From positions 1 through 41,162 of the forward strand of contig PHCA01000041.1 of assembly GCA_002842085.1 (NCBI GenBank): a stretch of DNA of 41,162 nucleotides. The letters are read 5' to 3'. Under the pieces are notes generated by a model. The model was not told where the DNA came from and ran no database searches. It saw nothing but the letters and a program-made list of their open reading frames with translations. Of the stretch, positions 1 to 41,162 are shown in pieces. The translations under genes were made by a program, and so were the position numbers. This stretch comes from Chloroflexi bacterium HGW-Chloroflexi-1 (lineage in GTDB: Bacteria > Chloroflexota > Anaerolineae > CG2-30-64-16). Within the stretch, counting starts at the first letter, position 1; every line of letters starts with the position of its first letter.

Positions 1-66
1 GCAATCCCGATTGCTTTGCTTCGTGCCTCGCAACCGCAAACTACACTTCTCGCAATGACCACCCCC
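1..66. repeat. Truncated inverted copy of an element also present in the 18340-18445 island
   Basis: The reverse complement of 9-41 (GTTTGCGGTTGCGAGGCACGAAGCAAAGCAATC) is identical to 18404-18436. The GTCATTGCGAG motif is also shared (reverse complement of 49-59 vs 18349-18359). Positions 1-14 form a GCAATCCCGATTGC palindrome. Confidence 0.8.
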
Positions 67-104
67 AATCCCTGACCGTGTCCTTCCGTACCCGTAAGAC
101 GTCT

Positions 105-113
105 TGATATAGT
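105..113 (+). promoter_or_regulatory. Candidate extended -10 promoter TGATATAGT for the 210 gene
   Basis: TGnTATAGT lies about 95 nt upstream of the ATG. The -35 is weak. Confidence 0.35.
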
Positions 114-209
114 GATCATCGGCCATCTACCAAATCGTGACATCAACCCCTCTCACGCCATCAGTCGTATCGGTTTCGCACACAGGTCTAACCCGCCGAG
201 GAGGCAAAC

Positions 210-3200
210 ATGAAAGCGAAAGTCTCTTTTGTATTGGTGATGTTGGGCGTCCTCTTGCTGGCATCCAGCGCTGCGGGCGCCAACCCGCAGGTTGACGCCC
301 CGTTAGCAGTCGATCCGTTCCCCGTGCGCATCAACGAGGTCATGCCCCGCCCATCTTCGGGCGGGCACGACTGGGTCGAGCTTCACCGAGCCCGCGCATC
401 CTTTGTCCACTTCCTGCCGGTTCTCTCCAAACGCGCTGGCGCCAACGCGGCAGCGGAAAGCGTCTCCCTGGCTGAGCCGTTTGCAGACCCCGACATCAGT
501 GGCTGGCAGATCAGCGACCAGGACGACCACAACTACACCATCCCGGCCGCGCTGCCGCCGGCGCCTGTCGGCACATTCATCGTGATCCACTTCGACGGTT
601 TGGGACCAGGCGCCGATGACTACAGCTTCGCGGATGGCGTGGCACATCTGCACACCCCGGCCGGGCTGGCCGACATCTTCGACGATGAGGCCGACCAGGT
701 CGCGCTCTACACGGGCAGCACGCACAACCCCGCGACGATCCGGGGACTTCGTGGCCTACGGCGGTCCGCCTGGCGGTAGTGCGGATGACGCGGTGGCGGC
801 CGGCCTGTGGCTGCCCGACGGTTGGGTCAGCCTGGCTATCGGTTCCGGTGCTCAGGCGGAGGGCGAGGTGACCCCCAGCCGCTCTATTGGCCTCTACCCC
901 CGCCACAGCAACGGCGGTCCGGATGACTGGGCGGTCTACCAGGACGCCGACCTGACCCCCGGCGCGGCCAACCCTGTCCCGCGCGCCTACTGGGCCACCA
1001 CCGCAGACGGCGCGGCGATGGGCAGCGACGGCTTCGCCCTGGGCTGGGCCTGGGTGCCCGGGGCCACCTACCAGCTCCAACTGGACGATGATCCGGCCTT
1101 CGGCTCGCCCCTGGTGGACACGATCCTCGACCAGCCGCGCTACGTCCCGCAAATCCCGCCCCCGCCCGGATCGTATTGGTGGCGCGTGCGTGCCATCCTC
1201 GGTTTGAACCAGACTGCGGCCTGGTCAACGCCGGCCCGTGTGACGGTGATTGCGGTGGTCGAGGCCGTGGCGACCGGGGATGAGATCGGGGCGTTGGTCA
1301 GCGTGCAACAGACTGTCTTGCCGATCACCTGGCTGCGCCAGCGCAAGGACAGCCCGCTCCTATGTCTGGATGGCGACAATGAAGGCAACCCCGCCGCGCC
1401 ATCACCCAAAGAGACCTGGGACGCCGTCCACCCGGACGCGATCTACACTCACGGCCGCAATAACTGCGTGCGCGCCTCCATCGCGATGATCGTTACCAAC
1501 TATGGAGGCAACCTGAGTCAGGACCGCCTTTCCTACCAACTGTTCGAGAACCACGGCAGCCCGATCGAGAACGCCGGCGAGGTCGGGAATCCTCGTCTGG
1601 ACCTGGGCCATGACCACACTACCCTGGTCTGCGGCGGCGACGGTTCCAATGGTGGCGCCCTGCTGGCCTGGGCGCTGGGGATCAACAAGAGTGACTACAG
1701 CTACGGCGGTGGCAAGCCGACGTTTGCCCAGATCCGCAACTGGATCGACGCCGGACGGCCGATCATGCGCTTCGACAGCGGTCACCAAACCGTGATCGGC
1801 GGTTACCGCGTTCTCGGTGACGGCACACAGCAGGTCCGCCTCTTCGATCCCTGGACGGCCGTCACCTGGGAGAACTACAGCGGGGTGGCGATCACCTGCT
1901 GGTACGTGCCCCCGGCTTCGGCCCCCGGCGTCCGCTCCGACGAGCCGGGCATCCGGACCGATGCCGACGGCGACGGTGTGATGGACTGGGATGAACAAAA
2001 CCGTTTCTACACCCAGGCCGCCTGGCCAGACACGGACGACGACTGGGTGCAGGACAAGCAGGACATCCGCGAGTACGTCTTCGACACCGCCGGCAACTAC
2101 AACCTGCGCAACGCGGATGGGGACGGCGACGGCCTGCGCAAAGAGCGGGACGCGGATAACGACAACGACGGCTCAGTGGACGGCTGCGAGGACACCAACT
2201 ACAACGGCAAATACGAGGCCGGGTTGGGCGAGACTGACAACTTCAACGCGGCCAGCCACCAGGCGTGCGTGCCGGAGTTCGAGATCCTGGAACCCACCCA
2301 GGCCACCCCGGTCAACGCCGGCGCCTTCGACAACCCGGACAAGATCATCGTTCACGTGCGGACCGCCACGCCCGCCTCTTCGCCCGTGACGTATACCGCC
2401 AGCGACTTCGATGTGACGATCGGCGGCCAGGCGAGCACCGTAGTGGCCGTGTATCAGGTCTTGGACACCCACATGCTGGTGGTCAGCCCGCACACGCAGA
2501 CGGCCGCGGATTACTACGACCTGCAGGTGACGTTGGGCGCGCAGAGCGACACCGAGACGCGGGCCGTTTTCTACCTGCCCAAGCTGCGCGCCGACCAGAT
2601 GATCGTAATCGATCGTTCCGGCAGCATGACGGACTACGGCAAGATGGACGCGGCCAAGAACGCGGCGCGGGCGTTCATCGATCACACCAACGTGGACGAC
2701 ATGATCGGCGTGGTCTCGTTCGAGACGACCGCCGCGGTCAACTACGGCCTGAAGACCGTGACCGGCGATCCCGAGTGGACCGCGGCCAAGGCGGCGGTCA
2801 CCGCGCTTGTCACAGGTAACACCACCGCGCTGGGCCAGGGCGCCCGGCTGGGCTACGACGAGATCGTGGCAAAGGGCAAGAACGATCACGACTGGGCCAT
2901 GGCGCTGCTCAGCGACGGCATGGAGAACGTGACCCCCTACTGGTCCGACCCGACCGTCAGTGGGGTGATCGTGCCCTCCCGCGTCGTCGTCCACACGGTG
3001 GCGCTGGGCCGGGACGCGGATCGGACCCTGCTGGCCGCGATCGCCGGTTCCACCGGGGGCACGCCGTATGAGGCCGGTGTGGACATCCTGCCGCTGGCCG
3101 AAGCGGCGGCCCTCACCCCCGGCCCCTCTCCCGATCTCGGGCGAGGGGAGATGGGAGAATCCCCCCAGTATTGGGGGGCCGGGGGGGCCGCCATACCAGG

Positions 3201-4396
3201 CCCCAGCCTCTCGGCGACCCTGGCCAACCGCCTGGCCGACGTCTACAAGGCGATCGGCGAGGAGATCGGGCATCAGCAGCGACTCTGGGAAAAGACGGGC
3301 ATGATCACCGGCTGGTTGACGTTCGAGGTGCCGGTGGAGAAGAACCTGCCGGAAGGCATCTTCATGGTGAACTGGGACAGCGCCAGCAGCCCGCTCACCA
3401 TGACGCTGACCGACCCTGACGGCAACCAGGTCAAGCCCGGCTATGCGGGAATGACCCACCAGACCGATACCACGCACGATCAGTACCGCATCCGCAACCC
3501 GAAGGGCGGCGTATGGGTGGTCGAGCTGCGCACGCGGGAAAAGCAGGCCGAATACCTGTTCGTCCTCTCGGCCTGGTCGCCGACGACGATGCACCTGGGG
3601 TTTGGGCTGCCGCCGGCCGAACGCAAGATCGGCGTGGAGATTCCGATCCTGGTTGTCCTGGCAGACCACAAACCGATCAAGGGTGCGGAGGTATGGGCGT
3701 GGGTGCAGGGGCCGAACTCGGACCTGGTGCAGTCGCTGCAACTGTTCGACGACGGCGGCCACGCGGATAGCCGGGCCGGTGATGGGGTGTACGGCAACCT
3801 CTTCACGCGCACCTACCAGGCTGGCGCGTACGTAGTCAAGGCCACCGGTTGGGGTATCGACAACTCAGGGGAAGACTTCGTCCGCTATCGCACGGGTGGC
3901 TTCACCATCCTGCCGCGGGTGGGCTACATCTGGCTCGATGATCTGACCACGGCGAACGCCTATCGCGGCCTGCTGGAGGCCAACGGCTTCACCGTGGACT
4001 TCGTGCATCTGAACGCCGTGCCCAAGACGAACTGGAATCGCTACAGCCTGATCCTGGTCGGGCCGGAGACCGGTGACGGGGCGGAGTGGGGCACGTCAGA
4101 GGCCCTGGCTGTGTTGCGGCAATACCCAGGTCTGGCAGAGCCCCTACGATATCCCCGTGCCGCGCGATCGCATCGTGACCGTGTACAAGAAGACGGCCCA
4201 CGTGGGCATCCAGGTCGTGCGGCCCACAGGCGACATGACGTTGATCGGCCGCGAGCCGGGCGACCAGACGCACTACGATCTGATCCAGCAGACAGCGCGT
4301 TATCTGCTGTGGGGCTTCCAGGCAGCGCCGCCGGCCATGACCACGGATGGCAAGCATCTGTTCGTAAACGTGGCGCGGTACATGGTCGGGATGTAG
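210..4396 (+). pseudogene. Large secreted multidomain protein (signal peptide, lamin-tail-like domain, C39/papain-like Cys-peptidase-like domain, Asp-rich Ca-binding repeats, VWA domain). The reading frame is broken twice as sequenced.
   Basis: ATG 210 follows GAGGAGG (196-202). The N-terminus MKAKVSFVLVMLGVLLLASSAAG is a signal peptide. Motifs: INEV..WVEL..ISGWQISD (LTD), NNCVRASIAMI...GHQTVIGGY (Cys/His peptidase-like), DADGDG/DADNDNDGSVDGCED, IVIDRSGSM...LLSDGMEN (VWA MIDAS). ORF 210-779 continues in ORF 616-4413 at the G-run 742-745 (..NPATIR|DFVAYGG..). That ORF continues in ORF 4073-4396 around 4120-4127 (..AVLRQYP|VWQSPYDIP..). Confidence 0.7.
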
Positions 4397-4416
4397 GCTG
4401 GGATGTAGTCTAAGCG

Positions 4417-4455
4417 CCGAGACTTCCGAAGTCCGGAAGACTTCGGAAGTCTCGG
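4417..4455 (+). terminator. Perfect 17-bp hairpin (CCGAGACTTCCGAAGTC-CGGAA-GACTTCGGAAGTCTCGG) followed by TTT
   Basis: Read directly. Lies 21 nt after the TAG at 4394-4396. Confidence 0.7.
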
Positions 4456-4668
4456 TTTCCATCTTCGCCTGGGACTGCTCGGCCACCTGCCGGCGCTGCT
4501 CGACCTGATCGGGCGGCAGCTGGATCAGCAGCTCCATCTGGACATCGAGGACTGCCAGTCCTAACGATAGGCCCGAGGAACTACCCTTCGGACCAGACCG
4601 ACCGCCAACATGAAAGTCGAAGGGTTTGCCGCGATGCCTATATGCCGCACACCTCAACGCTTCACGTG

Positions 4669-4697
4669 TTGACCTTTTCCGGCTAAAGGAGTAGAAT
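4669..4697 (+). promoter_or_regulatory. Sigma70-like promoter TTGACC-17 nt-TAGAAT
   Basis: Read directly. Lies about 70 nt upstream of the 4770 ATG. Confidence 0.6.
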
Positions 4698-4769
4698 TGG
4701 CCAGCACAGGTCCATTGACTTGCGCCCGATCCGGCCCTGCCTCTTCATGATCAAGATCAAGGAGTTCCC

Positions 4770-6167
4770 ATGAGTCTCTCGATTACGCAATGTGTCGCCC
4801 GCGTGTTGGAAGAAGCCGACCGCCCATGCACTCTCACCGAGATCCTGGCCCGTGTGGCGATGCTGCGCCCGGTCGACACCGTGAAACCGCAAGCCACCAT
4901 CCGCGGCGTGCTCAGCAGCCTGCCCCTGGCCGTCAGCCTGGGAGGCCGGCCAGCCCACTACGTCTGGTGGCCGCACGCCCTGGCCAACAACGTCTTCCGC
5001 CAGCCGTTGGACGGCCTGGACTTGTCTTCCGGCCAACTGCCACTCTGCGAGGAGGTCTGGTTGGCGCTCTGGCCCACCTGCTTCGTCGATCGCACCCCTC
5101 GGCCTCACGAAGTGACCCTCGTCCTGCCCGGCGATCTTTCCCTCCAGGCGCAGATTGACAGCATGCCACCCCGCTCCGGCTCATGGGGAATCCTGCCCAA
5201 CCCGGCGTTGGTGACCTGGTTCCAGGATCGAGGCGTCGCGACCGGCGATGCGCTCCGCGTGCGCGTGCTTGACGTGCCGGCGCGGCGCTACGCTGTCGAG
5301 TTAATCCGGGCCCAGGCGCGGGACGAACCGGTTATCGCCGCGCGCAACCGGGTGCTGGCCGATGCCATTGCGGAGGTTCTGCGCGCCTCGCGTGACGACC
5401 TGCCCGACTTCTATCTCATTCCGCGCCTCGTCGCGCGGGGCGCCTATCGCGATCCGTTGCCGCCCGACCCGCTGGACGTGGTCCTGGCCGGCGACCTGGG
5501 GTTCATCGTCGGCAAGTATAGTATCCGGCTCGCTGAGAAGATGGTAGATCAACTGGAACGCGAAACCAGCGCGATGCCCGTTTTCGAGGGCTTTCCTCGT
5601 CCCTCCGGTAACCGCCGGCAGGCGCACACAGAGGATGAGCGCCGGGCCTGGGCCGCCTACCTGTTCGACCGCGGGATGGACTATCGCCGGGCCGGCTGGC
5701 AGTTGGAGGCGGAGGCGTACTACCGGGAGGCGCTACAGTTGGACCCCGGCCACGCCGATGCCTGGGTGCACCTGGGCAACATCCGCTCCGACGAGGGGCA
5801 AGAGACCGGCCCTTCGATGAACCGTTTGACAGGTACACGCGGGGCCTTAGAGCGGGCATTGGCCTGTTACGAACGCGGGGAGGCCGCCGGACTGGCGCGC
5901 ACCATCGGCGATCCGGCCACGTACACCGCGCCGTTCTGGCTGGACCTGGACTCTCGGCCCTACATGCGGGCGCTGCACGGCAAGGGTTGCTGCCTCTGGC
6001 AGCTTGGGCGGATCATCGAGGCTCGCGAGGTCTTCGCCCACATGTTGCGCCTGAACCCGGACGACAACCAGGGCGCCCGCTTCCTGTTGTACGGCCTCGA
6101 TCAGGGTCTCAGTTGGGAGGAAGAGGTCGCGCGGGAAGACCGGGAGTGGGGGCAGGCGGCTCGATGA
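4770..6167 (+). CDS. TPR-repeat protein with a possible N-terminal HARE-HTH-like winged-helix domain
   Basis: ATG follows AAGGAG by 6 nt. C-terminal TPR-like repeats (AEAYYREALQLDPGHADAWVHLGNI; AREVFAHMLRLNPDDNQG). The N-terminus CVARVLEEADRPCTLTEILARV resembles HARE-HTH by eye. Confidence 0.7.
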   Translation: MSLSITQCVARVLEEADRPCTLTEILARVAMLRPVDTVKPQATIRGVLSSLPLAVSLGGRPAHYVWWPHALANNVFRQPLDGLDLSSGQLPLCEEVWLALWPTCFVDRTPRPHEVTLVLPGDLSLQAQIDSMPPRSGSWGILPNPALVTWFQDRGVATGDALRVRVLDVPARRYAVELIRAQARDEPVIAARNRVLADAIAEVLRASRDDLPDFYLIPRLVARGAYRDPLPPDPLDVVLAGDLGFIVGKYSIRLAEKMVDQLERETSAMPVFEGFPRPSGNRRQAHTEDERRAWAAYLFDRGMDYRRAGWQLEAEAYYREALQLDPGHADAWVHLGNIRSDEGQETGPSMNRLTGTRGALERALACYERGEAAGLARTIGDPATYTAPFWLDLDSRPYMRALHGKGCCLWQLGRIIEAREVFAHMLRLNPDDNQGARFLLYGLDQGLSWEEEVAREDREWGQAAR

Positions 6168-6192
6168 ACGCGGTGACTTTTTAAATTAAGAC

Positions 6193-6217
6193 CTGACAGG
6201 TTTGCGAAACCTGTCAG
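6193..6217. terminator. Hairpin CTGACAGGTTT-GCG-AAACCTGTCAG between convergent genes (possible bidirectional terminator)
   Basis: 11-bp perfect stem, preceded by an A/T-rich stretch (TTTTTAAATTAAG). Lies between stops at 6167 and 6231. Confidence 0.65.
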
Positions 6218-6230
6218 ATCTGGGTACCGC

Positions 6231-8489
6231 TCAACGCTTCTCGCACACCTCTAGCACGATCTCATCCAGGAAGAAATTCGTCTGGTTGACCGCGTCGTTG
6301 CGCGCATGGAAATAGAGCTGCAGGGTCTGACCGGCCAGATCGCTCAAATCAAAGCTGGATGTGTACCAGCTCGCGTGCGCATCCAGGTTGTCCAGCGTCT
6401 CCACCGTGCGCAGCAAGTGACCGGCGCCCGTGCGCACCTCGACAGCCAGTGTGTCGCGAGCAGCCGGCCCCGGTTCGATCGTGACCACGGCCCAGGCATA
6501 GCTCAGGTGTAACGTGGCCTCCGGGCGGACGGACACGACCTGGTAAACGCTGTCCTCGATGCTGAGCCCACGGCCCATCCAAAGGCAGTAACCACCGGCA
6601 AAGCAACCAGAGTTTATCAGACCGACAAATGGCGAAGGGTTCCAGTTCCCCAATGCGCCGGACTCGAACCCCGGATCCACCAGCACGTTGCGGCACTCTA
6701 CGCCCCCTGATTGGCCGGACTGGAACTGCGAGCCGTTGATCGCCGGCAAGTATGTGCGTTGGGCTGCCACCAGGAAATCCCGCCCCAGGTAGTTGTTCTC
6801 TGAGACTGGGTCACTGACGCCGGGCGACAGCACCAGTTCGGCCGCGATGTTGTACATCCCGACTTTCGAGACTGTCCAATCCCATGCAACGTCAACCCCG
6901 GCGCCGGCCGCCAGGTCGGGCACGGCCCGCTCCTGCAAGAGCTGACCCGCCAACAAGAACTGCACCCTGGCGCCCGCAAGCGGCGTGCTGCTCAGATTCT
7001 TCACGGTCGCTGCCAAAGTGAGGGGGCCGATCAACCCCTGGCTGGCCAGGCGCCGGCCACTCGCATCGATCACCGCGAGCGATTTCAGGTACAGATCTGC
7101 CGCCGGCCCAGCGGAGAAGCGATTGTCTCCCTCATCCGATTCGCTCACCGCGTTCCCGGTATCCACCAGCACAACCACTTTCCAGCCGTTACCGGCCGGC
7201 CTGAGCCACGCCGCCTCCACCACCGCGTTGCCGCCGTAGCGCATCGGCATCCCGTTCACCGTCTGGCTGTGGATGACGGTCCCGGCCTGATCCTGGATCA
7301 GCACCCGGAACGGCGTCGTCACCGGGGCGTTGCCGCGATTTTGGATCGTGGAGCGAATCTGCACTGGCTGTGCCGCATCGGCCGCAGCGACCCCACCTGA
7401 CTCTTGCACTGTCACGCGCGTGGCCACCAGGTTCACGTAGGGCCGGCGCAGCGGCGTGGTCATGGCGGCGAAGGTCTGCCCCATCGCCCGCATCTGGCGC
7501 GTGGCCGGATCCATCATCCCCGCGATGGTGTTGCCGGCGTCAGCGAAGTTGGTGTCGTCCAGGCTGTACCACATCCAACGCTGGACCAGGTGATCCTCGT
7601 CGGCCGGGTAGCCCAGGCTCGGGTCCGTGGCAGTGAGCAGCCAGTTCGCGGTCTGGATGAAGAAATTCTGCACCCGAGCTGTGTCATAACCACTGCTTTC
7701 GGGAAAGAGGATGCCATACTCAGTAATGATCAGCGGCTTCTCGCGCTGGCCATGATCCGCCATCCACTGTCGCATGGCCAGGATGTGCTGCTGGAAGATG
7801 GTCAGGTCATCATGGCTGTTGAAGGGGTAGGTCGCGGCGCGCTCGCCATAATAGCCGGGCGGGATGCCACAGCCCCACTCACCGGGCACTTCCTGCAAGA
7901 TGTAGTTGTGGATGTTCCAGACGTCCACGGGCATCGGCCTGCCGAACGACGCCTGATAAGCGTCCCACACGGCCGAGAGCCAGCCAAGCCGCAACGGCGT
8001 CGGCTGCACGATGGCCCCGGCCGCCACCTGCGCGCTGGGATCAAAACCCTTGATCGCAAAATACGCTTCTCGATATTGCTGGGCGTACTGCGTGGGCGTG
8101 ACGTTGTCCTGCTTGAACATGTCCGGTTCATTGCCGACGAGCCACAGCCCGCCCGGATCCTCCTCGGCAATGGCCGCGATCTGGGCCAGGTTCAGGCGCA
8201 ACCCACCCGGGCTGACGCGGATCGAGTGGGCCGCCAGAAGACCGTCGGGGTGCGACGCGTCCTCGTTCGGCCCCCAATTCTGATACCAGCCCGCGTCGAG
8301 CGGTACGACGTCGTAGTTGTCGATGCCGTCCAGCACGCCGAAGCCGAACCGTTCGTTGGGCGAGGGATAGAGCGCGGTTGCGCCGGGCGGCAACGCGTCA
8401 GCGGCAGAAACTCTCGTGCCAACCAACGAGCCCAGGATCAGTACCAGCAGTAGGCTAACCCGCCACAATCGCCAGTGGTTTTTCATCAT
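6231..8489 (-). CDS. Secreted glycoside hydrolase (clan GH-A TIM barrel) with CARDB-like repeats and a C-terminal CBM-like beta-sandwich
   Basis: Signal peptide MMKNHWRLWRVSLLLVLILGSLVGTRVSA. Acid/base-type motif LVGNEPD and nucleophile-type motif IITEYG. CARDB-like NRGNAPV and KNLSSTPL segments. C-terminal C..VLVDPGFESG...FFLDEIVLEVC. GGAGA lies upstream of the ATGATG start. Confidence 0.8.
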   Translation of the reverse strand: MMKNHWRLWRVSLLLVLILGSLVGTRVSAADALPPGATALYPSPNERFGFGVLDGIDNYDVVPLDAGWYQNWGPNEDASHPDGLLAAHSIRVSPGGLRLNLAQIAAIAEEDPGGLWLVGNEPDMFKQDNVTPTQYAQQYREAYFAIKGFDPSAQVAAGAIVQPTPLRLGWLSAVWDAYQASFGRPMPVDVWNIHNYILQEVPGEWGCGIPPGYYGERAATYPFNSHDDLTIFQQHILAMRQWMADHGQREKPLIITEYGILFPESSGYDTARVQNFFIQTANWLLTATDPSLGYPADEDHLVQRWMWYSLDDTNFADAGNTIAGMMDPATRQMRAMGQTFAAMTTPLRRPYVNLVATRVTVQESGGVAAADAAQPVQIRSTIQNRGNAPVTTPFRVLIQDQAGTVIHSQTVNGMPMRYGGNAVVEAAWLRPAGNGWKVVVLVDTGNAVSESDEGDNRFSAGPAADLYLKSLAVIDASGRRLASQGLIGPLTLAATVKNLSSTPLAGARVQFLLAGQLLQERAVPDLAAGAGVDVAWDWTVSKVGMYNIAAELVLSPGVSDPVSENNYLGRDFLVAAQRTYLPAINGSQFQSGQSGGVECRNVLVDPGFESGALGNWNPSPFVGLINSGCFAGGYCLWMGRGLSIEDSVYQVVSVRPEATLHLSYAWAVVTIEPGPAARDTLAVEVRTGAGHLLRTVETLDNLDAHASWYTSSFDLSDLAGQTLQLYFHARNDAVNQTNFFLDEIVLEVCEKR

Positions 8490-8603
8490 CCGTCTCCCAA
8501 ATGTATGTTAGTGGTAGCGGCGTAATTATTCCAGTCTTATTCTACCAAATTCTACATCGAAAAGTCCATAGGATCATGGTACTAAGGACTAATCGAAAAG
8601 TCC

Positions 8604-8635
8604 CCACGGTGGCTCGATCACAGACCGGCCACAGC
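8604..8635. repeat. Half copy of the dispersed palindromic element (core GGCTCGrTCACAGACCGGCCACAGC)
   Basis: Matches the right arm of the 33636-33735 element with 1 mismatch. Confidence 0.8.
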
Positions 8636-8694
8636 ACGCGTCCCCAACTGATGATGCTCGTTTCTGGGTTGAACTGGCGCACCGGCACAAAGGA

Positions 8695-8703
8695 TGCTAG
8701 AAT
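8695..8703 (+). promoter_or_regulatory. Candidate extended -10 promoter TGCTAGAAT upstream of the structured element and pcrA
   Basis: TGnTAGAAT read directly. No good -35. Confidence 0.35.
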
Positions 8704-8764
8704 AGGTGGGTCCGTCAGTTCGTGAGGTGCGATCGCTCGCGACCCTTTTGTCTGTCAGGAGGTA

Positions 8765-8930
8765 CTACTCAGCCACCTTGGAGCATCCTGAGCGGAATCC
8801 GGCGTTGTTTGCCGGATGGAGTCGAAGGAGCGGTCTTTGCCCAATGCTGACCGCTCCGCAAGCGTCCTTCGACTACGCCCTGGAACTGCTCAGGGCTCCG
8901 CTCTGGATGCTTGCTCCGCTAGCTGAGTAG
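8765..8930 (+). other. Candidate structured RNA/DNA element: long closing helix plus three hairpins (four-way junction), 15 nt upstream of the pcrA ATG
   Basis: Pairings read directly. 8765-8773/8922-8930 (9 bp), 8780-8788/8905-8917 (9 bp with bulge), 8790-8795/8898-8903 (6 bp). Hairpin A 8797-8803/8811-8817 (7 bp). Hairpin B 8820-8829/8865-8874 (10 bp) plus 8830-8835/8849-8854 (6 bp). Hairpin C 8877-8882/8891-8896 (6 bp). Junction linkers are 1-2 nt. Confidence 0.4.
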
Positions 8931-8945
8931 ACGTCAGGAGAACCC

Positions 8946-11339
8946 ATGCACGAAGAGCTGTTGGCCGGACTGAACCCGGCCCAGTTGGAAGCGGTGACTA
9001 CGATCCAGGGGCCCGTGCTGGTGCTGGCCGGCCCGGGTTCGGGCAAAACGCGCGTGCTGGCTCACCGCGTGGCCTATCTGCTGCGGGCGGTTGGCGCGCA
9101 CCCGCGCTCGGTGCTGGCGGTGACCTTCACCAACAAGGCCGCTCAAGAGATGCGCACACGCGTCAACCGGCTGCTCAACGAGACCGTGCCCACCAGCACC
9201 GGTTGGCGCGGGCTGACCCTCGGCACGTTCCACAGCATCTGCGCGTACGTCTTGCGCCAGGAGGCCCCCGCGGCCGGGCTCAACCCCAACTACGTGATCT
9301 ACGACGCCGGGGAGCAGTTGACCGCCGTACGCCAGACGCTGCGCGATCTGAAGCTGGACGACAAGCTCTACCGGCCGGAGGCGATGCGCGCGGCCATCTC
9401 CCGCGCCAAGAACGAGCTGATCCGGCCGGACGCCTTTGTGGCTGACAGCTACTGGGCCGAGATCGCCCGCCGGGTCTACGTCCGTTACGAAGAGATCATG
9501 ACGGCCAACGGCGCGCTGGACTTCGACGACCTCTTGGCCCGCACCGTGTACCTGCTGCACGATCAGCCCACGGTCCTGGAACACTATCGCGGACGGTACG
9601 CCTACCTGCTCGTCGACGAATTCCAGGACACCAACACCGCGCAGTACGAACTGGTGCGGCTGCTGGCCGGCAAAACGCACAACCTGTTTGCTGTAGGAGA
9701 CGAGGACCAGTCAATTTACGGCTTCAGGGGCGCCGACTACCGCAATGTGCGGCGTTTCCGAGAGGATTTCCCGGAGGCGAAGGTGATCTTGTTGGAGCAA
9801 AACTACCGCTCCACCGAGACGATCCTGGACACGGCCAACGCCATCATCACCCGCAACGTGCACCGCACCCCGAAGAAGCTGCGCACCCAACGCGGCCGCG
9901 GCGCTGAGGTGACGGTGCATGAGGCCTATGACGAAACGGACGAAGCCGCGTTCGTCTCGAACACCATCCAACGCCTGGTGTCCACCGGCCAGGCCCGGCT
10001 GGGTGACTGTGCGGTGATGTATCGCACCAACGCGCAATCGCGGCCGCTGGAAGACGCCTTCGTGAGCCGCGGGATGCCCTACCGGCTGGTCGGCGGCACC
10101 CGTTTCTACCAACGCCGCGAGATCAAGGATGCGCTGGCCTACTTGCGGCTGGTGCACAATCCCGCCGACAACATCGGCCTGAGCCGGGTGATCAACGTGC
10201 CGACGCGCGGGATCGGGAGCAAGACCCTCGAGACGTTGGCGACGTGGAGCGAACAACTGGGGGTGCCCATGACCGGCGGCCTGGCGCTGGTGGCAGGAGA
10301 TCTCAAGAGCCCGGCCCCGCTGGCCGAGGCGCTGGCGCGCTTCCCCGAGCCCCCCGAACACCCCTTCGGACGGGCCGCCCAGCGGGCGCTGCTCGCCTTC
10401 CACCGCATGTTGGCCGGCTGGTTGGCCGCCCGCGATGGGTTGACCGTCGCGGACCTGTTGGACCGGATCACCGAGGAGTCGGGCTACGCGACCTCGCTGC
10501 GCGACGGCACGGAAGAAGGCGAAGACCGCTGGAACAACCTGCAGGAGCTGCGGACCGTGGCCGCCCAGTACGATGAGTTCCCCCCCGACCTGCGGCTGAC
10601 CGCGTTCCTGGAAGAGGTCGCGTTGGTCTCCGATCAGGACGAACTGATCGAGGAGGAGGACCGGGTCACCCTGCTCACCCTGCACGCGGCCAAGGGGCTG
10701 GAGTTCCCGGTTGTATTCCTCGTAGGATTGGAGGAGAACATCTTCCCGCACAGCCGCAGCCTGGAGGATCCCGACCAGATGGAGGAGGAACGCCGGCTGA
10801 TGTACGTGGGGGTCACCCGGGCCAAGGACCGCCTGTACGCGGTGCGCGCCTTCCGCCGCATGCTCTACGGTCGCGGCCAAGTCAACGAGCCATCGCGATT
10901 TCTGAAGGATATCCCCGGCGTGCAGAGCGGGCCCGGCAAGGCCAGGCGGAATGCGGGCAGCTACGGCGGCTTCGCCGGGGGCGACGCCGAAGGACGTGTT
11001 GGCGCGGCGTTGGGCCGCGCAAAAGGTGGAGGAAGCGCTGCTAACGACGAAACCGGTTTCGGTTTTCAGTCGGCGGCGGCTAAACGGGGCCCATCGGGCG
11101 GCGCGAAGTGGTCTCCGGGCGCGTATCGACCGGCCTCGGATGAAGAACCAGTCCAGGCTCAAGCCCGCCAGACGCAGTTCGAACCCGGAGATCGCGTCGA
11201 CCACGGCCTGTTCGGGCCGGGCGTCGTGCTCAAATCCGAGCTGACCGCGGGCGATGAGGAAGTGACTGTGACGTTCGCGGGCAAAGGCGCCAAGACGCTG
11301 TTGGCGAGTTTCGCCAGGCTGCGGAAGATCGGCCAATAG
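8946..11339 (+). CDS. pcrA: ATP-dependent DNA helicase, UvrD/PcrA family
   Basis: AGGAG lies 5 nt upstream of the ATG. Walker A AGPGSGKT, LLVDEFQDTN, FAVGDEDQSIYGFRGA, VMYRTN, LLTLHAAKGLEFPVVFL, YVGVTRA. The C-terminal segment GDRVDHGLFGPGVV is Tudor-like. Confidence 0.95.
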   Translation: MHEELLAGLNPAQLEAVTTIQGPVLVLAGPGSGKTRVLAHRVAYLLRAVGAHPRSVLAVTFTNKAAQEMRTRVNRLLNETVPTSTGWRGLTLGTFHSICAYVLRQEAPAAGLNPNYVIYDAGEQLTAVRQTLRDLKLDDKLYRPEAMRAAISRAKNELIRPDAFVADSYWAEIARRVYVRYEEIMTANGALDFDDLLARTVYLLHDQPTVLEHYRGRYAYLLVDEFQDTNTAQYELVRLLAGKTHNLFAVGDEDQSIYGFRGADYRNVRRFREDFPEAKVILLEQNYRSTETILDTANAIITRNVHRTPKKLRTQRGRGAEVTVHEAYDETDEAAFVSNTIQRLVSTGQARLGDCAVMYRTNAQSRPLEDAFVSRGMPYRLVGGTRFYQRREIKDALAYLRLVHNPADNIGLSRVINVPTRGIGSKTLETLATWSEQLGVPMTGGLALVAGDLKSPAPLAEALARFPEPPEHPFGRAAQRALLAFHRMLAGWLAARDGLTVADLLDRITEESGYATSLRDGTEEGEDRWNNLQELRTVAAQYDEFPPDLRLTAFLEEVALVSDQDELIEEEDRVTLLTLHAAKGLEFPVVFLVGLEENIFPHSRSLEDPDQMEEERRLMYVGVTRAKDRLYAVRAFRRMLYGRGQVNEPSRFLKDIPGVQSGPGKARRNAGSYGGFAGGDAEGRVGAALGRAKGGGSAANDETGFGFQSAAAKRGPSGGAKWSPGAYRPASDEEPVQAQARQTQFEPGDRVDHGLFGPGVVLKSELTAGDEEVTVTFAGKGAKTLLASFARLRKIGQ

Positions 11340-11340
11340 C

Positions 11341-11627
11341 AGATGGCAAATGGCAAATGGCGGATGGCAGATGGCGGATGGCAGATGGCGGATGGCAGAT
11401 GGCGGATGGCAGATGGCGGATCGCAGATGGCGGATGGCAGATGGCAGATGGCAGATGGCGGATGGCAGATGGCAGATGGCGGATGGCAGATGGCAGATGG
11501 CGGATGGCAGATGGCAGATGGCGGATGGCAGATGGCAGATGGCAGATGGCGGATGGCGGATGGCGAATAGCAGTGGCAAACCGGCAATCGCAAATCTGAA
11601 ATCGCAAATCGCAAATCGCGACCTTCG
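11341..11627. repeat. Heptamer tandem arrays: (GGCAAAT/GGCRGAT) about 33 units, then (AATCGCA) about 6 units
   Basis: Read directly. Starts 2 nt after the pcrA TAG stop and generates the spurious MADGRWQ ORFs. Confidence 0.97.
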
Positions 11628-11640
11628 CAAGGTTCTTTGC

Positions 11641-11925
11641 CTAAACAGAAACTGGCCTGAGCCACGCACGGGCGAGTATCCAGCGGCCGAGCAGCCCCTG
11701 GCTGCCGGCCGCAGCGAGCCGCAGCTCGAAGGTCTCCTGCGTGGGCGTGCGGACCAGGTAGCAGCGCCACACGACCCCATCGACCTCTTCCAGCCACTCG
11801 CGGCCGGTGTCGGCGATATAGCGGGTGCGCTCGCGCCAGATGAAGGCGGTCGGCACGATCCGACCGTCGGGCATGAACCGGGCCTGGACGAGGATCGGTT
11901 CGTCCACGAATTCAGGTAGGGACAT
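11641..11925 (-). CDS. Small hypothetical protein (about 94 aa)
   Basis: Protein-like composition (MSLPEFVDEPILVQARFMPDGRIVPTAFIWRERTRYIADTGREWLEEVDG..). ATG at 11925 has GGAGA 7 nt upstream. I recognise no family. Confidence 0.45.
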   Translation of the reverse strand: MSLPEFVDEPILVQARFMPDGRIVPTAFIWRERTRYIADTGREWLEEVDGVVWRCYLVRTPTQETFELRLAAAGSQGLLGRWILARAWLRPVSV

Positions 11926-12640
11926 GAGTTTCTCCAACAAACGTTACGACGCGGTGACCCTGGACATGGGGTTCACCCTGGTCAATCTGGAGGGCAGCAC
12001 GCATCGCGATCTGCTCGCCGCGCTGGCGGCAGAAGCGGGCCTGACCCTGACCCTGGACGACGTTCGTCGGGCGATACGCGCTTTCTGGCGCGAGTGGACG
12101 GCCGAAAATGCCACGCGCGTGTGGCATCCCAGCCTGGCCCAGGATCAGGCCTCCTCCTACGAGATAGACCAGCAAATCTGTCTGCGGCTGGGCATCACCG
12201 ACCCGGCTCTGCACGCCGAGGCCAACCGCCGTTCGGAGGCGATCTTCCACGACCTGGCGACCTTCCAAGTCTTCCCCGAGGTGTTCGAGGCGTTGACCAC
12301 CCTACGAACGCAGGTGGAGACCCTGGGCATCCTCTCCAACTGGGGGTGGCGATTGCCGGAGTTGTGCGCGGCATTGGGCCTGGCCGACTACTTCGACTTC
12401 ATCATCACCTCGGCCCGGATCGGCGCGGCCAAACCCCACCCGAACATCTTCCGGGCCGCGCTCGCCCGGGCTGCGAGCGACCCGGCGCGCACCCTGCACG
12501 TGGGCGACGATCTCGCCGCGGACGTGCACGGCGCCCAGGCGCTGGGCATCACCGGCGTATTGCTGGACCGGCACGGCGCCATCACACCCGACGGTTTTCC
12601 TGTCGTGCACAGTCTCACCGAGGTGGTGACGCTTTTGTGA
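11924..12640 (+). CDS. HAD-superfamily hydrolase, subfamily IA (haloacid dehalogenase / REG-2-like type)
   Basis: Motif I VTLDMGFTL (DxxxT type), motif II ILSNW, motif III AKPHPNIF, motif IV HVGDDLAADVHGA. Confidence 0.85.
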   Translation: MSFSNKRYDAVTLDMGFTLVNLEGSTHRDLLAALAAEAGLTLTLDDVRRAIRAFWREWTAENATRVWHPSLAQDQASSYEIDQQICLRLGITDPALHAEANRRSEAIFHDLATFQVFPEVFEALTTLRTQVETLGILSNWGWRLPELCAALGLADYFDFIITSARIGAAKPHPNIFRAALARAASDPARTLHVGDDLAADVHGAQALGITGVLLDRHGAITPDGFPVVHSLTEVVTLL

Positions 12641-12770
12641 CACGGTGACCGGGTGACAAGGTGACATCGAGTAACATCGCTGTGCCTCCTTGTTTACTCT
12701 TGTCTACTTGTCTACTTGCCTACTTATCCCTTGTCTACTTGTCTACTTGTCTACGCGTTTCCTTGTCTCC
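12637..12770. repeat. Paired octamer arrays: (GGTGACAN)x4 (12637-12668) and (CTTGTCTA-like) about 10 units (12689-12770)
   Basis: Read directly. Lies between the convergent HAD and pncC genes. The HAD TGA stop (12638-12640) is inside the first unit. Confidence 0.95.
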
Positions 12771-13263
12771 TCAAATACCGTACCAACAGCCGCAACACCG
12801 CCTCGGCCGAGAGCCGTTTGTTCCCGATCCGATCAGCGTCCCACACGTGTCGCTCGCCGATCTCCGCGTCGGCCGCCGAGAGGTGGAGATGCACCAGCCC
12901 CACCGGCTTGCCTGGCAGCCCGCCCTCCGGCCCCGCGATGCCCGTCACCGAGGCCGCGATGTCCGCGCCGAAGAGCCGTCGCGCGCCCTGCGCCATCTCC
13001 GCGGCCGTCTCCGCGCTCACCGCGCCGTGGGCCAGCAGCGTTTCGTGCCGCACGCCCAACACCGCCTCCTTGGCGCTGTAGGCGTAGGTCACCGCGCTGC
13101 CCAGGAAATAGTCCGAGCTGCCCGACACGTCGGTGACCAGACTGCCGGTCAACCCGCCCGTGCACGACTCGGCCAGCGCCAGGGTCAAGCCTTGCGCTGT
13201 CAGGAGTCGGCCAACTTCTTCGGCCAACACAAGTGCCGACTGTAAGTTGTGCATGTTATGCAC
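12751..13263 (-). CDS. pncC: CinA C-terminal-domain / nicotinamide-nucleotide amidohydrolase PncC family protein
   Basis: LALAESCTGGL..SLVTDVSGSSDYF..VTYAYSAKE..LGV....HGAVS.E.A..MA.G......ADI..SVTGIAGP.GG...KPVG.V. This is a typical CinA/PncC signature. GTG start with GAGGA upstream. Confidence 0.88.
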   Translation of the reverse strand: MHNMHNLQSALVLAEEVGRLLTAQGLTLALAESCTGGLTGSLVTDVSGSSDYFLGSAVTYAYSAKEAVLGVRHETLLAHGAVSAETAAEMAQGARRLFGADIAASVTGIAGPEGGLPGKPVGLVHLHLSAADAEIGERHVWDADRIGNKRLSAEAVLRLLVRYLRRQGNA

Positions 13264-13323
13264 TTGATCCTCAAGATTCCGGTTGATAGTTCCCCAGCCA
13301 GCGAATGCGCGGGTAATCTGCGT

Positions 13324-13435
13324 GGATGGCGGATGGCGGATGGCGGATGGCGGATGGCGGATGGCGGATGGCGAATGGCGAATGGCGGATGGCGAATGGC
13401 GGATGGCGAATGGCGAATGGCGGATGGCGGATGGG
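13324..13435. repeat. Heptamer tandem array (GGATGGC/GAATGGC) x16
   Basis: Read directly: 112 nt, 16 units. Lies between the divergent pncC and moxR genes. Confidence 0.97.
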
Positions 13436-13481
13436 TCATGGGCACAGTGTAGCCGATCGACGGGTATCCGTCAACTGAACC

Positions 13482-13505
13482 GCGGGCGCTGCTGACAGCG
13501 CCCGC
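13482..13505. terminator. GC-rich hairpin GCGGGCGCTG-CTGA-CAGCGCCCGC immediately upstream of the moxR promoter
   Basis: 10-bp perfect stem. No clear U-tract, so its function as an insulator or terminator is inferred. Confidence 0.4.
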
Positions 13506-13534
13506 TTGACTCTCGTGGCCGCCGCTGGTATACT
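13506..13534 (+). promoter_or_regulatory. Sigma70-like promoter TTGACT-17 nt-TATACT for moxR (about 190-nt leader)
   Basis: Read directly: TTGACT 13506-13511, TATACT 13529-13534. Confidence 0.6.
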
Positions 13535-13731
13535 CAACCCGAAAGCAAGTCACAGACGGAGCACCCAATGAGACCGTTCCGGAAAAATAGATATCCCATC
13601 CGCTCTGTAACTGGAGCCGGCTCAGGACCGGCGGCTCAGCCAGCTATTGGGCAAGCAGCAGGCGGGATCGTTGACCGAGGCGGAGCTGGCTGAGTTGTTC
13701 ACGCTGATGCAGGTTTACCAGGAGTCATTTC

Positions 13732-14697
13732 ATGGAACACCTCGAGGTCATCGCCTCGCTGGCCGAGCGAGTGGTCGACAACGTCGAGCACGTGATCATC
13801 GGCAAACGACGCGAGGTGGAGATGACGCTGATCGCGCTGCTGTGCGAGGGGCATCTACTGATCGAGGACGTACCGGGCGTCGGCAAGACGATGCTGGCGC
13901 GCGCGATCGCCAAATCGATCGGCTGCTCGTTCCGGCGCATCCAGTTCACCCCCGACATGCTGCCCAGCGACGTCACCGGCGTCTCGGTGTTCAACCAGAA
14001 GACGCGCGAGTTCGAGTTCCGGCCGGGCCCGGTCATGGCCCAGATCGTGCTGGCGGACGAGATCAACCGGGCCACCCCCAAGACCCAATCGGCCCTGCTG
14101 GAGGCGATGGAAGAGCGCCAGATGACTGTAGATGGCGTGACCTATATCATGGAGAAACCGTTCCTGGTGCTGGCGACACAAAATCCGATCGAATACGAGG
14201 GCACCTTCCCGCTGCCCGAAGCGCAAATCGACCGCTTCATGATGCGGGTGAGCCTGGGCTACCCCGCCAAAGCAGACGAGATTCGCATCCTGGAATCGCA
14301 GCGGGAACATCACCCGATCCAGGACATCGGTCAAGTGGTGACGGCCGCAGAGTTGTTGGCCGCCCAAACCGCGGTGCGCCAAATCTACGCGGACAATCTG
14401 ATCAAGGAGTACATCGTCGATCTGGCCAACGCCACCCGCCACCATCCGGACATTTACCTGGGCGTAAGCCCGCGCGGCAGCCTGGCCCTCTTCAAAACGG
14501 CCCGCGCCTACGCGACCTTGCAAGGCCGCACCTACGTCATCCCGGACGACCTCAAGGCGCTGCTGGCATCGACCTTTGCGCACCGCTTGATCATCAGCCC
14601 GTCGGCGCGCATCAAGAACGTCGAGGCCACCGCCGTCGTCGAGCAGATCGCCGCGTCGGTGCCGGTGCCAGGGACGCGGGTGAGGGCCATACGGTGA
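13732..14697 (+). CDS. moxR: MoxR-family AAA+ ATPase
   Basis: AGGAG lies 8 nt upstream. [33 protein letters not shown] (Walker A), [23 protein letters not shown] (Walker B / sensor), [22 protein letters not shown]. Confidence 0.93.
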
Positions 14698-14767
14698 CAC
14701 GGTGACAGGGTGACAGGGTGACAAGGTGACGGGGTTGTCTACTTGTCTACCTGTTTCCTTGTCTACC
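14693..14767. repeat. Paired octamer arrays: (GGTGACAN)x5 followed directly by (TTGTCTAC-like) x4
   Basis: Read directly. The moxR TGA stop (14695-14697) is inside the first unit. Same unit pair and order as at 12637-12770. Confidence 0.95.
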
Positions 14768-14786
14768 CCAAAGCGAGGTCCAACCA

Positions 14787-16067
14787 TTGCGACGTTCCTG
14801 GGGCATCTTCCTCCTCTGGCTGCTGGCGCTGGTGTTCGCCTCGAGCACCGGGCGCGATCTGGCATTCAACCTGTTCTACTTCGTCACCGGGGTGATCTTG
14901 ATCGCGCTGTGGTGGGCCTGGTCCAATATACGCGGACTGGCGCTGCGACGAGTTACCCGGTCCCAACGCTCCCAGGTGGGCAAGTATTTTGAAGAGTCCT
15001 TGGAGCTGTCCAACCAGGCGCGCTGGGCCAAGTTATGGATCGAGGTGCATGATCTCTCCGATCTGCCCGGGCACCAGGTCAGCCGGGTGGTCAATTCGCT
15101 GCGCGGCCGGACGACCTCGCGCTGGCAGGTGCGCACCTTGTGCCAACAACGCGGCCGCTTCGCCCTGGGGCCGCTGGCGCTCACCAGCGGCGATCCGCTC
15201 GGCATCTTCAGATTCACCCGCACGCTCCCCGGCACGACGTCTCTGGTCGTCACACCGGCTATCATCCCCATCCCCGAATTCATCCAACCCACCGGCTATC
15301 TGCCTGGCGGAGAAGCGATGCGCCGCCGCACCCCCTACGTCACCGCCAGCATCTCCGGTGTGCGCGAATACGCGCCCGGAGACAGCTTCAACCGCATCCA
15401 CTGGCCTTCGACCGCCCGGACCGGCCGGCTGATCTCCAAGGAGTTCGAGCTGGACCCGCTGGCAGATGTGTGGATCTTTCTGGATATGTACGGGCCGGCC
15501 CAGGCCCAATCCCCCTGGATGCCCAAGGCCACCGACCCGTTGCCCTGGCTGACGCGCCGCGCGGACAGCGTCGAGCTGCCGCCCAGTACCGTCGAATATG
15601 GCGTCACCGTCGCCGCGTCCCTGGCCAACCACTTCCTCCAGGCGGATCGGGAGATCGGCTTTCTCAGCTACGCGCAACACCGCGAGATGGTCCAACCCGA
15701 CCGGGGAGAGCGGCAGTTGACCCGTTTGCTGGAAATTCTGGCCGTGATCCAGGGTACCGGGACCATTCCGTTGGCGCAAGTGCTCGCCAGCGAGGGCGCA
15801 CACATGGCCCGCCACACGACCCTGGTGGTGATCACCCCTGCGACCGACCATCACTGGGTCAGCGTGTTGCGAGGGCTGCGCGCCCGGGGCGTGCAAGGGG
15901 TCGGCATCCTGCTGGCCGGCAGCACGTTCGGCGCCGCGCCCGACTGGCAGCCGGTCCTCGGCGACCTGCAGGCCAGCGGCCTGCCCTCCTACCTGGTGAA
16001 ACGCGGGGACGACCTGGCCGTCGCGCTCAGCGGCCAACCCGGTGGGATCGGCCAGCCGAGGCGCTGA
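14787..16067 (+). CDS. DUF58-domain protein (usual MoxR partner), with two N-terminal TM segments
   Basis: TTG start with GAGG 8 nt upstream. DUF58 core GVREYAPGDSFNRIHWPSTARTGRLISKEFE. Sits directly downstream of moxR. Confidence 0.85.
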   Translation: MRRSWGIFLLWLLALVFASSTGRDLAFNLFYFVTGVILIALWWAWSNIRGLALRRVTRSQRSQVGKYFEESLELSNQARWAKLWIEVHDLSDLPGHQVSRVVNSLRGRTTSRWQVRTLCQQRGRFALGPLALTSGDPLGIFRFTRTLPGTTSLVVTPAIIPIPEFIQPTGYLPGGEAMRRRTPYVTASISGVREYAPGDSFNRIHWPSTARTGRLISKEFELDPLADVWIFLDMYGPAQAQSPWMPKATDPLPWLTRRADSVELPPSTVEYGVTVAASLANHFLQADREIGFLSYAQHREMVQPDRGERQLTRLLEILAVIQGTGTIPLAQVLASEGAHMARHTTLVVITPATDHHWVSVLRGLRARGVQGVGILLAGSTFGAAPDWQPVLGDLQASGLPSYLVKRGDDLAVALSGQPGGIGQPRR

Positions 16068-16112
16068 GTCCCACCAGCCCGAGCAAGCAGACACGGCCAG
16101 GATACTTGACAC

Positions 16113-16250
16113 GGGGTAAATTGGTAAATTGGTAACGGGGTGAATTGGTAAATTGGTAACGGGGTAAATTGGTAAATTGGTAACGGGGTAAATTGGTAAA
16201 TTGGTGACAGGGTGACCAATCTACCAACCTACCAACCTACCAATCTACCA
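16113..16250. repeat. Hierarchical array: 24-nt unit GGGGTAAATTGGTAAATTGGTAAC x4 (itself built of GGTAAATT octamers), then GGTGACAGGGTGACC, then (CTACCAAY) x4
   Basis: Read directly. Ends at the ATG (16251) of the S8 peptidase. Confidence 0.95.
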
Positions 16251-18218
16251 ATGTCTCACCAAACCCGACAGATCCTGCGCTTGACCGCGGTCGCGGCGAT
16301 CCTCCTGGCGCTCGTGGCAACTGCTACCAGCACCGGTATCAACCTGGCCGCGGCCGGTAGCGGCGCTCCTCGACCGGCGCCCGCTGCGTCTGCGCCCGCT
16401 GCGTCTGCGCCCGACCGCGGCCAACCGGACTGGGCCGCGCCACGCGTGGCAGACCAGTTGCTGGTCAAGCTGCCGGATGGCCAGGCCCTCCCGGACCAGG
16501 CCGCGCTGGCCCGCGCGGGTGTCCGCCTCCTGCGCACCATCCCGCAATTGGGGCTGGCAGTAGTCGCAACGCGGCCCGGCGCCGATCTGGCGGCCTCTGC
16601 TGTCGATCTGGCGGCCTCTGCTGCCGATCTGGTGGATCGCGGCGGGTTCGCGTGGGCCGAGCCCAACTACACCTTCGGCCTGGACCTGGCGCCGAACGAC
16701 CCGGACTACGCCGCGCGCCAGAGCGTCTACCTGGGCCGGATGGGCATGCCCGCGGCCTGGGACCGCACCACCGGCCTCCCCTCGATCATCATCGCGATCG
16801 TAGACACCGGCGTGGACCTGACCCACGAAGATCTCTACAAGGGTATCTGGATCAACCCGGGCGAAGTGCCGGGCAACGGCGTGGACGACGACGGCAACGG
16901 TTTCGTGGACGACGTCAACGGCTGGGATTTCGCGGACAACGACAACGTACCAGACGACGACTACGGCCACGGCACCCATGTGGCGGGCATCGCGGCCGCG
17001 CGCATCGACAACGCCGTGGGTGTTGCCGGCATGGCCGGCGCCGCCACCATCATGCCCGTGGACGTGTTCCCGCACAGCGCCTACGGCACCTACGAGGATT
17101 TGATCCGGGCGATCATCTACGCGACCGACAACGGCGCAAACGTCATCAACATGAGCCTGGGCGCCACTTCCTACAGCCAGGGCGAAGAAGCTGCGGTGGA
17201 CTACGCCTGGTCGCACGGCGTGGTCGTGGTCGCGGCGGCCGGCAACACCGGCCGCTGCTCCTACCACTATCCGGCAGCCCATGTCCACGCGATCGCCGTG
17301 GCGGCCACCGACGCTTACGACAACCTGGCCGGCTTCTCGACCCGCGGCGACTTCGTGGACGTGGCCGCGCCCGGCGTGGGCGTCTGGTCCACCTACCGCG
17401 GCAACCGCTACGGCTCGATGAGCGGCACCAGCATGGCCACGCCGCACGTGTCGGGGCTGGCCGCGCTGATCCTGTCGCTGAACCCGAACCTGACCCCGGA
17501 CCAGGTGCGCACGCTCATCGAGGCCAACGCCGACGACCTGGGCGCGCCCGGCTGGGATCCCGAGTTCGGCCACGGCCGGATCAACGCCGCGCGGGCGTTG
17601 GCCGCCGTGCCCGGCAACACCACGCCGCTGCCCACGCCCACGCCGCATCCGCCGCTGCCCGAGTGGCCGGCCGGCTGCCAGGACCTGCTCGACGATGGCG
17701 ACTTCGAGGCGGGCGCCGCGGTCTGGCAGCCGCACGGGGACGTCACGATCGACGCGCTGCGCGCCTACTCCGGCGCCCACGCCGCGCATTTTCCCGGCGG
17801 GCCGGACACCCGCGGCATCCTGACCCAGACGATCACCCTGCCCCCCTTCCCCCAAGAAGCCACCCTCTGGTTCGCCTACCGCATCGAGAACCAGGATCAG
17901 GGCTGGGGCAGCACGTCCGAAGCGCCCTATGACGACTGGTTCACCGGCGAGTTCCGGGCGGCCGACGGCCGCGTCATCAGCTCACTGCTGCGCACCGGCA
18001 ACTCGGCCGACACCGCGTCCGATGGGCTGCCGTGGGATCGCTATCTGTACCGGATGCAGTTCGCCGATCTGACGGCTTTACGGACGGCCGGCTCAGTGGA
18101 CCTGGTCTTCAGCGCGGGGAACGACGGGGACACGCTGCCCACCGACGTCTGGCTGGACGCGGTGCGCTTCTGCGTCAGGGGCGGGTATGGGTGGATTTTC
18201 CCGGTGATCTTGAAGTAG
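16251..18218 (+). CDS. Secreted subtilisin-family (S8) serine peptidase with a C-terminal CBM-like domain
   Basis: Catalytic triad contexts IAIVDTGVD, GHGTHVAGIAAA, GTSMATPHVSGLAAL. N-terminal TM/signal LRLTAVAAILLALVATA. The C-terminal domain (CQDLLDDGDFEAG...VWLDAVRFCV) resembles the C-terminus of the 6231-8489 hydrolase. The ORF also opens at GTG 16212, inside the repeat array. Confidence 0.92.
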   Translation: MSHQTRQILRLTAVAAILLALVATATSTGINLAAAGSGAPRPAPAASAPAASAPDRGQPDWAAPRVADQLLVKLPDGQALPDQAALARAGVRLLRTIPQLGLAVVATRPGADLAASAVDLAASAADLVDRGGFAWAEPNYTFGLDLAPNDPDYAARQSVYLGRMGMPAAWDRTTGLPSIIIAIVDTGVDLTHEDLYKGIWINPGEVPGNGVDDDGNGFVDDVNGWDFADNDNVPDDDYGHGTHVAGIAAARIDNAVGVAGMAGAATIMPVDVFPHSAYGTYEDLIRAIIYATDNGANVINMSLGATSYSQGEEAAVDYAWSHGVVVVAAAGNTGRCSYHYPAAHVHAIAVAATDAYDNLAGFSTRGDFVDVAAPGVGVWSTYRGNRYGSMSGTSMATPHVSGLAALILSLNPNLTPDQVRTLIEANADDLGAPGWDPEFGHGRINAARALAAVPGNTTPLPTPTPHPPLPEWPAGCQDLLDDGDFEAGAAVWQPHGDVTIDALRAYSGAHAAHFPGGPDTRGILTQTITLPPFPQEATLWFAYRIENQDQGWGSTSEAPYDDWFTGEFRAADGRVISSLLRTGNSADTASDGLPWDRYLYRMQFADLTALRTAGSVDLVFSAGNDGDTLPTDVWLDAVRFCVRGGYGWIFPVILK

Positions 18219-18246
18219 GGCAAATGGCAAATGGCAAATAGGAAAT
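18219..18246. repeat. Heptamer array (GGCAAAT) x3-4
   Basis: Begins at the nucleotide after the S8 peptidase TAG stop. Same unit as the first units after the pcrA stop. Confidence 0.9.
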
Positions 18247-18720
18247 CCGTGCTTCATAAATGATTTTTCGGCCCGAAAGTGGGCGACTTTGCGTCATTTG
18301 AATCTTGCAGCTATCCATAGCGCGGCCTCCCGCCGCAACCAAAGGGCTGTCATTGCGAGGGCCTCGCTGTGGCGAGGGCCTCGCTGTGGCGCGAGGAGCG
18401 CCGTTTGCGGTTGCGAGGCACGAAGCAAAGCAATCTCCCTCGCTAACCAGGAAATTGCGGCAATCGAGATTGCGGCAATCTCGATTGCTTCGCAAAACCG
18501 CTCGCAATGACGCCGTTAAAGATTCTCGCTATCAACGCAAATGTCGCTGGGTCATACTATAGCGCGGCCTCCCGCCGCAACCAAACCCCTTTCGTTGAAA
18601 GGCCCTTTCGTTGAAAGGCCCTTTCAACGAAAGGCGTTTTCAACGCAAAGGCACAAAGACGCAAAGAAATCAAAAAGGCCTTTGCGTCTTTGCGTCTTTG
18701 CGTTGAAACCCGGCGAAGCA
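18247..18720. repeat. Composite repeat island (nested direct, tandem and inverted repeats), with no convincing CDS
   Basis: 27-nt perfect direct repeat ATAGCGCGGCCTCCCGCCGCAACCAAA at 18317-18343 and 18559-18585. 17-nt tandem GCGAGGGCCTCGCTGTG x2 (about 18353-18390). 16-nt tandem CCCTTTCGTTGAAAGG x2 followed by its inverse (about 18586-18635). GCAATCnnGATTGC palindromes (18469-18495). CAAAGACGCAAAG / CTTTGCGTCTTTG inverted pair (18653-18700). Confidence 0.85.
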
Positions 18721-18822
18721 CCGCGGCAGACACAGACGTTCATCAGCACCGATGTCCTCCCGCACGTTTATGACAACGGCGTCAAGGTCAAGTTCGGTGA
18801 CTTGGCGGGAACGCCATCCGGG

Positions 18823-19155
18823 ATGCACGTAGACTACCATCGAGTCGATCTCATGGAGGGAGATCTGGCAGAGGCGTGGGTGTTCACGCTCACGTCAGCC
18901 GATGGTCAAGAGACACCGCTCTACCTCATTATTATCATGACCGGAGGCAGCGTGAAACAGGTCTCGAAATCAGAGTATGACGCGCTACTGAATGCCACGA
19001 TCTATGCGCCGAACCCCACCCCAGTGGTAGCGCCGAACCAGGGGCCCATCCCCCCCGAATTCCCCACGCCGCTGCCGTTCTACACGCCTGATGTGTCGCG
19101 ACCCATCGAGGAAGTGATCCAGGAGCACCTCGAAGACCTCACGCCGGTTCCGTGA
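18823..19155 (+). CDS. Hypothetical protein (orphan, in a lower-GC patch)
   Basis: Open frame with protein-like composition (MHVDYHRVDLMEGDLAEAWVFTLTSADGQETPLYLIIIMTGG...). The RBS is weak and the upstream part of the ORF runs through repeat DNA. No family recognised. Confidence 0.3.
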   Translation: MHVDYHRVDLMEGDLAEAWVFTLTSADGQETPLYLIIIMTGGSVKQVSKSEYDALLNATIYAPNPTPVVAPNQGPIPPEFPTPLPFYTPDVSRPIEEVIQEHLEDLTPVP

Positions 19156-19348
19156 TGGGGACAGCAGGCTAACGCACGCCGCCAGCCGCAAGATGCCTCG
19201 CAGCACCCGATTGGACGGGGCTTATGAGGCAAACTCGCGGCGCAAGCGCTGGTACTCGGCCACCAGAGTCGAGTCGTCCAGGGCCATCTTGAACTGGCGC
19301 AGCCAGTTCAAGATGTAACCGTCATTCAGTGCCGCGCCCTCTGAAGCT

Positions 19349-19412
19349 GGCTCGGTCACAGACCGGCCAGAGCCGAAATGTGAATTCGCCGGGGCCGGTC
19401 TGCGACCGAGCC
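19349..19412. repeat. Copy of the palindromic element with the arms in opposite order (GGCTCGGTCACAGACCGGCC ...24 nt... GGCCGGTCTGCGACCGAGCC)
   Basis: 20-nt arms are complementary with 1 mismatch. Lies 46 nt downstream of the stop of the 19458-20783 gene. Confidence 0.85.
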
Positions 19413-19457
19413 CCCTCAACTGATTCCAGGCACACCCCAATGCGTTGCACCTTCAAC

Positions 19458-20783
19458 TCAGACGAACGGCTGTCCCGCCCCAACGCGCGCCCCCAGCGCG
19501 GTCGCCACCTCCGCCACCGTGCCGGCAATGCGCTGCACCGGCGTGCCGTCCAACCCCAGCGCCGCCTCGCTCTCCTGGCTGACCGCGGTCCGGTCGGCGA
19601 TGATGGTGACCAGGCCGGCATGGGCCGCCTCGTCCGCGCTGAAGCCGAAGGACGGCGCAAAGGCCAGCAGGAAGTCTTGGGCCAGCAGCAAGTCCGCCTC
19701 GGTCGCCGGCTGCTCGGCCGGGCCGAACAGGACGTAGTGGGTCAGCGGCTTGCCCTGCGTGGGTGCCACGAGATCGGCCGTGGCCGCGGCGGCGCCATCC
19801 AGGACGATCAGCGCGGAACGGAGTGGCGTGTCGGCGAGCGCCACCCGGTAGTTGCCGGCGGTCAAGCCGGTGAACCGGTACGTCTCGTCCGCGGGGACGA
19901 CCTGGCGCGCCACCTCGGCGCCGGCGCGCTGCAAGAGCAACGTCCGGCCGGCGCCGTTGCGGACCCGGCCCGAGATCGCGCTCTCGGCGAGGATCAACGT
20001 CAACGCCAGTTGGGCCTGATCCTGGCCGTCGACCCGCACCGGGTCGGAGCGGAACCGGGTGTCCCGCACGCCCACCTGGTACTCGCCGGCCGCCAGATCG
20101 GTGAAGCGGAACGCCTCATCGCCGCCCACGACCTGGCTGGCAGTGGTGGTGTCTCCCTGCATGAGCAACGCCGTACGGCCGGCGCCCTTGTGCAGCACAC
20201 CATAGATCACGCTGTCGGCGTAGATCACGGCGGGCGCTTGCACCTTGCAAAAGGTCACGCTGAAGGAGTGGTGGAACAAGGTGTTGCCCGGCGCTTCGTC
20301 TGGGTGACCGGTGTGCATCCCCATGACCCGGTCGGACGGCAGCTCCTGGCCCGGCAATCCGAGCGCCTTCACCGCGCAGACCTGCCATTTCCACATCGGG
20401 AAATTCGCGCCCGGCTCGCTCAGCGGCTTGTCGATCACCGCGAACTGCTCACCACCGTCCCAACTGATCTTCAAACGGGCGTTGAACACCCGCCCGCCGT
20501 AGGGATTCGTCCCGCCGCTCAGCGTCGGGTCCACCACATCCATGTAGATGTGGTGATTGCCGCCGTTCTCCTCCGGGCTCAGGTGATGGACGCGCACGGC
20601 CTGCCAATACCAGCCGCCCGGCGTGACGGTCGCCGGTTCAACGGTGACGCCGTAGGCCGCGGCGTCATCGATGGGTTCGCGCGGGGCGGTCGATGGCGCC
20701 GCGACGGGTGCCGACAGTGCCGGCGGTTCTTGCTGGCCGGACAAGTGCCTGAAGAAGCTCTGAGTTCGTTCGAACAGATTCAT
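19458..20783 (-). CDS. Signal-less protein: His-rich N-terminal domain, two carboxypeptidase-regulatory-like repeats, and a C-terminal ~100-aa module shared with the upstream gene
   Basis: ATG 20783 with GGAGG about 9 nt upstream, 4 nt after the stop of the upstream gene. Repeats match CarboxypepD_reg style (ISGRVRNGAGRT..ADETYRFTGLTAGNYRV). The C-terminal segment is KPLTHYVLFGP...FGFSADEAAHAGLVTIIAD. Confidence 0.8.
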   Translation of the reverse strand: MNLFERTQSFFRHLSGQQEPPALSAPVAAPSTAPREPIDDAAAYGVTVEPATVTPGGWYWQAVRVHHLSPEENGGNHHIYMDVVDPTLSGGTNPYGGRVFNARLKISWDGGEQFAVIDKPLSEPGANFPMWKWQVCAVKALGLPGQELPSDRVMGMHTGHPDEAPGNTLFHHSFSVTFCKVQAPAVIYADSVIYGVLHKGAGRTALLMQGDTTTASQVVGGDEAFRFTDLAAGEYQVGVRDTRFRSDPVRVDGQDQAQLALTLILAESAISGRVRNGAGRTLLLQRAGAEVARQVVPADETYRFTGLTAGNYRVALADTPLRSALIVLDGAAAATADLVAPTQGKPLTHYVLFGPAEQPATEADLLLAQDFLLAFAPSFGFSADEAAHAGLVTIIADRTAVSQESEAALGLDGTPVQRIAGTVAEVATALGARVGAGQPFV

Positions 20784-20787
20784 GGTC

Positions 20788-23700
20788 TCACCCCTCCCCC
20801 ATTGTGGACAGACGTTGTGCAAAGGCCGCGGCCAGAGCGTAGCCATCACCCGACAGCCGGGTCACCTGGCAACCGGCCGCCCGCAACGTCCCCTCCGCGG
20901 TCGCCGCCATCTGATCGCCCACGATGATTACCTCCGCGGCCTGAGCAGCTTCATCCAGGCTGAAGCCGCCGCTGGCCCCGATCCGGCGTAGATAACGCGT
21001 GGCCAATGCCAGCGCCAGGCGCGCTTCCGCGTCCCCGGCCGGCCCGCCCCCGCCTTCGGGCGGTGACCCAAAAAGCAGATAGTGCGCCAAAGGTTTGCGC
21101 GGCCCGGGGGGCAAGTTGATGTCTTGGGTCAACGTGGCGTCCTCGGCCAGGCGGATGTCGGTGACCAGCGGCTCACCATCGCCCGGTGGGCCGCCCACCG
21201 CCAGCGTGTAGACGCCGCCGGCCAATCGAGCGAACCGGAACGCGCCCGCACTGTCGGTCTGCGTCCGGGCGACTTCCTGCCCCTGGCTGAGCAGCAGCAC
21301 CAGGCGGTCGGGTTGAGGCACGCCGTTCGCCAGCACCCGGCCCTGGATCACCCCGCGCGGGCCCGAGCCGCCCCACAACACGTCGCACACCTGTTCCCGC
21401 TGGCCGTCCAACACGATGCCGCCCGCCACCTCGCCCATGCCCGCCGCCTGCAACGAGTAGATACCGGCCGGCAGGTTGGCGAACCGGTACGTGCCGTCGG
21501 CCGCGGTGTGGGCCTGCGTCACGATCAGCCCCTCCCGGCGCAGGATCATCAGGATATCGGGCTGGGGTTTGCCCGCGCCGTCCGCGACCCGGCCGCGGAT
21601 CACGCTGCGCTGGCCCCGGGCCAGGTCGATGGGCGCCAGTTGCAGGCTGTTCTCGCCGGTCAACTCCAGGTCGGGCAAAACCTGATCGGCCACCTCCAGC
21701 CGGTACAGGCCGGGTGGCAAGCCCTCGAACGCGAAGCCCCCGGCGGGATCCAAGGGGGCCTGGCGCGTCCAGCCCCACGCCAGCGGCGCGTAGAGCACCG
21801 CGACCAACCCATCGGGCGGATCCAGGACCCGGCCGCTCAAGCGGCTGCGCAGCGGGAAGATCAGCCGGTAGAGCCCGCCCGCTTCCAGTTTGATTTCGTC
21901 GGCGATGACACCGATCCCGGCCAGCTCCAGCCGATAGCTGCCCGGCGCCAGATCGGGGAAGGCAAAGCTGCCATCTTCGCCCAAGGCCATTTCCTGCGCC
22001 CCGGCGACGCCGGTCAGCTTGATCTTGCGGCCGGGCTGCCCGCCGGGCGCCGACCCTTCGGCTGTGCTCAGGACAAGCCCGTCCAACCGGGTCGGGCTGG
22101 CCACCGTCTGCAAACGGAAATCGACCTGGTAAGTGATCGGCTGGCCGGCGCGGCCGGGCACGTTGGCGGTGTCCAGGTCGTCAGCCACCTCGCTGGGCCA
22201 GTCCCCCTGGATCACCCGGATGCTGAAGACGCCGGGGGTGTTCAGGAACTCATAGCGGCCGGCCGGCTTGATTGGATCGCGGCCGGTGGTCGTGGTCGGG
22301 AAAGTGGCGCCGGGCGCGGCGCTGTGCCAGACCATCTGAAGTTTGATGCCGTTCAGCGGCACACCGTCGATGTCCGATACCGTGCCGTAGAAAAGGCGTC
22401 GCCCGGCGGTCTCGGCTTCAGGTAACAGGCGCCGCTGGGTGACCGCGTACCGATACCCGGCCGGCGTCCCGGTGGTGAGCTTGATGTTCTTGGTCGCCCA
22501 TCCATCCAGGGCGATCCCCGCCACGGTGATGCCCGGGATCGAGAGTTTGTAGCTCCCCAGTGGCAGGCCCGAGAACCGAAAACCGCCATCGGCGTCGGTG
22601 AGGGTCTCGCCGATCGATGCGCCCCGCGATGGGCCGCCATCTCGCCACAATGTCACGGGGATGCCCGCGCGCGGGGCGTCGGTGTAATCCAGAACCTTGC
22701 CGGTCAGTGCGCTGCTGCGGCCGCCGGCCAACCGGATAAGAACCGGCAACCCGGGCTCCGGCGCGGCGGTCACCCCCCGGCGCACGATGCCCCAAGGCGC
22801 CACGGCCAGATCGTAGATGCCCGGCGTCAAGCGCTCCAGGCGAAACGCACCATCGTCTGCCGACGTCGCGCTGGCGACGACCTGATCCCCGGCCCGGAGA
22901 TCGACCTGCAAGCTGGGCAGCGGCTCATCGGTGTCGGCGCGCAGCAATTGGCCGGCCACCACAGCCTGTTTGATCTGCGGCGCCACCTGGCTGGGCATGG
23001 CCTTGACGGCCGCCACCACCGGTAACTCACCGCTCAAGTTGAAGTCGGTGTTCCACCAGTCGCTGTACCAGGACTGGCTCTCCCAGCCGGGCGCCATGAA
23101 GCCCAGGCGGTAGTTGCCCAACAGCCAGTAACACATGGTAAAGTAACTGTCCGGACAACGGATGCCGTGAATCTCCCGACCGCCCTGCATGAAGTCGTTG
23201 ATCGCGACGACCCACCCGGCATGCGTCGTCGGATCCAGCCGGGGATAGCGTTGATCGTCCTTCCAGCCTACCACCGGTCCGCCTTCGGTGCTGATGATCG
23301 GCACTGTGTGGCCCAGGGTCTGGAAGAGCATGTCGTCCATCAGATAAAACGCCAGGAAACAGGTCGCATCATCGACCAGGGTATCCCCGGGGTTCTTATC
23401 CGCCGCTCGCCACTGGTTGATCAGCTCGCGGGGGCGGCCCTCCCAGGCCCACGGCCCGAGCCGGTCGTACTCCTCCTGACTCACCGGCACGCCCTCCTGG
23501 TTGACGCTGTCGTAGGGATAGTCGAGCGGGTGATTGAGGGTGTAGTTGTGGATGGCCACCCACGCGCCCTTGTCGAACAGGTCGGCGCGGCCCTTATCCA
23601 CGACGCGCTGCACGGGGTTGAATCGGCTGCTGATCCCCATCGCCGGCAGCGCGGGCAGACCACCCAGGGCGATGACCTTATCCGCGTCGATGATGAAATT

Positions 23701-24090
23701 GTCGATGACGACGTCGAGCCAGTCGGCGGGCATGCGGCCGTTCTTCCATTCAGCGGACAGGTCCGGCTCGTTGTTAGTCTCGAAGTAGCGCACCCCGGCA
23801 TCGATCAACTGCCTGAGGGCGGCCTCTTCCCGCCCGCCGATGTGGCCGGGATTGGGCTCCAACCGGTAGAGCCGCACGATGGGCATGATGTCGGCGACCA
23901 GCAACCGCCGGCACAACTCCAGCGACGACCCGCCGCCATCGTCCATCAACTTGATCCACTTGATGTGCATGGCTTGGAGCTCGCTGATCCAAAAGTCCAA
24001 CGCCGCGCCGGTGGGGTGATAGACCGACGCGGACCAGTGGACGCCGCGCCGGTTATCGTCTTTGGGACGGGGGAAATCTTCGATGCGCAT
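20788..24090 (-). CDS. Signal-less GH-like TIM-barrel protein with about 8 carboxypeptidase-regulatory-like repeats and the shared C-terminal module
   Basis: ATG 24090 with AGGAGG 6 nt upstream. N-terminal domain with YFETNNEPD and PIISTEGG (clan GH-A-like acid/base and nucleophile contexts). Repeats such as DADGGFRFSGLPLGSYKL. C-terminal segment KPLAHYLLFGS...GFSLDEAAQAAEVIIVGD. The ORF stays open upstream to 24267 through the repeat array. Confidence 0.8.
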   Translation of the reverse strand: MRIEDFPRPKDDNRRGVHWSASVYHPTGAALDFWISELQAMHIKWIKLMDDGGGSSLELCRRLLVADIMPIVRLYRLEPNPGHIGGREEAALRQLIDAGVRYFETNNEPDLSAEWKNGRMPADWLDVVIDNFIIDADKVIALGGLPALPAMGISSRFNPVQRVVDKGRADLFDKGAWVAIHNYTLNHPLDYPYDSVNQEGVPVSQEEYDRLGPWAWEGRPRELINQWRAADKNPGDTLVDDATCFLAFYLMDDMLFQTLGHTVPIISTEGGPVVGWKDDQRYPRLDPTTHAGWVVAINDFMQGGREIHGIRCPDSYFTMCYWLLGNYRLGFMAPGWESQSWYSDWWNTDFNLSGELPVVAAVKAMPSQVAPQIKQAVVAGQLLRADTDEPLPSLQVDLRAGDQVVASATSADDGAFRLERLTPGIYDLAVAPWGIVRRGVTAAPEPGLPVLIRLAGGRSSALTGKVLDYTDAPRAGIPVTLWRDGGPSRGASIGETLTDADGGFRFSGLPLGSYKLSIPGITVAGIALDGWATKNIKLTTGTPAGYRYAVTQRRLLPEAETAGRRLFYGTVSDIDGVPLNGIKLQMVWHSAAPGATFPTTTTGRDPIKPAGRYEFLNTPGVFSIRVIQGDWPSEVADDLDTANVPGRAGQPITYQVDFRLQTVASPTRLDGLVLSTAEGSAPGGQPGRKIKLTGVAGAQEMALGEDGSFAFPDLAPGSYRLELAGIGVIADEIKLEAGGLYRLIFPLRSRLSGRVLDPPDGLVAVLYAPLAWGWTRQAPLDPAGGFAFEGLPPGLYRLEVADQVLPDLELTGENSLQLAPIDLARGQRSVIRGRVADGAGKPQPDILMILRREGLIVTQAHTAADGTYRFANLPAGIYSLQAAGMGEVAGGIVLDGQREQVCDVLWGGSGPRGVIQGRVLANGVPQPDRLVLLLSQGQEVARTQTDSAGAFRFARLAGGVYTLAVGGPPGDGEPLVTDIRLAEDATLTQDINLPPGPRKPLAHYLLFGSPPEGGGGPAGDAEARLALALATRYLRRIGASGGFSLDEAAQAAEVIIVGDQMAATAEGTLRAAGCQVTRLSGDGYALAAAFAQRLSTMGEG

Positions 24091-24108
24091 AGGATCCTCC
24101 TGGCGTGT

Positions 24109-24231
24109 TATGGTATGGTATTGGGTATTTGGGTATTGGGTATTGGGTATTGGGTATTTGGGTATTGGGTATTTGGGTATTGGGTATTTGGGTATTGGGT
24201 ATTGGGTATTGGGTATTTGGGTATTGGGTGT
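24109..24231. repeat. Tandem array of TGGGTAT / TGGGTATT units, about 16 units; minus-strand sense is (A)ATACCCA
   Basis: Read directly. Lies between the minus-strand TATAAT box (24289-24284) and the RBS/ATG at 24090. Confidence 0.95.
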
Positions 24232-24258
24232 GTGAGACCGCATGATGCTCCGGGTGAC

Positions 24259-24292
24259 GTCGCTCACAATGTGAGTCGCTCACATTATAACA
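24259..24292 (-). promoter_or_regulatory. Extended -10 promoter TGTTATAAT (minus strand, 24292-24284) plus direct repeat GTCGCTCACA x2 (24259-24268, 24275-24284; 16-nt period), a possible operator
   Basis: Perfect TATAAT with TGn. The minus-strand start region reads GTGAGCGACTCACATTGTGAGCGACGTCAC and contains the palindrome GTGAG-CGA-CTCAC. Confidence 0.55.
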
Positions 24293-24493
24293 CAATTTGA
24301 AATGGGCGCAATTGCTTATCTCCCTGGGGATGTATCTTCTCGATTTTCCGGGGGATCGCTGGCTGTGGCCGGATTATCGAAAGGATATCTGGGGACCATT
24401 ACCGCCCCGCATCACCAGCCCCATTCACGGGGCGTCGCTCTTGAGCCCGGCGGCTTTAGCGCCGGGCGACCGCGCGCCGGGCGGCCAGCCATC

Positions 24494-24522
24494 TTGACAC
24501 CCCAAGCGATCTGTGGTTAGAT
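24494..24522 (+). promoter_or_regulatory. Candidate promoter TTGACA-17 nt-TTAGAT for the nuclease gene
   Basis: Perfect -35 but a weak -10. Lies about 45 nt upstream of the ATG. Confidence 0.4.
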
Positions 24523-24568
24523 GACGGCACTCCTCCCAAACGCTTGATCCTATTTCGCGAGGCAACCG

Positions 24569-26926
24569 ATGCGCCGAATCTTGCTCCTGGCCCTCCTGAT
24601 CGCCACCTGGCTGCCGCAACAGGCCACGGCAGATGCCGTCTGCCCGGGCGCACAACCCATCGCCGACGCGCGGCGGTTGGTCATCGGCAGCACGGTCACC
24701 GTGCACGGCCGCGTCAGCGTGCCGACCGGCGCCTTCACCGCGGACCAATCGTTCGCGCTACAAGACGCCTCGGCCGGCATCTACGTCTATCGAACGCGGG
24801 GCATCGGCCAGGCGCTGGCCGCGGGGGACGAGGCCTGCGTCACCGGCCGGCTCACGGAATATCACGGACTGCTGGAGCTGTTACCGGCGTCCCCGAGCCA
24901 GATCACCCGGCTGGGAGCCGGCGCCCCACCGACGCCGCGCCTGGTCAGCCCGAACGAGATCGGTGAAACGACCGAGGGGCTGCTGGTCTCGGTCACCGGG
25001 CCGGCATCCGCGCTGGGTGCGCGGCGATTCCGCGTCGGTGGGGCCGCGGTCTTCATCGAGCGCCAGACCGGCATCACCCTGGACGACCTGACGGAGGGCT
25101 GCCCGGTCACGGTGACCGGCCTGAGCGCGGACTACGACGCCGCGCAGATCTGGCCCCGGTCGCAGGCCGATGTCGTGCCGGGCGACTGCCAACCGGCCGC
25201 TTGCAGCGACCTCACCATCGCCCAGATCCAGGGAACTGGCTTGGCGTCGCCGTACGATGGTCGCACGGGACTGTCTTGCCTCACCGGCTGCATCACAGGC
25301 GTGGCCGCCAGCGGATTCTACATCCAGAGCGCTGCGCCGGACGATGACCCGCGCACATCGGAGGGCGCGTTCGTCTTCCGCTACAGCGAGTGGGACAACC
25401 CCCACGACCTGCGCCCGGGCAACCTGGTGGAAATCCACAACTTCGCCGTGCAGGAATACTACGGCTCCACCGAAATCGTCGGGCTGACCAGTGACGCCGT
25501 AGCTTCCTACGAACGGATCGGGACGTGCGAGCTGCCCACCCCCCTGCCCATCCCCCCGCTCACCGACCCGGAGGTTGACCCCGCCACAGTCTACGAGCCA
25601 TACGAGGGGATGCGGGTGGAGTTGAGCTTCGACGGCATGGTCGTCGGCCCAACGACCCGCTACGTGTCCCGTTTCCCGGCCGGCGATCCCGAGATCGCGC
25701 TGGTGGACCGGCGCAGCCCGCTCTATGGCCAGCGACTATTCGACGACGTGCCGGCCGATCGCGGCACGATCACCCTTTCCGGCGGGCTCGGGCAAGATCT
25801 ACCCGACGTGGGCACGGGTGACCGGCTCTCGGCCGAGGGCTTGACCGGCGTGCTGGGCTACCAGTTCGAGCGCTACGTCCTGCTCGTGGACACGGACGCG
25901 CCGGCGATCGACGTGGTCGATGCCCCCGACCCGGTTGACCCCGAGGCCCCCATCGCGGCCGACGAGTTCGCCGTGTGCAGCTTCAACCTGGAGAACCTGT
26001 TCGACGCCTTGGATGACGGCGACGGCGACCTGGGGGACTGGACGCCGGCGGACGCCGCGGGGTTCGCCCGGCTGATCGACAAGCGGGCGGCGGCCATCCG
26101 GGAAGATCTCCAGCGGTGCCCGATCATCGGCGTGCAGGAGGTCGAGGGCAAGGACGCGGTCTGGGACGCGCTGACCGCGGCGATCGGGGGCGGGTTCCGC
26201 TACGACTACTACGAAAGCATCGACGCGCGCGACATCACGGTGGGGCTGCTCTACGATGAGGGCCGCGTCACGCTGCGCCGAAGCGACCAGGCTCAGACGT
26301 GCACCCCAACCGACTACGACGTGGACTACGCGGCCGCCCAAGGCCCGCGCGGCCGCCCCAACCCGTGCGCCGCGGGCAGCTATCCGCTCTTCAGCCGGCC
26401 ACCCTACGTGGCCGATCTGACTGTGCGCAACGCGGCTGGCGACCGGGCGCTGGACGTGCGGGTGATCGTCAACCACCTCAAGTCCAAGCGCGGCGACGAG
26501 ACGACCAACCTGCCCCGGCGCATCGCCGAAGCGCGTTATGTCGCCTCACTCTTGACCGCGCCCAATGCGGTCGCGCTGGGCGACTTCAACGACACGCTCG
26601 GCTCAGCGACCCTGGCCCAATTCGCCGGGTTCGCGGACCTCTACACGCGGCACATCCCCCCCGCGGACCGGTACAGCTACATCTACAACGGCCGGTCCGA
26701 GGCGCTGGACCACTTTGTCATGACGCCGGGGCTGGATCGCTACTTCAAGGCCGGCGGCCCGGTCCACATCGACGCCGACTTCCCGGACCGCCGCCCCCTG
26801 GACGCCACCAGCCATCGCAGCTCGGATCATGACCCGGTATTCGTCCGGTTCAGTTTTCAGCCCACCGGAATCAGCGAGGCGTTGGCCGGGCTGGTGACGG
26901 GCGCGCTGGGCGCATGGAAACGGTAG
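24569..26926 (+). CDS. Secreted extracellular nuclease of the endonuclease/exonuclease/phosphatase (EEP) family (ExeM/NucH-like) with an N-terminal OB-fold-like region
   Basis: Signal peptide MRRILLLALLIATWLPQQATA. EEP motifs FAVCSFNLENLFD, IIGVQEVE, VNHLKSK, ALGDFND, LDHFVMTPGL, SSDHDPVFVRF. GAGG lies 6 nt upstream. Confidence 0.85.
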   Translation: MRRILLLALLIATWLPQQATADAVCPGAQPIADARRLVIGSTVTVHGRVSVPTGAFTADQSFALQDASAGIYVYRTRGIGQALAAGDEACVTGRLTEYHGLLELLPASPSQITRLGAGAPPTPRLVSPNEIGETTEGLLVSVTGPASALGARRFRVGGAAVFIERQTGITLDDLTEGCPVTVTGLSADYDAAQIWPRSQADVVPGDCQPAACSDLTIAQIQGTGLASPYDGRTGLSCLTGCITGVAASGFYIQSAAPDDDPRTSEGAFVFRYSEWDNPHDLRPGNLVEIHNFAVQEYYGSTEIVGLTSDAVASYERIGTCELPTPLPIPPLTDPEVDPATVYEPYEGMRVELSFDGMVVGPTTRYVSRFPAGDPEIALVDRRSPLYGQRLFDDVPADRGTITLSGGLGQDLPDVGTGDRLSAEGLTGVLGYQFERYVLLVDTDAPAIDVVDAPDPVDPEAPIAADEFAVCSFNLENLFDALDDGDGDLGDWTPADAAGFARLIDKRAAAIREDLQRCPIIGVQEVEGKDAVWDALTAAIGGGFRYDYYESIDARDITVGLLYDEGRVTLRRSDQAQTCTPTDYDVDYAAAQGPRGRPNPCAAGSYPLFSRPPYVADLTVRNAAGDRALDVRVIVNHLKSKRGDETTNLPRRIAEARYVASLLTAPNAVALGDFNDTLGSATLAQFAGFADLYTRHIPPADRYSYIYNGRSEALDHFVMTPGLDRYFKAGGPVHIDADFPDRRPLDATSHRSSDHDPVFVRFSFQPTGISEALAGLVTGALGAWKR

Positions 26927-26973
26927 ACGACCAGTTCCACTAATTTGCCCTCTTGTTTCGGGTGCATTCGAAC

Positions 26974-27067
26974 CCTTGCGAAGGTTTGTGAGCAGATTTC
27001 AGGCCGGAAGTGCCCTCGTCAGCCAAGAATCGCTCTATCGGTAAGGCTATTCGCAACCTTCGCAAGG
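26974..27067. repeat. Second hairpin family: CCTTGCGAAGGTT ...68 nt... AACCTTCGCAAGG
   Basis: 13-nt perfect inverted repeat, 48 nt after the nuclease stop. The same arms recur at 34338-34403, and a single AACCTTCGCAAGGT at 11621-11633. Confidence 0.8.
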
Positions 27068-27075
27068 AGTGGCGG

Positions 27076-27105
27076 TTGCTGTGATCCGGCATGTTGTGCT
27101 ATACT
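27076..27105 (+). promoter_or_regulatory. Candidate promoter TTGCTG-18 nt-(TGC)TATACT for the SH3b lipoprotein cluster
   Basis: Extended -10 TGCTATACT at 27097-27105. Followed by the hairpin CTTGTGC-TCGTC-GCACAAG. Confidence 0.5.
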
Positions 27106-27196
27106 GTACCTTGTGCTCGTCGCACAAGACAACTCGAGGCGTGTCACGCCCGCCCAAGGCCCTTTGTACGCCCCGGGCAAAAGAGAGGATCATCAC

Positions 27197-28375
27197 ATGC
27201 ACAAGCGCACCATCGGGGTGCTCTTGGGAGCTTTCCTGCTGTTAGCTATGGGCACGTTGGGCTGCTCCGTCAGCCAGTTGATCGCCCGCCGTGCGCCGGT
27301 GACCGTCACGCCGACCCGGACGCCGCGCCCGACCTGGACGCCGGTGGTCGGTGGTGTCCGCGTGGCGACGCCAACCCTGGACGTCACGCGGTTTCCCGGG
27401 TTGGCGCTGCCTACCGCGGCTCAGACGGCCGCGCCGCCTACGCCCCAACAGTGGGTCCCGGGATCGGAGGCCACGATCTTCGTGCCTCAGCCGCCTGCCG
27501 GTGGACCGGCTGTGCAGACGGTCGTTGTGATCATTGTGACAGCCACGCCGCCGCCACTGCCAACTACGCCGCCGGTCACCCCGTTGCCCACCGAGACTCC
27601 CGGCCCGCCGACGGCCACACCCACCGCGACCAACACCCCACCGCCGCCGGTCATTGTCCGGGTGACCGTGGACAAGGCCAACGTGCGCCAGGGGCCTGGG
27701 GCGGGGTATCCTACGGTCACCCAGCTCGCGATCGATACGGAGGTGACCGTCGTCGGGCGCAACCGGGCGGGGAACTGGTGGAAGATCTGTTGCGTCAACG
27801 GCGTGGACGTCTGGATTGCCGATTCCGTGGTCACGGTCGAGGGGCCGTTGTGGTTGGCGCCCGAGGTCTCCGATTACCCGCCGCCGCCACCCACCGTGGC
27901 GCCCACGGCCACGCCCGCGCCCACACCGACCTATGCCTGGACCTTTCGCACGGAAGGTCTCCCGGAGGAGTACTCGCTGGGGCAAAACTACTTCTCCGTG
28001 AAAGCGGTGATCTACGATGGCGCTTCGCCGTTGTGGGGCTATAAGCTGAAGGTACGCAAACTTTCTACGGGCGAAGAATGGCTGAGTGAGGGCTCACAAT
28101 CCAACAATTGGACCTGGGAAGTCATCGGGTGGCCCAACGACGGCAAGCCGGTCAATCCCCGCACCGATTGCCCATCCCCCCGAACCGGGCTACTGTGCCT
28201 GAAGTACAACGTCAAATGGGACAGCAACGGGGTGGGCGTGCCGATGGGGGATGACGTCTGGTGGGAGGTGATCGCCACCGACGGCGCGGGAAACCCGTTG
28301 TCGTCGCCGGTGCGGCTCTACACCAGCGCGGCCAACTCCAAATGGTACTATGTGGTGTTCACGAGCCGGCCATGA
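27197..28375 (+). CDS. Lipoprotein: PT-rich linkers, SH3b domain, C-terminal beta-sandwich-like domain (paralog 1 of 3)
   Basis: MHKRTIGVLLGAFLLLAMGTLGCS (lipobox-like). SH3b-like ANVRQGPGAGYPTVTQLAIDTEVTVVGRNRAGNWWKI. Long Pro/Thr linkers. Confidence 0.75.
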   Translation: MHKRTIGVLLGAFLLLAMGTLGCSVSQLIARRAPVTVTPTRTPRPTWTPVVGGVRVATPTLDVTRFPGLALPTAAQTAAPPTPQQWVPGSEATIFVPQPPAGGPAVQTVVVIIVTATPPPLPTTPPVTPLPTETPGPPTATPTATNTPPPPVIVRVTVDKANVRQGPGAGYPTVTQLAIDTEVTVVGRNRAGNWWKICCVNGVDVWIADSVVTVEGPLWLAPEVSDYPPPPPTVAPTATPAPTPTYAWTFRTEGLPEEYSLGQNYFSVKAVIYDGASPLWGYKLKVRKLSTGEEWLSEGSQSNNWTWEVIGWPNDGKPVNPRTDCPSPRTGLLCLKYNVKWDSNGVGVPMGDDVWWEVIATDGAGNPLSSPVRLYTSAANSKWYYVVFTSRP

Positions 28376-29613
28376 ATGAACGAGTGAACCAAACCGCCTT
28401 TGCTAAGGTTCCATCCGAGAATTTGCGCCCAATTTGCTGGGGCCGGTCTCCCGACCGTGCCCCCTGGCACCCCCTGGCTCGGTCAGGAGACCGGCCAGAG
28501 CATGTTCGGATAGATTCTAAACGGCCGCTGGGGATCATCCTGCTGTGCGCGGTGCTGTTGGCCGCCGTCAGCCTGAGCTGTTCGGTGGGACAGGTCCTGG
28601 TGGGCCGCTCCACGTCCACCGTGCCGACCGCCACCAAGACCCCGCGACCCACGTTCACGCCGTTGCCGGGCGCCTTCACACCTTTGCCGACGTCCGCCAG
28701 CGCGGTCCGAGGCAGTCTGCCGCCAGGCGTCACCGTTGTGCCCCCCACCGAGGCAGCCCCGCTGGCCCAGCCCGGCGAAACCGGCCGCACCAACCTGATC
28801 CTTTTCGCCACCGAGACGCCGGCGCCCACGCCCACCCGCGTGCCGACCGACACCCCCGGGCCGACGCCCACGCCAACCCCCGACGTCGAGACCAACCGCC
28901 CGACGCGCGCGACCGGCCCGCGGGTTTTGCCGACGCCGTACGTCGTGGTAAACTCTACGACGCTCAACGCGCGCCGCGGGCCGGGTGAAACGTTCGATCT
29001 GTTAGGCCAGGTAAAACAGGGGGATGAGCTGCTCGTCCTCGGGCGCACCCCTGAAGGGGATTGGTGGCAGGTGTGCTGCATCGCCAATCAGCCGGGCTGG
29101 GTCGCCGCCGAGCTGGTCACAGCCAGGGGGCCGGTTGACGACGTGCCGGTGCTCACCCCGGCGCCGACGCCCGTCCCGACCTCGCGGCCGCTACCGACCG
29201 ATACGCCGGGACCACTGCCCACCCCGCTGCCGCCGTTCGACATCGCGCGCGGCCCCGAGTTCCCGATCCAGCGGGATACCGGCATCATGACCATCTGGGT
29301 GAAGGTGTACGAGGGGAGCGCGCCCTACGAGAAGCCGCTATCCGGCTATATCCTGAAGGTGTCCCACGACGGCGTGGACGTCAGCAGCCCGGAGCAATCG
29401 TTCGGCGACGCGCCGTTCGACAAGACCGCCAAGACCGAAGGAGAGCGCGAGTACAACCTGAAGTTCGAGATGTACGACGCCAGCGAGGCGGATTGGCAGA
29501 TCTACCTGGCCAAACCGGATGGCTACCGGGTCTCGCCGATCAGGGAGTTCACGACCAAGGGGGATTCGTATCGTAATCTGGTCGTCTACGTCGCATACTG
29601 GCTGGCGCGCTAA
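28372..29613 (+). CDS. Lipoprotein: PT-rich linkers, SH3b domain, C-terminal domain (paralog 2 of 3); start uncertain
   Basis: Signal-like KRPLGIILLCAVLLAAVSLSCS begins near 28519. SH3b-like LNARRGPGETFDLLGQVKQGDELLVLGRTPEGDWWQV. The only in-frame ATG/GTG/TTG upstream (28372, 28384, 28423) lie before a palindromic repeat copy (28441-28497). Confidence 0.55.
   Translation: MNERVNQTAFAKVPSENLRPICWGRSPDRAPWHPLARSGDRPEHVRIDSKRPLGIILLCAVLLAAVSLSCSVGQVLVGRSTSTVPTATKTPRPTFTPLPGAFTPLPTSASAVRGSLPPGVTVVPPTEAAPLAQPGETGRTNLILFATETPAPTPTRVPTDTPGPTPTPTPDVETNRPTRATGPRVLPTPYVVVNSTTLNARRGPGETFDLLGQVKQGDELLVLGRTPEGDWWQVCCIANQPGWVAAELVTARGPVDDVPVLTPAPTPVPTSRPLPTDTPGPLPTPLPPFDIARGPEFPIQRDTGIMTIWVKVYEGSAPYEKPLSGYILKVSHDGVDVSSPEQSFGDAPFDKTAKTEGEREYNLKFEMYDASEADWQIYLAKPDGYRVSPIREFTTKGDSYRNLVVYVAYWLAR
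28441..28497. repeat. Copy of the palindromic element, subfamily with TCTCCTGACC in place of TCTGTGACC
   Basis: GGCCGGTCTCCCGACCGTGCC ... GGCTCGGTCAGGAGACCGGCC. Both arms carry the variant, so pairing is kept. Confidence 0.85.
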
Positions 29614-29628
29614 GACGACATCACCTGT

Positions 29629-29728
29629 GTGGTGCGTAGTGCGTGGTGCGTGGTGCGTATTCCGTAGCCCATGTCTGCACATTTTCCGCAGTACGCAATC
29701 CGCAATTCGCAATCCGCAATCCGCAATC
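29629..29728. repeat. Two heptamer arrays: (GTGGTGC) x5 (29629-29663) and (CGCAATC) x5 (29694-29728)
   Basis: Read directly. Lies between SH3b lipoprotein paralogs 2 and 3. The second array ends 2 nt before the AGGAGG RBS. Confidence 0.93.
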
Positions 29729-29746
29729 CAAGGAGGAAGACAAGCA

Positions 29747-30688
29747 ATGCACTTTCGTTTCTGGGCCTTGATCATTATTGTGATGCTGTTGGTGGCCGTT
29801 GCTGGATGCGCTGGCGGCCAGTCGAGCGTCGCGCCGACGCCGGTTCCAACCAAGACGTTACGGCCGATATTCACCGCTACGCCCGCAGTGCCGACCCCCG
29901 TGCCGCCCACGGCCACACCGCAGATCCCGCCCACGGCCACCCCGGAGCCAACCGCGGCCGAACCACCCACGCCCGAACCGCCGACCGCGGCGCCGGCTAC
30001 GGCCACACCTCAACCGGCGTCGTTCACCGTGACCAGCGCCACCGTCAACATCCGTAACGGGCCCGGGACCAACTACGTTCGGATCGGGCAAGTGCGCCAA
30101 GGCCAGACGTTCGAGATCACGGGCAAGAACCCGGCCGGCGATTGGTGGCGATTCGACTACAACGGCAAAATTGCCTGGGTTATCGGCCGGCTGGTCAGCG
30201 CCAACGCGACCGGGAGCGTCCAGGTAGCGTCCGACATCCCGGCCCCGCCGCCCACCGCGCGGCCGCAGCCGACGGCCAAACCCGCGACCGCCCAACCGAC
30301 CCCGCCGCCCGCGCCGCCGCTACGGTTCGCGCTCACGGGCAAATCGCAACTGCGGCTCAACACCAACGATTTTGTGACCGTCTGGTGTTTCGTCTTCAAT
30401 CGGTCCGAGACCGCCCTGGTCCCCGGTACATTGCGCGTCACGCGCGATGGGGCTGTCATCAAAGAGCAAGCCTTCACCGGAGGACTCGAGTCAGCGCACG
30501 GCGATCCGGGCATTTCGGGCAGCGAGTTTCTCTACAATCCAGGCTGCAAGGTCGAAATCCAGCCGGCCCAGGACGGCAACTACAGCGCCTATCTGATCCA
30601 GGGTGGCCAGCAAGCCTCTGACGTCTTCAATTTCAACGTCAGCGGCACGACCAACCGGACCGCGATCATCGAATGGAAAGAGAAGTAG
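29747..30688 (+). CDS. Lipoprotein: PT-rich linkers, SH3b domain, C-terminal domain (paralog 3 of 3)
   Basis: AGGAGG (29731-29736) lies 10 nt upstream of the ATG. MHFRFWALIIIVMLLVAVAGCAG (lipobox VAGC). SH3b-like VNIRNGPGTNYVRIGQVRQGQTFEITGKNPAGDWWRF. Confidence 0.78.
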   Translation: MHFRFWALIIIVMLLVAVAGCAGGQSSVAPTPVPTKTLRPIFTATPAVPTPVPPTATPQIPPTATPEPTAAEPPTPEPPTAAPATATPQPASFTVTSATVNIRNGPGTNYVRIGQVRQGQTFEITGKNPAGDWWRFDYNGKIAWVIGRLVSANATGSVQVASDIPAPPPTARPQPTAKPATAQPTPPPAPPLRFALTGKSQLRLNTNDFVTVWCFVFNRSETALVPGTLRVTRDGAVIKEQAFTGGLESAHGDPGISGSEFLYNPGCKVEIQPAQDGNYSAYLIQGGQQASDVFNFNVSGTTNRTAIIEWKEK

Positions 30689-33624
30689 GGACGGCTATCG
30701 GTCGCCAGAAACCAGGTTTCTCTAAGAAACCTGGTTTCTGGCAACGAGCAAGTGCGATCCGGTTTCGGCGCGAAGCCGGGTTTTTGATCTTGGTCGCCCT
30801 GCTTGGATTGCTCCTGCGCGTCCTCCGCCTGGATTTTCAGCCCCTCTGGTGGGACGAAGGCTATTCCGTCTGGTTCGCCACCCACCCGCTGGGCCAGATG
30901 GCCGCGCTGACGGCCCAGGACATCCACCCGCCCCTCTACTACGCGCTGCTCCACGGCTGGACTACCCTGCTGGGGACCGGGCCGATCGCGTTGCGGCTGA
31001 TGTCCGTGGCCTTCGGCGCGCTGGCGATCCCCGCGATCTACCTGGCCGGGCGACGATTGCTGAACCGGCGGGCCGCCCTCCTGGCCGCCTTGCTGTTGGC
31101 GATCAACCCCCTGCACATCTACTACAGCCAGGAAGTGCGCATGTACGGGCTGGTGGCGCTACTGAGCGCGGGGATCCTGGCGACGATCGGGGGGTGGGCG
31201 AATTGCCGATTTCGGATTTCGGATTTCGGATTTCGAATTACTCCTTGTCACCAGCCCCGCACGGTGTTAGCGGCTGGCGCCAGGCCGGTCACCTTGTCAT
31301 CAGTCCCCTACGTGCTCCTGGCGACCGCCGCGCTGTACACGCAGTATTATGCCGTTTTCCTGCCGGTCGGCCTGACGCTGTACGCGCTGTGGCGGTGGCG
31401 GCGCGATCCGGCCGCGCTGGGGCGGTGGCTGGCCGCACAGATTGCCGTCGCCGTGCTCTACCTGCCGTGGGTGATCTATGCGGCGCCCAGGCTGGCGCCC
31501 TACGTCAGCCAGAAGGTGGTGGCGGACGCTGACAGGCCGCTCGGGTTGTTAGCCTACTTTGGCCGGCACCTGGCCGCGTTCCTGGCCGGCCACCTGGAAG
31601 GCCCGCTGACCGCATGGTGGCCGGTTGTGCTGGCGCCGATAGGGATATCAGGTATTTGGTATTGGCGTTGGTGGAAAGTTGGCCGGCGCAGCGGAAATTC
31701 AGCCCATCCAATACCTGATACCCAATACCCAATACCCAATACCCAATACCCAATACCCAATACCCAATACCCAATACCCAATACCCAATACCCGGTCATG
31801 CTCGCCACTGTCACCGGCGTCGCGCTCCTGCTCGGCTGGCTCATCGGCCTCACCTACCCATTCTTCCCGGAGCGAGGCGAGCGATTGCTGTTGCTGGCGC
31901 TACCGCCGTTCATCCTTCTGGTCGCGGCCGGGCTGGATGCGCTGTGGTCGCGGTCGCGGCTGGCTGCCTGGGGCACAATCGCGCTGATCGGCGCGGTCGC
32001 CGGGGCGGGCCTGTGCGCGTTCTACACGACGCCCCGCTACCCCACCGACGACTACCGGCCGCTGATCGCCCACACGGTCGAGCTGGGTTTGCCCGAGGAC
32101 ACCGTCTTCTGCGTCTACCCGTGGCAGGTCGGCTACTGGCGTAGCTATGACTGGCGTAGCTATGCCAGTAGCCGACCTGCCGGCCCGAACGCCGTCCTGA
32201 CCCCCGACGCGACCTGGTCCCCGGCCGTGTCGGACGTGAACGCCTGGTATGGGCCGGGCACCCGGCTCAGCGCGTGGGCGTTCGCGCCGGGAGGGCAGCC
32301 CGTGAACGCGGCCACCGTGCGTTTCCCGCTGCCTGGCGTTGGCGCGGTGAAACTGGTAGGCGTCACGGCCGCGCTCGATCCCGTGCCCGCTGCGAACGCG
32401 GTGACGCCGGTCACGTTGCGTTGGGCCGCGGCCGCGCCGCCGCCGATCCTGGGTGTCAGCGTTCGTCTGGTCGATGACCTGGGCCAGATTTGGGCGCAGC
32501 ACGATTACGAGCCGCTGGGCGGCCTCTCCGCTCCGGCACAAACCAGCGCGCAGGGCACATCATCGGCAGAAGCCTGGCAAGCGGCCTGGGAGGCTGAGGA
32601 TCGCCTGGGCCTGCTCATCCCCGCGGGCACACCGCCCGGACGCTACGCGGTCGAACTGGCCGTGCGCCCAAAGGACGAGGCTCGCTCGCTGGACGCGTTT
32701 ACCCCCGCTGGCGTCGCACTGGGCCCAGCGGTCCCCCTGTTCGAGATCACCGTTGCCCCGGCGGACCGGGTCCTGGGTCGGGAGCGCCTGCCCATCGGCG
32801 TCAACCGATCGACCGACATGGAGGACGGCTTGCGTTTCCTCGGCTACAGCGCGGCCGAGGCCGTGGCCACGCCGGGTGAGCTGCGCAAGATCAGCCTCTT
32901 CTGGCAGACCACCGCCGCGCTGGCGGCCGACTACACGGCTTTCGTACAACTGCTGGACGCGGATGGCGGGGTGGCGGCCGGTTGGGAAGCGCCGCCCGGC
33001 GCCGGTTACCCGACGACGCAGTGGGCGCCGGACACGCTGGTCCGCACCCAGGCCGCGTTCCGGGTCCCCGCGTCCCTACCCGCCGGCCGCTACCGGCTGA
33101 TCGCGGGCCTGTTCAACCCGGCCGATGGCGCGCGCTTGCGGACAGCCGCTGGCGCCGACCATCTGGCCCTGGGCCCGATCACCCTGCGCGGCCGGCCCCA
33201 CGAGATGACCCCACCTGGCCCGGCCCACGTCGCGGACGTGCGCTTCGGGGACGTGGGCCGGCTGGTTGGCTATGATCTGCCCGAGACCGGCAGTGCGGCC
33301 GGCGCGGCGCTGCCACTCACCCTGTACTGGCAGGCAACCGGTGCGACCGACCGGGCATACACCATATTCGTGCACCTGCTGGACCCGGCCGGCGCGCTCC
33401 GCGGCTTCGGGGATGGCGAGCCGGGCGGGGGTCAGTTCCCCACCACGGGCTGGCTGCCCGGGGAGTACCTGGCCGACCGCCACGAGGTCCGCATCGTCGC
33501 GGACGCGCCTCCTGGCGAGTATCGATTAGCCGTCGGCCTGTACGACCCCGCGACCGGCCAGCGGCTGCTCACGGCCGACGGGGCGGATCAGGTGGTGCTG
33601 GACATCTCGGCGCCAATCCGATAA
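30673..33624 (+). CDS. Membrane glycosyltransferase, family 39 (ArnT/PMT-like), with a large duplicated C-terminal extracytoplasmic domain; start uncertain
   Basis: LRVLRLDFQPLWWDEGYSVW...DIHPPLYYALLHGW is the usual GT39/PMT_2 N-terminal signature, with many TM segments. ATG 30673 overlaps the upstream gene, and a 17-bp hairpin (30705-30741) lies after it. An alternative TTG at 30784 would start just before TM1. Confidence 0.82.
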   Translation: MEREVGTAIGRQKPGFSKKPGFWQRASAIRFRREAGFLILVALLGLLLRVLRLDFQPLWWDEGYSVWFATHPLGQMAALTAQDIHPPLYYALLHGWTTLLGTGPIALRLMSVAFGALAIPAIYLAGRRLLNRRAALLAALLLAINPLHIYYSQEVRMYGLVALLSAGILATIGGWANCRFRISDFGFRITPCHQPRTVLAAGARPVTLSSVPYVLLATAALYTQYYAVFLPVGLTLYALWRWRRDPAALGRWLAAQIAVAVLYLPWVIYAAPRLAPYVSQKVVADADRPLGLLAYFGRHLAAFLAGHLEGPLTAWWPVVLAPIGISGIWYWRWWKVGRRSGNSAHPIPDTQYPIPNTQYPIPNTQYPIPNTQYPVMLATVTGVALLLGWLIGLTYPFFPERGERLLLLALPPFILLVAAGLDALWSRSRLAAWGTIALIGAVAGAGLCAFYTTPRYPTDDYRPLIAHTVELGLPEDTVFCVYPWQVGYWRSYDWRSYASSRPAGPNAVLTPDATWSPAVSDVNAWYGPGTRLSAWAFAPGGQPVNAATVRFPLPGVGAVKLVGVTAALDPVPAANAVTPVTLRWAAAAPPPILGVSVRLVDDLGQIWAQHDYEPLGGLSAPAQTSAQGTSSAEAWQAAWEAEDRLGLLIPAGTPPGRYAVELAVRPKDEARSLDAFTPAGVALGPAVPLFEITVAPADRVLGRERLPIGVNRSTDMEDGLRFLGYSAAEAVATPGELRKISLFWQTTAALAADYTAFVQLLDADGGVAAGWEAPPGAGYPTTQWAPDTLVRTQAAFRVPASLPAGRYRLIAGLFNPADGARLRTAAGADHLALGPITLRGRPHEMTPPGPAHVADVRFGDVGRLVGYDLPETGSAAGAALPLTLYWQATGATDRAYTIFVHLLDPAGALRGFGDGEPGGGQFPTTGWLPGEYLADRHEVRIVADAPPGEYRLAVGLYDPATGQRLLTADGADQVVLDISAPIR
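30705..30741 (+). terminator. Perfect 17-bp hairpin CCAGAAACCAGGTTTCT-CTA-AGAAACCTGGTTTCTGG (no U-tract)
   Basis: Read directly. Lies 17 nt after the stop of SH3b paralog 3 and inside the longest GT39 ORF. Confidence 0.5.
31207..31241 (+). repeat. Heptamer array (GGATTTC) x5 inside the GT39 CDS
   Basis: Read directly. Translates as ..NCRFRISDFGFRIT.. within the open frame. Confidence 0.9.
31710..31793 (+). repeat. Heptamer array (AATACCC) x12 (10 perfect units) inside the GT39 CDS
   Basis: Read directly. 84 nt = 28 codons, translating as [30 protein letters not shown]. Confidence 0.95.
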
Positions 33625-33635
33625 GTGTGCGACCA

Positions 33636-33735
33636 GTATCTTCTCAGTTTTTCGGGGCGCTGTGGCCGGTCTGTGACCGAGCCACGGTGGCTCGGTCACA
33701 GACCGGCCACAGCCCTCGGATTATTGAGAAGATAC
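33636..33735. repeat. Full-length palindromic (REP/MITE-like) element, about 100 nt
   Basis: Inner arms GCTGTGGCCGGTCTGTGACCGAGCCAC / GTGGCTCGGTCACAGACCGGCCACAGC (27 nt, perfect). Outer arms GTATCTTCTCA / TGAGAAGATAC. Starts 12 nt after the GT39 stop. Confidence 0.9.
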
Positions 33736-33888
33736 CCATAGCTCACAACGCAGCCCGTCGGATCTGCCATCTGCAACTTTTCCGCCGCATCGGCGTATGG
33801 TATGATAGTCAATCGTCATTCCGGCGCGGCGCCAGCCGATCTGCGGCGAGCCGCGACGTAACCCAAAGGGATGAAAGAGGAGGCAACC

Positions 33889-34308
33889 ATGTCCGAGGAA
33901 CCGCGCACCGAGCGAAGCATCGTCGACGAGCTGAGCAAATTGGGCAAACAGGTGGCCGACGCGATCAAGGCGGCCTGGGAGAGCGAAGACCGCAAGAAGC
34001 TGCAGACCGAGATCACCGATGGGTTGCAGCAGTTCGGCAACCAGGTCAGCGAGGCCGTGGATAAGGCGGGCGAGAGCAAGGCCGCCACGCAGATCCGGGA
34101 GCGGGCCGAGAAGGTCGTCACCGAGGTCCGGGAGAGCGACGTCGTGGATGATGTCCGCAAGGGGCTGCTGACCGGGCTGGACGCCATCAACAAGGAGCTC
34201 GGCAAGCTGCTGGAGAAGCTGGAGGCGCAACGGGCGCTGGAGGCGCCGGCCGAATCGGTCGAACCGCCTGCGACGCCAGAGCCGGCCGAGCCACCTGCTG
34301 AAGGCTAA
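33889..34308 (+). CDS. Small charged, predicted all-helical protein with a Pro/Glu-rich tail (hypothetical)
   Basis: AGGAGG lies 7 nt upstream of ATG 33889. MSEEPRTERSIVDELSKLGKQVADAIKAAWESEDRKKLQTEITDGLQQFG... No family recognised. Confidence 0.6.
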   Translation: MSEEPRTERSIVDELSKLGKQVADAIKAAWESEDRKKLQTEITDGLQQFGNQVSEAVDKAGESKAATQIRERAEKVVTEVRESDVVDDVRKGLLTGLDAINKELGKLLEKLEAQRALEAPAESVEPPATPEPAEPPAEG

Positions 34309-34337
34309 GGACTGAGGATTGCATAACTTGCGCGATT

Positions 34338-34403
34338 AGCCTTGCGAAGGTTCCCGAAGACACCATTTCTAGCCCAAGGCGGGGCAAAAACCTTCGCAAG
34401 GCT
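34338..34403. repeat. Second hairpin family: AGCCTTGCGAAGGTT ...36 nt... AACCTTCGCAAGGCT
   Basis: 15-nt perfect inverted repeat, 30 nt after the stop of the 33889-34308 gene. Confidence 0.8.
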
Positions 34404-34635
34404 GTCTACGTTGGCCCCGCCCGCACGGCGATAAATCGACCGTGCTACCTGAACAACGCCCCAGGAAATGGGGCTGGGAGGCGCGTGGCGGACCATAGCC
34501 CGGTTTACCGGGCGTTGATCCGTAGCCCGGATCAGCTATGTCCGGGCGGGTCCCAGCGACGAGACAACAGGCCGTTGCCCGAATGACCCCCCAGCGCCGG
34601 CCGGTCTGCCGTCAACACGCGCGTAGAGCCGTGCC

Positions 34636-36063
34636 CTACTGCTGTTCCCCGCTCACCATCTCGAAGTAGTTCCAGGCCGCCTGGGAGAGTTCGCGCATGG
34701 TCGTGTCAGAAATCTCCCATTCCAGCCAGGTGGGCCGGTAAAGAAAGACGCTGAGGACGTATGGCCCGGCCGGACCCCGGATCGCGGCCACGTCCCCGTG
34801 CGTGTCTGCCACGTAGCCGTGTTTATGGATCACTCGCGCGTCCTCCGGCGCCCCCGACGTGAGCAACGCCGTCACTTCGTTGAGCGACATGTAGTCCAGC
34901 GCCTGCTGGCACTCGGCCGGCGTGTACTGTTTCTCGTAGGCCGCCAGCAACGTCCCACCGCCCCGGCTGCACTCGACCAGCATCGTCAGCATCAACCCGA
35001 TGTCGCGCGGGGTGGTCTGCATGTACGGGTCGGGTTGGGTGTCGAGGTCTGTGCGACTGTTCGCCTCGGTGACCACGTGCGGCGGGGTGGGCAGCTTGCG
35101 ATCGTAGGGCGTGGCCATGAAACTGTTTCTCAGCCCAAGTTTGTGCAGCGAGGTGTTGAGGATCCGCACCCCCTCGTTGGGATCCCCATCGTCGATAACG
35201 CCGAGCAGCAGATTCGCTGTAAAGTTGCCGCTGACCGCCATCGTCTCGCTGATCAACCGGCTGACCTCGGCGTCGGGCGGCGCGTCCAGCTTACGGTAGA
35301 CCTCGCTGACGATGATGATCTTGAGCGTGCTCATCCCCGCGTACGCCACGTCGGCGTCGATGGCGATCTCCTCGCCCGTGGGGATGTCGTGCAGGAAGAC
35401 GCTGGCGATGCCGGGGAATTGCTCGACGCGGGCTTGCAGGAGCTCACCCAACGCGGCCATGTTCACCGGGGGCGGCGCGGTTTCCCGAAAGATCAGGTTG
35501 GCGCTGCGCGTCTGCGGATCGGTCAACGCGGCGATCACCCGCTCGCGGGACGCGGTCAGGTCCAACTGCTGGCCCGGCTGGCCCGGCGCGATGCTCAGGG
35601 TCGCCAGGATCGGTTGGGGTGGCAACGGTGGGCGATCGTAGCGGCTGGCGACATCGGCCAGCCAGTTGTCCACGGCGTCTCGGTTCAGGTTGTAGCGCAG
35701 CGGCACATCGACCGGTGCGGGCGGCCGATCGAGGGCCTCGCCCACCAGCACGCGGACCAGGTTGAACGGCGTGTTGTGAGCCTGGGCCTCGGCCAGCATC
35801 GCGGCGACATCCACCTGGAAGCCTACCATCTGCGGCCGCAGGATGATGCGCAGGTCGCCGTAGTAGACGGACACCGGCTCCTCGAAGGACCGGTTCAGCC
35901 CCGCGGCTACCTCTGCCTGGCTGGCGCCGTTCAGCTCCATCCCGGCCAGCCGCACGCCCGGGGGTACCACGCCGGCGTTCTGGCGATAGCGCAGGTAGGC
36001 CGGCGTTAGCAGCGCGGCGCCGAGGAGGGTGATCGTCAGTGCACTGATGAGGAATTTACGCAT
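34636..36063 (-). CDS. Membrane-anchored serine hydrolase with a class-A beta-lactamase-like fold
   Basis: N-terminal TM MRKFLISALTITLLGAALL. SxxK motif in YAGMSTLKIIIV. The C-terminal half is conserved-looking (HKHGYVADTHGDVAAI). Confidence 0.72.
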   Translation of the reverse strand: MRKFLISALTITLLGAALLTPAYLRYRQNAGVVPPGVRLAGMELNGASQAEVAAGLNRSFEEPVSVYYGDLRIILRPQMVGFQVDVAAMLAEAQAHNTPFNLVRVLVGEALDRPPAPVDVPLRYNLNRDAVDNWLADVASRYDRPPLPPQPILATLSIAPGQPGQQLDLTASRERVIAALTDPQTRSANLIFRETAPPPVNMAALGELLQARVEQFPGIASVFLHDIPTGEEIAIDADVAYAGMSTLKIIIVSEVYRKLDAPPDAEVSRLISETMAVSGNFTANLLLGVIDDGDPNEGVRILNTSLHKLGLRNSFMATPYDRKLPTPPHVVTEANSRTDLDTQPDPYMQTTPRDIGLMLTMLVECSRGGGTLLAAYEKQYTPAECQQALDYMSLNEVTALLTSGAPEDARVIHKHGYVADTHGDVAAIRGPAGPYVLSVFLYRPTWLEWEISDTTMRELSQAAWNYFEMVSGEQQ

Positions 36064-36108
36064 GAAAAATCATTTGTGAAACGCAAAGCACGTTCGGGCA
36101 CTTGCAGG

Positions 36109-36140
36109 TTACTCATTACTCGTTACTCGTTACTCGTTAC
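36109..36140. repeat. Heptamer array (TTACTCG) x4-5
   Basis: Read directly. On the minus strand it is (GTAACGA)n and starts 2-3 nt after the guaA TAA stop. Confidence 0.9.
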
Positions 36141-36142
36141 AT

Positions 36143-37804
36143 TTACTCCCACTCGATCGTCGCGGGCGGCTTCGAGCTGATGTCGTAGACCACCCGGTTG
36201 ACCCCGGACACTTCGTCGACGATGCGATTGCTCACCTTTGCCAGCAGGTCGTAGGGCAGACGCGCCCAATCGGCGGTCATGAAATCGTCGGTGGTGACGG
36301 CGCGCAGGCCGATTGTGTCGGCATAGGTGCGGCCGTCCCCCATCACGCCAACAGAGCGCACCGGCAGCAGTACAGCGAACGCCTGAGACGTGGCCCGGTA
36401 CAGCCCGGCGGCCCGCAACTCCTCCAGGAAGATGGCATCGGCGGCGCGCAGCGTCTCCAGCCGCTCCCCCGTGACCTCGCCCAGGATGCGGATGGCCAGC
36501 CCCGGCCCGGGGAACGGGTGCCGCCAGACGATCTCCTCCGGCAAGCCCAGCGCGGCGCCCACGGCCCGCACCTCGTCCTTGAACAGATTGCGCAGCGGCT
36601 CGATGAGCTGGAAGGTCATGTCCTCAGGCAGTCCGCCGACGTTGTGATGCGTCTTGATCGTGCGCGCGGTGCCCTGTTCCGCGCGGCTGGCCGACTCGAT
36701 CACGTCGGGGTAGAGGGTGCCCTGGGCCAGGAAAGTGGCGTGTGTGCCGCAATTGCTGCGCAATTGCTTAGAAGCGCCGCTCTGTTCGCCCGCGATCAGG
36801 GCCTCGGTGATCTCGAACGTCCGCACGAACCGCGCTCCGATCCGCTTGCGCTTGACCTCCGGGTCGGTCACCCCGGCCAGGTCGGCCAGGAACTCCTCGC
36901 TGGCCTCCACCGTGATCAACTGCATGCCCATGTGCTGCTCGAAAGTCTCGACGACCTGCTCGGCCTCATCCTGGCGCAGCAGCCCATGGTCCACGAAGAT
37001 ACACGTGAGCCGGTCCCCCACCGCCCGGTGGATCAACGTCGCCGCGACCGCGGAATCCACCCCGCCGCTCAACCCGCAGACCACCGACCCGCCCCCGACC
37101 TGGGCGCGAATCTCCGCCACCGCCTCCGCGATGAAGTTGGCCGGCGTCCAATCCGGCGTGCAACCGCAGATATCTACCGCAAAATTGCGCAGGATGTCCC
37201 GGCCCTGCGGCGTGTGCTGGACCTCGGGGTGGAACTGCACGCCGTAGATGCCGACCGCCACGTTGCCCATGGCCGCGATGGTGGCTCTTGCGGGCATGGG
37301 GTACTGGGTATTGGGTATTGGGTATTGGGTATTGGAGACGGCCAGCGGAACGAAGGACGGCGGCAGGGCGGTCACGTGGTCGCCGTGGCTCATCCAGACG
37401 GCTAATGGCAGATTGCAGATTGCAGATTGCAGATTGGTAAAGAGCGGATTGGGAGCATCGGTCAAGGTGATTTCGGCAGGGCCGTATTCGCGACGGGCGG
37501 CGGGGTCAACGGCGCCGCCGAGGGCGCGGGCCAGCAGTTGCATGCCATAGCAAATACCTAATACCGGTTTCCCCGCGGCCAGGACGAACGGCGGCAGGGT
37601 CGGCGCACCCGGCTCGTAGACGCTGGCCGGGCCGCCGGAGAGGATATAGCCCTGCGGATCGAGGCCAGCGAACCGCTCCGCGGGCGCGTCCCACGGGATC
37701 AGCTCGCAGTAGACGTGCTGCTCGCGCAGCCGCCGTGCGATCAGTTGGCTGGTCTGCGAGCCGTAGTCGAGGATGGCGATGGTGTCGTGGGCTGCCTGGC
37801 TCAT
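36143..37804 (-). CDS. guaA: GMP synthase (glutamine-hydrolysing)
   Basis: [30 protein letters not shown] (GATase). LSGGVDSAV (PP-loop), [40 protein letters not shown] (C-terminal end). ATG 37804 overlaps the upstream stop (ATGA). Confidence 0.95.
37295..37336 (-). repeat. Heptamer array (AATACCC family, plus strand TATTGGG) x6 inside the guaA CDS
   Basis: Read directly. 42 nt, translating as [14 protein letters not shown], just upstream of the conserved YGVQFHPE block. Confidence 0.93.
37408..37435 (-). repeat. Heptamer array (plus strand GCAGATT) x4 inside the guaA CDS
   Basis: Read directly. Translates as NLQSAICNL, immediately before the conserved WMSHGD. Confidence 0.93.
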
Positions 37805-38139
37805 GGCGCCGCGTCTCCCGCGTCGAGCGTCTCTGCGCGCCATTCCGGCGCTTCCTCGCGCACGGCGACCCGTGCGGCTGTGGTCAGCGCGCGCAAAGGG
37901 TAATGGCGGAGCAGGTGAATGGAGTAGCCGGTTTTGACCAAAGTATCTATCTGCTTTTGCCCCATACTATCCACGGCATTTAGGATGGCGTCATCATCCC
38001 AGAAATCCTGGCTGGGCGCCATCATGCAGATGTCCGCAGATTGCCGGCCACCAGGATAGGCCTCCAGTTTCACACCGGGAAGCCGAGTCTGGAGGTCGCG
38101 CATGAACTCGTCAACCATCATCTGGAGTTTCTTGTTCAT
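37801..38139 (-). CDS. Small protein coupled to the HEPN gene; possibly a degenerate minimal-nucleotidyltransferase-like partner
   Basis: ATGA start/stop overlaps at both ends (38136-38139 and 37801-37804). Lower GC than its surroundings. [20 protein letters not shown] loosely parallels the GS..G....SDIDLLV motif of MNT proteins, but the second Asp is missing. Confidence 0.45.
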
Positions 38140-38528
38140 CGTAGCTGCACCTCAACAGCGGACACCAAAACCCTGGTCTTCTGAAGGGCATGCTGCGCCA
38201 CCTTGCGACTGGTGGCAGACACGGTGTAATCAGCGATTCTTCGGATGTCGAAGATTTGTGGGAGTAGCGGCGCCAGATCGGCCGGATACAATTTCCGCCG
38301 ATGAACCAGCACGCCGGAAAAGCGCGCCTGGACGAAGTCGTGCTCCCATTGGCCCCGTCCGCCTGCCGGTCGGACACTCGCGGCGATCAGCGCGACAACC
38401 GCGGCCTGGAACATGGCGTAGTAGCAACGGTTGGCGCAGTTGTTGTAGCGCCCGTCGGTAAACTCGCTCTCGGCGCCGGTCAGGCTCTCGGTCGCTTCGA
38501 TCAGATAGGCCAGGCAATCAGCATCCAT
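38136..38528 (-). CDS. HEPN-domain protein
   Basis: ATG 38528 with GGAG about 10 nt upstream. GRYNNCANRCYYAMFQAAVVALIA ... IFDIRRIADY matches the HEPN (PF05168-type) helix pattern as I know it. Confidence 0.78.
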   Translation of the reverse strand: MDADCLAYLIEATESLTGAESEFTDGRYNNCANRCYYAMFQAAVVALIAASVRPAGGRGQWEHDFVQARFSGVLVHRRKLYPADLAPLLPQIFDIRRIADYTVSATSRKVAQHALQKTRVLVSAVEVQLR

Positions 38529-38550
38529 GGTAGACACTCCGCCGGAGGCG

Positions 38551-39120
38551 TTACTCCAGCACGATCTGCCCATTGTCCATGCTGGTGATAACCGCGAGGG
38601 TCTCGATGGGCACGCCGAGATCGGTGAGGGCGGCGCGGCCCCCTTCGAAGCGTTTCTCGATCACCGCGCCGATGGCGACCAGCGTGGCGCCCGATTTCTG
38701 CACCAGGTCCACCAGCGCGCGAATCGTCTCGCCGCGGGCCAGGAAGTCATCGATCACCAGGACGTGGTCACGCGGGCCGAGAAATTCCGGCGAGATCATC
38801 AACTCGGTCATCACGCCCTTGGTGTGCGATGGCGCATGGGCGATCATCGTGTTGGGGTGCATGGTGACGGGCCTGGTCTTGCGGGCGTAGACGACGGGCA
38901 AGCCGAGCGCCAGGGCGGTGGTCAGCGCGGGCGCAATACCGCTGATCTCGGCGGTGACGATCTTGTTCGCGCCCAGGTGGGCGAAGCGCGCGGCCAGCGC
39001 GCCGCCCACAGCCAGCATCAAGGCCGGGTCGACCTGGTGGTTGATGAAGCTGTCCACCTTCAGGATGCCATGCCCCATGTTGACGCCTTCGCGCATGATG
39101 CGTTCCTTGAGAAGTTCCAT
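38551..39120 (-). CDS. xpt: Xanthine phosphoribosyltransferase
   Basis: MELLKERIMREG...ILKVDSFINHQVDP...TAEISGIAPAL...VLVIDDFLARGET...AIGAVIEKRFEGGR is full-length similar to Xpt. The ATG directly abuts the stop of the upstream GT2 gene. Confidence 0.93.
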   Translation of the reverse strand: MELLKERIMREGVNMGHGILKVDSFINHQVDPALMLAVGGALAARFAHLGANKIVTAEISGIAPALTTALALGLPVVYARKTRPVTMHPNTMIAHAPSHTKGVMTELMISPEFLGPRDHVLVIDDFLARGETIRALVDLVQKSGATLVAIGAVIEKRFEGGRAALTDLGVPIETLAVITSMDNGQIVLE

Positions 39121-40203
39121 TCAAGACACCCCTCTCGTCTTCGACATTTGCCAATGCACCTCGGGATCCCGCCAATGTCGCAGCCGCCAGACCCACCCGG
39201 CCGGGTAGCCGACCATCTTCGCCACGTCGCCCACCGCGCGGATGGCCGGGATCAGCGCAATGGCCCGGAGCTGGTCGACGGGGGCGAGATTGAGCAGGTG
39301 GGCGTGCAGCCGGCGGAAGGGGGTGCGGCAGTAGACGACGGCGCCGCCGGCCAATCCCAGCAACCATAGCGGGCTGTGGGCGATGCTCAAGATCAACACG
39401 GCAGGCAGGGCAACGAGATACGTGGCATAACGGATGGCGTGGCGCTTCCGCCAGAGGTCGGCCTTGCCATCGCCACGGGCGTAGCGGTAGTATTGCTTGA
39501 AGTAAGCGCGCATGGAGCCCCGCGGCCGGAAATGGGCCACCGCGCCCGGCGCCCACACGAAAGGCCCGGTCGCGTCTTGCAACCGGAAGTCAAAGATCAG
39601 GTCCTCGCAGTAGTCCAGCCACTCCGGGTAGCCACCCGCGGCCGCCCACGCCTCCTTGCGAAACGCCACCGACCGGCTGGATGGCAGGAAGGCGCCTGGA
39701 TCGACGTCACCGATCGCTGGCAACACCGTCGCGCCCATCGCAGCCTCGAACGGGGTCTGCGGGTCGGGGACGAAGAAGCCGGCGACGGATTGGGGATTGG
39801 GGATTGCGGATTGCGGATTGCGGATTGCGGATTTGCGATTTGCCGATTGGTCGATTTGCTGATTCGCTGATTCGCTGATTTGCCCGCTTTCCAACGGCGC
39901 GACCAACGCAGCGAGCCAGGCTGGCTCCAACCACACCCCCGCGTCGGTGGATGCGATCACGTCGCCGGTGGCAGTCCGGATGGCCACGTTGCGGCCGCGG
40001 GAGATGTTGGCGCCTGGTTCGATCAACACGCGCAGCTTCAGCCGGTCCGCGTACGATTCGATCACCGCGACGGTGTTATCGCGCGAGCCGCCGTCCACGA
40101 TCACGACCTCGTCGGGTTGCCGGGTTTGAGCCACCAGGCTGTCCAGCATCCGGCGGATCGATTCCCCTTCGTTGAGCACGGTACAAATGACGCTGACGCG
40201 CAA
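39121..40203 (-). CDS. Family 2 glycosyltransferase with C-terminal TM segments
   Basis: TTG start with GGAG upstream. VSVICTVLNEGESIRRMLDSLVAQT....EVVIVDGGSRDNT...ISRGRNVAI......IASTDAG (GT2 DxD-type core). Confidence 0.85.
   Translation of the reverse strand: MRVSVICTVLNEGESIRRMLDSLVAQTRQPDEVVIVDGGSRDNTVAVIESYADRLKLRVLIEPGANISRGRNVAIRTATGDVIASTDAGVWLEPAWLAALVAPLESGQISESANQQIDQSANRKSAIRNPQSAIPNPQSVAGFFVPDPQTPFEAAMGATVLPAIGDVDPGAFLPSSRSVAFRKEAWAAAGGYPEWLDYCEDLIFDFRLQDATGPFVWAPGAVAHFRPRGSMRAYFKQYYRYARGDGKADLWRKRHAIRYATYLVALPAVLILSIAHSPLWLLGLAGGAVVYCRTPFRRLHAHLLNLAPVDQLRAIALIPAIRAVGDVAKMVGYPAGWVWRLRHWRDPEVHWQMSKTRGVS
39787..39884 (-). repeat. Degenerating 7-8 nt array (plus strand GGATTGG/GGATTGC/GATTTGC/GATTCGCT) inside the GT2 CDS
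   Basis: Read directly. Translates as SGQISESANQQIDQSANRKSAIRNPQSAIPNPQS between GT2 core segments. Confidence 0.9.
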
Positions 40204-40253
40204 AGGTTAGGCTCCTGTAAAAACTTGACTGCGGGAATCATCTGCTGCCGGGT

Positions 40254-40259
40254 ATTATA
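40254..40259 (-). promoter_or_regulatory. Perfect TATAAT box (minus strand) about 45 nt upstream of the GT2 TTG start
   Basis: Plus strand reads ATTATA at 40254-40259. The -35 is weak. Confidence 0.4.
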
Positions 40260-40285
40260 CCTGATGACGGGCGAGTGGCCTAGTA

Positions 40286-41128
40286 CTACAACCATACTTC
40301 ATCGCCGATGTCATGCTGAGGTATCATCTCAATAATCCGGGGTGGCTGTGGCCGGTCTCCTGACCGAGCCACCGTGGGCGACAGGCGAACGGCGGACCGC
40401 ACCGCGATCACTGCGCACATGGCCTCCGTCATTCGCCCATTCGCCCCTGCCACCCACGCATCGGCGGTCTGATGGTCATCCTCCAGGTGCAATTCGTGGA
40501 TCGTGTGCTCCAGCGCGACCACCCGGCCGGCCAGGTTGCGGAGCATGTCCATGTTCGGGTCGGGGAGCCGGTCGTGCTGGAGATCCTCCCGGTTCGGCTC
40601 GACGACGCGCTCACCGTTCAGCACCTTGAACCGGCCGGGGACACCCACCACCACCGAGTTTGGCGGGACGTCTTGGACCACCACCGAGTTGGCGCCGACG
40701 CGACTGTGTGCGCCGATGGTGATCGGCCCGAGGATCTGCGCGCCCGCGCCCACCACTACGTGATCCTCCAGCGTGGGATGCCGCTTGACCCTGGCCCAAC
40801 TGACCCCACCCAAGGTGACGTTGTGGTAGAGGGTCACGTTGGCGCCGATCTCGGCCGTCTCGCCGATCACCGTGCCCATGCCGTGGTCGATGAACAGGCC
40901 CGGTCCGATCTGCGCGCCCGGGTGGATCTCGATGCCGGTGAACCCGCGCGCGCAGTGGCTGACCGTCCGACCCAGCAGGAAGAACCCATTGTGCCACAGC
41001 AGATGGGCCAGCCGGTGCAGCCAGACAGCGTGCAGCCCCGGGTACAGCAGCAATACCTCGGCCACGCTTCGGGCTGCCGGGTCACGGTCAAAGACAGCCT
41101 TCAAATCGGCGCGTAGCGTAGCAAACAT
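40286..41128 (-). CDS. cysE: Serine O-acetyltransferase with an unusual C-terminal tail
   Basis: AAGGAGG lies upstream of the [39 protein letters not shown]...[25 protein letters not shown], and hexapeptide repeats. Confidence 0.9.
40321..40372. repeat. Half copy (left half including outer arm) of the palindromic element
   Basis: GTATCATCTCAATAATCCGG-GGTG-GCTGTGGCCGGTCTCCTGACCGAGCCAC corresponds to the reverse complement of 33686-33735. Lies inside the 3' end of the cysE ORF. Confidence 0.85.
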
Positions 41129-41162
41129 GCTTCCACCTCCTTGGCCGGGGGAATGGGTGCAC

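Follow-up and report, generated by a model that had tools for sequence, protein, structure and literature searches.

The tandem arrays and the genes around them

The window (the whole 41,162-nt stretch of DNA that was analyzed) belongs to an uncultured groundwater MAG, Chloroflexi bacterium HGW-Chloroflexi-1, of the phylum Chloroflexota; its nearest relatives are Anaerolineae/Caldilineae-like. The GC content is ~65%, in line with the preliminary description, which had taken the host for a high-GC, non-cyanobacterial organism. Tandem Repeats Finder (TRF) was used to detect arrays with 7- or 8-nt units. The 23 arrays found total 1312 bp, i.e. 3.19% of the window (about 3% had been estimated), and make up 21.4% of its intergenic DNA. 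Every array listed earlier was recovered in the same place or within a few bases of it, and TRF added three entries (18643-18667, ACGCAAAG; 18680-18703, CTTTGCGT; 40430-40446, CATTCGCC). The intergenic and gene-boundary arrays, all called by TRF, are given below; the strand is stated where one was assigned.

11339..11564: (GGCAGAT/GGCGGAT) x32; in the sequence, begins within the TAG stop codon of pcrA/uvrD (8946..11339, plus strand)
11586..11619: (AATCGCA) x5; direct variant of the adjoining GGCAAAT-type unit
12637..12666: (GGTGACAN) x4; includes the TGA stop codon of a HAD hydrolase gene (11924..12640, plus strand); left arm of an inverted pair
12689..12768: (CTTGTCTA) x~9; right arm of the inverted pair, partner of 12637..12666
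13324..13434: (GGCGGAT/GGCGAAT) x16; divergent region between cinA (minus strand) and moxR (plus strand)
14691..14735: (GGTGACNN) x5; includes the TGA stop codon of moxR (13732..14697, plus strand)
14735..14766: (TTGTCTAC) x4; ends 20 nt short of the DUF58 start (14787); fold z = -2.7
16111..16213: (GGTAAATT) x~12, then (GGTGACAG) x2; 24-nt higher-order period; left arm of an inverted pair
16215..16252: (CCAATCTA/CCAACCTA) x5; adjoins the ATG of an S8 peptidase gene (16255)
18219..18246: (GGCAAAT) x3-4; begins immediately past the S8 stop codon
18643..18703: (ACGCAAAG) x3, a 12-nt gap, (CTTTGCGT) x3; perfect inverted array pair
24117..24229: (GGGTATT/GGGTATTT) x15; precedes a CarboxypepD_reg gene (20788..24090, minus strand) by 27 nt
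29629..29729: (GTGGTGC) x5, then (TCCGCAA) x6; 133-nt spacer between SH3 paralogues
36108..36140, minus strand: (GAGTAAC) x4.7 on the gene strand; 2 nt past the guaA stop codon, in the spacer to a beta-lactamase-like gene
40430..40446: (CATTCGCC) x2; a remnant, from TRF and comparison with the contig L005

For pcrA, the HAD gene, cinA, moxR, the S8 gene and guaA, the stop codon lies within or next to an array. The TAG stop codon of cinA (12751..13254, minus strand) is supplied by TAGACAAG, the reverse complement of the CTTGTCTA unit. Many arrays follow the ends of genes, in the gap between convergent stop codons, and the TRF output read together with the spacer table places the units in both orientations relative to transcription. 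The sequence contains no Shine-Dalgarno motif between the 16215..16252 array and the S8 ATG; an AGGAGG Shine-Dalgarno sequence follows the 29629..29729 arrays. At the site of the 40430..40446 remnant, L005 carries a ~12-copy array that adjoins the stop codon of serine acetyltransferase.

Arrays had been said to occupy most intergenic spacers. They are common there, but that proportion was overstated: 10 of the 21 spacers carry them, and they fill 16-86% of those spacers. Among spacers of at least 75 nt, the figure is 10 of 16 (counted by hand from the spacer table). The arrays had also been described as wholly intergenic; six of them (31208-31239, 31708-31793, 37292-37335, 37408-37436, 39786-39849 and 39825-39884) are in frame inside genes for GuaA and for glycosyltransferases of the GT2 and PMT_2 types.

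31208..31239, plus strand: (GGATTTC) x4.6; in frame in the PMT_2 gene (30673..33624); encodes RFRISDFGFRI
31708..31793, plus strand: (CCAATAC) x12; in frame in the PMT_2 gene; encodes (IPNTQYP) x4
36143..37804, minus strand: guaA, GMP synthase, 553 aa; carries two in-frame arrays
37292..37335, minus strand: (CAATACC) x6; in frame in loop 2 of the GuaA GATase; encodes 15 aa
37408..37436, minus strand: (CAATCTG) x4; in frame in loop 1 of the GuaA GATase; encodes NLQSAICNL
39786..39884, minus strand: (CAATCCG) x9 overlapping (ATCGGCAA)-type x7; in frame in the GT2 gene (39121..40203, minus strand)

On both flanks of each in-gene array, GC3 is 0.80-0.91 in the same frame (0.80-0.88 in one frame on either side of 31208..31239). 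Some in-frame arrays supply new surface loops within essential enzymes. Compared to solved GuaA structures (PDB 5tw7, 1gpm), the loop 2 array brings a net gain of ~14 aa, which is located between two beta strands and has a pLDDT below 50 in the predicted structure. The two GT2 arrays jointly encode ISESANQQIDQSANRKSAIRNPQSAIPNPQS and split the GT-A domain. In-ORF Borg repeats reportedly are near-perfect, with unit lengths divisible by three. Unlike these, the window units are 7 or 8 nt long, and therefore only the total length of an array preserves the reading frame.

Enrichment, recurring units and inverted pairs

At a TRF score of at least 40, the window yielded 20 rows with a period of 7 or 8; 30 dinucleotide-preserving shuffles of it averaged 0.07 such rows and never gave more than one. 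The earlier report of high density and many unit types was borne out. Array density is 4.62 per 10 kb in the window versus 0.162 in the guaA neighborhoods of 79 other species (1.30 Mb), a ~29-fold elevation for a window that was picked for its array richness, in a clade of which only ~60 kb was covered. The guaA neighborhoods of 66 of the 79 species are array-free.

The units come from a limited set of related families. Among 33 arrays of the organism, 13 pairs share an identical unit (0.6 expected, maximum 4), and 36 pairs differ by one base at most (6.7 expected). Over ~48 kb, the distinct units number at least 23, and they run both with and against transcription. TRF also reported higher-order periods of 14, 15, 21, 22 and 24 nt that are composed of variant units, and the composite junction GGTGAC-CAATCTACC is common to two loci.

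Adjacent arrays are mostly inverted complements of one another (14 of 20 pairs, versus 2.1 expected and a maximum of 8 in 2000 random pairings). When 13 inverted pairs were folded, ten formed long hairpins (z between -5 and -9), including the pair at 18643..18703 (-42.9 kcal/mol, z = -9.0); the remaining three gave z from +0.3 to -1.3.

The same arrays were found in an ENA assembly (L001, L005), a JGI assembly (L002), NCBI GCA_017973855.1 (L003, L006) and the Logan assembly of SRR3546457 (L004). Four other assemblies thus reproduce the arrays, which rules out an assembly artefact. Neither outcome named in the preliminary description as refuting it was obtained, given these assemblies and the raised density relative to the other guaA neighborhoods. 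The 11339..11564 array is identical in L001, L002 and the window, and the L003 and L004 contigs stop within it. Three arrays vary between assemblies of a genome that is otherwise 99.9-100% identical: the CCAAYCTA array upstream of the S8 protease (5 copies in the window, ~16 in L001), a (CCAATCTA)x6 block that lies between the 14691..14735 and 14735..14766 arrays in L001 and is absent from the window, and the ATTCGCCC array (2 copies versus ~12). These differences may reflect assembler collapse rather than real polymorphism. No assembly differs in the in-gene arrays.

Related genomes and published repeat systems

The closest relatives (L087, L088 and L209) carry 5.8-10.9 arrays per 10 kb. The next one, L007 (the closest GTDB representative, with 76% GuaA identity), has no arrays in its guaA neighborhood, and the Caldilineaceae MAG L013 has 11 in 21.5 kb, GGGGATT arrays among them. 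The trait is thus patchy across the phylogeny.

Related species carry arrays at the same sites, several of which hold different units. At guaA loop 2, the (CAATACC)6 of the window is replaced by (CTCCAAC)6 in L087 and L088, with an identical starting base; L210 has a decayed remnant, and the site is empty in L209, with no obvious local seed for CCAATAC there. At loop 1, L087 shares (CAATCTG)4 with the window; L088 has (CAGGGAT)7+(CAGCATC)8 and L209 a (CAACCGG) array that has decayed. In the spacer past the guaA stop codon, L209 shares GAGTAAC with the window, and L088 and L087 carry AGTGAGAT or AGTGCGAT. The GT2 gene of L087 has arrays at the array site of the window GT2. Elsewhere, in-gene arrays are hosted by rsmA and by semialdehyde dehydrogenase and helicase genes; entire inverted-pair modules lie inside the L013 helicase and L132 RsmA coding sequences.

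The preliminary description could place the arrays in no described class. However, many-locus heptamer arrays that lie near ORF ends and vary between close relatives have been published outside heterocystous cyanobacteria: for Xanthomonas and Nostoc (PMC4692102), for Beggiatoaceae, Microcystis and Bacteroidetes (PMC4679880) and, with a doubled heptamer, for Chloroflexus aurantiacus (PMC6749651). The window arrays belong to this class of STRR-like heptameric long simple-sequence repeats. With the cyanobacterial STRRs and the GGGGA(C/T)T repeats of Nostoc PCC 7120 they share tandem 7-nt units at many dispersed loci, a few recurring unit families, and a location mostly beside ORF ends, including intra-operon spacers; Nostoc also has (CCAATAC)n-type arrays. 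The window differs in its host (Chloroflexota, ~65% GC), in units other than STRR1-3, in 8-nt units as prominent as 7-nt ones, and in a G-quadruplex potential limited to the GGGTATT family. About a quarter of its arrays lie in reading frame within coding sequence; the bias that Rehm et al. reported is strongly toward non-coding DNA (PMC4692102).

In Xanthomonas, likewise a high-GC host, GGGAATC repeats (Rehm et al. 2015, PMC4692102) recur between the same genes of related species but differ widely in length and sequence; inverted arrangements turn up occasionally, and the host genes span every functional class. These repeats are essentially a single family of units that favors four copies per array, in contrast to the many families, up to 32 copies and dominant inverted pairs of the window. 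TAACTGA repeats of marine Beggiatoaceae, Microcystis and some Bacteroidetes (MacGregor 2015, PMC4679880) resemble the window arrays in overlapping the upstream stop codon, reaching the next start codon (often with the Shine-Dalgarno sequence missing), being translated in some cases (as heptapeptide repeats) and breaking contigs. Unlike those of the window, they feature one favored heptamer in a consistent orientation, with one inverted set in 170; most in-ORF copies encode protein ends or belong to hypothetical proteins, rather than sitting within catalytic domains of conserved enzymes.

From the same phylum, the available part of Subirana and Messeguer (2019, PMC6749651) describes Fam_1_14_23 of Chloroflexus aurantiacus, a doubled heptamer (consensus GATAGaAgATAGGA) at 23 loci scattered genome-wide. 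Its unit differs from those of the window, and that part of the paper mentions neither in-gene arrays nor inverted pairs. The total there is 14.4 satellites/Mb, versus ~460-560 arrays/Mb over the 41-kb window, at differing detection thresholds. Borg tandem repeats, as presented by Schoelmerich et al. (2023, PMC9879509), are also fast-evolving, arise independently and add disordered protein segments, but they reside on an extrachromosomal archaeal element rather than a bacterial chromosome.

Origin and maintenance of the arrays

We consider it probable (roughly 0.65) that the arrays are STRR-like, self-perpetuating satellites that are driven by slippage, evolve in concert, are largely non-adaptive, and are kept where selection tolerates them. 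Replication slippage would make the arrays and alter their length and, together with gene conversion, would homogenize the units, such that a whole array could swap its unit in concert. Template switching to the opposite strand is proposed to generate inverted partner arrays, which would account for the predominance of hairpin-forming inverted pairs among adjacent arrays. Slippage at single sites alone does not explain the recurrence of units, the repeated composite junction or the inverted-pair modules inside coding sequences; some copying or seeding process is needed, and ectopic recombination may spread units or modules among loci.

It is unlikely that the arrays are instead cis-regulatory elements acting on mRNA or DNA at gene boundaries, either via hairpins of the inverted pairs (as terminators, attenuators or stabilizers) or via a protein that binds one molecule per 7-8-nt unit. 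Precedents have been proposed: TAACTGA repeats replace Shine-Dalgarno sequences in Beggiatoaceae (PMC4679880), and of the heptamers upstream of recF and recO in Nostoc, deletion altered recO promoter responses (bioRxiv 10.1101/2022.06.06.494920). Consistent with such a role are arrays that start at or inside stop codons, the one adjoining the S8 start codon, positions kept across species despite unit changes, and the very stable hairpins of most folded pairs. However, the sense-strand RNA was the less stable strand in 8 of 11 cases, which argues against selection for mRNA structure, and lone arrays were less structured than shuffled sequence (z = +1.6, +2.2). An intrinsic-terminator scan returned 12 sites versus a shuffle mean of 11.6, none coinciding with a listed array, and an Rfam search gave no family match. 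The diversity and mixed orientation of the units, their occurrence inside coding sequences, and the array-free guaA neighborhoods of L007 and most other relatives also speak against regulation.

Insertion of arrays or inverted-pair modules by mobility or enzymatic deposition, for instance by a lineage-specific RAYT/IS200-like hairpin transposase, reverse transcriptase or template-switching polymerase, is very improbable. Unit sharing far above chance, the shared junction, complete modules inside genes, the patchy distribution and the seedless empty site in L209 would fit it, and the C. aurantiacus family was called 'probably transposed' by Subirana and Messeguer (PMC6749651). Yet array ends read by eye displayed no obvious target-site duplication, terminal inverted repeats or conserved full-length copy; the units drift continuously; species differences at one site fit turnover in place; and a Pfam scan of the ORFs of 100 aa or more in the 41-kb window found no transposase or reverse transcriptase. 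Phase variation is very improbable. In such contingency loci, gain or loss of units would tune expression from promoter or 5'-UTR arrays or shift the frame of in-gene 7-nt arrays. A one-unit change in the latter would indeed shift the frame, and three arrays differ in copy number or presence between near-identical assemblies, but those differences may be the collapse noted above, and the in-gene arrays are invariant. The hosts are mostly housekeeping genes in which off-switching would be harmful, many arrays lie downstream of genes, and Rehm et al. were equally negative for Xanthomonas and Nostoc (PMC4692102).

In the satellite reading, selection would act as a filter on survivors. Arrays would be kept between a stop codon and the next start codon or Shine-Dalgarno sequence, often providing the stop; their persistence at gene boundaries and loops in species with 77-83% GuaA identity could represent function rather than mere tolerance. 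Survival inside a gene would call for a total length that is a multiple of three, a stop-free reading orientation and a surface-loop site; point mutations would afterwards erode such arrays into loop sequence of the usual lineage-specific kind. In the L013 helicase gene, an array-derived TGA is avoided through point changes.

Array census and genomic setting

All of the arrays named in the preliminary description were recovered by Tandem Repeats Finder (TRF) at coordinates that were equal or a few bases off, and three unlisted ones were added (18643-18667, 18680-18703, and 40430-40446). The total was 23 arrays in 41 kb. Twenty period-7/8 TRF rows with scores of at least 40 were found, compared to a mean of 0.07 (maximum 1) in dinucleotide-preserving shuffles (n = 30). 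Head-to-tail 7-nt units (here also 8-nt ones), in at least 3-4 copies and far above chance, are a trait of long simple-sequence repeats (LSSRs) that the arrays share. The arrays occupied 1312 bp, i.e. 3.19% of the window (about 3% had been claimed) and 21.4% of its intergenic DNA; G+C was ~65% along the whole length. Their earlier portrayal as spacer elements was accurate for 975 of the 1312 bp, which lay outside genes, but six of the 23 arrays were in frame within genes, a location missed at that time. A mostly non-coding location near ORF starts and stops is likewise an LSSR trait. The statement that most intergenic spacers were occupied was somewhat too broad: arrays were present in 10 of 21, and they made up 63-86% of the spacer length in five of these.

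Gene order was established from Pfam matches and gene calls on other assemblies. The map starts with pcrA, a HAD hydrolase gene, cinA, moxR-DUF58-S8 peptidase, and a gene for a large CarboxypepD_reg protein. These are followed by genes for an endonuclease/exonuclease/phosphatase-family protein, three SH3 paralogues, a PMT_2 glycosyltransferase, a beta-lactamase-like protein, and GuaA (GMP synthase), and then by a HEPN gene and genes for a phosphoribosyltransferase, a GT2 glycosyltransferase, and serine acetyltransferase. The typical intergenic array began at a stop codon and extended onward; six (A1, A3, A4, A6, A10, and A18) touched a stop codon or nearly did so. The first unit held the stop of pcrA (TAG), the HAD gene (TGA), and moxR (TGA), the cinA TAG came from the reverse complement of CTTGTCTA, and the arrays downstream of the S8 gene and guaA started 0-2 nt past the stop codon. 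The array at 16215-16252 adjoined the S8 gene ATG, after which a signal peptide is encoded; no Shine-Dalgarno sequence was found between this array and the ATG. Across 11000-30999, a scan for promoters and terminators gave no more terminator-like sites than in shuffles, and none fell on a listed array. Rfam at gathering thresholds yielded zero matches in the whole window.

The HEPN-domain gene and an overlapping 112-aa ORF (37801-38528) separate guaA from the phosphoribosyltransferase gene and may form a toxin-antitoxin pair. In the closest relatives (L087, L088, and L209), guaA and the phosphoribosyltransferase gene are adjacent, and in L087 and L209 an inverted array pair is found in the spacer between them.

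UvrD/PcrA and GuaA encoded in the window were identical to the proteins of the MAG “Chloroflexi bacterium HGW-Chloroflexi-1”. The window genes and arrays were also present in an ENA assembly (L001, L005), a JGI metagenome (L002), GCA_017973855.1 (L003, L006), and the Logan assembly of SRR3546457 (L004), with array-flanking sequence 99.9-100% identical. Two contigs broke off within the 226-nt array at 11339; contigs usually break at repeats. An assembly artefact was ruled out, because four other assemblies contained the arrays and those in frame were conserved between species.

Array length differed between assemblies at three loci, for which de Bruijn collapse by the assembler may account. The array (CCAATCTA)6 was present in L001 and missing at window 14735; the array at 16215 had 5 copies in the window and ~16 in L001; and the array at 40430 numbered 2 copies against ~12 in L005. 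Outside arrays, deletions of 125, 114, and 64 nt were found in the window, and real array polymorphism was therefore not separable from assembler differences. Given these deletions and the possible collapse, the copy-number differences were downgraded as proof of hypervariability.

Stretches missing from the window compared to L001, L002, L003, and L005 (either true strain variation or misassembly could account for them)
4127: 125 nt missing from a VWA-domain gene, with a frameshift and an ORF end at 4413 instead of 4396
27068-27073: 64 nt missing from the spacer that separates the endonuclease/exonuclease/phosphatase-family gene from the first SH3 gene
32223-32235: 114 nt missing from the PMT_2 gene, in frame
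40446: 105 nt missing, with most of the array and the serine acetyltransferase stop codon gone

In-frame arrays and the same sites in relatives

Three genes were found to read through arrays.

Genes with in-frame arrays
36143-37804, minus strand: guaA, with (CAATCTG)4 translated as NLQSAICNL and (CAATACC)6 translated as 15 residues
39786-39884: arrays within the GT2 gene, splitting the GT-A domain
PMT_2 gene: (GGATTTC)4.6, and (CCAATAC)12 translated as (IPNTQYP)4

On either side of each array, in all three genes, the frame was the same and GC3 was 0.80-0.91. The in-gene units were 7 or 8 nt, and the reading frame was kept by total insert length alone. By comparison with solved structures (5tw7 and 1gpm), each of the two guaA inserts fell in a separate loop of the glutamine amidotransferase domain, with a net gain of ~14 residues for the second. 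In an AlphaFold model of GuaA (mean pLDDT 79.6), this second insert was a coil linking two beta strands and had pLDDT <50.

GuaA from most Anaerolineae and Caldilineales is 519-526 aa long and carries no inserts; the nearest GuaA proteins (77-83% identity) have heptapeptide repeats in the same loops as that of the window. The nucleotide sequences at these sites were compared among the window, the three closest relatives, and a further relative (L210).

Arrays at three guaA sites
Loop 1: window and L087, (CAATCTG)4; L088, (CAGGGAT)7 + (CAGCATC)8; L209, a decayed (CAACCGG) array; L210, none detected
Loop 2: window, (CAATACC)6; L087 and L088, (CTCCAAC)6 with the same start base as in the window; L209, insert-free; L210, a decayed CAATACC remnant
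Spacer past the guaA stop: window, GAGTAAC; L087, AGTGCGAT; L088, AGTGAGAT; L209, AGTAACG (equivalent to GAGTAAC); L210, none detected

The L087 GT2 gene also had arrays at the array site of the window GT2 gene. Thus, in the guaA loops, the post-guaA spacer, and GT2, the same site had arrays of other length or sequence in close relatives (among the window, L087, L088, L209, and L210), as is described for LSSRs. From this comparison, an array site outlasts its units, which either change in concert or decay to unique sequence. Since the same guaA loop was seen empty, filled by one unit, filled by another, and decayed, the life cycle of an array can be traced.

Special conservation of the loop 1 array, which is the same in the window and L087, was ruled out because identity between the two is 92-100% across the entire 5' 450 nt of guaA. 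That stretch (37355-37804) is followed by a remainder of the gene with ~75-80% identity, and L087 is an 83%-identical species; the mosaic pattern in the alignment suggests recombination between lineages. A third lineage-specific guaA insert (36748-36768, residues ~344-353) was modeled with low confidence and holds an 11-nt tandem duplication (CGCAATTGCTG x1.9). Unrelated inserts are found at this site in other relatives; that of one of them (P0077), GKHPERT-GKHPERS, also looks like a heptamer-array product.

Distribution, unit families, and inverted pairs

The array density of the window was raised, as had been proposed, at 4.62 per 10 kb versus 0.162 in the guaA neighborhoods of 79 other species (1.30 Mb), 66 of which had no array at all. 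Densities in L005, L087, L088, and L209 were 5.8-10.9 per 10 kb. The closest GTDB representative (L007, 76% GuaA identity) had zero arrays in its guaA neighborhood. A Caldilineaceae MAG (L013, 67% GuaA identity) had 11 arrays in 21.5 kb with units other than those of the window, including GGGGATT, known from Nostoc. Its MrfA/Hrq1-like DEAD helicase carried 3 or 4 arrays in frame, in one of which point changes removed a would-be TGA.

One heptamer alone was scanned against metagenomes: (CCAATAC)4 matched at least 120 contigs with 22-67% GC, and this result ruled out CCAATAC as a lineage-specific unit. In one of these contigs, the dimerization domain of a semialdehyde dehydrogenase was split in frame by GSWQMAD and IPNTQYP repeats; other in-frame hosts were RsmA/KsgA, a SpoIID protein, and an NHL-repeat protein. 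A protein search with (IPNTQYP)6 for hosts of in-frame CCAATAC arrays matched only short domain-less ORFs (from Nostoc, Taibaiella, an Anaerolineae MAG, and others), which are probably spurious calls on intergenic arrays.

A predicted 75-aa “gene” in L002 (12398-12625) is a GGCAGAT array end to end, and the protein matches P0122-P0167, none with a Pfam domain on record, look like array-only short ORFs, judging from the proteins. Array-derived short ORFs stand in public databases as hypothetical proteins. In practice, the arrays both fragment short-read assemblies and spawn such spurious entries.

The 33 arrays of this organism reduced to 23 canonical units. Among them, 13 array pairs had identical units (0.6 expected), and 36 had units no more than one base apart (6.7 expected); one cluster, around GGCRGAT/GCGGATT, comprised 10 arrays. 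Many dispersed loci with a limited set of recurring unit families are also typical of LSSRs. Inverted complements were found in 14 of 20 adjacent array pairs, compared to 2.1 expected by random pairing (maximum 8 in 2000 trials). When 13 inverted pairs were folded, 10 formed long hairpins (-36 to -82 kcal/mol, z of -5 to -9); the remaining three, which were all window pairs, were weak (z of +0.3 to -1.3), and lone arrays had less structure than shuffled sequence. The hairpins were weaker on the transcribed strand in 8 of 11 cases. Selection on the hairpins at the RNA level is argued against, as the sense strand was no more stable than the antisense strand. Inverted pairing was also seen in 8 of 17 adjacent array pairs in low-GC metagenome contigs; it is therefore no peculiarity of this clade and probably characterizes such arrays in general.

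Relation to known repeats and interpretation

Heptamer arrays have been known since 1990, and their origin, preference for 7 nt, and function are unexplained. STRRs (short tandemly repeated repetitive heptamers) in the strict sense, the subject of Mazel et al. in 1990, reportedly belong to heterocystous cyanobacteria, with CCCCAGT, TTGGTCA, and CAACAGT as STRR1-3; the present host is a Chloroflexota MAG, and none of its 23 canonical units equals these sequences. Borg tandem repeats, treated by Schoelmerich et al. in 2023, are said to have in-ORF unit lengths divisible by three, unlike the 7- or 8-nt in-gene units here.

The arrays were also compared with several other classes. Contingency loci have repeats in promoters or 5' coding sequence of surface or virulence genes, with copy numbers that vary within a population; here three arrays differ between assemblies, possibly through assembler collapse, and the host genes are mostly housekeeping. 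MITE and REP elements have copies of a defined length with terminal inverted repeats and target-site duplications, or a conserved REP hairpin; the arrays vary in copy number and unit, and no obvious target-site duplication was seen in the array ends that were read. CRISPR repeats are 24-48 nt with unique spacers of similar length, and TRF gave contiguous, spacerless units of 7-8 nt. G-quadruplex heptamers of the GGGAATC/GGGGAYT type (at least three G per unit, at least four units) do not describe the arrays overall: only the GGGTATT family (24117-24229, 31708-31793, and 37292-37335) is of this kind, and in the remaining 20 arrays no unit has a G run longer than GG.

As summarized in PMC4679880 and PMC4692102, Mrazek et al. 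(2007) found that heptanucleotide repeats outnumber all other long simple-sequence repeats in many bacteria. Nostoc has STRR elements and GGGGAYT repeats, and the GGGAATC repeats of Xanthomonas occupy the same intergenic positions across related species, with varying length and sequence (PMC4692102). In Beggiatoaceae, TAACTGA repeats overlap stop codons, stand in for Shine-Dalgarno sequences, and now and then occur inside ORFs (PMC4679880); Chloroflexus aurantiacus has a doubled-heptamer satellite at 23 loci (PMC6749651). The preliminary description had held the arrays unassignable to a described class. They do have one, that of STRR-like heptameric LSSRs. Since the class is established and no description of such arrays in Anaerolineae or Caldilineae was found in the literature searched, the window arrays are a new and unusually dense case of it. 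The clade offers a dense, high-GC, non-cyanobacterial example with useful cross-species comparisons; most informative are the arrays that lie in frame within catalytic domains, together with the series from empty to filled to decayed site. Arrays can give core enzymes loops of 7-aa repeats (GuaA and GT2 here; RsmA, semialdehyde dehydrogenase, and the MrfA-like helicase in related metagenome contigs).

The array features fit satellite-type dynamics. Slippage would give rise to arrays and resize them, units would be homogenized in concert, template switching would produce inverted duplications, and some units would be copied between loci. Selection would confine arrays to spacers and protein surface loops (with lengths that are multiples of three and stop-free orientations), and in-loop arrays would later decay into ordinary sequence. 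One sequence-specific regulatory role for the arrays is argued against by the diversity of the units, their occurrence in both orientations and inside genes, the lack of strand bias in the hairpins, and the lack of arrays around guaA in most relatives, the closest GTDB representative among them. Because positions at gene boundaries are conserved, a subset may have a regulatory or structural role.

Clues to mechanism are the strong excess of inverted hairpin-forming pairs and the patchy lineage distribution. Simple slippage does not explain unit recurrence and hairpin modules in coding sequences, and a copying or seeding mechanism was therefore retained as the more novel reading. In its full form, which we consider unlikely, the array-rich state would be a heritable, lineage-specific syndrome in which a replication/repair property or a dedicated activity seeds and copies 7-8-nt arrays and their inverted partners genome-wide, essential genes included. 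Were it true, this seeding would be a main source of new protein surface loops and intergenic sequence in these Chloroflexota, and the same would extend to cyanobacteria and Beggiatoaceae; the cross-locus unit recurrence and in-gene hairpin modules would have been left by a novel mechanism of insertion or template switching rather than by slippage at each site.

Other repeats were noted nearby. The 488-nt spacer past the S8 gene contains, at 18316-18660, dispersed repeats distinct from the tandem 7/8-nt arrays: TAGCGCGGCCTCCCGCCGCAACCAAA occurs twice, each copy followed by hairpin-prone repeats (GCTGTCATTGCGAG...CTCGCAATGAC, ATTGCGGCAATCGAG twice, and the palindromic CCCTTTCGTTGAAAGG three times). 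These elements (18316-18587), separate from the arrays, look like REP/MITE-type sequences, and related dispersed elements are located just upstream of the window (L003 1-175 and 385-440). At 40343-40377, GGCTGTGGCCGGTCTCCTGACCGAGCCAC is half of a ~50-nt palindrome, the whole of which is found elsewhere in this genome (L003 218-262). The octamer of the array at 18643-18667 recurs as (ACGCAAAG) x9 in a Desulfuromonadales MAG of an unrelated phylum (L045 401-473).

Follow-up and report, generated by a model that had tools for sequence, protein, structure and literature searches.

Paired short tandem arrays at two gene junctions belong to a genome-wide repeat class in a groundwater Anaerolineae genome

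Two blocks of short tandem repeats in the metagenome-assembled genome of Chloroflexi bacterium HGW-Chloroflexi-1 are ordinary local copies of the roughly 1,500 short tandem arrays that this groundwater Anaerolineae genome contains. One block (site 1) separates the gene for a HAD-family hydrolase from pncC, and the other (site 2) lies between moxR and a DUF58 gene. The explanation that we favor, at a probability of about 0.6, is that both sites are members of a genome-wide array class of the long-SSR type, with units of 7-8 nt, that gathers with fixed polarity behind stops that were already present. Both sites are contained in the window analyzed here, the 41,162 nt of contig PHCA01000041.1 (Table 1). 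Direct reading and TRF recover at each of them the composite of two arrays that an earlier, sequence-only reading of this DNA had pointed out.

Table 1. Features at the two array sites, numbered by position in the window
Feature	Position	Strand	Basis or remark
HAD-family hydrolase gene	11924..12640	+	TGA 12638-12640; Pfam PF00702
(GGTGACAN) array, ~4 units	12637..12668	+	Direct reading, TRF
Spacer between the two site-1 arrays	12669..12688		Unique, non-repeated
(TAGACAAG)n array, minus-strand reading	12689..12770	-	TRF, pncC ends of relatives
pncC / CinA C-terminal-domain gene	12751..13263	-	Pfam PF02464
MoxR AAA+ ATPase gene	13732..14697	+	TGA 14695-14697; Pfam AAA_3 and AAA_lid_2
(ACGGTGAC/AGGGTGAC/AAGGTGAC) x5 array, hairpin 5' arm	14691..14730	+	Direct reading, TRF, fold, relatives
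GGGG loop, hairpin apex	14731..14734	+	
(TTGTCTAC) x4 array, hairpin 3' arm	14735..14766	+	TRF, fold
Shine-Dalgarno-like GCGAGG and DUF58 TTG start	14773..14789	+	Free, 3' of hairpin
DUF58 gene, conserved moxR partner	14787..16067	+	Pfam PF01882

Genome-wide placement of the arrays

The genome holds 1516 non-redundant arrays with a period of 7 or 8, far from what chance would give. They are built from 256 unit types, a few families of which are found again at more than 100 loci each. A stop codon is overlapped by 224 of these arrays, and 675 fall cleanly between genes. Array starts peak at the stop, with 76 and 167 within -8 to +7 nt compared to about 35 per 8-nt bin farther off. When array blocks are placed at random within their own intergenic regions, 76.6±7 are expected to abut a gene 3' end and 191 are observed to do so, and abutment of 5' ends is depleted (26 observed, 64 expected). 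Short ancestral spacers that press arrays against stops cannot produce this pattern by geometry alone, since a sixfold enrichment persists where at least 150 nt of room is free (87 blocks abut a 3' end, with 13.9±3.6 expected).

Roughly 5% of genes (201 of 3652) stop inside an array. In 132 of the 201 the gene ends at the earliest stop triplet that the array offers, where insertion in a random frame predicts one-third each. It ends at the second or a later triplet in 69, and the last codons of these genes are array-encoded. Comparison of about 11 other genes with their counterparts in an array-poor relative gives five with the same end residue, two with two additional residues, and one (contig C387) in which a repeat element encodes a tail of 12 residues. 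Gene ends were taken from our own codon-usage gene caller; the polarity of array pairs is independent of annotation. Because the assembly is fragmented (419 contigs) and arrays break contigs, some array junctions could be misassembled.

The HAD-pncC site

The GTGACANG array behind the HAD gene (3.8 copies at 12637-12666(68) by TRF and direct reading) is rich in G when read along the HAD sense strand, and its first unit incorporates a pre-existing TGA(C). The stop codons of HAD and MoxR do each lie inside the first unit of a GGTGACAN-type array, as was previously noted, with the small correction that the HAD first unit is TGTGACAC rather than GGTGACAC. HAD orthologs from five further genera (six genomes) end in ...EV(L/V)xLL at the same aligned position with a stop codon that has no array. 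For MoxR, about 100 orthologs terminate in ...VPVPGxRxRxx. That array-less orthologs stop at the identical residue shows that the TGA codons of both genes are ancestral and older than the arrays.

The pncC end has a different history. Seven CTTGTCTA units occupy 12699-12754, and degenerate units extend the array from 12689 to 12770. In its minus-strand reading it overlaps and supplies the pncC TAG (12751-12753; CTA on the plus strand), and the degenerate units at 12754-12770 encode the last six residues of the protein, RRQGNA. The CinA domain stops at residue 164 of 170 according to Pfam, and in relatives the C-terminal tail varies from 0 to 10 residues beyond ...RYL. Two of them (G003 and G010) have homologous units, GGAAACGx|GTAGACAA, at their pncC end. 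These comparisons show that an older array, common to three genera, overwrote an unconserved pncC tail and now supplies its stop. Of the three genes, pncC alone owes its last residues and its stop to repeat units, in line with what the earlier reading proposed.

The two site-1 arrays are not supported as the single composite module that had been suggested, because the pncC-side array is present in two other genera without an adjoining HAD gene. The spacer between them has no second copy in the genome beyond chance 11-mers. The predicted fold of the site is no better than that of shuffled sequence (z = -1.1).

The moxR-DUF58 junction

The first unit of the moxR array is ancestral sequence, ACGG-TGA. 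The two arrays of the site are predicted to form a long, imperfect RNA hairpin (14701-14767; -37.5 kcal/mol, z = -3.4) that starts 3 nt past the MoxR TGA and has a stem broken every 6 bp. Of the two sites folded, only this one yields a strong predicted hairpin, so the expectation that each array pair would fold in this way is borne out at site 2 and fails at site 1. A DUF58 gene follows moxR in most relatives; here it is co-oriented and begins 20 nt downstream of the stem. The counterpart of its Shine-Dalgarno-like segment, 'aacgaggtyc', is retained behind unrelated arrays in two relatives (G022 and G010).

In the first 29 relatives the moxR-DUF58 spacer mostly measures 11-20 nt, and its median at 50 further loci is 18 nt; at least seven lineages have other unit families at the same site. 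Two other assemblies from the same population have 54 nt, TGAC(CAATCTAC)6CC, inserted at the hairpin apex. The right arm is missing from the site in a same-genus relative (G001), whose contigs end in arrays and are too fragmented for a same-genus comparison across the window. Filled and empty moxR sites differ by neither a target-site duplication nor conserved termini, so that movement as a module can only be postulated, and the terminal inverted repeats, conserved ends and target-site duplication of a MITE are not found at this site.

Unit composition and reading frames

TGA occurs in all three frames of both GGTGACAN arrays, as had been stated. The stop-carrying strand at both sites has a stop in every frame, and the opposite strand is stop-free. 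The all-frame stops are shown to be a by-product of unit composition, which is poor in C on the sense strand. Arrays located 7-30 nt behind a stop have a stop-bearing sense strand in 41% of cases compared to 43% of G-rich strands genome-wide, and stop-free units exhibit the same placement and polarity, on which ground the stop codons are rejected as the selected feature. Units added or lost leave HAD and MoxR unchanged, and pncC too beyond its first TAG. The arrays do not behave as phase-variable contingency SSRs, since they begin at or after the stop and the number of units does not affect the frames.

The two unit types are complementary at six of eight positions, as the sequence-only reading correctly observed. 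At 13 junctions in the genome, TTGTCTAC units are intermixed on one strand with their exact complement, TTGTCACC. It follows from this mixing that CTTGTCTA is a diverged variant of CTTGTCAC, which explains the partial complementarity. The composite of a GGTGACAN left array and a YTTGTYTM right array is present at seven loci in the genome. GGTGACAN and TAGACAAG have G runs of two at most, and no G-quadruplex is expected from GGTGACAN and CTTGTCTA, which lack tracts of three or four G residues.

Polarity and pairing

The G-rich strand is the sense strand at the HAD, pncC and MoxR stops. Stop-free units show the same preference genome-wide, with more G than C on the sense strand by 54:4 when they lie 0-6 nt behind the stop; the ratio is reversed (14:44) at 61-120 nt. 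Isolated single arrays beside 3' ends are G-rich on the sense strand by about 164:30, and single arrays near starts have no polarity. Background base skew behind stops cannot be the source, since it is about 0.01-0.07 in non-array DNA. Nor can the polarity be put down to a selective penalty on G-rich arrays that mimic a Shine-Dalgarno sequence ahead of starts, because single arrays there are unpolarized.

Adjacent arrays are ordered almost without exception: 239 pairs read G-rich then C-rich and three read C-rich then G-rich. This is true of every gene context, including at least 32 G-then-C pairs within genuine coding sequence, and the corresponding count in relatives is 11:0. The arms of 58% of the G-then-C pairs belong to different unit families and are loosely complementary. 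True partners fold better than re-paired arms (-0.85 versus -0.63 kcal/mol per nt, p = 1e-16). As RNA, 70% of the C-rich strands are essentially without fold, and the genome encodes Rho. Avoidance of Rho as the sole cause of pair order is weakened by the occurrence of the same order inside translated coding sequence.

Turnover and candidate cassettes

Assemblies with otherwise identical flanks differ by array polymorphisms of 54 nt and 92 nt. Arrays are thus shown to change fast, with different units at the same site in other lineages and a whole six-unit array present or absent within one population. Of 140 loops, 36 recur at other loci in either orientation, and identical loop cores and junctions are found at several loci. 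Elsewhere in the genome there are about 40 copies of a MITE-like element that carries (GTCACCTT)n. Rfam gives no match in the window, at the two sites or in the MITE-like element. A RAYT-driven REP system is rejected, because the sole RAYT-like Y1 transposase gene (contig C159) has its own unrelated repeats.

Genes of the PF05635 (S23p) family are bracketed by G...C array pairs in 4-5 of 6 cases, compared to 9 of 3652 genes overall. The bracketing arrays are of the same families as those in 'empty' pairs, with the G-rich array on the left and the C-rich array on the right. Sites 1 and 2 carry no ORF and no core in common with the PF05635 cassettes. G-then-C pairs might be the arms of a family of small palindromic cassettes akin to rRNA intervening sequences, a minority of which hold a PF05635 four-helix-bundle gene. 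These cassettes could be installed and enlarged, at the first untranslated nucleotides past stops, by a DNA mechanism with polarity; G-rich strands might, for instance, be copied by 3'-end priming or snap-back where the hairpin apex breaks. The stems might then be cut in mRNA to uncouple neighboring cistrons. We offer this extended scheme tentatively and think it unlikely.

Comparison with known repeats and hairpins

Long SSRs with units of 5-11 nt were reportedly described in large genomes of non-pathogens by Mrazek and coworkers in 2007. These repeats and the cyanobacterial STRR heptamers resemble the present class in being abundant non-coding arrays of short units with no link to phase variation. 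To our knowledge, their descriptions include neither placement at stops nor a G-then-C polarity.

The closest match is a class of G-rich heptamer arrays from Xanthomonas (GGGAATC) and Nostoc PCC 7120 (GGGGAYT), which number in the hundreds per genome, are mostly intergenic and have no known function (Rehm et al. 2015, PLoS One, PMC4692102). Those arrays overlap a stop or lie no more than 50 bp from it when in sense orientation, with the G-rich strand as sense, and are antisense when upstream of an ORF. Each genome has 70-75 pairs in convergent order (plus then minus), and arrays between divergent ORFs are rare. The Anaerolineae arrays are alike in being multi-copy, mostly intergenic repeats of the 7-nt class, in having the G-rich strand as sense where they overlap a stop or come within 50 bp of one, and in forming convergent G-rich then C-rich pairs. 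They differ in their diversity, 256 types of unit with 7 or 8 nt each where there is one family per genome in the earlier cases, in joining different unit families in many pairs, in the lack of G3-G4 tracts in GGTGACAN, CTTGTCTA and TAGACAAG, and in their host, a metagenome-assembled member of the Chloroflexota. TAACTGA heptamers in Beggiatoaceae, cyanobacteria and Bacteroidetes (MacGregor 2015, PMC4679880) are also intergenic arrays that contain a stop and favor one strand relative to genes. Unlike the arrays here, they mostly sit a few nucleotides upstream of starts and are direct repeats, with a single inverted set reported.

Enterobacterial REP/BIME elements resemble the paired arrays in being extragenic palindromes scattered over operon junctions and 3' ends. 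REPs stabilize upstream mRNA (PMC12306157), and many are located less than 15 nt from a stop, where they stall ribosomes, in the summary that this article gives of Liang et al. 2015. Each REP is one imperfect palindrome, some 35 nt long, that has a GTAG head and a link to a RAYT transposase, whereas the arms here are tandem arrays of variable length, and no unique palindrome of about 35 nt, conserved head or RAYT link is found. RNase III cuts out 23S rRNA intervening sequences with an S23p (PF05635) ORF (Warrier et al. 2016, PMC4990558). These sequences share with the present class inverted arms around an optional four-helix-bundle gene; sites 1 and 2 differ in lying between protein genes rather than in rRNA and in being ORF-less. 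The stem-loop directly behind moxR also resembles a Rho-independent terminator. However, the sequence 3' of its interrupted stem is CCCAAAGCGAGG, with no U-tract, and its operon partner follows 20 nt downstream. A U-tract is absent from site 1 as well, and a terminator scan has no match at either array, so the terminator role that had been proposed is not sustained.

Alternative explanations

The paired arrays could instead be selected RNA elements, with G-rich and C-rich arms that form an intercistronic or 3'-terminal stem-loop. Such a structure might act in the manner of REP/BIME (protecting mRNA 3' ends, or stalling ribosomes less than 15 nt from the stop), offer RNase III a target like that in rRNA intervening sequences, or keep C-rich RNA out of the reach of Rho. 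The site-2 hairpin, which leaves the DUF58 ribosome-binding site free, agrees with this idea, and so do the hairpin-forming inserts at the same junction in at least seven lineages, the better pairing of true partners, the unstructured C-rich strands in a genome with Rho, the stalling attributed to E. coli REPs, and the more frequent starts and stops of Xanthomonas transcripts at such repeats (Rehm et al. 2015, PMC4692102). Yet most pairs mix unit families, site 1 folds at the level of shuffled sequence, the same-genus relative lacks one arm, and the apex is filled by an array in two assemblies of the same population. Polarity is also the same within translated coding regions, in which neither Rho nor terminators matter, and a spacer of 11-20 nt suffices in most relatives. 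We regard selection for RNA structure as an unlikely origin of the pairs. A purely local origin, in which slippage builds each array from a chance proto-repeat beside a stop and neither copying between loci nor a module is involved, is less probable still. It would fit the ancestral first units, the many unit types and the unique core of site 1, but not the return of a few families and of identical loop cores and junctions at separate loci, the MITE-like copies or the 54-nt apex array that appears whole, and a strict G-then-C order across unrelated families is hard to obtain from independent slippage.

Least probable, to the point of being refuted for HAD and MoxR, is the model of the sequence-only reading, in which insertion of the composite array redefined gene 3' ends and the array functions as an all-frame stop and terminator module. 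The stop-bearing strand does face the incoming gene by about 9:1, and the 201 genes that stop inside arrays, 69 of them beyond the first triplet, together with the repeat-encoded tails of pncC and the C387 gene, are of the kind that this model predicts. Against it stand the unchanged ends of HAD and MoxR, the placement and polarity of stop-free units, the equal share of stop-bearing arrays near stops, the excess of stops at the first array triplet, and the missing U-tracts. Its authors had named identical ends in array-less orthologs and a lack of array enrichment at stops genome-wide as observations that would tell against it; the ends are identical, but the enrichment exists.

We therefore return to arrays that gather behind existing stops. 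The first unit absorbs the old stop together with 4-7 nt of pre-existing matching sequence, as TGAC and ACGGTGA show at the two sites. Beside the stop the sense strand is the G-rich, C-poor one and the neighboring array is C-rich, which gives pairs the order 5'-G-rich...C-rich-3' whichever strand is read, and they tend toward complementarity. Because some loop cores are common to several loci, and arrays bracket PF05635 genes in the manner of 23S rRNA intervening sequences, new sites may be seeded by copies of arrays already present or reached by palindromic modules of small size. After arrival, arrays would grow and shrink by slippage, and they would persist because nothing constrains the stretch from a stop to the ribosome-binding site that follows. 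The moxR-DUF58 hairpin would then be a consequence of the array process, and by analogy with REPs it could affect the mRNA.

Implications

For annotation, the overlap of a gene with a repeat, as in 201 of 3652 genes here, is not evidence that the repeat made the gene end. Array-stop overlaps also mark spots where assemblies break or collapse. A repeat class first known from Xanthomonas and Nostoc obeys the same rules in the Chloroflexota, with many unit families: arrays start at the stop, the G-rich strand is the sense strand, and the G-rich array precedes the C-rich array. This agreement and the near-absolute G-then-C order, which extends to coding regions, point to a common mechanism that ties the end of translation to the formation or retention of repeats. 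The present genome is a dense data set for working out that mechanism.

Layout of the two array sites

Direct reading and TRF place both array sites where the sequence-only reading had put them, with the same sequences (table), and Pfam confirms the identities of all four neighboring genes (HAD, pncC/CinA, MoxR and DUF58; 4/4). Both GGTGACAN arrays carry TGA in three frames, as had been noticed, and the strands opposite the stop-bearing ones are free of stops. The 6-of-8 complementarity between the two unit types is also real. At 13 junctions in the genome, one strand carries TTGTCTAC units intermixed with TTGTCACC, the exact complement; CTTGTCTA is therefore the true complement of GTGACAAG in diverged form. 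The left-right composite specific to these sites occurs at 7 loci in the genome.

Features of the array sites in the window and of related elements elsewhere in the genome (contigs prefixed C)
Feature	Position or length	Strand	Remark
(GGTGACAN) array, ~4 units	12637-12668	+	site 1; begins on HAD hydrolase TGA
HAD hydrolase stop TGA	12638-12640	+	in first site-1 array
Spacer between site-1 arrays	20-30 nt		unique in genome
(CTTGTCTA)n array	12689-12770	minus-strand reading (TAGACAAG)n	contains pncC/CinA TAG
pncC/CinA stop TAG	12751-12753	-	inside (TAGACAAG)n
(NNGGTGAC)5 array	14691-14730	+	site 2; contains MoxR TGA 14695-14697
GGGG loop	between 14730 and 14735		site 2; separates two arrays
(TTGTCTAC)4 array	14735-14766	+	site 2, right side
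DUF58 start	14787	+	partner gene of moxR
TAG then (GCAGATG)32	11339-11564		UvrD-like helicase
(GGCAAAT)3 at stop	18219-18239		S8 peptidase
(GAGTAAC)4.7 at stop	36108-36140	-	guaA
DUF6504 small ORF	11641-11940	-	adjoins start of HAD gene
HAD gene	11825-12640	+	
TTGACT-17 nt-TATACT with TG	13506-13534		promoter-like, upstream of moxR
Bracketed PF05635 genes (four-helix-bundle), inverted 7-8-nt arrays	C252:13893-14492; C367:1164-1737; C3:2780-3492; C73:9347-9864; C294:3997-4625		
MITE-like copies, examples	C205:19150-19260 (L214); C243:22283-22400 (L215); C310:27099-27160 (L217)		

Enrichment at stop codons

The metagenome-assembled genome (4.45 Mb, 419 contigs) gives about 1000 TRF rows each for periods 7 and 8 before redundancy removal, and 1516 non-redundant arrays of either period with 256 canonical units; the GGTGACAN family has ~142 arrays and the CTTGTCTA family ~28. 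Against 3652 genes from a simple codon-usage gene caller, array starts spike sharply at stop codons genome-wide. The stop lies inside an array in 201 genes and is that array's first stop triplet in 132 of them. When each array block is randomized inside its own intergenic region, 76.6±7 blocks are expected to abut a 3' end and 191 do, while abutment to 5' ends is depleted (26 observed, 64 expected). Short spacers can be rejected as the source of this excess, which holds where at least 150 nt of free room exists (87 versus 13.9±3.6 expected). The suspected genome-wide enrichment is therefore present. Within the window the same placement, on or just behind the stop with the G-rich strand as sense, is seen at the UvrD-like helicase gene, the S8 peptidase gene and guaA.

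Polarity and base composition

In arrays adjoining 3' ends, stops fall on the sense strand in a ratio of ~9:1, and stops in all frames had been proposed as a functional feature. Units that are stop-free on both strands behave identically, with sense-strand G>C in 54:4 cases at 0-6 nt behind the stop and 56:12 at 7-30 nt. At 61-120 nt, the zone of partner arrays, the polarity of stop-free units is reversed (14:44). The stop-bearing share is 41% among arrays 7-30 nt behind a stop codon versus 43% of G-rich strands genome-wide. Base composition yields the all-frame stops as a by-product. Next to 3' ends, isolated single arrays have their G-rich strand as sense (~164:30), and they show no polarity by gene starts; the GC skew of non-array DNA behind stops is almost nil. 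Within coding sequences, GC skew genome-wide is +0.19 in the final 20 nt, +0.10 in the preceding 20 nt and ~0.03 further upstream. This raised skew may be a remnant of array units that have degenerated within C-terminal tails.

Array pairs

Among 404 pairs of adjacent arrays separated by at most 80 nt, the plus-strand order is G-rich then C-rich in 239 and the reverse in 3; sampled relatives give 11:0. The order is kept between co-directional, convergent and divergent genes, and in at least 32 pairs within genuine coding sequence on either gene strand. Inverted repeats, defined by at least 74% reverse-complement identity, account for 107 pairs (4.6% expected), and more than half of the pairs combine different unit families. 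True partners fold at -0.85 kcal/mol per arm nucleotide versus -0.63 for re-paired arms (p = 1e-16).

Six PF05635 (23S rRNA IVS protein/S23p) genes score above the cut-off, and four or five of them lie between a G-rich array on the left and a C-rich one on the right, both of common families (table). The cassette on C252 starts 2 nt past the TGA of the upstream gene. Across all 3652 genes, just 9 lie within G...C brackets of this kind; where an ordinary gene is flanked by two arrays, the order is C...G. Intervening sequences of rRNA that carry S23p genes are excised by RNase III (PMC4990558).

Folding and terminator signals

It had been suggested that each array pair could form an imperfect long hairpin, which is borne out for site 2 only. 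There the predicted RNA hairpin spans 14701-14767 with a 2-nt internal loop after each 6 bp (-37.5 kcal/mol, z -3.4 on the plus strand; -30.5 kcal/mol, z -2.9 on the minus strand). The site-1 fold does not surpass that of shuffled sequence on either strand (z ~-1.1). Neither site has a U-tract, matches a consensus terminator scan or belongs to an Rfam family, and the suggested terminator role is unsupported. In predicted RNA structure, G-rich strands have some self-structure and 70% of C-rich strands have none; the genome encodes Rho.

Origin of the gene ends

If array insertion had redefined the 3' ends of moxR and HAD, as the sequence-only reading suggested, their orthologs should end elsewhere. 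The MoxR C-terminus reads ...VPVPGxRxRxx* in 29 relatives and 80 further Chloroflexota loci, its end constant to within one or two residues and its stop mostly TGA. In most relatives the moxR-DUF58 spacer is 11-20 nt without an array (median 18 nt, 50 loci), and the ancestral sequence at the moxR stop (ACGG TGA) is the first unit of the array. HAD shares its terminal aligned residue (...EV(L/V)xLL*) with orthologs from five further genera, and the array begins at a pre-existing TGA-C. Two of the three stops, HAD and MoxR, are thus ancestral.

The pncC end was redefined in a small way. The CinA domain stops at residue 164 of the 170-residue product, and tails in relatives are unconserved and 0-10 residues long. 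Degenerate units (GGAAACGx, GTAGACAA, ...) encode the tail behind ...RYL both here and in two other genera (G003 and G010), and the reading frame closes at the first in-frame TAG that a unit supplies. Because HAD is absent beside pncC in G003 and G010 and the site-1 spacer is unique, site 1 is two independently anchored facing arrays, not one module. The DUF6504 ORF lies directly behind pncC in several relatives, so the HAD gene was apparently placed between them in this lineage. Upstream of moxR, the TATACT of the promoter-like site is also the terminal hexamer of a MITE-like element.

A further ~11 genes whose stops carry arrays were compared with the array-poor relative G007: five have the same final residue, two are longer by two residues, and in one, on C387, a repeat element encodes a 12-residue tail.

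Turnover, polymorphism and modules

Arrays or hairpins of unrelated units occupy the moxR stop in at least seven lineages. In G022 and G010, for example, (GGAAGCT)n...(AGCTTCC)n is inserted after the stop and before the retained ribosome-binding-site region. The same-genus relative G001 (L002, C362 1124-1500) has the left array (GGTGACAN)5 behind moxR with a different right side, and the next gene is pheS, not DUF58. The loss of synteny falls at the array and reflects either a real rearrangement or a chimeric join at the repeat. Many G001 contigs end within arrays.

Two other public assemblies of the same population (ENA and JGI; L226 and L227) are identical to the window in their flanks and share its site 1. 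Their site 2 is longer by 54 nt, TGAC(CAATCTAC)6CC, placed exactly at the apex of the hairpin (window 14731-14735 versus L226/L227:3500-3560); a Logan contig terminates within the array there. Their spacer between DUF58 and the S8 peptidase is also longer, by 92 nt (window 16250-16256 versus L226:5075-5170). The added sequence consists of ~11 CCAATCTA/CCAACCTA units and TAGGGGAATCATTCT, which looks like the ribosome-binding site of the S8 peptidase. The window joins ...CCAAT to GTCTCACC and so lacks the TAGGGGAATCATTCT site; this shorter spacer reflects a true deletion variant or else a collapsed assembly.

A 10-mer core shared with a loop at another locus, in either orientation, occurs in 36 of the 140 pair loops that are 10 nt or longer. 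In a MITE-like element of ~40 copies, (GTCACCTT)n adjoins one terminus and expands. Its layout is TATACTCGCCACGGTCATAAAGTGAGG, then TTTTTT or a CCGATGC/GCATCGG mini-hairpin, then (GTCACCTT)nGTCAAGTATA, with imperfect terminal inverted repeats, a possible TA duplication and no Rfam match. At least two genes (C267, C387) take their final codons from its end, ...TATACT followed by TGACAAGG. The one IS200/RAYT-like Y1 transposase gene (C159:1-760) has ~100-nt REP-like repeat copies (...CCAGCCTGCGGAGGCAGGCTTTGCAACTGTTGCCGCGACTTCCAGTCGCC...) on either side that are unrelated to the arrays.

Relation to known repeats

The initial observation and the suspected stop enrichment stand, but the proposed meaning was mostly wrong: two of three stops are ancestral, the all-frame stops come from composition and termination is unsupported. 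Repeats of Xanthomonas (GGGAATC) and Nostoc (GGGGAYT) follow the same positional rules (Rehm et al. 2015, PMC4692102). They lie on the sense strand when within 50 bp of a stop or overlapping it and on the antisense strand when upstream of ORFs, and they are rare between divergent ORFs; Xanthomonas has 70-75 convergent repeat pairs per genome. Transcripts start or stop somewhat more often at these heptamer repeats, which have no established function (PMC4692102). In E. coli, ribosomes stall at REP elements that lie no more than 15 nt from a stop (PMC12306157). The arrays described here differ from the Rehm repeats in having numerous 7- and 8-nt unit families, no G-quadruplex tracts, pairs that often mix families, and a Chloroflexota host. 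They are members of this known class of stop-anchored, polar short-unit repeats.

Follow-up and report, generated by a model that had tools for sequence, protein, structure and literature searches.

Introduction

Slipped-strand ON/OFF switching at SSRs is known from Haemophilus, Neisseria and Campylobacter. In H. influenzae, heptamer tracts within ORFs were proposed as mediators of phase variation (hmw1A of strain PittAA, HI1369 homologue) (PMC2651432). Phase-variation SSRs are reported to be enriched near the 5' end of genes (Lin & Kussell, as cited in PMC4692102). Heptamer SSRs are also over-represented genome-wide in some large high-GC genomes of non-pathogens, where they are mostly intergenic; in Nostoc, 32% of them are intragenic, and the G-rich strand is under-represented on the coding strand (PMC4692102, PMC4679880).

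A preliminary description of a 41,162-nucleotide contig of Chloroflexi bacterium HGW-Chloroflexi-1 (below, the window; all positions refer to this whole stretch) reported two in-frame heptamer arrays in a membrane glycosyltransferase gene and offered two readings, a passively tolerated loop insertion and a slipped-strand ON/OFF switch. The sequence, coordinates and translation of the arrays are reproduced here. We assign a probability of about 0.8 to an extended form of the first reading: the arrays likely belong to a genome-wide population of STRR-like slippage repeats, whose coding copies are kept only in frame and in permissive loops.

Host gene and protein

The host gene (30673..33624, plus strand) encodes a 983-aa membrane glycosyltransferase of the GT-C fold, identical to PKO23189.1. 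The Pfam PMT_2 (PF13231) match has a score of 38.5 bits at the gathering threshold of 26.1, and in silico removal of the first of the two array-bearing loops (loop 1) extends it from profile positions 2–73 to 2–159 of 160. In the AF2 model (pLDDT 83.5, pTM 0.77), 11 predicted TM helices precede a C-terminal domain of tandem beta-sandwiches, about 530 aa long. A PDB sequence search with an 84-sequence profile yielded no meaningful match to any solved structure, hence a fold search was needed. Foldseek matched the model to ArnT (5f15), Pmt4 (9i5k) and STT3, identifying the GT-C module, with TM-scores of about 0.5 when normalised to the target. The acidic motif D61/E62 in the first external loop is nearly invariant among the orthologs (at least 90% conserved). 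The protein thus has the architecture expected of GT-C enzymes: its N-terminal module crosses the membrane many times, the first external loop bears an acidic motif, and the C-terminal domain is soluble.

The gene had been labelled GT39, and its orthologs are named "glycosyltransferase family 39 protein" at NCBI. The evidence makes it a PMT_2/GT-C membrane glycosyltransferase but stops short of GT39 membership as CAZy strictly defines it. The Pfam scan found neither PF02366 (PMT) nor a MIR domain in the host protein, which does not support its assignment to GT39 proper, the Dol-P-Man protein O-mannosyltransferases; PF02366 matches are weak and occur in some orthologs. By fold, ArnT (GT83) and Pmt4 (GT39) are equally similar to it.

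Structure of the two arrays

Array 1 (31207..31241, plus strand) is a GGATTTC heptamer array of about 4.6 units in the TM4–TM5 loop (aa 179–190). It was described as five GGATTTC units; the position is correct, but only three units are perfect, the order being CGATTTC, three GGATTTC and GAATTAC. TRF reports 31208–31239, period 7, 4.6 copies and 96% matches. The array is in frame and translates to NCRFRISDFGFRIT, with the loop peptide RFRISDFGFRI, within a segment of pLDDT below 50 (180–206) between helices 158–179 and 210–223 of the AF2 model. Its unit count is the same in six other assemblies (L001, L086, L002, L084, L085, L087). The rest of loop 1 (31242..31309, plus strand; TPCHQP...PVTLSS) reads as decayed relics (CCTTGTCACC, ACCTTGTCATC) of the octamer CTTGTCAC, and in the orthologs P0014, P0003 and P0009 the LVTLSPCH/LSPRHLVT repeats at the aligned position are expanded or easier to recognise.

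Array 2 (31708..31793, plus strand) is an AATACCC array encoding (NTQYPIP)x4 in the TM8–TM9 loop (aa 346–374). Both the sequence and TRF (31708–31793, 12.3 copies, score 158) agree with the earlier count of 12 units, 10 of them perfect: the core at 31710–31793 consists of AATACCT, GATACCC and ten AATACCC, that is, 84 nt or 28 codons. Translation of the heptamer array in any of the three frames gives the same 7-aa repeat. Residues 341–370 have pLDDT of about 48–54, the flanking helices being 321–341 and 372–394 (AF2). Prediction of the topology, proposed in the preliminary description as a check, thus places both inserts in inter-helix loops.

In the model both arrays are low-confidence coils with R/K-rich flanks, and the helix count up to the C-terminal domain fits the N-in/C-out orientation. 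Both loops would then be cytoplasmic, as judged from the predicted model, the positive-inside rule and general knowledge of GT-C enzymes, with the catalytic loop (WWDEGYS) and the C-terminal domain on the other, periplasmic side. In that case the repeat peptide would not be exposed as a surface epitope.

Four of the seven codons in each repeat of array 2 are rare in the genome (ATA accounts for 2% of Ile codons, CCA for 9% of Pro codons), which suggests that the array originated at the DNA level. A database search with (NTQYPIP)6 returned only spurious ORFs of 50–74 aa, e.g. from Nostoc and Taibaiella, which look like translated intergenic arrays.

Loop variability among orthologs

Comparison with 84 orthologs, another of the proposed checks, demonstrates that the two loops are hypervariable in length, 14–106 aa for loop 1 and 8–76 aa for loop 2 (the TM8–TM9 loop), so that loops as short as 8–14 aa do exist. 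The conserved periplasmic loops are almost fixed in the same set (medians 45 and 44 aa). Stretches with a period of 7 or 8 aa are seen in loop 1 of eight orthologs and in loop 2 of eleven. At the DNA level, TRF analysis of 80 orthologous loci shows that in at least 12 MAGs these two loop positions are occupied by independent arrays, whose units are unrelated to each other. We also considered the arrays as relics of gene fusion boundaries; this was rejected, as orthologs with minimal loops retain the same continuous GT-C architecture.

Unit numbers and the reading frame

The window, L001 and L086, three assemblies of one lineage that are base-identical here, each have 12 units in array 2. In five assemblies of the sister lineage (L002, L083, L084, L085, L087) the site holds six perfect units of AATCCCC (CCAATCC in another register), encoding NPQSPIP in place of NTQYPIP. 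Hence the lineages differ by six units, or 42 nt, the frame is kept, and each lineage is homogenised for a unit variant of its own. Together with the rare codons, this bears out the suggestion that array 2 has expanded recently.

The frameshift arithmetic of the preliminary description was confirmed by simulation. Gain or loss of one or two units truncates the protein at aa 435–492 if it occurs in array 2 and at aa 196–288 if in array 1, while a change by three units in either array preserves the frame. Among the consensus assemblies of 80 orthologous loci there are no array-linked frameshift alleles. The frame is broken at three loci, in all cases outside the arrays: in L076 by an N gap, and in the MFD MAGs L042 and L070 by indels that we suspect to be assembly errors.

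Intergenic arrays do change by one or two units. A TGCTGGA array has six units in L001 and five in L086, which are 99.96% identical, and an array of the GTGCGTA type differs by two units between the window and L085. Since only about one in 18 arrays changed at the L001–L086 divergence, the invariance of array 2 within its lineage is weak evidence. The preliminary description stated that a unit number constant across many independent genomes, with other arrays varying, would speak against its proposal. This pattern is nearly the one observed: the count is invariant within each lineage (three and five assemblies) and intergenic arrays vary, in a comparison of consensus sequences from few independent samples, some possibly shared between assemblies. 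A metagenome scan with the left flank of array 2 retrieved three contigs, all from the sister lineage, and no new unit counts for the lineage of the window.

Repeat population of the window

The window contains 22 arrays of period 7 or 8 (TRF) in 41 kb, about 20 of them beyond the two in the host gene. Non-coding DNA makes up 13.4% of the window and holds 16 of the 22 arrays (binomial P = 3e-10), which typically adjoin stop or start codons, e.g. the stop codons at 11339 and 18219. The dimer AATACCCAATACCC, with at most one mismatch, occurs 23 times, the expectation from shuffles being 0.01. The units are mostly stop-free on both strands. Further period-7/8 arrays are seen in the L001 and L086 flanks.

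The AATACCC unit occurs at three loci of the window. Besides array 2, it forms an in-frame array of 5.3 copies in guaA, encoding the essential enzyme GMP synthase (37299..37335, minus strand), with the unit on the sense strand. This array encodes 12 residues and corresponds to an insert of approximately 12–14 aa relative to PDB 5tw7; guaA of the sister lineage lacks it. The third array of the family (24117..24229, minus strand, 15.4 copies) is upstream of the likely start of the gene 20788..24078 (minus strand) and hence probably non-coding; it is identical in L086.

Two more coding sites were identified. guaA has a second in-frame heptamer, GCAGATT (37408..37436, minus strand, 4.1 copies), and in the sister lineage the site holds a different heptamer, GGTTGCC. 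In the GT2 glycosyltransferase gene (39121..40203), a CGGATTG heptamer and the octamer TTGCCGAT overlap in frame (39786..39884, minus strand), and the Pfam Glycos_transf_2 match stops at aa 107, where the repeat insert starts. The AATCCGC family is found at two loci, 39786 and 29685.

The largest intergenic example, 32 copies of GCAGATG (11339..11564, no strand assigned), begins at the stop codon of the gene 8946..11339. Other intergenic arrays are at 11586, 12637, 12699, 13324, 14691, 14735, 16111, 16215, 18219, 18643, 18680, 29629, 29685 and 36108. An inverted pair of octamer arrays (12630–12775) was considered as a candidate terminator and dropped, as the hairpin is not significant (RNA folding z-score -1.1). 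The Rfam scan of the whole window matched no family.

Preferred and alternative explanations

The claim of a passively tolerated loop insertion fits the low-confidence loops, their hypervariable length in the orthologs, and a repeat family that is mostly intergenic and stays in frame in guaA and the GT2 gene. The mechanism is probably as follows. Heptamer and octamer arrays would arise and resize by replication slippage all over the genome, and selection would purge in-gene copies that break the frame or disturb the folded protein. Surviving coding copies would be in frame and limited to permissive disordered segments, in the host protein the TM4–TM5 and TM8–TM9 loops. A change by a multiple of three units would make a floppy linker longer or shorter and do nothing more, the insert being assumed to be selectively neutral, and with time point mutations would turn the array into ordinary loop sequence.

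The best surviving alternative, though an unlikely one, is that the array is kept for a role, either as a peptide, a proline-rich flexible cytoplasmic linker or docking motif, or as a nucleic acid, a template-strand G-quadruplex (GGGTATT)n or a tract of rare codons that causes transcriptional or translational pausing between transmembrane hairpins. On the complementary strand, array 2 conforms to the canonical G3N4 quadruplex motif, with a minus-strand G4 motif at 31721–31793; relative to the G3N1-7 motif this is a sequence match only, as the ViennaRNA G-quadruplex folding output was uninterpretable. In the GGGNATY repeat class of Rehm et al. (PMC4692102), units bear a G3-4 tract and four or more of them fold into a G4. 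The Nostoc GGGGATT repeat, to which the sister unit is reverse-complementary, forms G4 in vitro (PMC4692102), and the C-rich strand is the sense strand at all three AATACCC loci. The frequency of rare codons and the repeated occupation of the same two loops in many orthologs are also consistent with a role. However, tolerance accounts for this recurrence equally well. Moreover, the loop units of the orthologs are unrelated to each other and mostly without G-tracts; the G3 tract is absent from array 1 and from most other arrays. The peptide differs between the sister lineages, and some ortholog loops are so short (8–14 aa) that an insert is evidently not required.

Less probable still is a contingency locus, in which array 2, and perhaps array 1, would be an evolved slipped-strand ON/OFF switch of a surface-glycosylation enzyme. 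The unit length is not a multiple of three and ten units are perfect, as in hypermutable repeats; a shift by one or two units in array 2 truncates the protein before TM10/11, so that the whole C-terminal domain is lost; envelope glycosyltransferases are a typical phase-variable class; in-ORF heptamer tracts were proposed for this function in H. influenzae (PMC2651432); and the TGCTGGA array shows that single-unit slippage does happen in this organism. However, no OFF allele is seen in the consensus sequences of eight assemblies from two lineages (12 or 6 units), nor any array-linked frameshift at the 80 orthologous loci; the one difference seen at this array is a multiple of three units, while intergenic arrays vary by one or two units. 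The repeats are genome-wide, mainly intergenic and present in the GT2 gene too, rather than specific to contingency genes, and an in-frame AATACCC array is carried by guaA as well, a housekeeping gene whose OFF state would be harmful. The tracts are situated mid-gene, in loops whose length is hypervariable across orthologs, and not near the 5' end. Finally, the organism lives free in groundwater, and for genomes of this kind long SSRs are not associated with phase variation (PMC4692102). Hence we find the switch unsupported. At that, a tract of ten perfect units is intrinsically hypermutable, and thus frameshift variants must arise; whether they are purged or exploited looks the same in consensus assemblies.

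Short-read mis-assembly of the arrays or their unit counts is very improbable. The strain does have assembly trouble at other arrays: near 40446, where the CATTCGCC octamer array lies, L001 shows an N gap and the window a deletion. In addition, the window lacks 114 nt of the host gene that are present in two sibling assemblies. However, over both arrays the NCBI MAG, JGI and ENA assemblies, made separately, are base-identical, and the five sister-lineage assemblies agree with each other. Judging by the ENA contig names (k141, k127), the k-mer used was longer than the 86 nt of array 2, and its unit count is probably unambiguous.

Returning to genome-wide slippage repeats tolerated in permissive loops, one may speculate, as a doubtful extension, that heptamer and octamer arrays are a standing generator of new protein sequence in this Chloroflexota group. 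They would recolonise the same permissive loops, those of essential proteins included, resize by multiples of three units and decay to unique linker, and long tracts would also yield rare glycosyltransferase-null cells, an unselected or incipient phase variation in a free-living subsurface bacterium.

The locus calls for caution, as a non-triplet repeat in a surface-glycosylation gene resembles a phase switch and here is the tip of a genome-wide repeat phenomenon; annotation of the host gene as a contingency locus would be wrong. It also gives a concrete, traceable example of how simple repeats can form protein linkers and alter their length, in disordered loops of a conserved membrane enzyme and in guaA, by frame-preserving steps and then decay. 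Users of MAGs should expect assembly breaks and strain-level indels at such arrays. Our literature search for heptanucleotide tandem repeats in Chloroflexi found no paper that describes STRR-like heptamer and octamer repeats in Chloroflexota.

Comparison with known systems

The protein resembles ArnT (5f15/5ezm), Pmt4 (9i5k) and STT3/AglB in the N-terminal multi-helix membrane module, the acidic motif of the D61/E62 type, the large extracytoplasmic C-terminal domain and the PMT_2 match. It differs by the lack of a MIR domain, by the tandem beta-sandwiches that make up its C-terminal domain of about 530 aa, and by two expanded disordered loops.

With the SSR phase variation of H. influenzae (PMC2651432) the locus shares an in-ORF heptamer tract, truncation upon a change by one unit, and envelope glycosylation as a typical gene class. 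However, strains of H. influenzae show differences that are not multiples of three and frameshifted alleles, whereas here only multiples of three and no OFF alleles are observed. Moreover, the repeat family of the window is mainly intergenic and present in housekeeping genes too, and the organism is not host-adapted.

The TAACTGA repeats of Beggiatoaceae and cyanobacteria (PMC4679880) are likewise abundant heptamer direct repeats near translational starts, with strand translatability limiting their overlap with genes. They have one favoured unit with forward stop codons, in sets of 2–6, whereas the window has many units, mostly stop-free, in up to 32 copies.

The closest systems are the cyanobacterial STRR, the Nostoc GGGGA(T/C)T and the Xanthomonas GGGAATC repeats (PMC4692102; Mrazek 2007, as cited there and in PMC4679880). 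There, as in the window, tandem 7-nt units occur at many loci in variable copy number, with a strong non-coding bias near start and stop codons, occasional inverted pairs of arrays, a minority of copies in ORFs, and high-GC free-living hosts. Dispersed recurring units, the non-coding bias and copy-number polymorphism between close relatives are all found here, as expected of genome-wide long SSRs of this type. The sister unit AATCCCC matches the reverse complement of GGGGATT exactly, GGGTATT is one base off, and the orientation in the window, with the C-rich strand on the coding strand, agrees with the Nostoc strand bias. On the other hand, the host is a Chloroflexota MAG, many unit families coexist, octamers among them, and most have no G-tracts. 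Unlike in those systems, the same protein loops are occupied in frame repeatedly across orthologs, with arrays apparently decaying into loop sequence.

Arrays in the glycosyltransferase gene

The GT39-like gene (30673..33624, forward strand) is a 983-aa ORF, and the Pfam PMT_2 match of its product, PKO23189.1, exceeds the threshold. It contains two heptamer arrays on the coding strand. Array 1 (31207-31241) reads CGATTTC, three copies of GGATTTC, and GAATTAC (TRF: 31208-31239, period 7, 4.6 copies). Array 2 (31710-31793) is formed by AATACCT, GATACCC and ten copies of AATACCC, with a total length of 84 nt (28 codons; TRF: 12.3 copies, score 158). The sequence, TRF and the ORF translation agree with the preliminary description as to the units, coordinates, in-frame position and encoded peptides of both arrays. 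Its argument that a non-triplet unit would shift the frame also held in simulation, as a change by one or two units in either direction truncates the protein, and a change by three leaves it intact.

The window contains 23 matches to the AATACCC dimer, where shuffled sequences lead one to expect 0.01. The GC content of array 2 is 43-44%, compared to 66% for the genome, and its codons are rare in the genome (ATA, 2% of Ile; CCA, 9% of Pro; AAT, 16% of Asn; CAA, 26% of Gln), which argues for a recent origin at the DNA level rather than for a sequence shaped by translation. The complementary strand, (GGGTATT)n, matches the canonical G-quadruplex motif; a function of the insert as a peptide, a G-quadruplex or a pause site seems unlikely.

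Directly upstream of the gene, at 27197-30688, there are three tandem paralogues encoding proline/threonine-rich SH3_3-domain proteins. Heptamer arrays (29629-29729) separate the second and the third, and the latter shares 16 nt with the start of the glycosyltransferase gene.

Position of the arrays in the protein

The AlphaFold2 model (84 aligned sequences; mean pLDDT 83.5, pTM 0.77) has 11 transmembrane helices and, after them, a beta-rich C-terminal domain. Array 1 corresponds to the low-confidence residues 180-206 between helices 158-179 and 210-223 (the TM4-TM5 loop, loop 1), and array 2 to three short low-confidence stretches within 344-364, between helices 321-341 and 372-394 (the TM8-TM9 loop, loop 2). 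Thus the topology prediction suggested in the preliminary description places both arrays in inter-helix loops. As to the side of the membrane, the N-terminus is rich in R/K, the nearly invariant acidic motif WWDEGYS lies in the first loop, and the flanks of the array loops are arginine-rich; together with the helix count to the C-terminal domain, this indicates that loops 1 and 2 are probably cytoplasmic. In known GT-C enzymes the C-terminal domain is extracytoplasmic, and we infer this step of the topology from that established architecture.

Foldseek matched the membrane module to ArnT (5f15), Pmt4 (9i5k) and STT3/AglB, and for the C-terminal half it returned proteins with tandem beta-sandwiches. 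The glycosyltransferase alignment, run as a profile against PDB sequences, produced no match. The PMT_2 match, confined to profile positions 2-73 in the complete protein, reached 2-159 of 160 when loop 1 was deleted in silico, hence the array-bearing loop interrupts the domain.

Arrays elsewhere in the window

TRF identified 22 arrays with period 7 or 8 in the 41-kb window. According to the GC3-based gene map, 16 of them are in the non-coding 13.4% of the window (binomial P = 3e-10), frequently adjoining stop codons or just 5' of starts. The remaining six are coding and all in frame, two each in the GT39-like gene, guaA and a GT2 gene. The arrays are therefore not special to the GT39-like gene. 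A third AATACCC array (24117-24229, 15.4 copies) precedes the likely start of another gene.

The guaA gene (36143-37807, reverse strand), encoding the housekeeping GMP synthase, contains GGGTATT in 5.3 copies (37299-37335), sharing both the unit and the peptide with array 2, and GCAGATT in 4.1 copies (37408-37436). Compared to the solved GMP synthase 5tw7 (alignment E = 4e-182), the former inserts about 12-14 residues, and the protein also has an additional segment of about 16 aa. The GT2 glycosyltransferase gene (39121-40203, reverse strand) has overlapping in-frame heptamer and octamer arrays at 39786-39884 (…SANRKSAIRNPQSAIPNPQS…), and its Pfam Glycos_transf_2 match is interrupted at residue 107, exactly at the start of the insert.

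The octamer arrays often form adjacent, roughly reverse-complementary pairs of units just 3' of genes (12637-12768, 14691-14766, 16111-16252, 18643-18703). The only pair folded, 12630-12775, was not significantly more stable than shuffled sequences (z = -1.1). The region 18219-18740 is repeat-dense and apparently non-coding. It contains three copies of GGCAAAT, a 17-nt direct repeat, a palindromic 16-nt unit CCCTTTCGTTGAAAGG in 2.4 copies, inverted octamer arrays ACGCAAAG/CTTTGCGT, and a block of about 27 nt (ATAGCGCGGCCTCCCGCCGCAACCAAA) with copies at 18318 and 18560; Rfam yielded no match for it.

Orthologues

The glycosyltransferase has more than 1,000 homologues. In the orthologue alignments the periplasmic loops have near-constant lengths (medians 45 and 44 aa); among 84 orthologues, loop 1 spans 14-106 aa and loop 2 spans 8-76 aa, P0104 and P0112 having array-site loops of 8-14 aa. 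Clear periodicity of 7 or 8 residues is seen in loop 1 of eight and loop 2 of 11 of these proteins, examples being HPVTQSP with LVTLSPCH (P0014), QYAVRNT (P0019) and HSTFHIR (P0038). At the DNA level, TRF analysis of 80 orthologous loci showed that in at least 12 MAGs the same two loop positions carry independent arrays, whose units are unrelated (including loci L004, L010, L011, L012, L025, L037, L042, L066, L068, L074, L078 and L081). No array in the 80 loci has a frame break. Breaks were seen at three loci, caused by an N gap in L076 and by non-array indels in L042 and L070.

In the window protein, loop 1 retains decayed copies of the CTTGTCAC octamer (TPCH...PVTLSS). Orthologues have expanded versions of this octamer, and in the window it also makes up intergenic arrays. 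This suggests that, with decay, arrays turn into ordinary loop sequence.

Unit numbers in assemblies and lineages

Five loci (L002, L083, L084, L085, L087; source samples SRR1534387 and Ga0100377/391/396) represent a sister lineage, with nucleotide identity to the window of about 87-89% in the 5' portion of the gene and 83-85% downstream of it. Array 1 there has 4.6 units, as in the window. The array-2 site holds six CCAATCC-variant units, one of which is substituted in L084 and L085, so that the lineages differ by 42 nt, or six units, and the frame is kept. The unit variant is homogenised inside each lineage, which implies that array 2 has probably turned over since the split. Sister-lineage guaA lacks the NTQYPIP insert, the peptide encoded by AATACCC, and another heptamer occupies its second site. 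Were array 2 an evolved ON/OFF switch, as the preliminary description had offered along with a tolerated insertion, frame-breaking alleles and unit differences other than multiples of three would be expected; the lack of array frame breaks among the 80 loci and the six-unit difference make a switch improbable.

The window's own lineage includes two more assemblies of essentially the same strain, L001 (JGI 3300029891) and L086 (ENA ERZ27239245). Both arrays are base-identical in all three, and an assembly artefact is essentially excluded. The constancy of array 2 within the lineage is by itself weak evidence, since very few arrays have changed within a lineage; the between-lineage pattern and the lack of OFF alleles carry more weight. 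Nor are the samples certain to be independent. An intergenic TGCTGGA array, located past the right end of the window, has six units in L001 (18462-18503) and five in L086 (22030-22064), at 99.96% identity of the assemblies, which is direct evidence of ongoing single-unit slippage in this population. The window and L085 differ by 14 nt, or two units, in an intergenic GTGCGTA-type array. Unlike array 2, the intergenic arrays thus undergo non-3n changes.

Otherwise nearly 100% identical to L001 and L086, the window has three indels: about 36 extra nucleotides flanked by GGGGA repeats (24356-24391), a 58-nt intergenic deletion (27068), and a deletion of about 105 nt (40446) that removes most of an octamer array (CATTCGCC, 11.9 copies), at which L001 has an N gap. 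Within the GT39-like gene, the three assemblies share a perfect 15-nt tandem duplication (32135-32164, …GYWRSYDWRSYASS…) that neither the sister lineage nor the other orthologues have. Further, at about 32236 the window lacks 114 nt (38 codons, ALDAGLARGRVWFPAHLALGAILETRVEAYLAAEAVPF) with many nearly invariant residues, retained in L001, L086 and all orthologues; the model has low confidence exactly at this point (aa 522-533). Either a real strain-level loss that damages the periplasmic domain or an error in the MAG assembly may account for this.

Interpretation and comparison with known heptamer repeats

With a probability of about 80%, the arrays are members of a genome-wide population of slippage repeats, which would survive in the GT39-like gene because they are in frame and sited in permissive, probably cytoplasmic, disordered loops. 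Of the two initial options, the tolerated loop insertion is favoured by the variable loops and genome-wide arrays. In our view the case documents how repeats drive the evolution of loops in Chloroflexota, and it warns against taking non-triplet repeats inside genes for phase-variation switches.

Our literature search found no paper on heptanucleotide tandem repeats in Chloroflexi. Heptamer SSRs are over-represented genome-wide in some large, high-GC, non-pathogenic bacteria (PMC4692102; background PMC4679880). Most of their copies lie in non-coding DNA close to the ends of genes, in some cases as inverted arrays, and a minority is intragenic; within ORFs, the coding strand under-represents the G-rich strand. 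Examples are GGGAATC in Xanthomonas and GGGGA(T/C)T in Nostoc, and such repeats have been traced to the STRR sequences of cyanobacteria (PMC4692102; PMC4679880). Here, the sense strand is the C-rich one at all three AATACCC loci (24117-24229, 31708-31793, 37299-37335), and reverse-complementing the sister-lineage unit AATCCCC gives GGGGATT, the G-quadruplex repeat of Nostoc. On the other hand, heptamer-mediated phase variation inside ORFs was proposed for H. influenzae, where strains differ by non-3n unit numbers and have frameshifted alleles (PMC2651432); the pattern in the GT39-like gene is the opposite.

Follow-up and report, generated by a model that had tools for sequence, protein, structure and literature searches.

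How do tandem repeats with a unit of seven nucleotides come to lie in frame inside the gene of an essential enzyme, and what keeps them there? The question is raised by guaA of Chloroflexi bacterium HGW-Chloroflexi-1, a free-living groundwater member of the Chloroflexota with a GC-rich genome (65.6%), which was analyzed in a stretch of 41,162 nucleotides (contig PHCA01000041.1), hereafter the window. Work on heptanucleotide repeats in bacteria (STRRs and long SSRs) goes back to about 1990. To our knowledge, there is no agreement on their origin and function, and most of the published descriptions we know of deal with intergenic copies in a single genome. No report on heptanucleotide repeats in Chloroflexi came up in a literature search.

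The guaA gene lies on the minus strand (36143-37804) and encodes a glutamine-hydrolysing GMP synthase of 553 amino acid residues. Its translation is identical to P0001 (PKO23192.1) and homologs share the same Met start; the ORF beginning at 37843 is an upstream extension of guaA. According to Pfam, the protein contains the GATase, NAD_synthase and GMP_synt_C domains. The closest solved structure is GMP synthase 5tw7 (E = 4.5e-182, full length), and 1gpm also matches over the full length (E = 1.7e-176). The motifs GICYGMQ with the catalytic Cys85 of the amidotransferase (37538-37558), YGVQFHPE with the catalytic His192 and Glu194 of QFHPE (37223-37246), SGGVDS and KPPATIEWE were all located and are intact. 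The protein shows the class I amidotransferase Cys-His-Glu triad, an ATP pyrophosphatase with the SGGVDS P-loop and a C-terminal dimerisation domain. Three near-clonal assemblies are available (the HGW-Chloroflexi-1 metagenome-assembled genome with the window, ERZ27239245 and GCA_017973855.1), and the guaA DNA of the other two (L085 and L086) is 100% identical to that of the window.

Two heptamer arrays lie on either side of the conserved WMSHGD block (37379-37396), both read on the minus strand. At site 1 (37405-37436), the sense strand is (AATCTGC)x4 and encodes NLQSAICNL (residues 124-132) with the codons AAT CTG CAA TCT GCA ATC TGC AAT CTG; the four residues PLAV separate this peptide from WMSHGD. 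Tandem Repeats Finder places the array at 37408-37436, with period 7, 4.1 copies, 100% matches and GCAGATT as the plus strand unit. Site 2 (37292-37338) consists of (CAATACC)x4 and two degenerate units, CAGTACC and CCATGCC, and its codons TCC AAT ACC CAA TAC CCA ATA CCC AAT ACC CAG TAC CCC ATG CCC give 15 residues; here Tandem Repeats Finder reports 37299-37335, period 7, 5.3 copies, 96% and the unit GGGTATT. An earlier note on this DNA had described two in-frame heptamer arrays in the glutamine amidotransferase domain of an intact ORF with all its catalytic motifs, and Tandem Repeats Finder, the codon view, the Pfam domains and the motif positions bear this out.

The site-2 array makes up most of an inserted loop, residues 157-174 (37283-37336). 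The distance from the W of WMSHGD to QFHPE is 53 residues in the window GuaA, vs 38-39 in 115 of 129 close homologs and 37-39 in 109 of 109 control metagenome guaA loci among the matches listed. These controls come from a metagenome scan with the 23-mer TGGATGAGCCACGGCGACCACGT, whose listed matches are unrelated GC-rich guaA genes and served as a negative control. Site 2 is a derived net insertion of 14-15 residues in a beta-hairpin loop, missing from nearly all homologs, in line with the approximately 14 residues that the note had estimated. The alignment with orthologs did not extend this to both sites: site 1 exceeds its counterpart in the nearest relatives without an array by about 5-6 residues, but it is not longer than in E. 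coli GuaA and shows no net insertion against it. The expected placement in loops agrees with the AlphaFold2 model, in which site 2 is predicted as a coil (159-173) between strands 152-158 and 174-181, with pLDDT < 50 at 160-166 and 168-170, and site 1 as the end of helix 120-126 plus a coil (127-133) with block-mean pLDDT of 73-80.

Arrays of this kind are frequent in the window. One strict criterion gave 13 heptamer and four octamer arrays of at least three copies, and addition of the Tandem Repeats Finder rows brings the total to 23. In 100 simulations of the window under a first-order Markov model, arrays of period 7 or 8 never arose, vs the 13 and four observed, and the dimer CAATACCCAATACC was found 16 times vs 0.00 expected. 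Periods of 5, 6 and 9-12 nt gave zero arrays of at least three copies in the window, and period 4 gave one, which is chance level. Approximately 17 of the 23 arrays are intergenic, in about 12% of the window, where they are some 18-fold denser than in genes. Six arrays are in frame, within three CDSs and always in variable segments not conserved among orthologs; besides guaA, these are a glycosyltransferase gene and a PMT_2 membrane-protein gene, so that the emphasis of the note on a housekeeping gene was too narrow. In the PMT_2 gene (30673-33624), (CCAATAC)x12 on the plus strand (31708-31793) encodes (NTQYPIP)n. A protein search with (NTQYPIP)x6 matched only 12 short hypothetical proteins and is therefore silent on the spread of in-frame arrays. 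In the GT2 glycosyltransferase gene (39121-40203), AATCCGC arrays and an octamer are in frame on the minus strand (39786-39884), at a site that is hypervariable among orthologs and array-derived in four lineages.

Some units are shared between loci. CAATACC arrays are found at three loci in the 41 kb and make up four of the 13 heptamer arrays. One of these loci is the CAATACC/CAAATACC array of about 15 units on the minus strand (24117-24229) in the 5' UTR of the gene at 20788-24089, which is flanked by a TATAAT-like box on one side and by a Shine-Dalgarno sequence and ATG on the other. The exact site-1 unit AATCTGC does not occur as an array anywhere else within the window. Its one-mismatch relatives are CATCTGC, the complement of an intergenic (GCAGATG)x32 array on the plus strand (11339-11565), and AATCCGC (29685-29729 and 39787-39833); the unit family [A/C]ATC[T/C]GC is present at five loci in the window. 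The statement that the site units recur in non-coding arrays elsewhere in the window is thus right for CAATACC in the 5' UTR array; the copy at 31708-31793 is coding and AATCTGC itself has no second array. Within these 41 kb, a few heptamer units occur at many unlinked loci, which is the dispersal pattern of STRRs. The flanks of arrays with a common unit were compared; they have no sequence in common and show neither terminal inverted repeats nor duplicated target sites. There is thus no sign of a mobile element, and with no conserved ends the heptamer tracts are not of the MITE or small dispersed repeat kind.

Related Chloroflexota hold arrays at both guaA loops, with the units GCTTCCA, AACCTCC, CTTCATC, AGGGATC plus AGCATCC, and CAACCTC. 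At site 1, P0017 shows a perfect (GCTTCCA)x2.9 array that encodes PASSFQL, P0009 a degenerate GCTTCCA motif, P0032 (AACCTCC)x3.4, P0121 (CTTCATC)x4 and P0004 (AGGGATC)x6 plus (AGCATCC/AGCTTCC)x8. Site 2 consists of CAACCTC units in P0002, P0004, P0108 and P0121. Furthermore, P0003 has degenerate AACCTGC/AACCGGC units at site 1 and no insert at site 2, P0005 has a decayed remnant of a CAATACC array at site 2, and both genes are intact. All of about 14 alleles keep the frame and contain no stop codon, as the note had supposed in stating that only frame-preserving, stop-free states are retained. The variants of three units that it predicted exist in nature: at site 2, P0108 has three CAACCTC units vs six in P0002, a difference of exactly 21 nt between identical flanks. 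AGCTTCC-type units at site 1 number three in P0017 vs eight in P0004, and the AGCTTCC unit of P0017 is also found within the P0004 array.

Arrays occupy site 1 across a broad clade with protein identities of 75-86% among its members. In the GATase tree, the carriers of the site-2 insert fall into a single clade, with P0003, which has no insert, as sister (trees were generated by neighbor-joining on p-distances, without support values). At site 1, four lineages (the window, P0032, P0003 and P0121) use variants of a local ancestral heptamer, A/G-A-Y-C-T-N-C (Asn/Asp-Leu codons), as the unit, which points to growth in place. The note concluded that repeats appear to have invaded guaA. In so far as this suggests a recent arrival from the non-coding arrays, it is not supported by these alleles, since both sites have long been occupied by arrays in related lineages, the site-1 units fit growth in place and features of mobile elements are missing.

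Recombination has also acted at these sites. Two contigs are 99.5% identical and 25 of their 33 differences lie inside one 112-nt tract at site 1. The window guaA is a mosaic, P0002-like from nt 1 to about nt 400 and P0003-like from about nt 590 on. Two recombination tracts thus end at arrays, and homologous recombination tracts account for allele differences between close strains.

We consider it likely that the guaA tracts are old, inherited heptanucleotide repeats of the LSSR/STRR kind, maintained by slippage and filtered for frame and loop tolerance. As in LSSRs, the units are arranged head to tail beyond chance and copy number changes by whole units between relatives. The genome would be full of 7- and 8-nt tandem arrays, mainly between genes, and persistence within a gene would need a unit that is free of stop codons in every frame, a total length in frame and a loop that tolerates extra residues. 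Under this reading, an array would have been present at site 1 from the ancestor of a broad group of related Chloroflexota onwards, and at site 2 from the ancestor of a narrower clade onwards. Copy number would shift by replication slippage, with survivors that differ by net multiples of 3 nt, one of them by exactly three units; a unit may be replaced when a point mutation in one copy is followed by contraction and re-expansion, and some lineages would decay to non-repetitive sequence. Alleles may also be traded between lineages by homologous recombination, with tracts ending in or next to arrays. The peptides encoded by the arrays probably have no sequence-specific role, and the arrays would be tolerated passengers with a latent risk of frameshift. 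The analysis shows the arrays themselves, their frame and placement in loops, their status as insertions, the retention of both sites with differing units, the 21-nt variant, the recombination tracts and the excess in intergenic DNA; we infer that slippage drives the changes, that the arrays are neutral and that selection filters them. The three near-clonal assemblies show no copy-number polymorphism of the guaA arrays in the population of the window, and since they are identical, ongoing slippage is something that we infer and did not observe.

The recurrence of one unit at unlinked loci is not predicted by slippage from local sequence, and it counts against this explanation. CAATACC is present at three loci, as described above, and two further units recur: CAACCTC is the site-2 unit of one clade (P0002, P0004, P0108 and P0121), is present at P0032 site 1 and forms an inverted pair directly upstream of L087 guaA, and CAGCATC is found both in P0004 guaA and in an intergenic array of the genome of the window (L085 5183-5217). 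In addition, the 25-nt string CCAACCTCCAACCTCCAACCTCTAA is common to P0032 site 1 and P0108 site 2, and the site-2 unit has no local precursor visible in relatives without the insert. One four-unit allele is identical in lineages with differing flanks, which is odd for a supposedly unstable tract.

These recurrences would be expected if a limited repertoire of heptamers were actively copied from locus to locus by a templated or conversion-like process, and the guaA arrays, at least that of site 2, were installed from elsewhere, which comes close to what the note had proposed. Arrays might convert one another ectopically, templates might be switched where forks stall or DNA breaks, or a dedicated enzyme might do the copying. 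The sharing of units at unlinked loci is far above chance, as CAATACC accounts for four of 13 heptamer arrays vs approximately 1170 possible canonical units. Nevertheless, we regard such dispersal as the origin of the guaA arrays as unlikely: arrays with a common unit lack shared flanks, terminal inverted repeats and target duplications, the site-1 units match the ancestral local heptamer and the GATase tree traces the site-2 insert to one origin. Moreover, L088 carries three arrays in guaA and none in the remaining ~19 kb of its locus, which fits inheritance better than continuing genome-wide seeding. The genome of the window has about 14 heptamer arrays per 21 kb. It is conceivable, if rather improbable, that heptamer arrays in this Chloroflexota clade are not passive products of slippage and are propagated by sequence-biased copying (array-to-array conversion, template switching or a dedicated enzyme) that installs and re-homogenises a few shared units at many loci. 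If this were true, loops of essential enzymes would be among the targets and would be made recombination hotspots, and the guaA sites would have served over long periods as landing pads for non-autonomous repeat elements of a new kind.

It is very improbable that guaA is a contingency locus in which non-triplet repeats, as in Haemophilus and Neisseria, switch the gene ON and OFF by frameshift and give guanine-starved, slow-growing subpopulations. Every allele recovered is in frame, and alleles that differ by non-multiples of three units, as phase variation would give, were not found among the assembled alleles. The identity of guaA in the three assemblies of the window strain, the low copy numbers (3-8 units among alleles), the position of the arrays about 120-175 codons into the gene and not near its 5' end, and the occurrence of like arrays in ordinary loops of other genes also argue against it. 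On the other side, every change of one 7-nt unit in the ORF would shift the frame, there are two or three arrays per gene at sites that have been repetitive over long evolutionary times, and contig L213 is broken off within the site-1 array, perhaps a sign of heterogeneity in that population. The phase-variable loci of host-adapted pathogens (PMC3315296, PMC2651432) likewise carry a non-triplet SSR in an ORF where a one-unit change shifts the frame; unlike them, guaA has shown no OFF alleles, encodes a housekeeping enzyme, belongs to a free-living host and contains internal arrays of low copy number. P0134 (404 amino acid residues, starting at the Met of WMSHGD) was considered as a frameshifted OFF allele and rejected, as its contig simply begins inside the site-1 array.

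We likewise see very little chance that the tracts have a selected function, either as peptide loops that modulate partner binding or the coupling of amidotransferase and synthetase, or as signals in the nucleic acid, for example a G-quadruplex or a pause site for transcription or translation. Neither the peptide nor the G-richness is conserved between alleles: site 2 reads NTQYPIP in the window vs NLQPPTS in relatives, and site 1 NLQSAIC vs PASSFQL or HPSSLLL. The plus strand of site 2 (37292-37329), (GGGTATT)n, fits the G-quadruplex motif G3N1-7 x4 by prediction, and the sense strand of P0004 site 1 is (AGGGATC)n; however, series of at least four G3 tracts 1-7 nt apart are absent from site 1 of the window and from the CAACCTC alleles, and neither CAACCTC nor AATCTGC has a G3 tract on either strand. 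GGGNATC-type heptamers form G-quadruplexes in Xanthomonas and Nostoc, with about four units favoured, and are enriched in non-coding and under-represented in coding DNA (PMC4692102). The arrays described here share with them period 7, a tendency to about four units, a location near ORF ends and some inverted pairs, and (GGGTATT)n and (AGGGATC)n of guaA fit the motif by sequence, whereas most Chloroflexota units (such as AATCTGC and CAACCTC) lack a G3 tract. The sites persist in lineages otherwise poor in arrays, which would suit a function, but P0005 and P0003 have decayed, non-repetitive sites, and P0003 lacks site 2, in genes that are intact.

Finally, there is next to no chance that the arrays are assembly errors or that this guaA is a copy decaying beside a clean one elsewhere: the source is a metagenome-assembled genome, at least one array, that at 40430-40446, differs, with two units in the window vs 13 in other assemblies, and 114 nt of those assemblies are missing from the window, but guaA is the same in three assemblies, its arrays are only 32-47 nt and well under read length, orthologs from other samples hold arrays at the same codons, the catalytic motifs are intact, and the flanking protein sequence is highly conserved, as is synteny.

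The reading of the guaA tracts as old, inherited slippage repeats places them beside several known systems. The cyanobacterial STRRs are heptamer tandem arrays that belong to a small number of unit families with copies at many loci, and one of them reportedly lies in the essential RNase P RNA gene at a structurally tolerant position. The likeness is in the few heptamer families at many loci and in the precedent within an essential gene at a tolerant position; the cyanobacterial case is an RNA gene without frame constraint, while guaA is protein-coding. The tracts are not STRRs in the strict sense, as the host is a member of the Chloroflexota and the units of the window differ from what we take to be the STRR1-3 unit sequences. 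STRR heptamers inside the RNase P RNA gene were reported by Vioque (1997, cited in PMC2858038).

Heptanucleotide units dominate the long SSRs of large GC-rich genomes, for which polymerase slippage was proposed (Mrazek, Guo and Shah 2007, as summarised in PMC4679880 and PMC4692102). As far as those summaries go, the LSSRs (5-11-nt units, in large GC-rich genomes of non-pathogens) resemble the arrays of the window in being perfect or near-perfect tandem arrays, predominantly heptamers, many per genome and mostly intergenic, and the GC-rich genome and slippage as the proposed mechanism are common to both. Unlike the LSSRs as summarised there, the guaA arrays are in frame in the catalytic domain of a housekeeping enzyme, and the guaA loops have remained array sites in diverged lineages, with differing units. 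The TAACTGA direct repeats of marine Beggiatoaceae (PMC4679880) are also abundant heptamers, mostly intergenic and upstream of start codons, and the few in ORFs are read as a 7-residue periodic peptide, as in the window. In Beggiatoaceae, however, one unit is dominant and has stop codons in one orientation, and the repeats in ORFs are mostly at protein termini, while the window has many units and its in-frame arrays are in internal loops of conserved domains.

The orthologous array sites lie in a slowly evolving, easily aligned enzyme and can be traced across a series of related lineages. Among the alleles are perfect arrays, arrays whose unit has been exchanged, a variant that differs in length by three units, remnants in decay and a sister without an array. 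Together they offer a natural time series of how non-triplet repeats arise, turn over and vanish while the reading frame is strictly constrained. With these lineages it can also be asked whether anything beyond slippage is required for units to recur at several loci. Furthermore, the alleles reveal GMP synthase loops that can take up 7-36 additional residues, a point of use to protein engineers, and they carry a warning for annotation: 7-residue periodic peptides in conserved enzymes of such metagenome-assembled genomes are real and not assembly errors.

Two other patterns were considered and rejected. The string GCAATTGC in the site-3 insert was considered as a HIP1-like iterated palindrome; it occurs three times vs 1.09 expected, and it is not enriched because 13 of 100 shuffles reach three. 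A rule by which the C-rich strand would always be sense with respect to the host gene or the gene downstream fails at 11339-11565 and 31202-31239, which are opposite according to GC3-based gene calling. A further array, (GAGTAAC)x4.7 on the minus strand (36108-36140), begins 2 nt past the guaA stop codon, and its unit resembles the last codon of guaA plus the stop, GAGTAA.

In a window of 65.6% G+C, the minus-strand gene guaA (37804 to 36143) encodes a protein of 553 amino acid residues, identical to PKO23192.1 of the metagenome-assembled Chloroflexi bacterium HGW-Chloroflexi-1; an ORF extension reaching 37843 is located 5' of the start shared by all homologs. According to Pfam, the product shows GATase, NAD_synthase and GMP_synt_C domains, and it aligns end to end with its closest solved relatives, the GMP synthases 5tw7 (E = 4.5e-182) and 1gpm (1.7e-176). 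Cys85 (GICYGMQ), His192/Glu194 (QFHPE), the SGGVDS P-loop and the C-terminal KPPATIEWE are all kept, and within this intact gene Tandem Repeats Finder (TRF) recovered the two in-frame heptamer arrays described in the earlier note. On the sense (minus) strand, site 1 (37408-37436; period 7, 4.1 copies, 100%) shows (AATCTGC)x4, which encodes NLQSAICNL followed by PLAV and WMSHGD, and site 2 (37299-37335; period 7, 5.3 copies, 96%) shows C(CAATACC)x4 CAGTACC CCATGCC, which encodes 15 residues. When the window was simulated 100 times with a Markov model, no period-7 or period-8 array appeared; the dimer CAATACCCAATACC has an expected count of 0.00 and was observed 16 times in the window. Chance cannot produce the guaA arrays. 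The guaA DNA is 100% identical in two more assemblies (L085 and L086), although both differ from the window outside guaA by SNPs and indels, and therefore the tracts are not assembly artefacts.

From the W of WMSHGD to QFHPE, the window GuaA has 53 residues, against 37-39 in 109 of 109 control guaA loci among the metagenome matches listed and 38-39 in 115 of 129 close homologs. Site 2 is thus a net insertion of 14-15 residues, in agreement with the about 14 proposed earlier. Site 1 is no longer than in E. coli GuaA, and exceeds the nearest array-free Chloroflexota relatives by approximately 5-6 residues (d1 31 versus 25-26). The anticipated loop location was supported by an AlphaFold2 model (mean pLDDT 77, pTM 0.78), in which residues 159-173 (site 2) form a coil flanked by strands 152-158 and 174-181, pLDDT being <50 at residues 160-166 and 168-170, and site 1 comprises the end of helix 120-126 and coil 127-133 (block-mean pLDDT 73-80). 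The ATP pyrophosphatase domain has a third lineage-specific insert of 10 residues (345-354; 36743-36772), in a variable loop that carries unrelated inserts in other relatives. This 10-residue insert has no counterpart in P0003, the nearest relative for that half of guaA, and in place of a heptamer array it holds an 11-nt tandem duplication (AGCAATTGCGC x2).

DNA was retrieved for nine guaA relatives. At site 1, the relatives P0002 and P0108 show (AATCTGC)x4, as in the window, and P0121 shows a (CTTCATC)-type array, though its contig and that of P0002 share 99.5% identity. P0004 has (AGGGATC)x6 followed by (AGCATCC/AGCTTCC)x8 and is 23 residues longer; P0032 has (AACCTCC)x3.4, P0003 degenerate AACCTGC/AACCGGC units, and P0005 a decayed array. 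P0017 contains a perfect (GCTTCCA)x2.9 encoding PASSFQL, a motif common, in variably degenerate form, to more than 12 homologs. The site-1 unit of the window, P0032, P0003 and P0121 is a variant of the local heptamer at the left edge, which encodes Asn/Asp-Leu, and this argues for growth in place. At site 2, the CAATACC of the window is found as a decayed remnant in P0005; CAACCTC is present in about six units in P0002, P0121 and P0004, and in exactly three in P0108, which is 21 nt shorter than P0002 with identical flanks. The site-2 insert is missing in P0003 and all remaining homologs. In a neighbor-joining tree of the amidotransferase domain, with sites masked and without support values, its carriers form one clade with P0003 as sister, a topology consistent with a single origin. 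The 21-kb locus of the P0004 lineage (L088) shows heptamer arrays in guaA only, so that the guaA sites stay repetitive where the locus is otherwise array-poor.

Between the contigs of P0002 and P0121, 25 of the 33 differences fall inside a 112-nt tract with site 1 at its centre. When the window guaA (36143-37804) was compared with loci L081 and L084, its first ~400 nt, with the site-1 array among them, were 86-96% identical to P0002, apart from one 120-nt stretch at 81%. The approximately 1070 nt from about nt 590 on matched P0003 at 86-97% (mostly 0.88-0.97), and the site-2 region resembles neither closely. The gene is a recombinant mosaic, P0002-like in its 5' part and P0003-like in its 3' part, with the switch within the array region. 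Tract ends coincide with arrays in both events, and the two together indicate that ordinary homologous recombination moves array alleles between lineages.

Using one strict criterion (at least three copies), the window contains 13 heptamer and four octamer arrays, none of periods 5, 6 or 9-12, and a single array of period 4, which is the chance level; weaker arrays added from TRF bring the total to 23. In a gene map built from GC3 content and the gene calls of L085, intergenic DNA, about 12% of the window, accounts for about 17 of the 23 arrays, and array depletion in coding DNA is roughly 18-fold. The other six lie inside three genes: guaA, a PMT_2 membrane protein gene (30673-33624) and a GT2 glycosyltransferase gene (39121-40203), the last two likewise in segments not conserved among orthologs. 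The in-frame PMT_2 arrays, (GATTTCG)x4.6 (31202-31239) and (CCAATAC)x12 (31708-31793), occupy linkers not conserved in the L212 ortholog, and the second encodes (NTQYPIP)n, a peptide shared with guaA site 2. Heptamer and octamer arrays make up the coding sequence of the GT2 segment 39786-39884 (~35 residues); the L212, L089 and L090 orthologs show different array-derived sequence at the identical position, and outside it the protein is 67-74% identical across the four lineages, window included.

The guaA tracts are best explained as heptanucleotide simple-sequence repeats of the kind known as long SSRs in large GC-rich genomes, in which period 7 is the commonest and slippage of the polymerase is a proposed origin (Mrazek 2007 per PMC4679880; PMC4692102), and are akin to the cyanobacterial heptamer repeats (STRRs). 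Arrays in coding DNA would persist only in insertion-tolerant loops, stop-free and frame-preserving, with slippage, turnover of units, decay and recombination as their sources of change, and the guaA arrays are read as old and inherited. The frame filter proposed in the earlier note is supported; a recent invasion from non-coding arrays is not. Its statement that the same units occur in non-coding arrays elsewhere is correct for CAATACC, which recurs exactly in a 5' UTR (24117-24229), with a TATAAT-like box on one side and an AGGAGG-ATG start on the other; the other exact recurrence (31708-31793) is coding, and the site-1 unit has only one-mismatch relatives in the window. CAACCTC is found at guaA site 2, at site 1 in a different lineage and, in L087, upstream of guaA; the CAGCATC unit is present in two genomes, and CAATACC at three loci. 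That four of the 13 arrays share one of about 1170 canonical heptamers is very unlikely by chance. This recurrence at unlinked loci, around which no common flanks were found, is left unexplained by the SSR reading and keeps alive, as a rather unlikely rival, a dispersal or conversion mechanism spreading units between loci. The shared units also underlie a reading in which arrays spread by a sequence-biased copying process, which we regard as distinctly improbable. Phase variation of guaA is unlikely, because every allele is in frame and the lone candidate for a truncated form is explained by a contig end. It is likewise unlikely that the tracts act through their peptides or as G-quadruplexes: (GGGTATT)n fits the G4 motif, but neither peptide nor G-richness is kept between alleles. 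With the tracts taken as heptanucleotide SSRs, both the life cycle of non-triplet repeats under frame constraint and the shared-unit puzzle can be tested directly on the orthologous allele series.

The G-rich strand of all CAATACC arrays fits the canonical motif (G3N1-7)x4, with matches at 37292-37329 (+), 24123-24228 (+) and 31721-31793 (-); that of guaA is the template strand. In the 5' UTR (24089-24300) of gene 20788-24089, the TATAAT-like box is followed by an operator-like direct repeat (TTGTGAGCGAC x2), a 113-nt array of CAATACC/CAAATACC units, AGGAGG and ATG, in this order. Gene 8946-11339 runs at its stop codon into a 227-nt (GCAGATG)x32 array (11339-11565), with (AATCGCA)x5 next (11586-11619); a long antisense ORF over the 227-nt array (9711-11780) was rejected as spurious by GC3. 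Octamer arrays at 12637-12768, 14689-14766, 16111-16252 and 18643-18703 form adjacent inverted pairs, such as (ACGCAAAG)x3 then (CTTTGCGT)x3, usually directly 3' of a stop codon; they would fold into long hairpins of tandem units and may have a terminator role. The octamer array at 40430-40446 (GCGAATNN) has two units in the window versus 13 in the near-identical L085 and L086, and is the sole array differing between assemblies within the compared region. At 27068-27073, approximately 64 nt of non-repetitive L085 sequence are missing from the window. At ~32223-32235 the PMT_2 gene lacks 114 nt (38 codons) found in L085 and L086, matching a 38-residue gap in relation to L212; the missing codons reflect either a genuine in-frame deletion or a collapsed assembly.

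Right after the guaA stop, an array (36108-36140) has the unit GAGTAAC, similar to the last codon plus stop of guaA (GAGTAA), and a second array of this unit is found ~6 kb off in opposite orientation (L085 5349-5385). Between a phosphoribosyltransferase gene and guaA, a HEPN-domain gene (38136-38528) and a 112-aa ORF (37801-38139) look like a toxin-antitoxin-like pair, which overlaps the guaA start by 4 nt; the arrangement is also present in L212. Among guaA relatives, P0095 shows an N-terminus expanded by (HHDVV)n, a 15-nt repeat, and in P0123 a wrongly called N-terminal extension translates upstream heptamer arrays as (SPILNPQ)n.

Follow-up and report, generated by a model that had tools for sequence, protein, structure and literature searches.

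Class II HEPN/MNT modules, in which a PF05168 HEPN gene is paired with a PF01909 gene for a minimal nucleotidyltransferase (MNT), are among the most abundant predicted toxin–antitoxin (TA) or candidate defence pairs and have barely been characterized. PADLOC lists the canonical pair as the candidate system PDC-M05, its antiviral role being unconfirmed (PMC12988326). HEPN proteins of this class lack the RX4H motif and keep the tyrosine; as of 2020 there was no biochemical study of them, and their toxicity is poorly documented (PMC7641770). In the AF0298-type proteins, the arginine of the motif is kept, the histidine of Rx4-6H is replaced and a second conserved histidine is located N-terminally (PMC3710099). 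Two further kinds of system invite comparison: the type VII HepT/MntA pairs (Shewanella SO_3166/SO_3165, Aphanizomenon and Legionella; PF01934/PF08780 with PF01909) and the toxin-first type II TA modules higBA, hicAB and mqsRA.

Here we describe a relative of these systems in a 41,162-nt stretch of DNA from the Anaerolineae member Chloroflexi bacterium HGW-Chloroflexi-1 (the window; its genome is referred to as G000). With the class II modules, represented structurally by 2hsb and the complex 9xbd, the locus shares the HEPN family and its motif (R-x2-[AS]-D-Y with an upstream histidine), an organization as two genes overlapping by 4 nt in one operon, a HEPN-first order and a patchy, multi-copy spread; it differs from them in its partner gene, the product of which gives no PF01909 or PDC-M05A signal and lacks GSX10DXD. 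Like the type VII systems, it joins a HEPN protein—here a predicted RNase toxin—to an adjoining small α/β protein as putative antidote, with a conserved tyrosine next to the active-site arginine in both, and MntA is the best TA-related fold match of the partner. However, the HEPN protein is from a different clade, one lacking RX4HXY, the order of the two genes is reversed and AMPylation by a partner missing the catalytic residues appears implausible, although Tyr101 is still invariant. As in the toxin-first type II modules, the predicted toxin gene precedes a coupled gene for an acidic putative antitoxin in a small mobile module amid housekeeping genes, but the toxin fold is different and the partner has no detectable HTH or RHH domain. 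We propose that the segment is probably a two-gene TA-like, possibly anti-phage, module inserted at the xpt–guaA junction, in which the MNT-like partner would neutralize the HEPN protein by binding.

A two-gene cassette in the xpt–guaA junction

The minus strand of the window carries, in order, genes for a GT2 glycosyltransferase (39121–40203; PF00535, 82.9 bits), xanthine phosphoribosyltransferase (xpt, 38551–39120; TIGR01744 equivalog, 234.8 bits against a cut-off of 164), a class II/HEPN-T protein of 130 residues (38136–38528; PF05168, 30.6 bits against a cut-off of 22), an acidic partner of 112 residues (37801–38139; no Pfam, NCBIfam or PADLOC match) and GMP synthase (guaA, 36143–37804; NF000848 at equivalog level, 750 bits against a cut-off of 400). 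The original prediction had named GT2, xpt, HEPN and guaA from the sequence alone, and the profile matches uphold all of these identities. The spacings that it gave are likewise correct: the GT2 stop (39123–39121) is followed by the xpt ATG (39120) with 0 nt between them; a 22-nt spacer on the same strand (38529–38550), containing GGAG at 38540–38537, 8 nt before the HEPN ATG, separates xpt from HEPN; and the two remaining junctions are ATGA overlaps, joining the HEPN stop to the ATG of the 112-residue open reading frame (ORF; 38139–38136) and the stop of that ORF to the guaA ATG (37804–37801). The HEPN start at 38528 agrees with the conserved N terminus of the family, MDADSLAYL, whereas a longer ORF from 38573 does not.

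The two genes make up a cassette of 730 bp. A Shine–Dalgarno (SD) sequence for the 112-residue ORF, GAGG (38153–38150), is located within the 3′ end of HEPN, and an SD-like GGGAG (37819–37815), 10 nt before the guaA ATG, is located inside the 112-residue ORF. The translation of guaA may therefore be helped by coupling to the small ORF and, having an SD-like sequence of its own, need not depend on it. A promoter and terminator scan found no σ70-like promoter and no terminator on the coding strand of the cassette, and outside xpt the 22-nt spacer is too short for a promoter; the cassette is thus presumably read from the operon transcript.

Base composition differs somewhat between the cassette and its surroundings. 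Its two genes have GC3 values of 70–72% compared with 82–88% in the neighbouring genes, and overall GC is 59.3% in the 112-residue ORF and 61.1% in HEPN against 65–67% in the neighbours. The lower GC predicted for the small ORF is real but modest, as the 47–57% originally quoted is true of local 60-nt samples only, and about 9% of 340-nt windows have a GC content below that of the region containing this ORF.

For a survey of the junction, xpt was searched in 40 relatives and the next genes were read; the locus is present in 21 genomes of the same family. In 20 of these, xpt is followed directly by guaA. The exception is a Lake Tanganyika Chloroflexi MAG (G012, VGOD01000110), the only one with the HEPN pair between xpt and guaA, and it belongs to a sister genus rather than to the genus of G000. 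The xpt product is 87–94% identical in the family relatives, and GT2, the first gene of the conserved GT2–xpt–guaA array, lies 5′ of xpt in most of them. At several cassette-free junctions, xpt and guaA meet in ATGA (three loci) or TAAGATG (one locus), indicating that they were already translationally coupled before the cassette came. With the cassette confined to G000 and G012, we conclude that it was inserted into a junction that was already coupled. The synteny of xpt and guaA in relatives and the lower GC3 thus bear out the earlier view of the HEPN cassette as an insertion within a conserved GT2–xpt–guaA operon.

In a guaA tree, G012 is grouped with G000 and its nearest relative G010 (support 98/96), and the xpt–guaA site of G010 has no cassette. 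The site has therefore seen either two insertions or just one, with a later clean loss. In both G000 and G012, guaA is longer by four codons at its N terminus (MSQAAHD and MAGATHD compared with MHD), which favours the single event. The possibility that the cassette and its flanks were recently transferred together between the two genomes was considered and discarded, as their xpt and guaA are no closer to each other than to those of G010. No direct or inverted repeats and no duplicated xpt or guaA ends were found flanking the cassette, and searches of phage and plasmid collections returned no match to either the HEPN or the 112-residue protein.

The HEPN protein and the conservation of the pair

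The PF05168 match spans residues 10–126 of the HEPN protein and exceeds the gathering score. Searched against the PDB, the profile of its family matches 2hsb (6.8e-8) and 9xbd_A (5.6e-4), AF0298/UPF0332 (2hsb) being the best solved relative. The motif consists of R96-x2-A99-D100-Y101 (R-R-I-A-D-Y) and an upstream H63, which is aligned with a histidine of 9xbd_A; R96, A99, D100, Y101 and H63 are all invariant among 12 family members. The RX4HXY motif is not present, there being no histidine at +5. The invariance of R96, D100, Y101 and H63, together with the matches to 2hsb and 9xbd, agrees with the published descriptions of AF0298-type and class II proteins; judged by its sequence, the protein is a class II HEPN (PF05168, HEPN-T, AF0298/UPF0332-type) and, by extension, a predicted RNase toxin. 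It is basic (pI of 8.5 in the window copy; family median of 9.2), and in PADLOC it gives a weak match to PDC-M05B.

HEPN and its partner form a pair that is conserved in every locus examined, in keeping with the coupling originally proposed for HEPN and the small ORF. In 17 of 17 complete loci of the narrow family, drawn from relatives and metagenomes, the two genes are joined by a 4-nt overlap, and a GGAG-type SD for the partner is conserved within the 3′ end of HEPN. The arrangement extends to a wider HEPN subfamily, in which a partner ORF directly follows HEPN in 29 of 29 Chloroflexota loci, starting between −22 and +11 nt from the HEPN stop, with the exact 4-nt overlap in 19. These partners are 73–124 residues in length and have no Pfam match, as is also the case in three of three other contigs; look-ups from the partner side found a PF05168 gene directly upstream in all three instances. 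Both genes are under purifying selection (dN/dS of 0.13–0.23 across the pair and 0.13–0.22 for HEPN), and the value of about 0.2 for the partner, combined with the conserved overlap, establishes the 112-residue ORF as a real gene.

The distribution of the pair is patchy. Of 41 relatives, 7 carry the narrow subfamily; across the phylum, 18 of 401 genomes carry the wider HEPN subfamily, often in several copies. G000 itself has three: the window copy, one at a psuG/clpB-like site (C371) and a diverged copy (C401) in which HEPN is interrupted by a TAA stop and the partner is intact. Across the 30 HEPN copies, in-frame stops occur in five, and all five adjoining partners are intact; such stops in MAG assemblies may be assembly errors. 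Copies are found after psuG facing a gene for a ClpB-type ATPase, between mutS and tex, before nuoEF, and at PMT_2 and MFS loci. A compact two-gene operon of patchy and multi-copy occurrence in varied contexts, encoding a basic HEPN protein and an acidic partner, has the generic features of a type II TA module. The original prediction had pointed to the placement between two purine-nucleotide genes; with sister copies at loci that have no such connection, a purine-specific role is unsupported and the purine context appears incidental.

The partner family and its relation to MNTs

On its own, the 112-residue protein has no match in Pfam, NCBIfam, PADLOC or the sequences of the PDB. A word-based homologue search recovered 2 clusters, and only 11 were recovered when 1.84 billion representatives were searched exhaustively with a profile, compared with more than 2,600 relatives of HEPN. 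The wider partner family was reached only by walking the HEPN homologues and then reading the genes downstream of them. The wider-subfamily partners collected in this way are related to the window partner (hhalign probability 97%, E of 4e-11), and a search with the broad partner profile found at least 206 clusters, all labelled hypothetical. The partner is therefore not an orphan. It is a member of a broad, unnamed family that comprises at least 200 clusters (90% identity) and for which Pfam, NCBIfam and PADLOC offer no model.

Partners are acidic, with a pI of 5.2 in the narrow family and 4.7 in the broad one. AlphaFold (AF2) predicts a core with pLDDT above 90 for residues 1–80, followed by a disordered tail, and the modelled core has the order α-β-β-α-β, that is, a helix, a two-strand hairpin, a helix and a strand. 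No HTH, RHH or AbrB DNA-binding domain was matched in the partner, the model consisting of a single α/β domain and the disordered tail; classical type II autoregulation is therefore not evident. Among 350,542 PDB chains, Foldseek returned no match at E < 0.005, the best being ribosomal protein uS3. An RNA-binding fold of the KH or uS3 type was considered and rejected as unsupported (E ≥ 0.005 and TM ≤ 0.46, with the second helix and GXXG loop missing), and DinI-like matches of two distant family members (E of 0.02–0.04) were judged to be due to chance.

The original prediction had remarked that the MNT of HEPN pairs is usually encoded upstream and that the partner here is downstream. This position is not anomalous: G000 has a canonical class II module on contig C308 in which HEPN precedes the MNT with a 4-nt overlap, and class II modules in two other genomes of the class (G034 and G030) share this order and overlap. 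By the order and overlap at C308, the partner of the window occupies the MNT slot.

Whether it descends from an MNT is a matter of weighing profile and fold comparisons. The true MNT of G000 matches PF01909 with 36 bits and also matches PDC-M05A, whereas the partner matches neither of these, nor Polbeta, at E values of up to 1. Aligned with class II MNTs by hhalign, the partner gives P values of 0.015, 0.003 and 4.5e-4 as its profile is deepened, and 0–2 of 150 shuffled MNT profiles reached the first score. The alignment is colinear over about 95 columns and keeps the same register in four versions of the profile, which is also the register originally suggested (SADICMM with SDIDLLV); its probability of 3–33% is below accepted homology thresholds. 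In Foldseek, MntA—the HEPN antidote of Shewanella, to which 5yep_A, 7aer_A, 6m6v_A and 6m6w_A all belong, as confirmed by an identity check—ranks 4–5 as 5yep_A (E of 0.02 (0.023) and TM of 0.42), again below accepted thresholds, and uS3 and KH-like folds score equal to it or above it.

In the hhalign register, the GS loop and the helix that follows it are deleted from the partner, whose catalytic loop is about 10 residues shorter, and the predicted structure places a β-hairpin where the MNT helix would be. The positions of DxD read D-I-C in the window partner, confirming the anticipated loss of one catalytic aspartate: the first is kept and the second is a cysteine. Across the family they read Y/G-I-Y, both aspartate positions usually being tyrosine or glycine, and the GS motif is absent. 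Judged by the missing GS and DxD residues, the partner cannot be a nucleotidyltransferase. It is at best a degenerate MNT, in line with the loose resemblance that was first noted.

That the module is of TA or defence type and its partner an unrelated small acidic antitoxin, a generic two-layer α/β fold that displaced the MNT, seems to us rather unlikely. The low hhalign probability speaks for it, as do the lack of any PF01909 or PDC-M05A signal even at E = 1, the order of the core, in which no helix follows strand 1, and the first-ranked Foldseek matches, which are N-terminal uS3 and KH-like domains, all at E > 0.005. Against it, one colinear register is kept in four profile versions, with significance rising with depth; no small non-ribosomal protein other than MntA comes up repeatedly among the leading fold matches; and in gene slot, size and overlap the partner equals the real MNT of the same genome. 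On this balance, descent of the partner from an MNT is fairly probable.

A proposed binding-based module and its alternatives

In the mechanism that we propose, HEPN would be translated first as a predicted RNase toxin, with an active site formed by R-x4-(D)Y and the upstream histidine, and its translation would be coupled through ATGA to that of the acidic partner. The partner, putatively a former MNT that has lost the GS loop and DxD, would then neutralize HEPN through 1:1 binding in the manner of a type II antitoxin. AMPylation of HEPN, as in type VII systems, would be unlikely; for a partner without catalytic residues, binding is the more likely route. The cassette would be carried on the GT2–xpt–guaA transcript, its 3′ end recreating a stop/start overlap with guaA. 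We infer this toxin-first neutralization as the most likely reading from the anatomy of the pair, the opposite charges of its products, its distribution and the asymmetric decay of HEPN copies, and a role in defence by abortive infection is compatible with it. A more far-reaching version—that the whole partner family consists of pseudo-enzymes, former MNTs acting solely by binding as antidotes of class II HEPN toxins and always encoded 3′ of a PF05168 HEPN—is finely balanced and, in our judgement, slightly on the doubtful side.

Two other readings dispense with a toxin–antidote function. In the first, which we consider improbable, there is no toxin or the roles are reversed, HEPN being an inactive substrate-binding or regulatory subunit (compare fused NTase–HEPN enzymes) in a harmless pair. 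Class II HEPN proteins do lack the canonical Rx4H (PMC7641770), and the match of the window HEPN to its family reaches only 30.6 bits; yet R96, D100, Y101 and H63 are invariant, as the alternative AF0298-type active site predicts (PMC3710099), stop codons gather in HEPN and not in the partner, and the distribution is patchy and multi-copy. In the second, which is highly improbable, the pair is a domesticated regulator that tunes xpt/guaA mRNA or translation, with guaA requiring translation through the cassette: the stop/start overlaps between two purine genes, the occupation of the same site in a second genus (G012) and the lack of internal promoter or terminator matches would suit it, but close paralogues reside at the psuG/clpB-like, mutS/tex, nuoEF, PMT_2 and MFS loci, 20 of the 21 family relatives do without the cassette, among them G010 as the nearest, guaA has its own SD-like GGGAG and the coupling of xpt to guaA exists in the absence of the pair.

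Under toxin-first neutralization by binding, the significance of the pair is as a widespread sister architecture to the class II HEPN/MNT modules. With a dead, probably MNT-related partner, it provides a natural experiment on neutralization by binding alone, and it could show what the conserved tyrosine does when AMPylation is impossible. As no Pfam, NCBIfam or PADLOC model covers the partner, such modules currently escape the annotation of TA and defence systems. The insertion in the window shows how a module lacking its own promoter can be maintained while re-forming the coupled junction of essential genes. If the pseudo-enzyme proposal is true, the family would record a natural transition from enzymatic, type VII-like to stoichiometric, type II-like neutralization, with an antidote family that here is transcribed as part of an essential purine operon.

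Operon borders and short tandem repeats

On the minus strand of the window, the glycosyltransferase gene GT2 ends exactly at the xpt ATG, whereas the GT2–xpt gaps of relatives span 40–190 nt or more; its C terminus (positions 39121–39150) extends about eight codons beyond the end of the relatives' GT2 alignments. Within guaA, the window carries two in-frame heptamer arrays, (GGGTATT)n at 37292–37326 and (CAGATTG)n at 37395–37429 (families D6 and D9). The xpt–guaA spacers of six relatives' loci (L019, L020, L022, L024, L026 and L029) are full of short tandem repeats of 7–15 nt, with units such as TACGCAG, GATAGAC and GATGTAGTGCATCAC, and these belong to the same repeat class as the heptamer arrays that the window holds in guaA and GT2.

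HEPN modules elsewhere

Many modules of the minimal nucleotidyltransferase (MNT)/HEPN type are present across the whole genome from which the window derives, with 12 MNT matches, and the two genes occur in either order: HEPN precedes MNT on contig C308, and a truncated MNT-like ORF precedes HEPN on C407. At the psuG site, metagenome contig Ga0100396_1003540 (L055:548–3524) contains two diverged HEPN–partner modules in tandem downstream of psuG, immediately preceded by a HicAB pair. Behind each module lies a copy of the psuG end, comprising approximately its last 50–70 codons (PF04227 positions 229–291), and one psuG 3′-end fragment of this kind is also present in a relative (L048, genome G001). 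The tandem arrangement looks like the outcome of repeated integration or unequal recombination, with the psuG 3′ end as the anchor.

Another small ORF between xpt and guaA

In another relative (L030, G008:C55), the xpt–guaA gap of about 241 nt holds, at the same junction as the cassette, a different small ORF of 71 residues (MSNRRQTKLVHEGEYVAEVEVE...), for which a Pfam search returned no match. Because a different small ORF occupies this position, we suggest that the xpt–guaA junction is a landing site used repeatedly by small genes.

Follow-up and report, generated by a model that had tools for sequence, protein, structure and literature searches.

A compound array of octamers and heptamers inside a GT2 glycosyltransferase gene of an Anaerolineae bacterium, and related short-unit arrays across its genome

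The window analyzed here, a stretch of 41,162 nucleotides from a contig of Chloroflexi bacterium HGW-Chloroflexi-1, carries near its end a GT2 glycosyltransferase gene with a tandem array of 7- and 8-nt units in its reading frame. Two questions arise from this locus. How does an array of such units come to lie within the coding sequence of an enzyme, and does it serve that enzyme or reflect a process that acts on the genome as a whole? We approached these questions through the anatomy of the tract, its position in the modelled protein, the wider population of similar arrays, and the fate of the same site in related genomes.

Anatomy of the tract and its place in the fold

The original prediction placed an in-frame 7-8 nt array at 39787-39884, and this was confirmed. 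Tandem Repeats Finder (TRF) reports one row at 39786-39849 (period 7, 9 copies, CGGATTG) and one at 39825-39884 (period 8, 7.6 copies). Self-match in the heptamer half reaches 0.91 at lag 7; the octamer half reaches 0.80 at lag 8. None of 10,000 shuffles equalled the tract at either lag. Read on the minus strand, which is the coding strand, the array consists of six 8-nt units followed by seven 7-nt units (Table 1). It is thus a compound of two abundant unit families, the 8-mer and then the 7-mer, and not, as had been supposed, a single 7-8 nt family that degenerates toward its two ends. The octamers encode about GQISESANQQIDQSAN and the heptamers about RKSAIRNPQSAIPNPQS; the repeat peptides of the tract are NPQSAIR and NQRISESA. 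Within the 360-aa open reading frame, residues 106-139 read SGQISESANQQIDQSANRKSAIRNPQSAIPNPQS, which agrees with the peptide given earlier. The insert has a mean hydropathy of -1.19, and the opposite strand of the tract has a stop in all three frames.

The tract corresponds to a long simple sequence repeat as that class is defined, with a unit of 5-11 nt in head-to-tail copies above chance, and the third property of the class, membership of an excess seen throughout a large, GC-rich genome of a non-pathogen, is also present. In RNA structure prediction the array was less structured than shuffles (z = +1.61), and for this reason a hairpin or attenuator role was dropped. The GT2 tract is in this respect unlike the paired inverted intergenic arrays of the same window. 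Those arrays, at 12637-12768, 14691-14766, 16111-16252 and 18587-18703, often lie side by side in twos, the units of one being near reverse complements of those of the other (for example, ACGCAAAG and CTTTGCGT), and long hairpins could form from them.

Table 1 Coordinates and units of the repeat tract, its gene, related arrays and the loops of homologs
Feature	Coordinates	Strand	Units	Remarks
GT2 (GT-A fold) glycosyltransferase gene	39121..40203	-		360 aa, TTG start; ORF and Pfam
Codons of the 34-residue insert loop	39787..39888	-		Residues 106-139, helix 96-106 to strand 139-146
Octamer sub-array	39837..39884	-	GGCAAATC, AGCGAATC x2, AGCAAATC, GACCAATC, GGCAAATC	Order from 39884 to 39837
Heptamer sub-array	39788..39836	-	GCAAATC, CGCAATC x4 (perfect), CCCAATC x2	Order from 39836 to 39788
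Non-coding CGCAATC-family array	29685..29729	+	CGCAATC	5' leader; after gene stop at 29613
Non-coding GCAAATC-family array	11586..11619	+	GCAAATC	Directly after a 32-copy GCAGATG array
HemN-like loop, source genome (G000)	C5:11589-11660		GAATCAGC plus CGCAATC	Octamer-then-heptamer compound
HemN-like loop, G001 (L025)	G001:C260		CAGCCAT	Contig ends inside array
HemN-like loop, G010 (L024)	G010:C72		GCAAACT/GCAAATG
Loop peptide ESANQRIS			(GAATCAGC)n	GT2 homologs
Loop peptide IRNPQSA			(ATCCGCA)n	GT2 homologs
Loop peptide FAIRHSP			(TTCGCCA)n	GT2 homologs
Loop peptide SAISHQP			(TCAGCCA)n	GT2 homologs
Loop peptide QLPASSF			(CAGCTTC)n	GT2 homologs
Loop peptide IPNTQYP			(ATACCCA)n	GT2 homologs
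Loop peptide MADGKWQ			(ATGGCAG)n	GT2 homologs

The gene lies between those for a serine O-acetyltransferase (cysE) and a xanthine phosphoribosyltransferase (xpt). Its product matches Pfam PF00535 (Glycos_transf_2) over residues 4-107 (E=3.4e-23, 82.9 bits versus a cut-off of 23.3) and PF13641 (Glyco_tranf_2_3) over residues 3-242; PF13632 also matches. Matches to NCBIfam were all below threshold (the best, MftF, at 75 bits versus a cut-off of 280), and those from a PDB sequence search were confined to the N-terminal half of generic GT2 enzymes. We built an AlphaFold2 model of the protein on 54 orthologs (mean pLDDT 82, pTM 0.80). The model has alternating beta and alpha elements, with GT-A strands at residues 3-9, 32-37, 57-61 and 82-87, further core strands downstream of the insert at 179-182 and 216-225, and four long C-terminal hydrophobic helices at about residues 253-342. 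Foldseek matched it to GT2 structures down to E=2.4e-12, the best match being 6yv7, the membrane mannosyltransferase PcManGT. The acidic metal/nucleotide-binding motif expected after beta-4 of a GT-A fold is found in S85-T86-D87-A88-G89, of which D87, A88 and G89 are invariant in the 54 orthologs, and helix 96-106 comes after this motif.

The segment encoded by the tract had been placed between the catalytic core and the transmembrane region. In the model it instead splits the GT-A fold: the core strands 179-182 and 216-225 come after the insert, so that the tract interrupts the catalytic domain itself, between the helix after D87 and the next beta-strand. Flanking residues have a pLDDT of 90 or more, and the block values within the segment are 58 (residues 111-120), 52 (121-130) and 71 (131-140). 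The 34-residue loop is hydrophilic and probably disordered, and the linker-like behaviour proposed for it holds in the sense of a tolerated segment modelled with low confidence (pLDDT 52-58 over residues 111-130). The insert-free ortholog P0120 (325 aa), modelled likewise, has helix 96-105 and strand 111-118 joined by a 5-residue turn with a pLDDT above 90. The frame is open and insert-free orthologs align collinearly with the flanks, so the gene can be explained without recoding or the removal of an intron or intein.

The repeat population of the genome

The source assembly (G000) comprises 4.45 Mb in 419 contigs, with 62.7% GC. TRF returned 628 period-7 and 631 period-8 rows, which merge into 1,166 arrays covering 64.5 kb; these counts and lengths are lower bounds, since the assembly breaks at repeats: long arrays adjoin N runs and scaffold gaps at C27:28412, C317:18275 and C322:5740. 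The AATCCGC unit family ranks third in the genome with 86 arrays, and the AATCAGCG family ranks fifth with 55. The pattern (CGCAATC)3 has 75 matches and its reversed control none; across the reversed-pattern controls there were 0 matches, versus 75 and 144 for the forward patterns. Other genera of the family have unit families in common with the source genome, in abundances that differ by genus. Within the window, the units of the GT2 tract recur, as first noted, in two non-coding arrays, one of CGCAATC and one of GCAAATC (Table 1). The former fills most of a 5' leader and stops a few bases short of AAGGAGG and of the ATG at 29748.

About 198 arrays, roughly one in six, fall within long ORFs and are flanked on either side by coding signal, as placed by a simple codon-usage score trained on long ORFs and with heuristic gene calls. 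Among arrays that have open, coding-like sequence of one strand abutting each side, 157 preserve the frame; the other 51, which do not, fit arrays at gene junctions. Orientation within genes is biased to the strand that gives a stop-free, polar repeat peptide. The AATCCGC family occurs 23 times in the sense orientation (NPQSAIR) versus 4 times in antisense (ADCGLRI), the AATACCC family 33 times versus 4, and the AATCAGCG family 8 times versus 0. The last is never antisense in genes because its antisense strand contains TGA. Unit families that have stops whichever way they are read hardly occur in genes.

Repeat peptides of the GT2 type are found in four housekeeping enzymes, where they separate Pfam domains: shikimate dehydrogenase (AroE), MoeA, PriA and a HemN-like radical SAM enzyme. 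In the shikimate dehydrogenase gene (C308:4309-4566), an 86-residue ESANQRVS tract of about 32 octamers separates the substrate-binding from the NAD-binding domain. The HemN-like gene carries an octamer-then-heptamer compound in frame (GISESANQRISESQIRNSQSAIRNQ) and has in common with the GT2 tract an exact 17-nt junction, AATCGCAAATCCGCAAT, of which the genome holds 3 copies. At one site of the HemN-like protein, just before CRHNLVYW, three genomes have three different unit families (Table 1). The octamer family stands 5' of the heptamer family in 5 cases to 0 among compound arrays. Separately, two neighbouring membrane-protein ORFs (C406:4053-4211 and C406:6713-7202) show the same succession of unit families, GGGGGCA, GCGAATCA, AATCCAC/AATACCC and AATCCGA; an identical stretch of about 30 nt forms a junction common to the two tracts, of which the second is over 360 nt long.

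The GT2 tract is one of about 200 tolerated tracts and not a special device of the GT2 gene. We consider it likely that it is a long simple-sequence repeat that has been remodelled by slippage, filtered by selection and tolerated by a conserved GT2 enzyme at a permissive turn on its surface; most likely it has no function itself. A strong mutational process would make and remodel 7/8-nt arrays across the whole genome. We infer replication slippage as the generating process; together with unequal recombination, and possibly copying between arrays, it would let arrays grow, shrink and change unit. Within genes, selection would then act as a filter at three levels. Arrays would survive only in insertion-tolerant loops, only in the orientation with a stop-free, polar repeat peptide, and only if their gains and losses of units leave the frame intact overall, since units of 7 and 8 nt must change by multiples of three. 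The turn after the D87 helix of the GT2 enzyme would be one such permissive loop, and the tract, as predicted from its open frame, would be translated straight through as a hydrophilic loop of 34 residues.

A broader reading, which we consider unlikely, is that the arrays, instead of arising independently by local slippage, are linked to one another and pass sequence from locus to locus, by array-to-array templated repair, by conversion or by some dedicated process. Permissive loops such as the GT2 turn would then be long-lived landing pads with a content that is overwritten again and again. Hints of such exchange are the octamer-5' order, the 17-nt junction, the units of the HemN-like loop and the units common to several genera; local slippage alone does not explain the recurrence of the same units at dozens of loci and in several genera. 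The hints are also compatible with mutation of units in situ followed by expansion, as illustrated by ATCAGCGA and ATCAGCC, which have six bases in common.

Turnover at the loop in related genomes

An ortholog of the GT2 gene is present in all 41 related genomes, at 50-88% identity. There are thousands of homologs, the best 120 of which share 64-78% identity. In the alignment of these 120 the flanks '...WLxxLVAPL' and 'VAGFFVPD...' are conserved, and the segment between LVAPL and VAGFF ranges from 7 to 67 residues. The peptides that fill it are recognisably translations of 7- and 8-nt units (Table 1). Orthologs with the segment carry repetitive DNA there, as opposed to the non-repetitive DNA that would have pointed to convergent low complexity. 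TRF found period-7/8 arrays, often of other units, in the loop DNA of 13 of 14 parsed long-loop orthologous loci (L002-L014) and in none of five short-loop loci; locus L015 was left out of the per-locus counts. Three further close relatives examined at the DNA level likewise have a repeat-bearing or decayed loop. One further relative has GCGAATC-type octamers followed by CAGCTTC heptamers, another has about twelve CCCCAAT/CCCCAGT heptamers, and in L023/P0005 the tract is largely decayed, with non-repetitive sequence in the middle. The ortholog of one 65%-complete genome (G002:C2:427425-428419) is split over frames and contains stops, consistent with either a broken gene or poor sequence.

In other families of the class (16 genomes) the two halves of the protein abut with few codons between them, which leaves only a short turn. 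An ESANQRI-type 5' part recurs among many divergent orthologs. To judge from these comparisons, the loop site appears to have held arrays since before the genera of the family split. The tree of the 120 homologs served only to list the loops beside relatives, as the content of the loop turns over too fast for the tree to resolve.

Arrays that persist at one site across many genera could also mean that the loop is useful, with the polar segment kept by selection because it serves as a flexible lid, for interaction or localisation, or as a membrane spacer. The array-derived loop is indeed found at exactly the same site in most genera of the family, and the recurrent ESANQRI-type part would fit such a role. 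We nevertheless regard a selected loop as improbable. Its length runs from 7 to 67 residues and its sequence is unconserved; close relatives have short loops (7 residues in P0120, 11 in P0008 and 13 in G001); the insert is all but missing from the other families of the class; of the two models, the one without the insert is if anything the more confident; and the same peptides appear in unrelated enzymes. We infer that the loop is neutral.

The clearest view of change at this site comes from a congener, G001, whose protein is 82-88% identical to that of the source genome over two matched halves and falls in a cluster that one source calls 'Anaerolineae bacterium CG2_30_64_16' (sister species). 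At the loop site G001 has only GGGCAAATC GACATACC GGCAAATC CGCAATC CG, a 36-nt remnant. Relative to it, the source genome has 3 additional octamers (24 nt, after the first unit) and 6 additional heptamers (42 nt), which together amount to 22 codons. Each extra block is a multiple of three units, which is what frame-preserving selection on slippage products predicts. Given these blocks and the short remnant in G001, the perfect central copies (four of CGCAATC and two of AGCGAATC) are probably young and the product of a recent expansion. An array that is still expanding and contracting usually looks like this, with degenerate edges around a homogeneous centre.

The gradient of degeneracy had been read as an old insertion being assimilated as a linker. 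This reading is incomplete: although the site is old and shared across the family, what it contains turns over. A single old insertion that now only decays by point mutation into an ordinary linker is about as improbable as a selected loop. It would account for the degenerate edge units and for the largely decayed tract of L023/P0005, but not for the difference of whole blocks of 3 and 6 units between two congeners, for the persistence of four identical heptamers and two identical octamers despite the divergence of the flanks, or for the other unit families at the same site in relatives.

Within each species the loop is identical, in 3 independent records of the source species and in 14 of the sister species, and no variation in its length was found among these protein records. 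Change in the loop is thus visible between species and not between the sampled strains, and it is the differences between species that suggest ongoing instability. Where relatives have a match split at the loop, both halves lie in one frame by their coordinates, with the clear exception of G002, which is broken in several places.

These observations bear on phase variation. Switching of LPS genes driven by simple sequence repeats is well known. The GT2 tract resembles the phase-variable glycosyltransferase genes of Haemophilus, Neisseria and Campylobacter in having, within a glycosyltransferase frame, a repeat whose unit length is not divisible by three, as expected of a contingency gene, and it includes four perfect CGCAATC copies in which 7- or 8-nt slippage could shift the frame and reversibly turn the enzyme off. 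It differs from them in that no out-of-frame allele was seen in the 3 + 14 records, in that variant units interrupt the tract, and in that the host is a free-living groundwater/sediment bacterium. The gene is moreover a core gene, with a conserved single ortholog in each of the related genomes, and not an accessory surface gene, and the same tracts occur in the housekeeping genes for AroE, PriA and MoeA, where switching would be senseless. We therefore regard a switch as very improbable. A collapsed or chimeric repeat in the metagenome-assembled genome is the least probable explanation of all: arrays do break the assembly elsewhere (N runs and contig ends, including the HemN-like contig of G001), but in records from NCBI, ENA and JGI the 360-aa protein is the same and its loop identical (one record has a substitution elsewhere), the reading frame is unbroken, and a read pair is longer than the tract of 98 nt.

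Known repeat systems and the meaning of the tract

Long simple sequence repeats with units of 5-11 nt, among which heptamers are commonest, are described as typical of large GC-rich genomes of non-pathogens, and slippage has been proposed as their generator (Mrazek, Guo and Shah 2007, as cited in PMC4679880 and PMC4692102). The arrays described here are like them in their head-to-tail 7- and 8-nt units beyond chance, their hundreds of loci, the prominence of heptamers, and the size and GC content of the genome. They are unlike them in that about one array in six is in a gene and predicted to be translated, in that octamers are as common as heptamers, and in that the host is a metagenome-assembled genome of the Chloroflexota (Anaerolineae). 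Our literature search retrieved no paper linking heptanucleotide tandem repeats with Chloroflexi, and a search on STRR likewise retrieved nothing on the group.

The heptameric STRR of cyanobacteria, GGGGA(T/C)T of Nostoc and GGGAATC of Xanthomonas are reported to be under-represented in coding regions and prone to form G-quadruplexes (PMC4692102). The present arrays share with these repeats the genome-wide distribution of tandem heptamer families, the dominance of a few units and a variable copy number. The GT2 array differs in lying inside a gene, in having no G tracts and in the low predicted structure of its RNA. Membership of the cyanobacterial STRR was rejected, the host being a member of the Chloroflexota and the units being different. 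The unit of STRR1 is CCCCAGT. The same unit appears in the loop of ortholog L022, and we treat this as a coincidence. In marine Beggiatoaceae, TAACTGA heptamer repeats are intergenic, lie upstream of start codons and have been proposed to be regulatory (PMC4679880). They resemble the present arrays as a heptamer family that is dispersed over many loci and common to related genomes, and differ from the GT2 array, which is coding.

For the GT2 gene the tract has little consequence: it is a passenger, and the gene is best annotated as an intact GT2 with a low-complexity loop, neither a pseudogene nor a switch. Tracts of this kind break assemblies, and both gene callers and homology searches can be misled by them. 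In-gene arrays also provide a natural map of insertion-tolerant loops, and they show cleanly how a strong mutational process is filtered when selection acts on frame, stop codons and polarity. That a family of Anaerolineae carries hundreds of 7/8-nt arrays, with a sizeable share of them in conserved enzymes, is of moderate interest for genome evolution.
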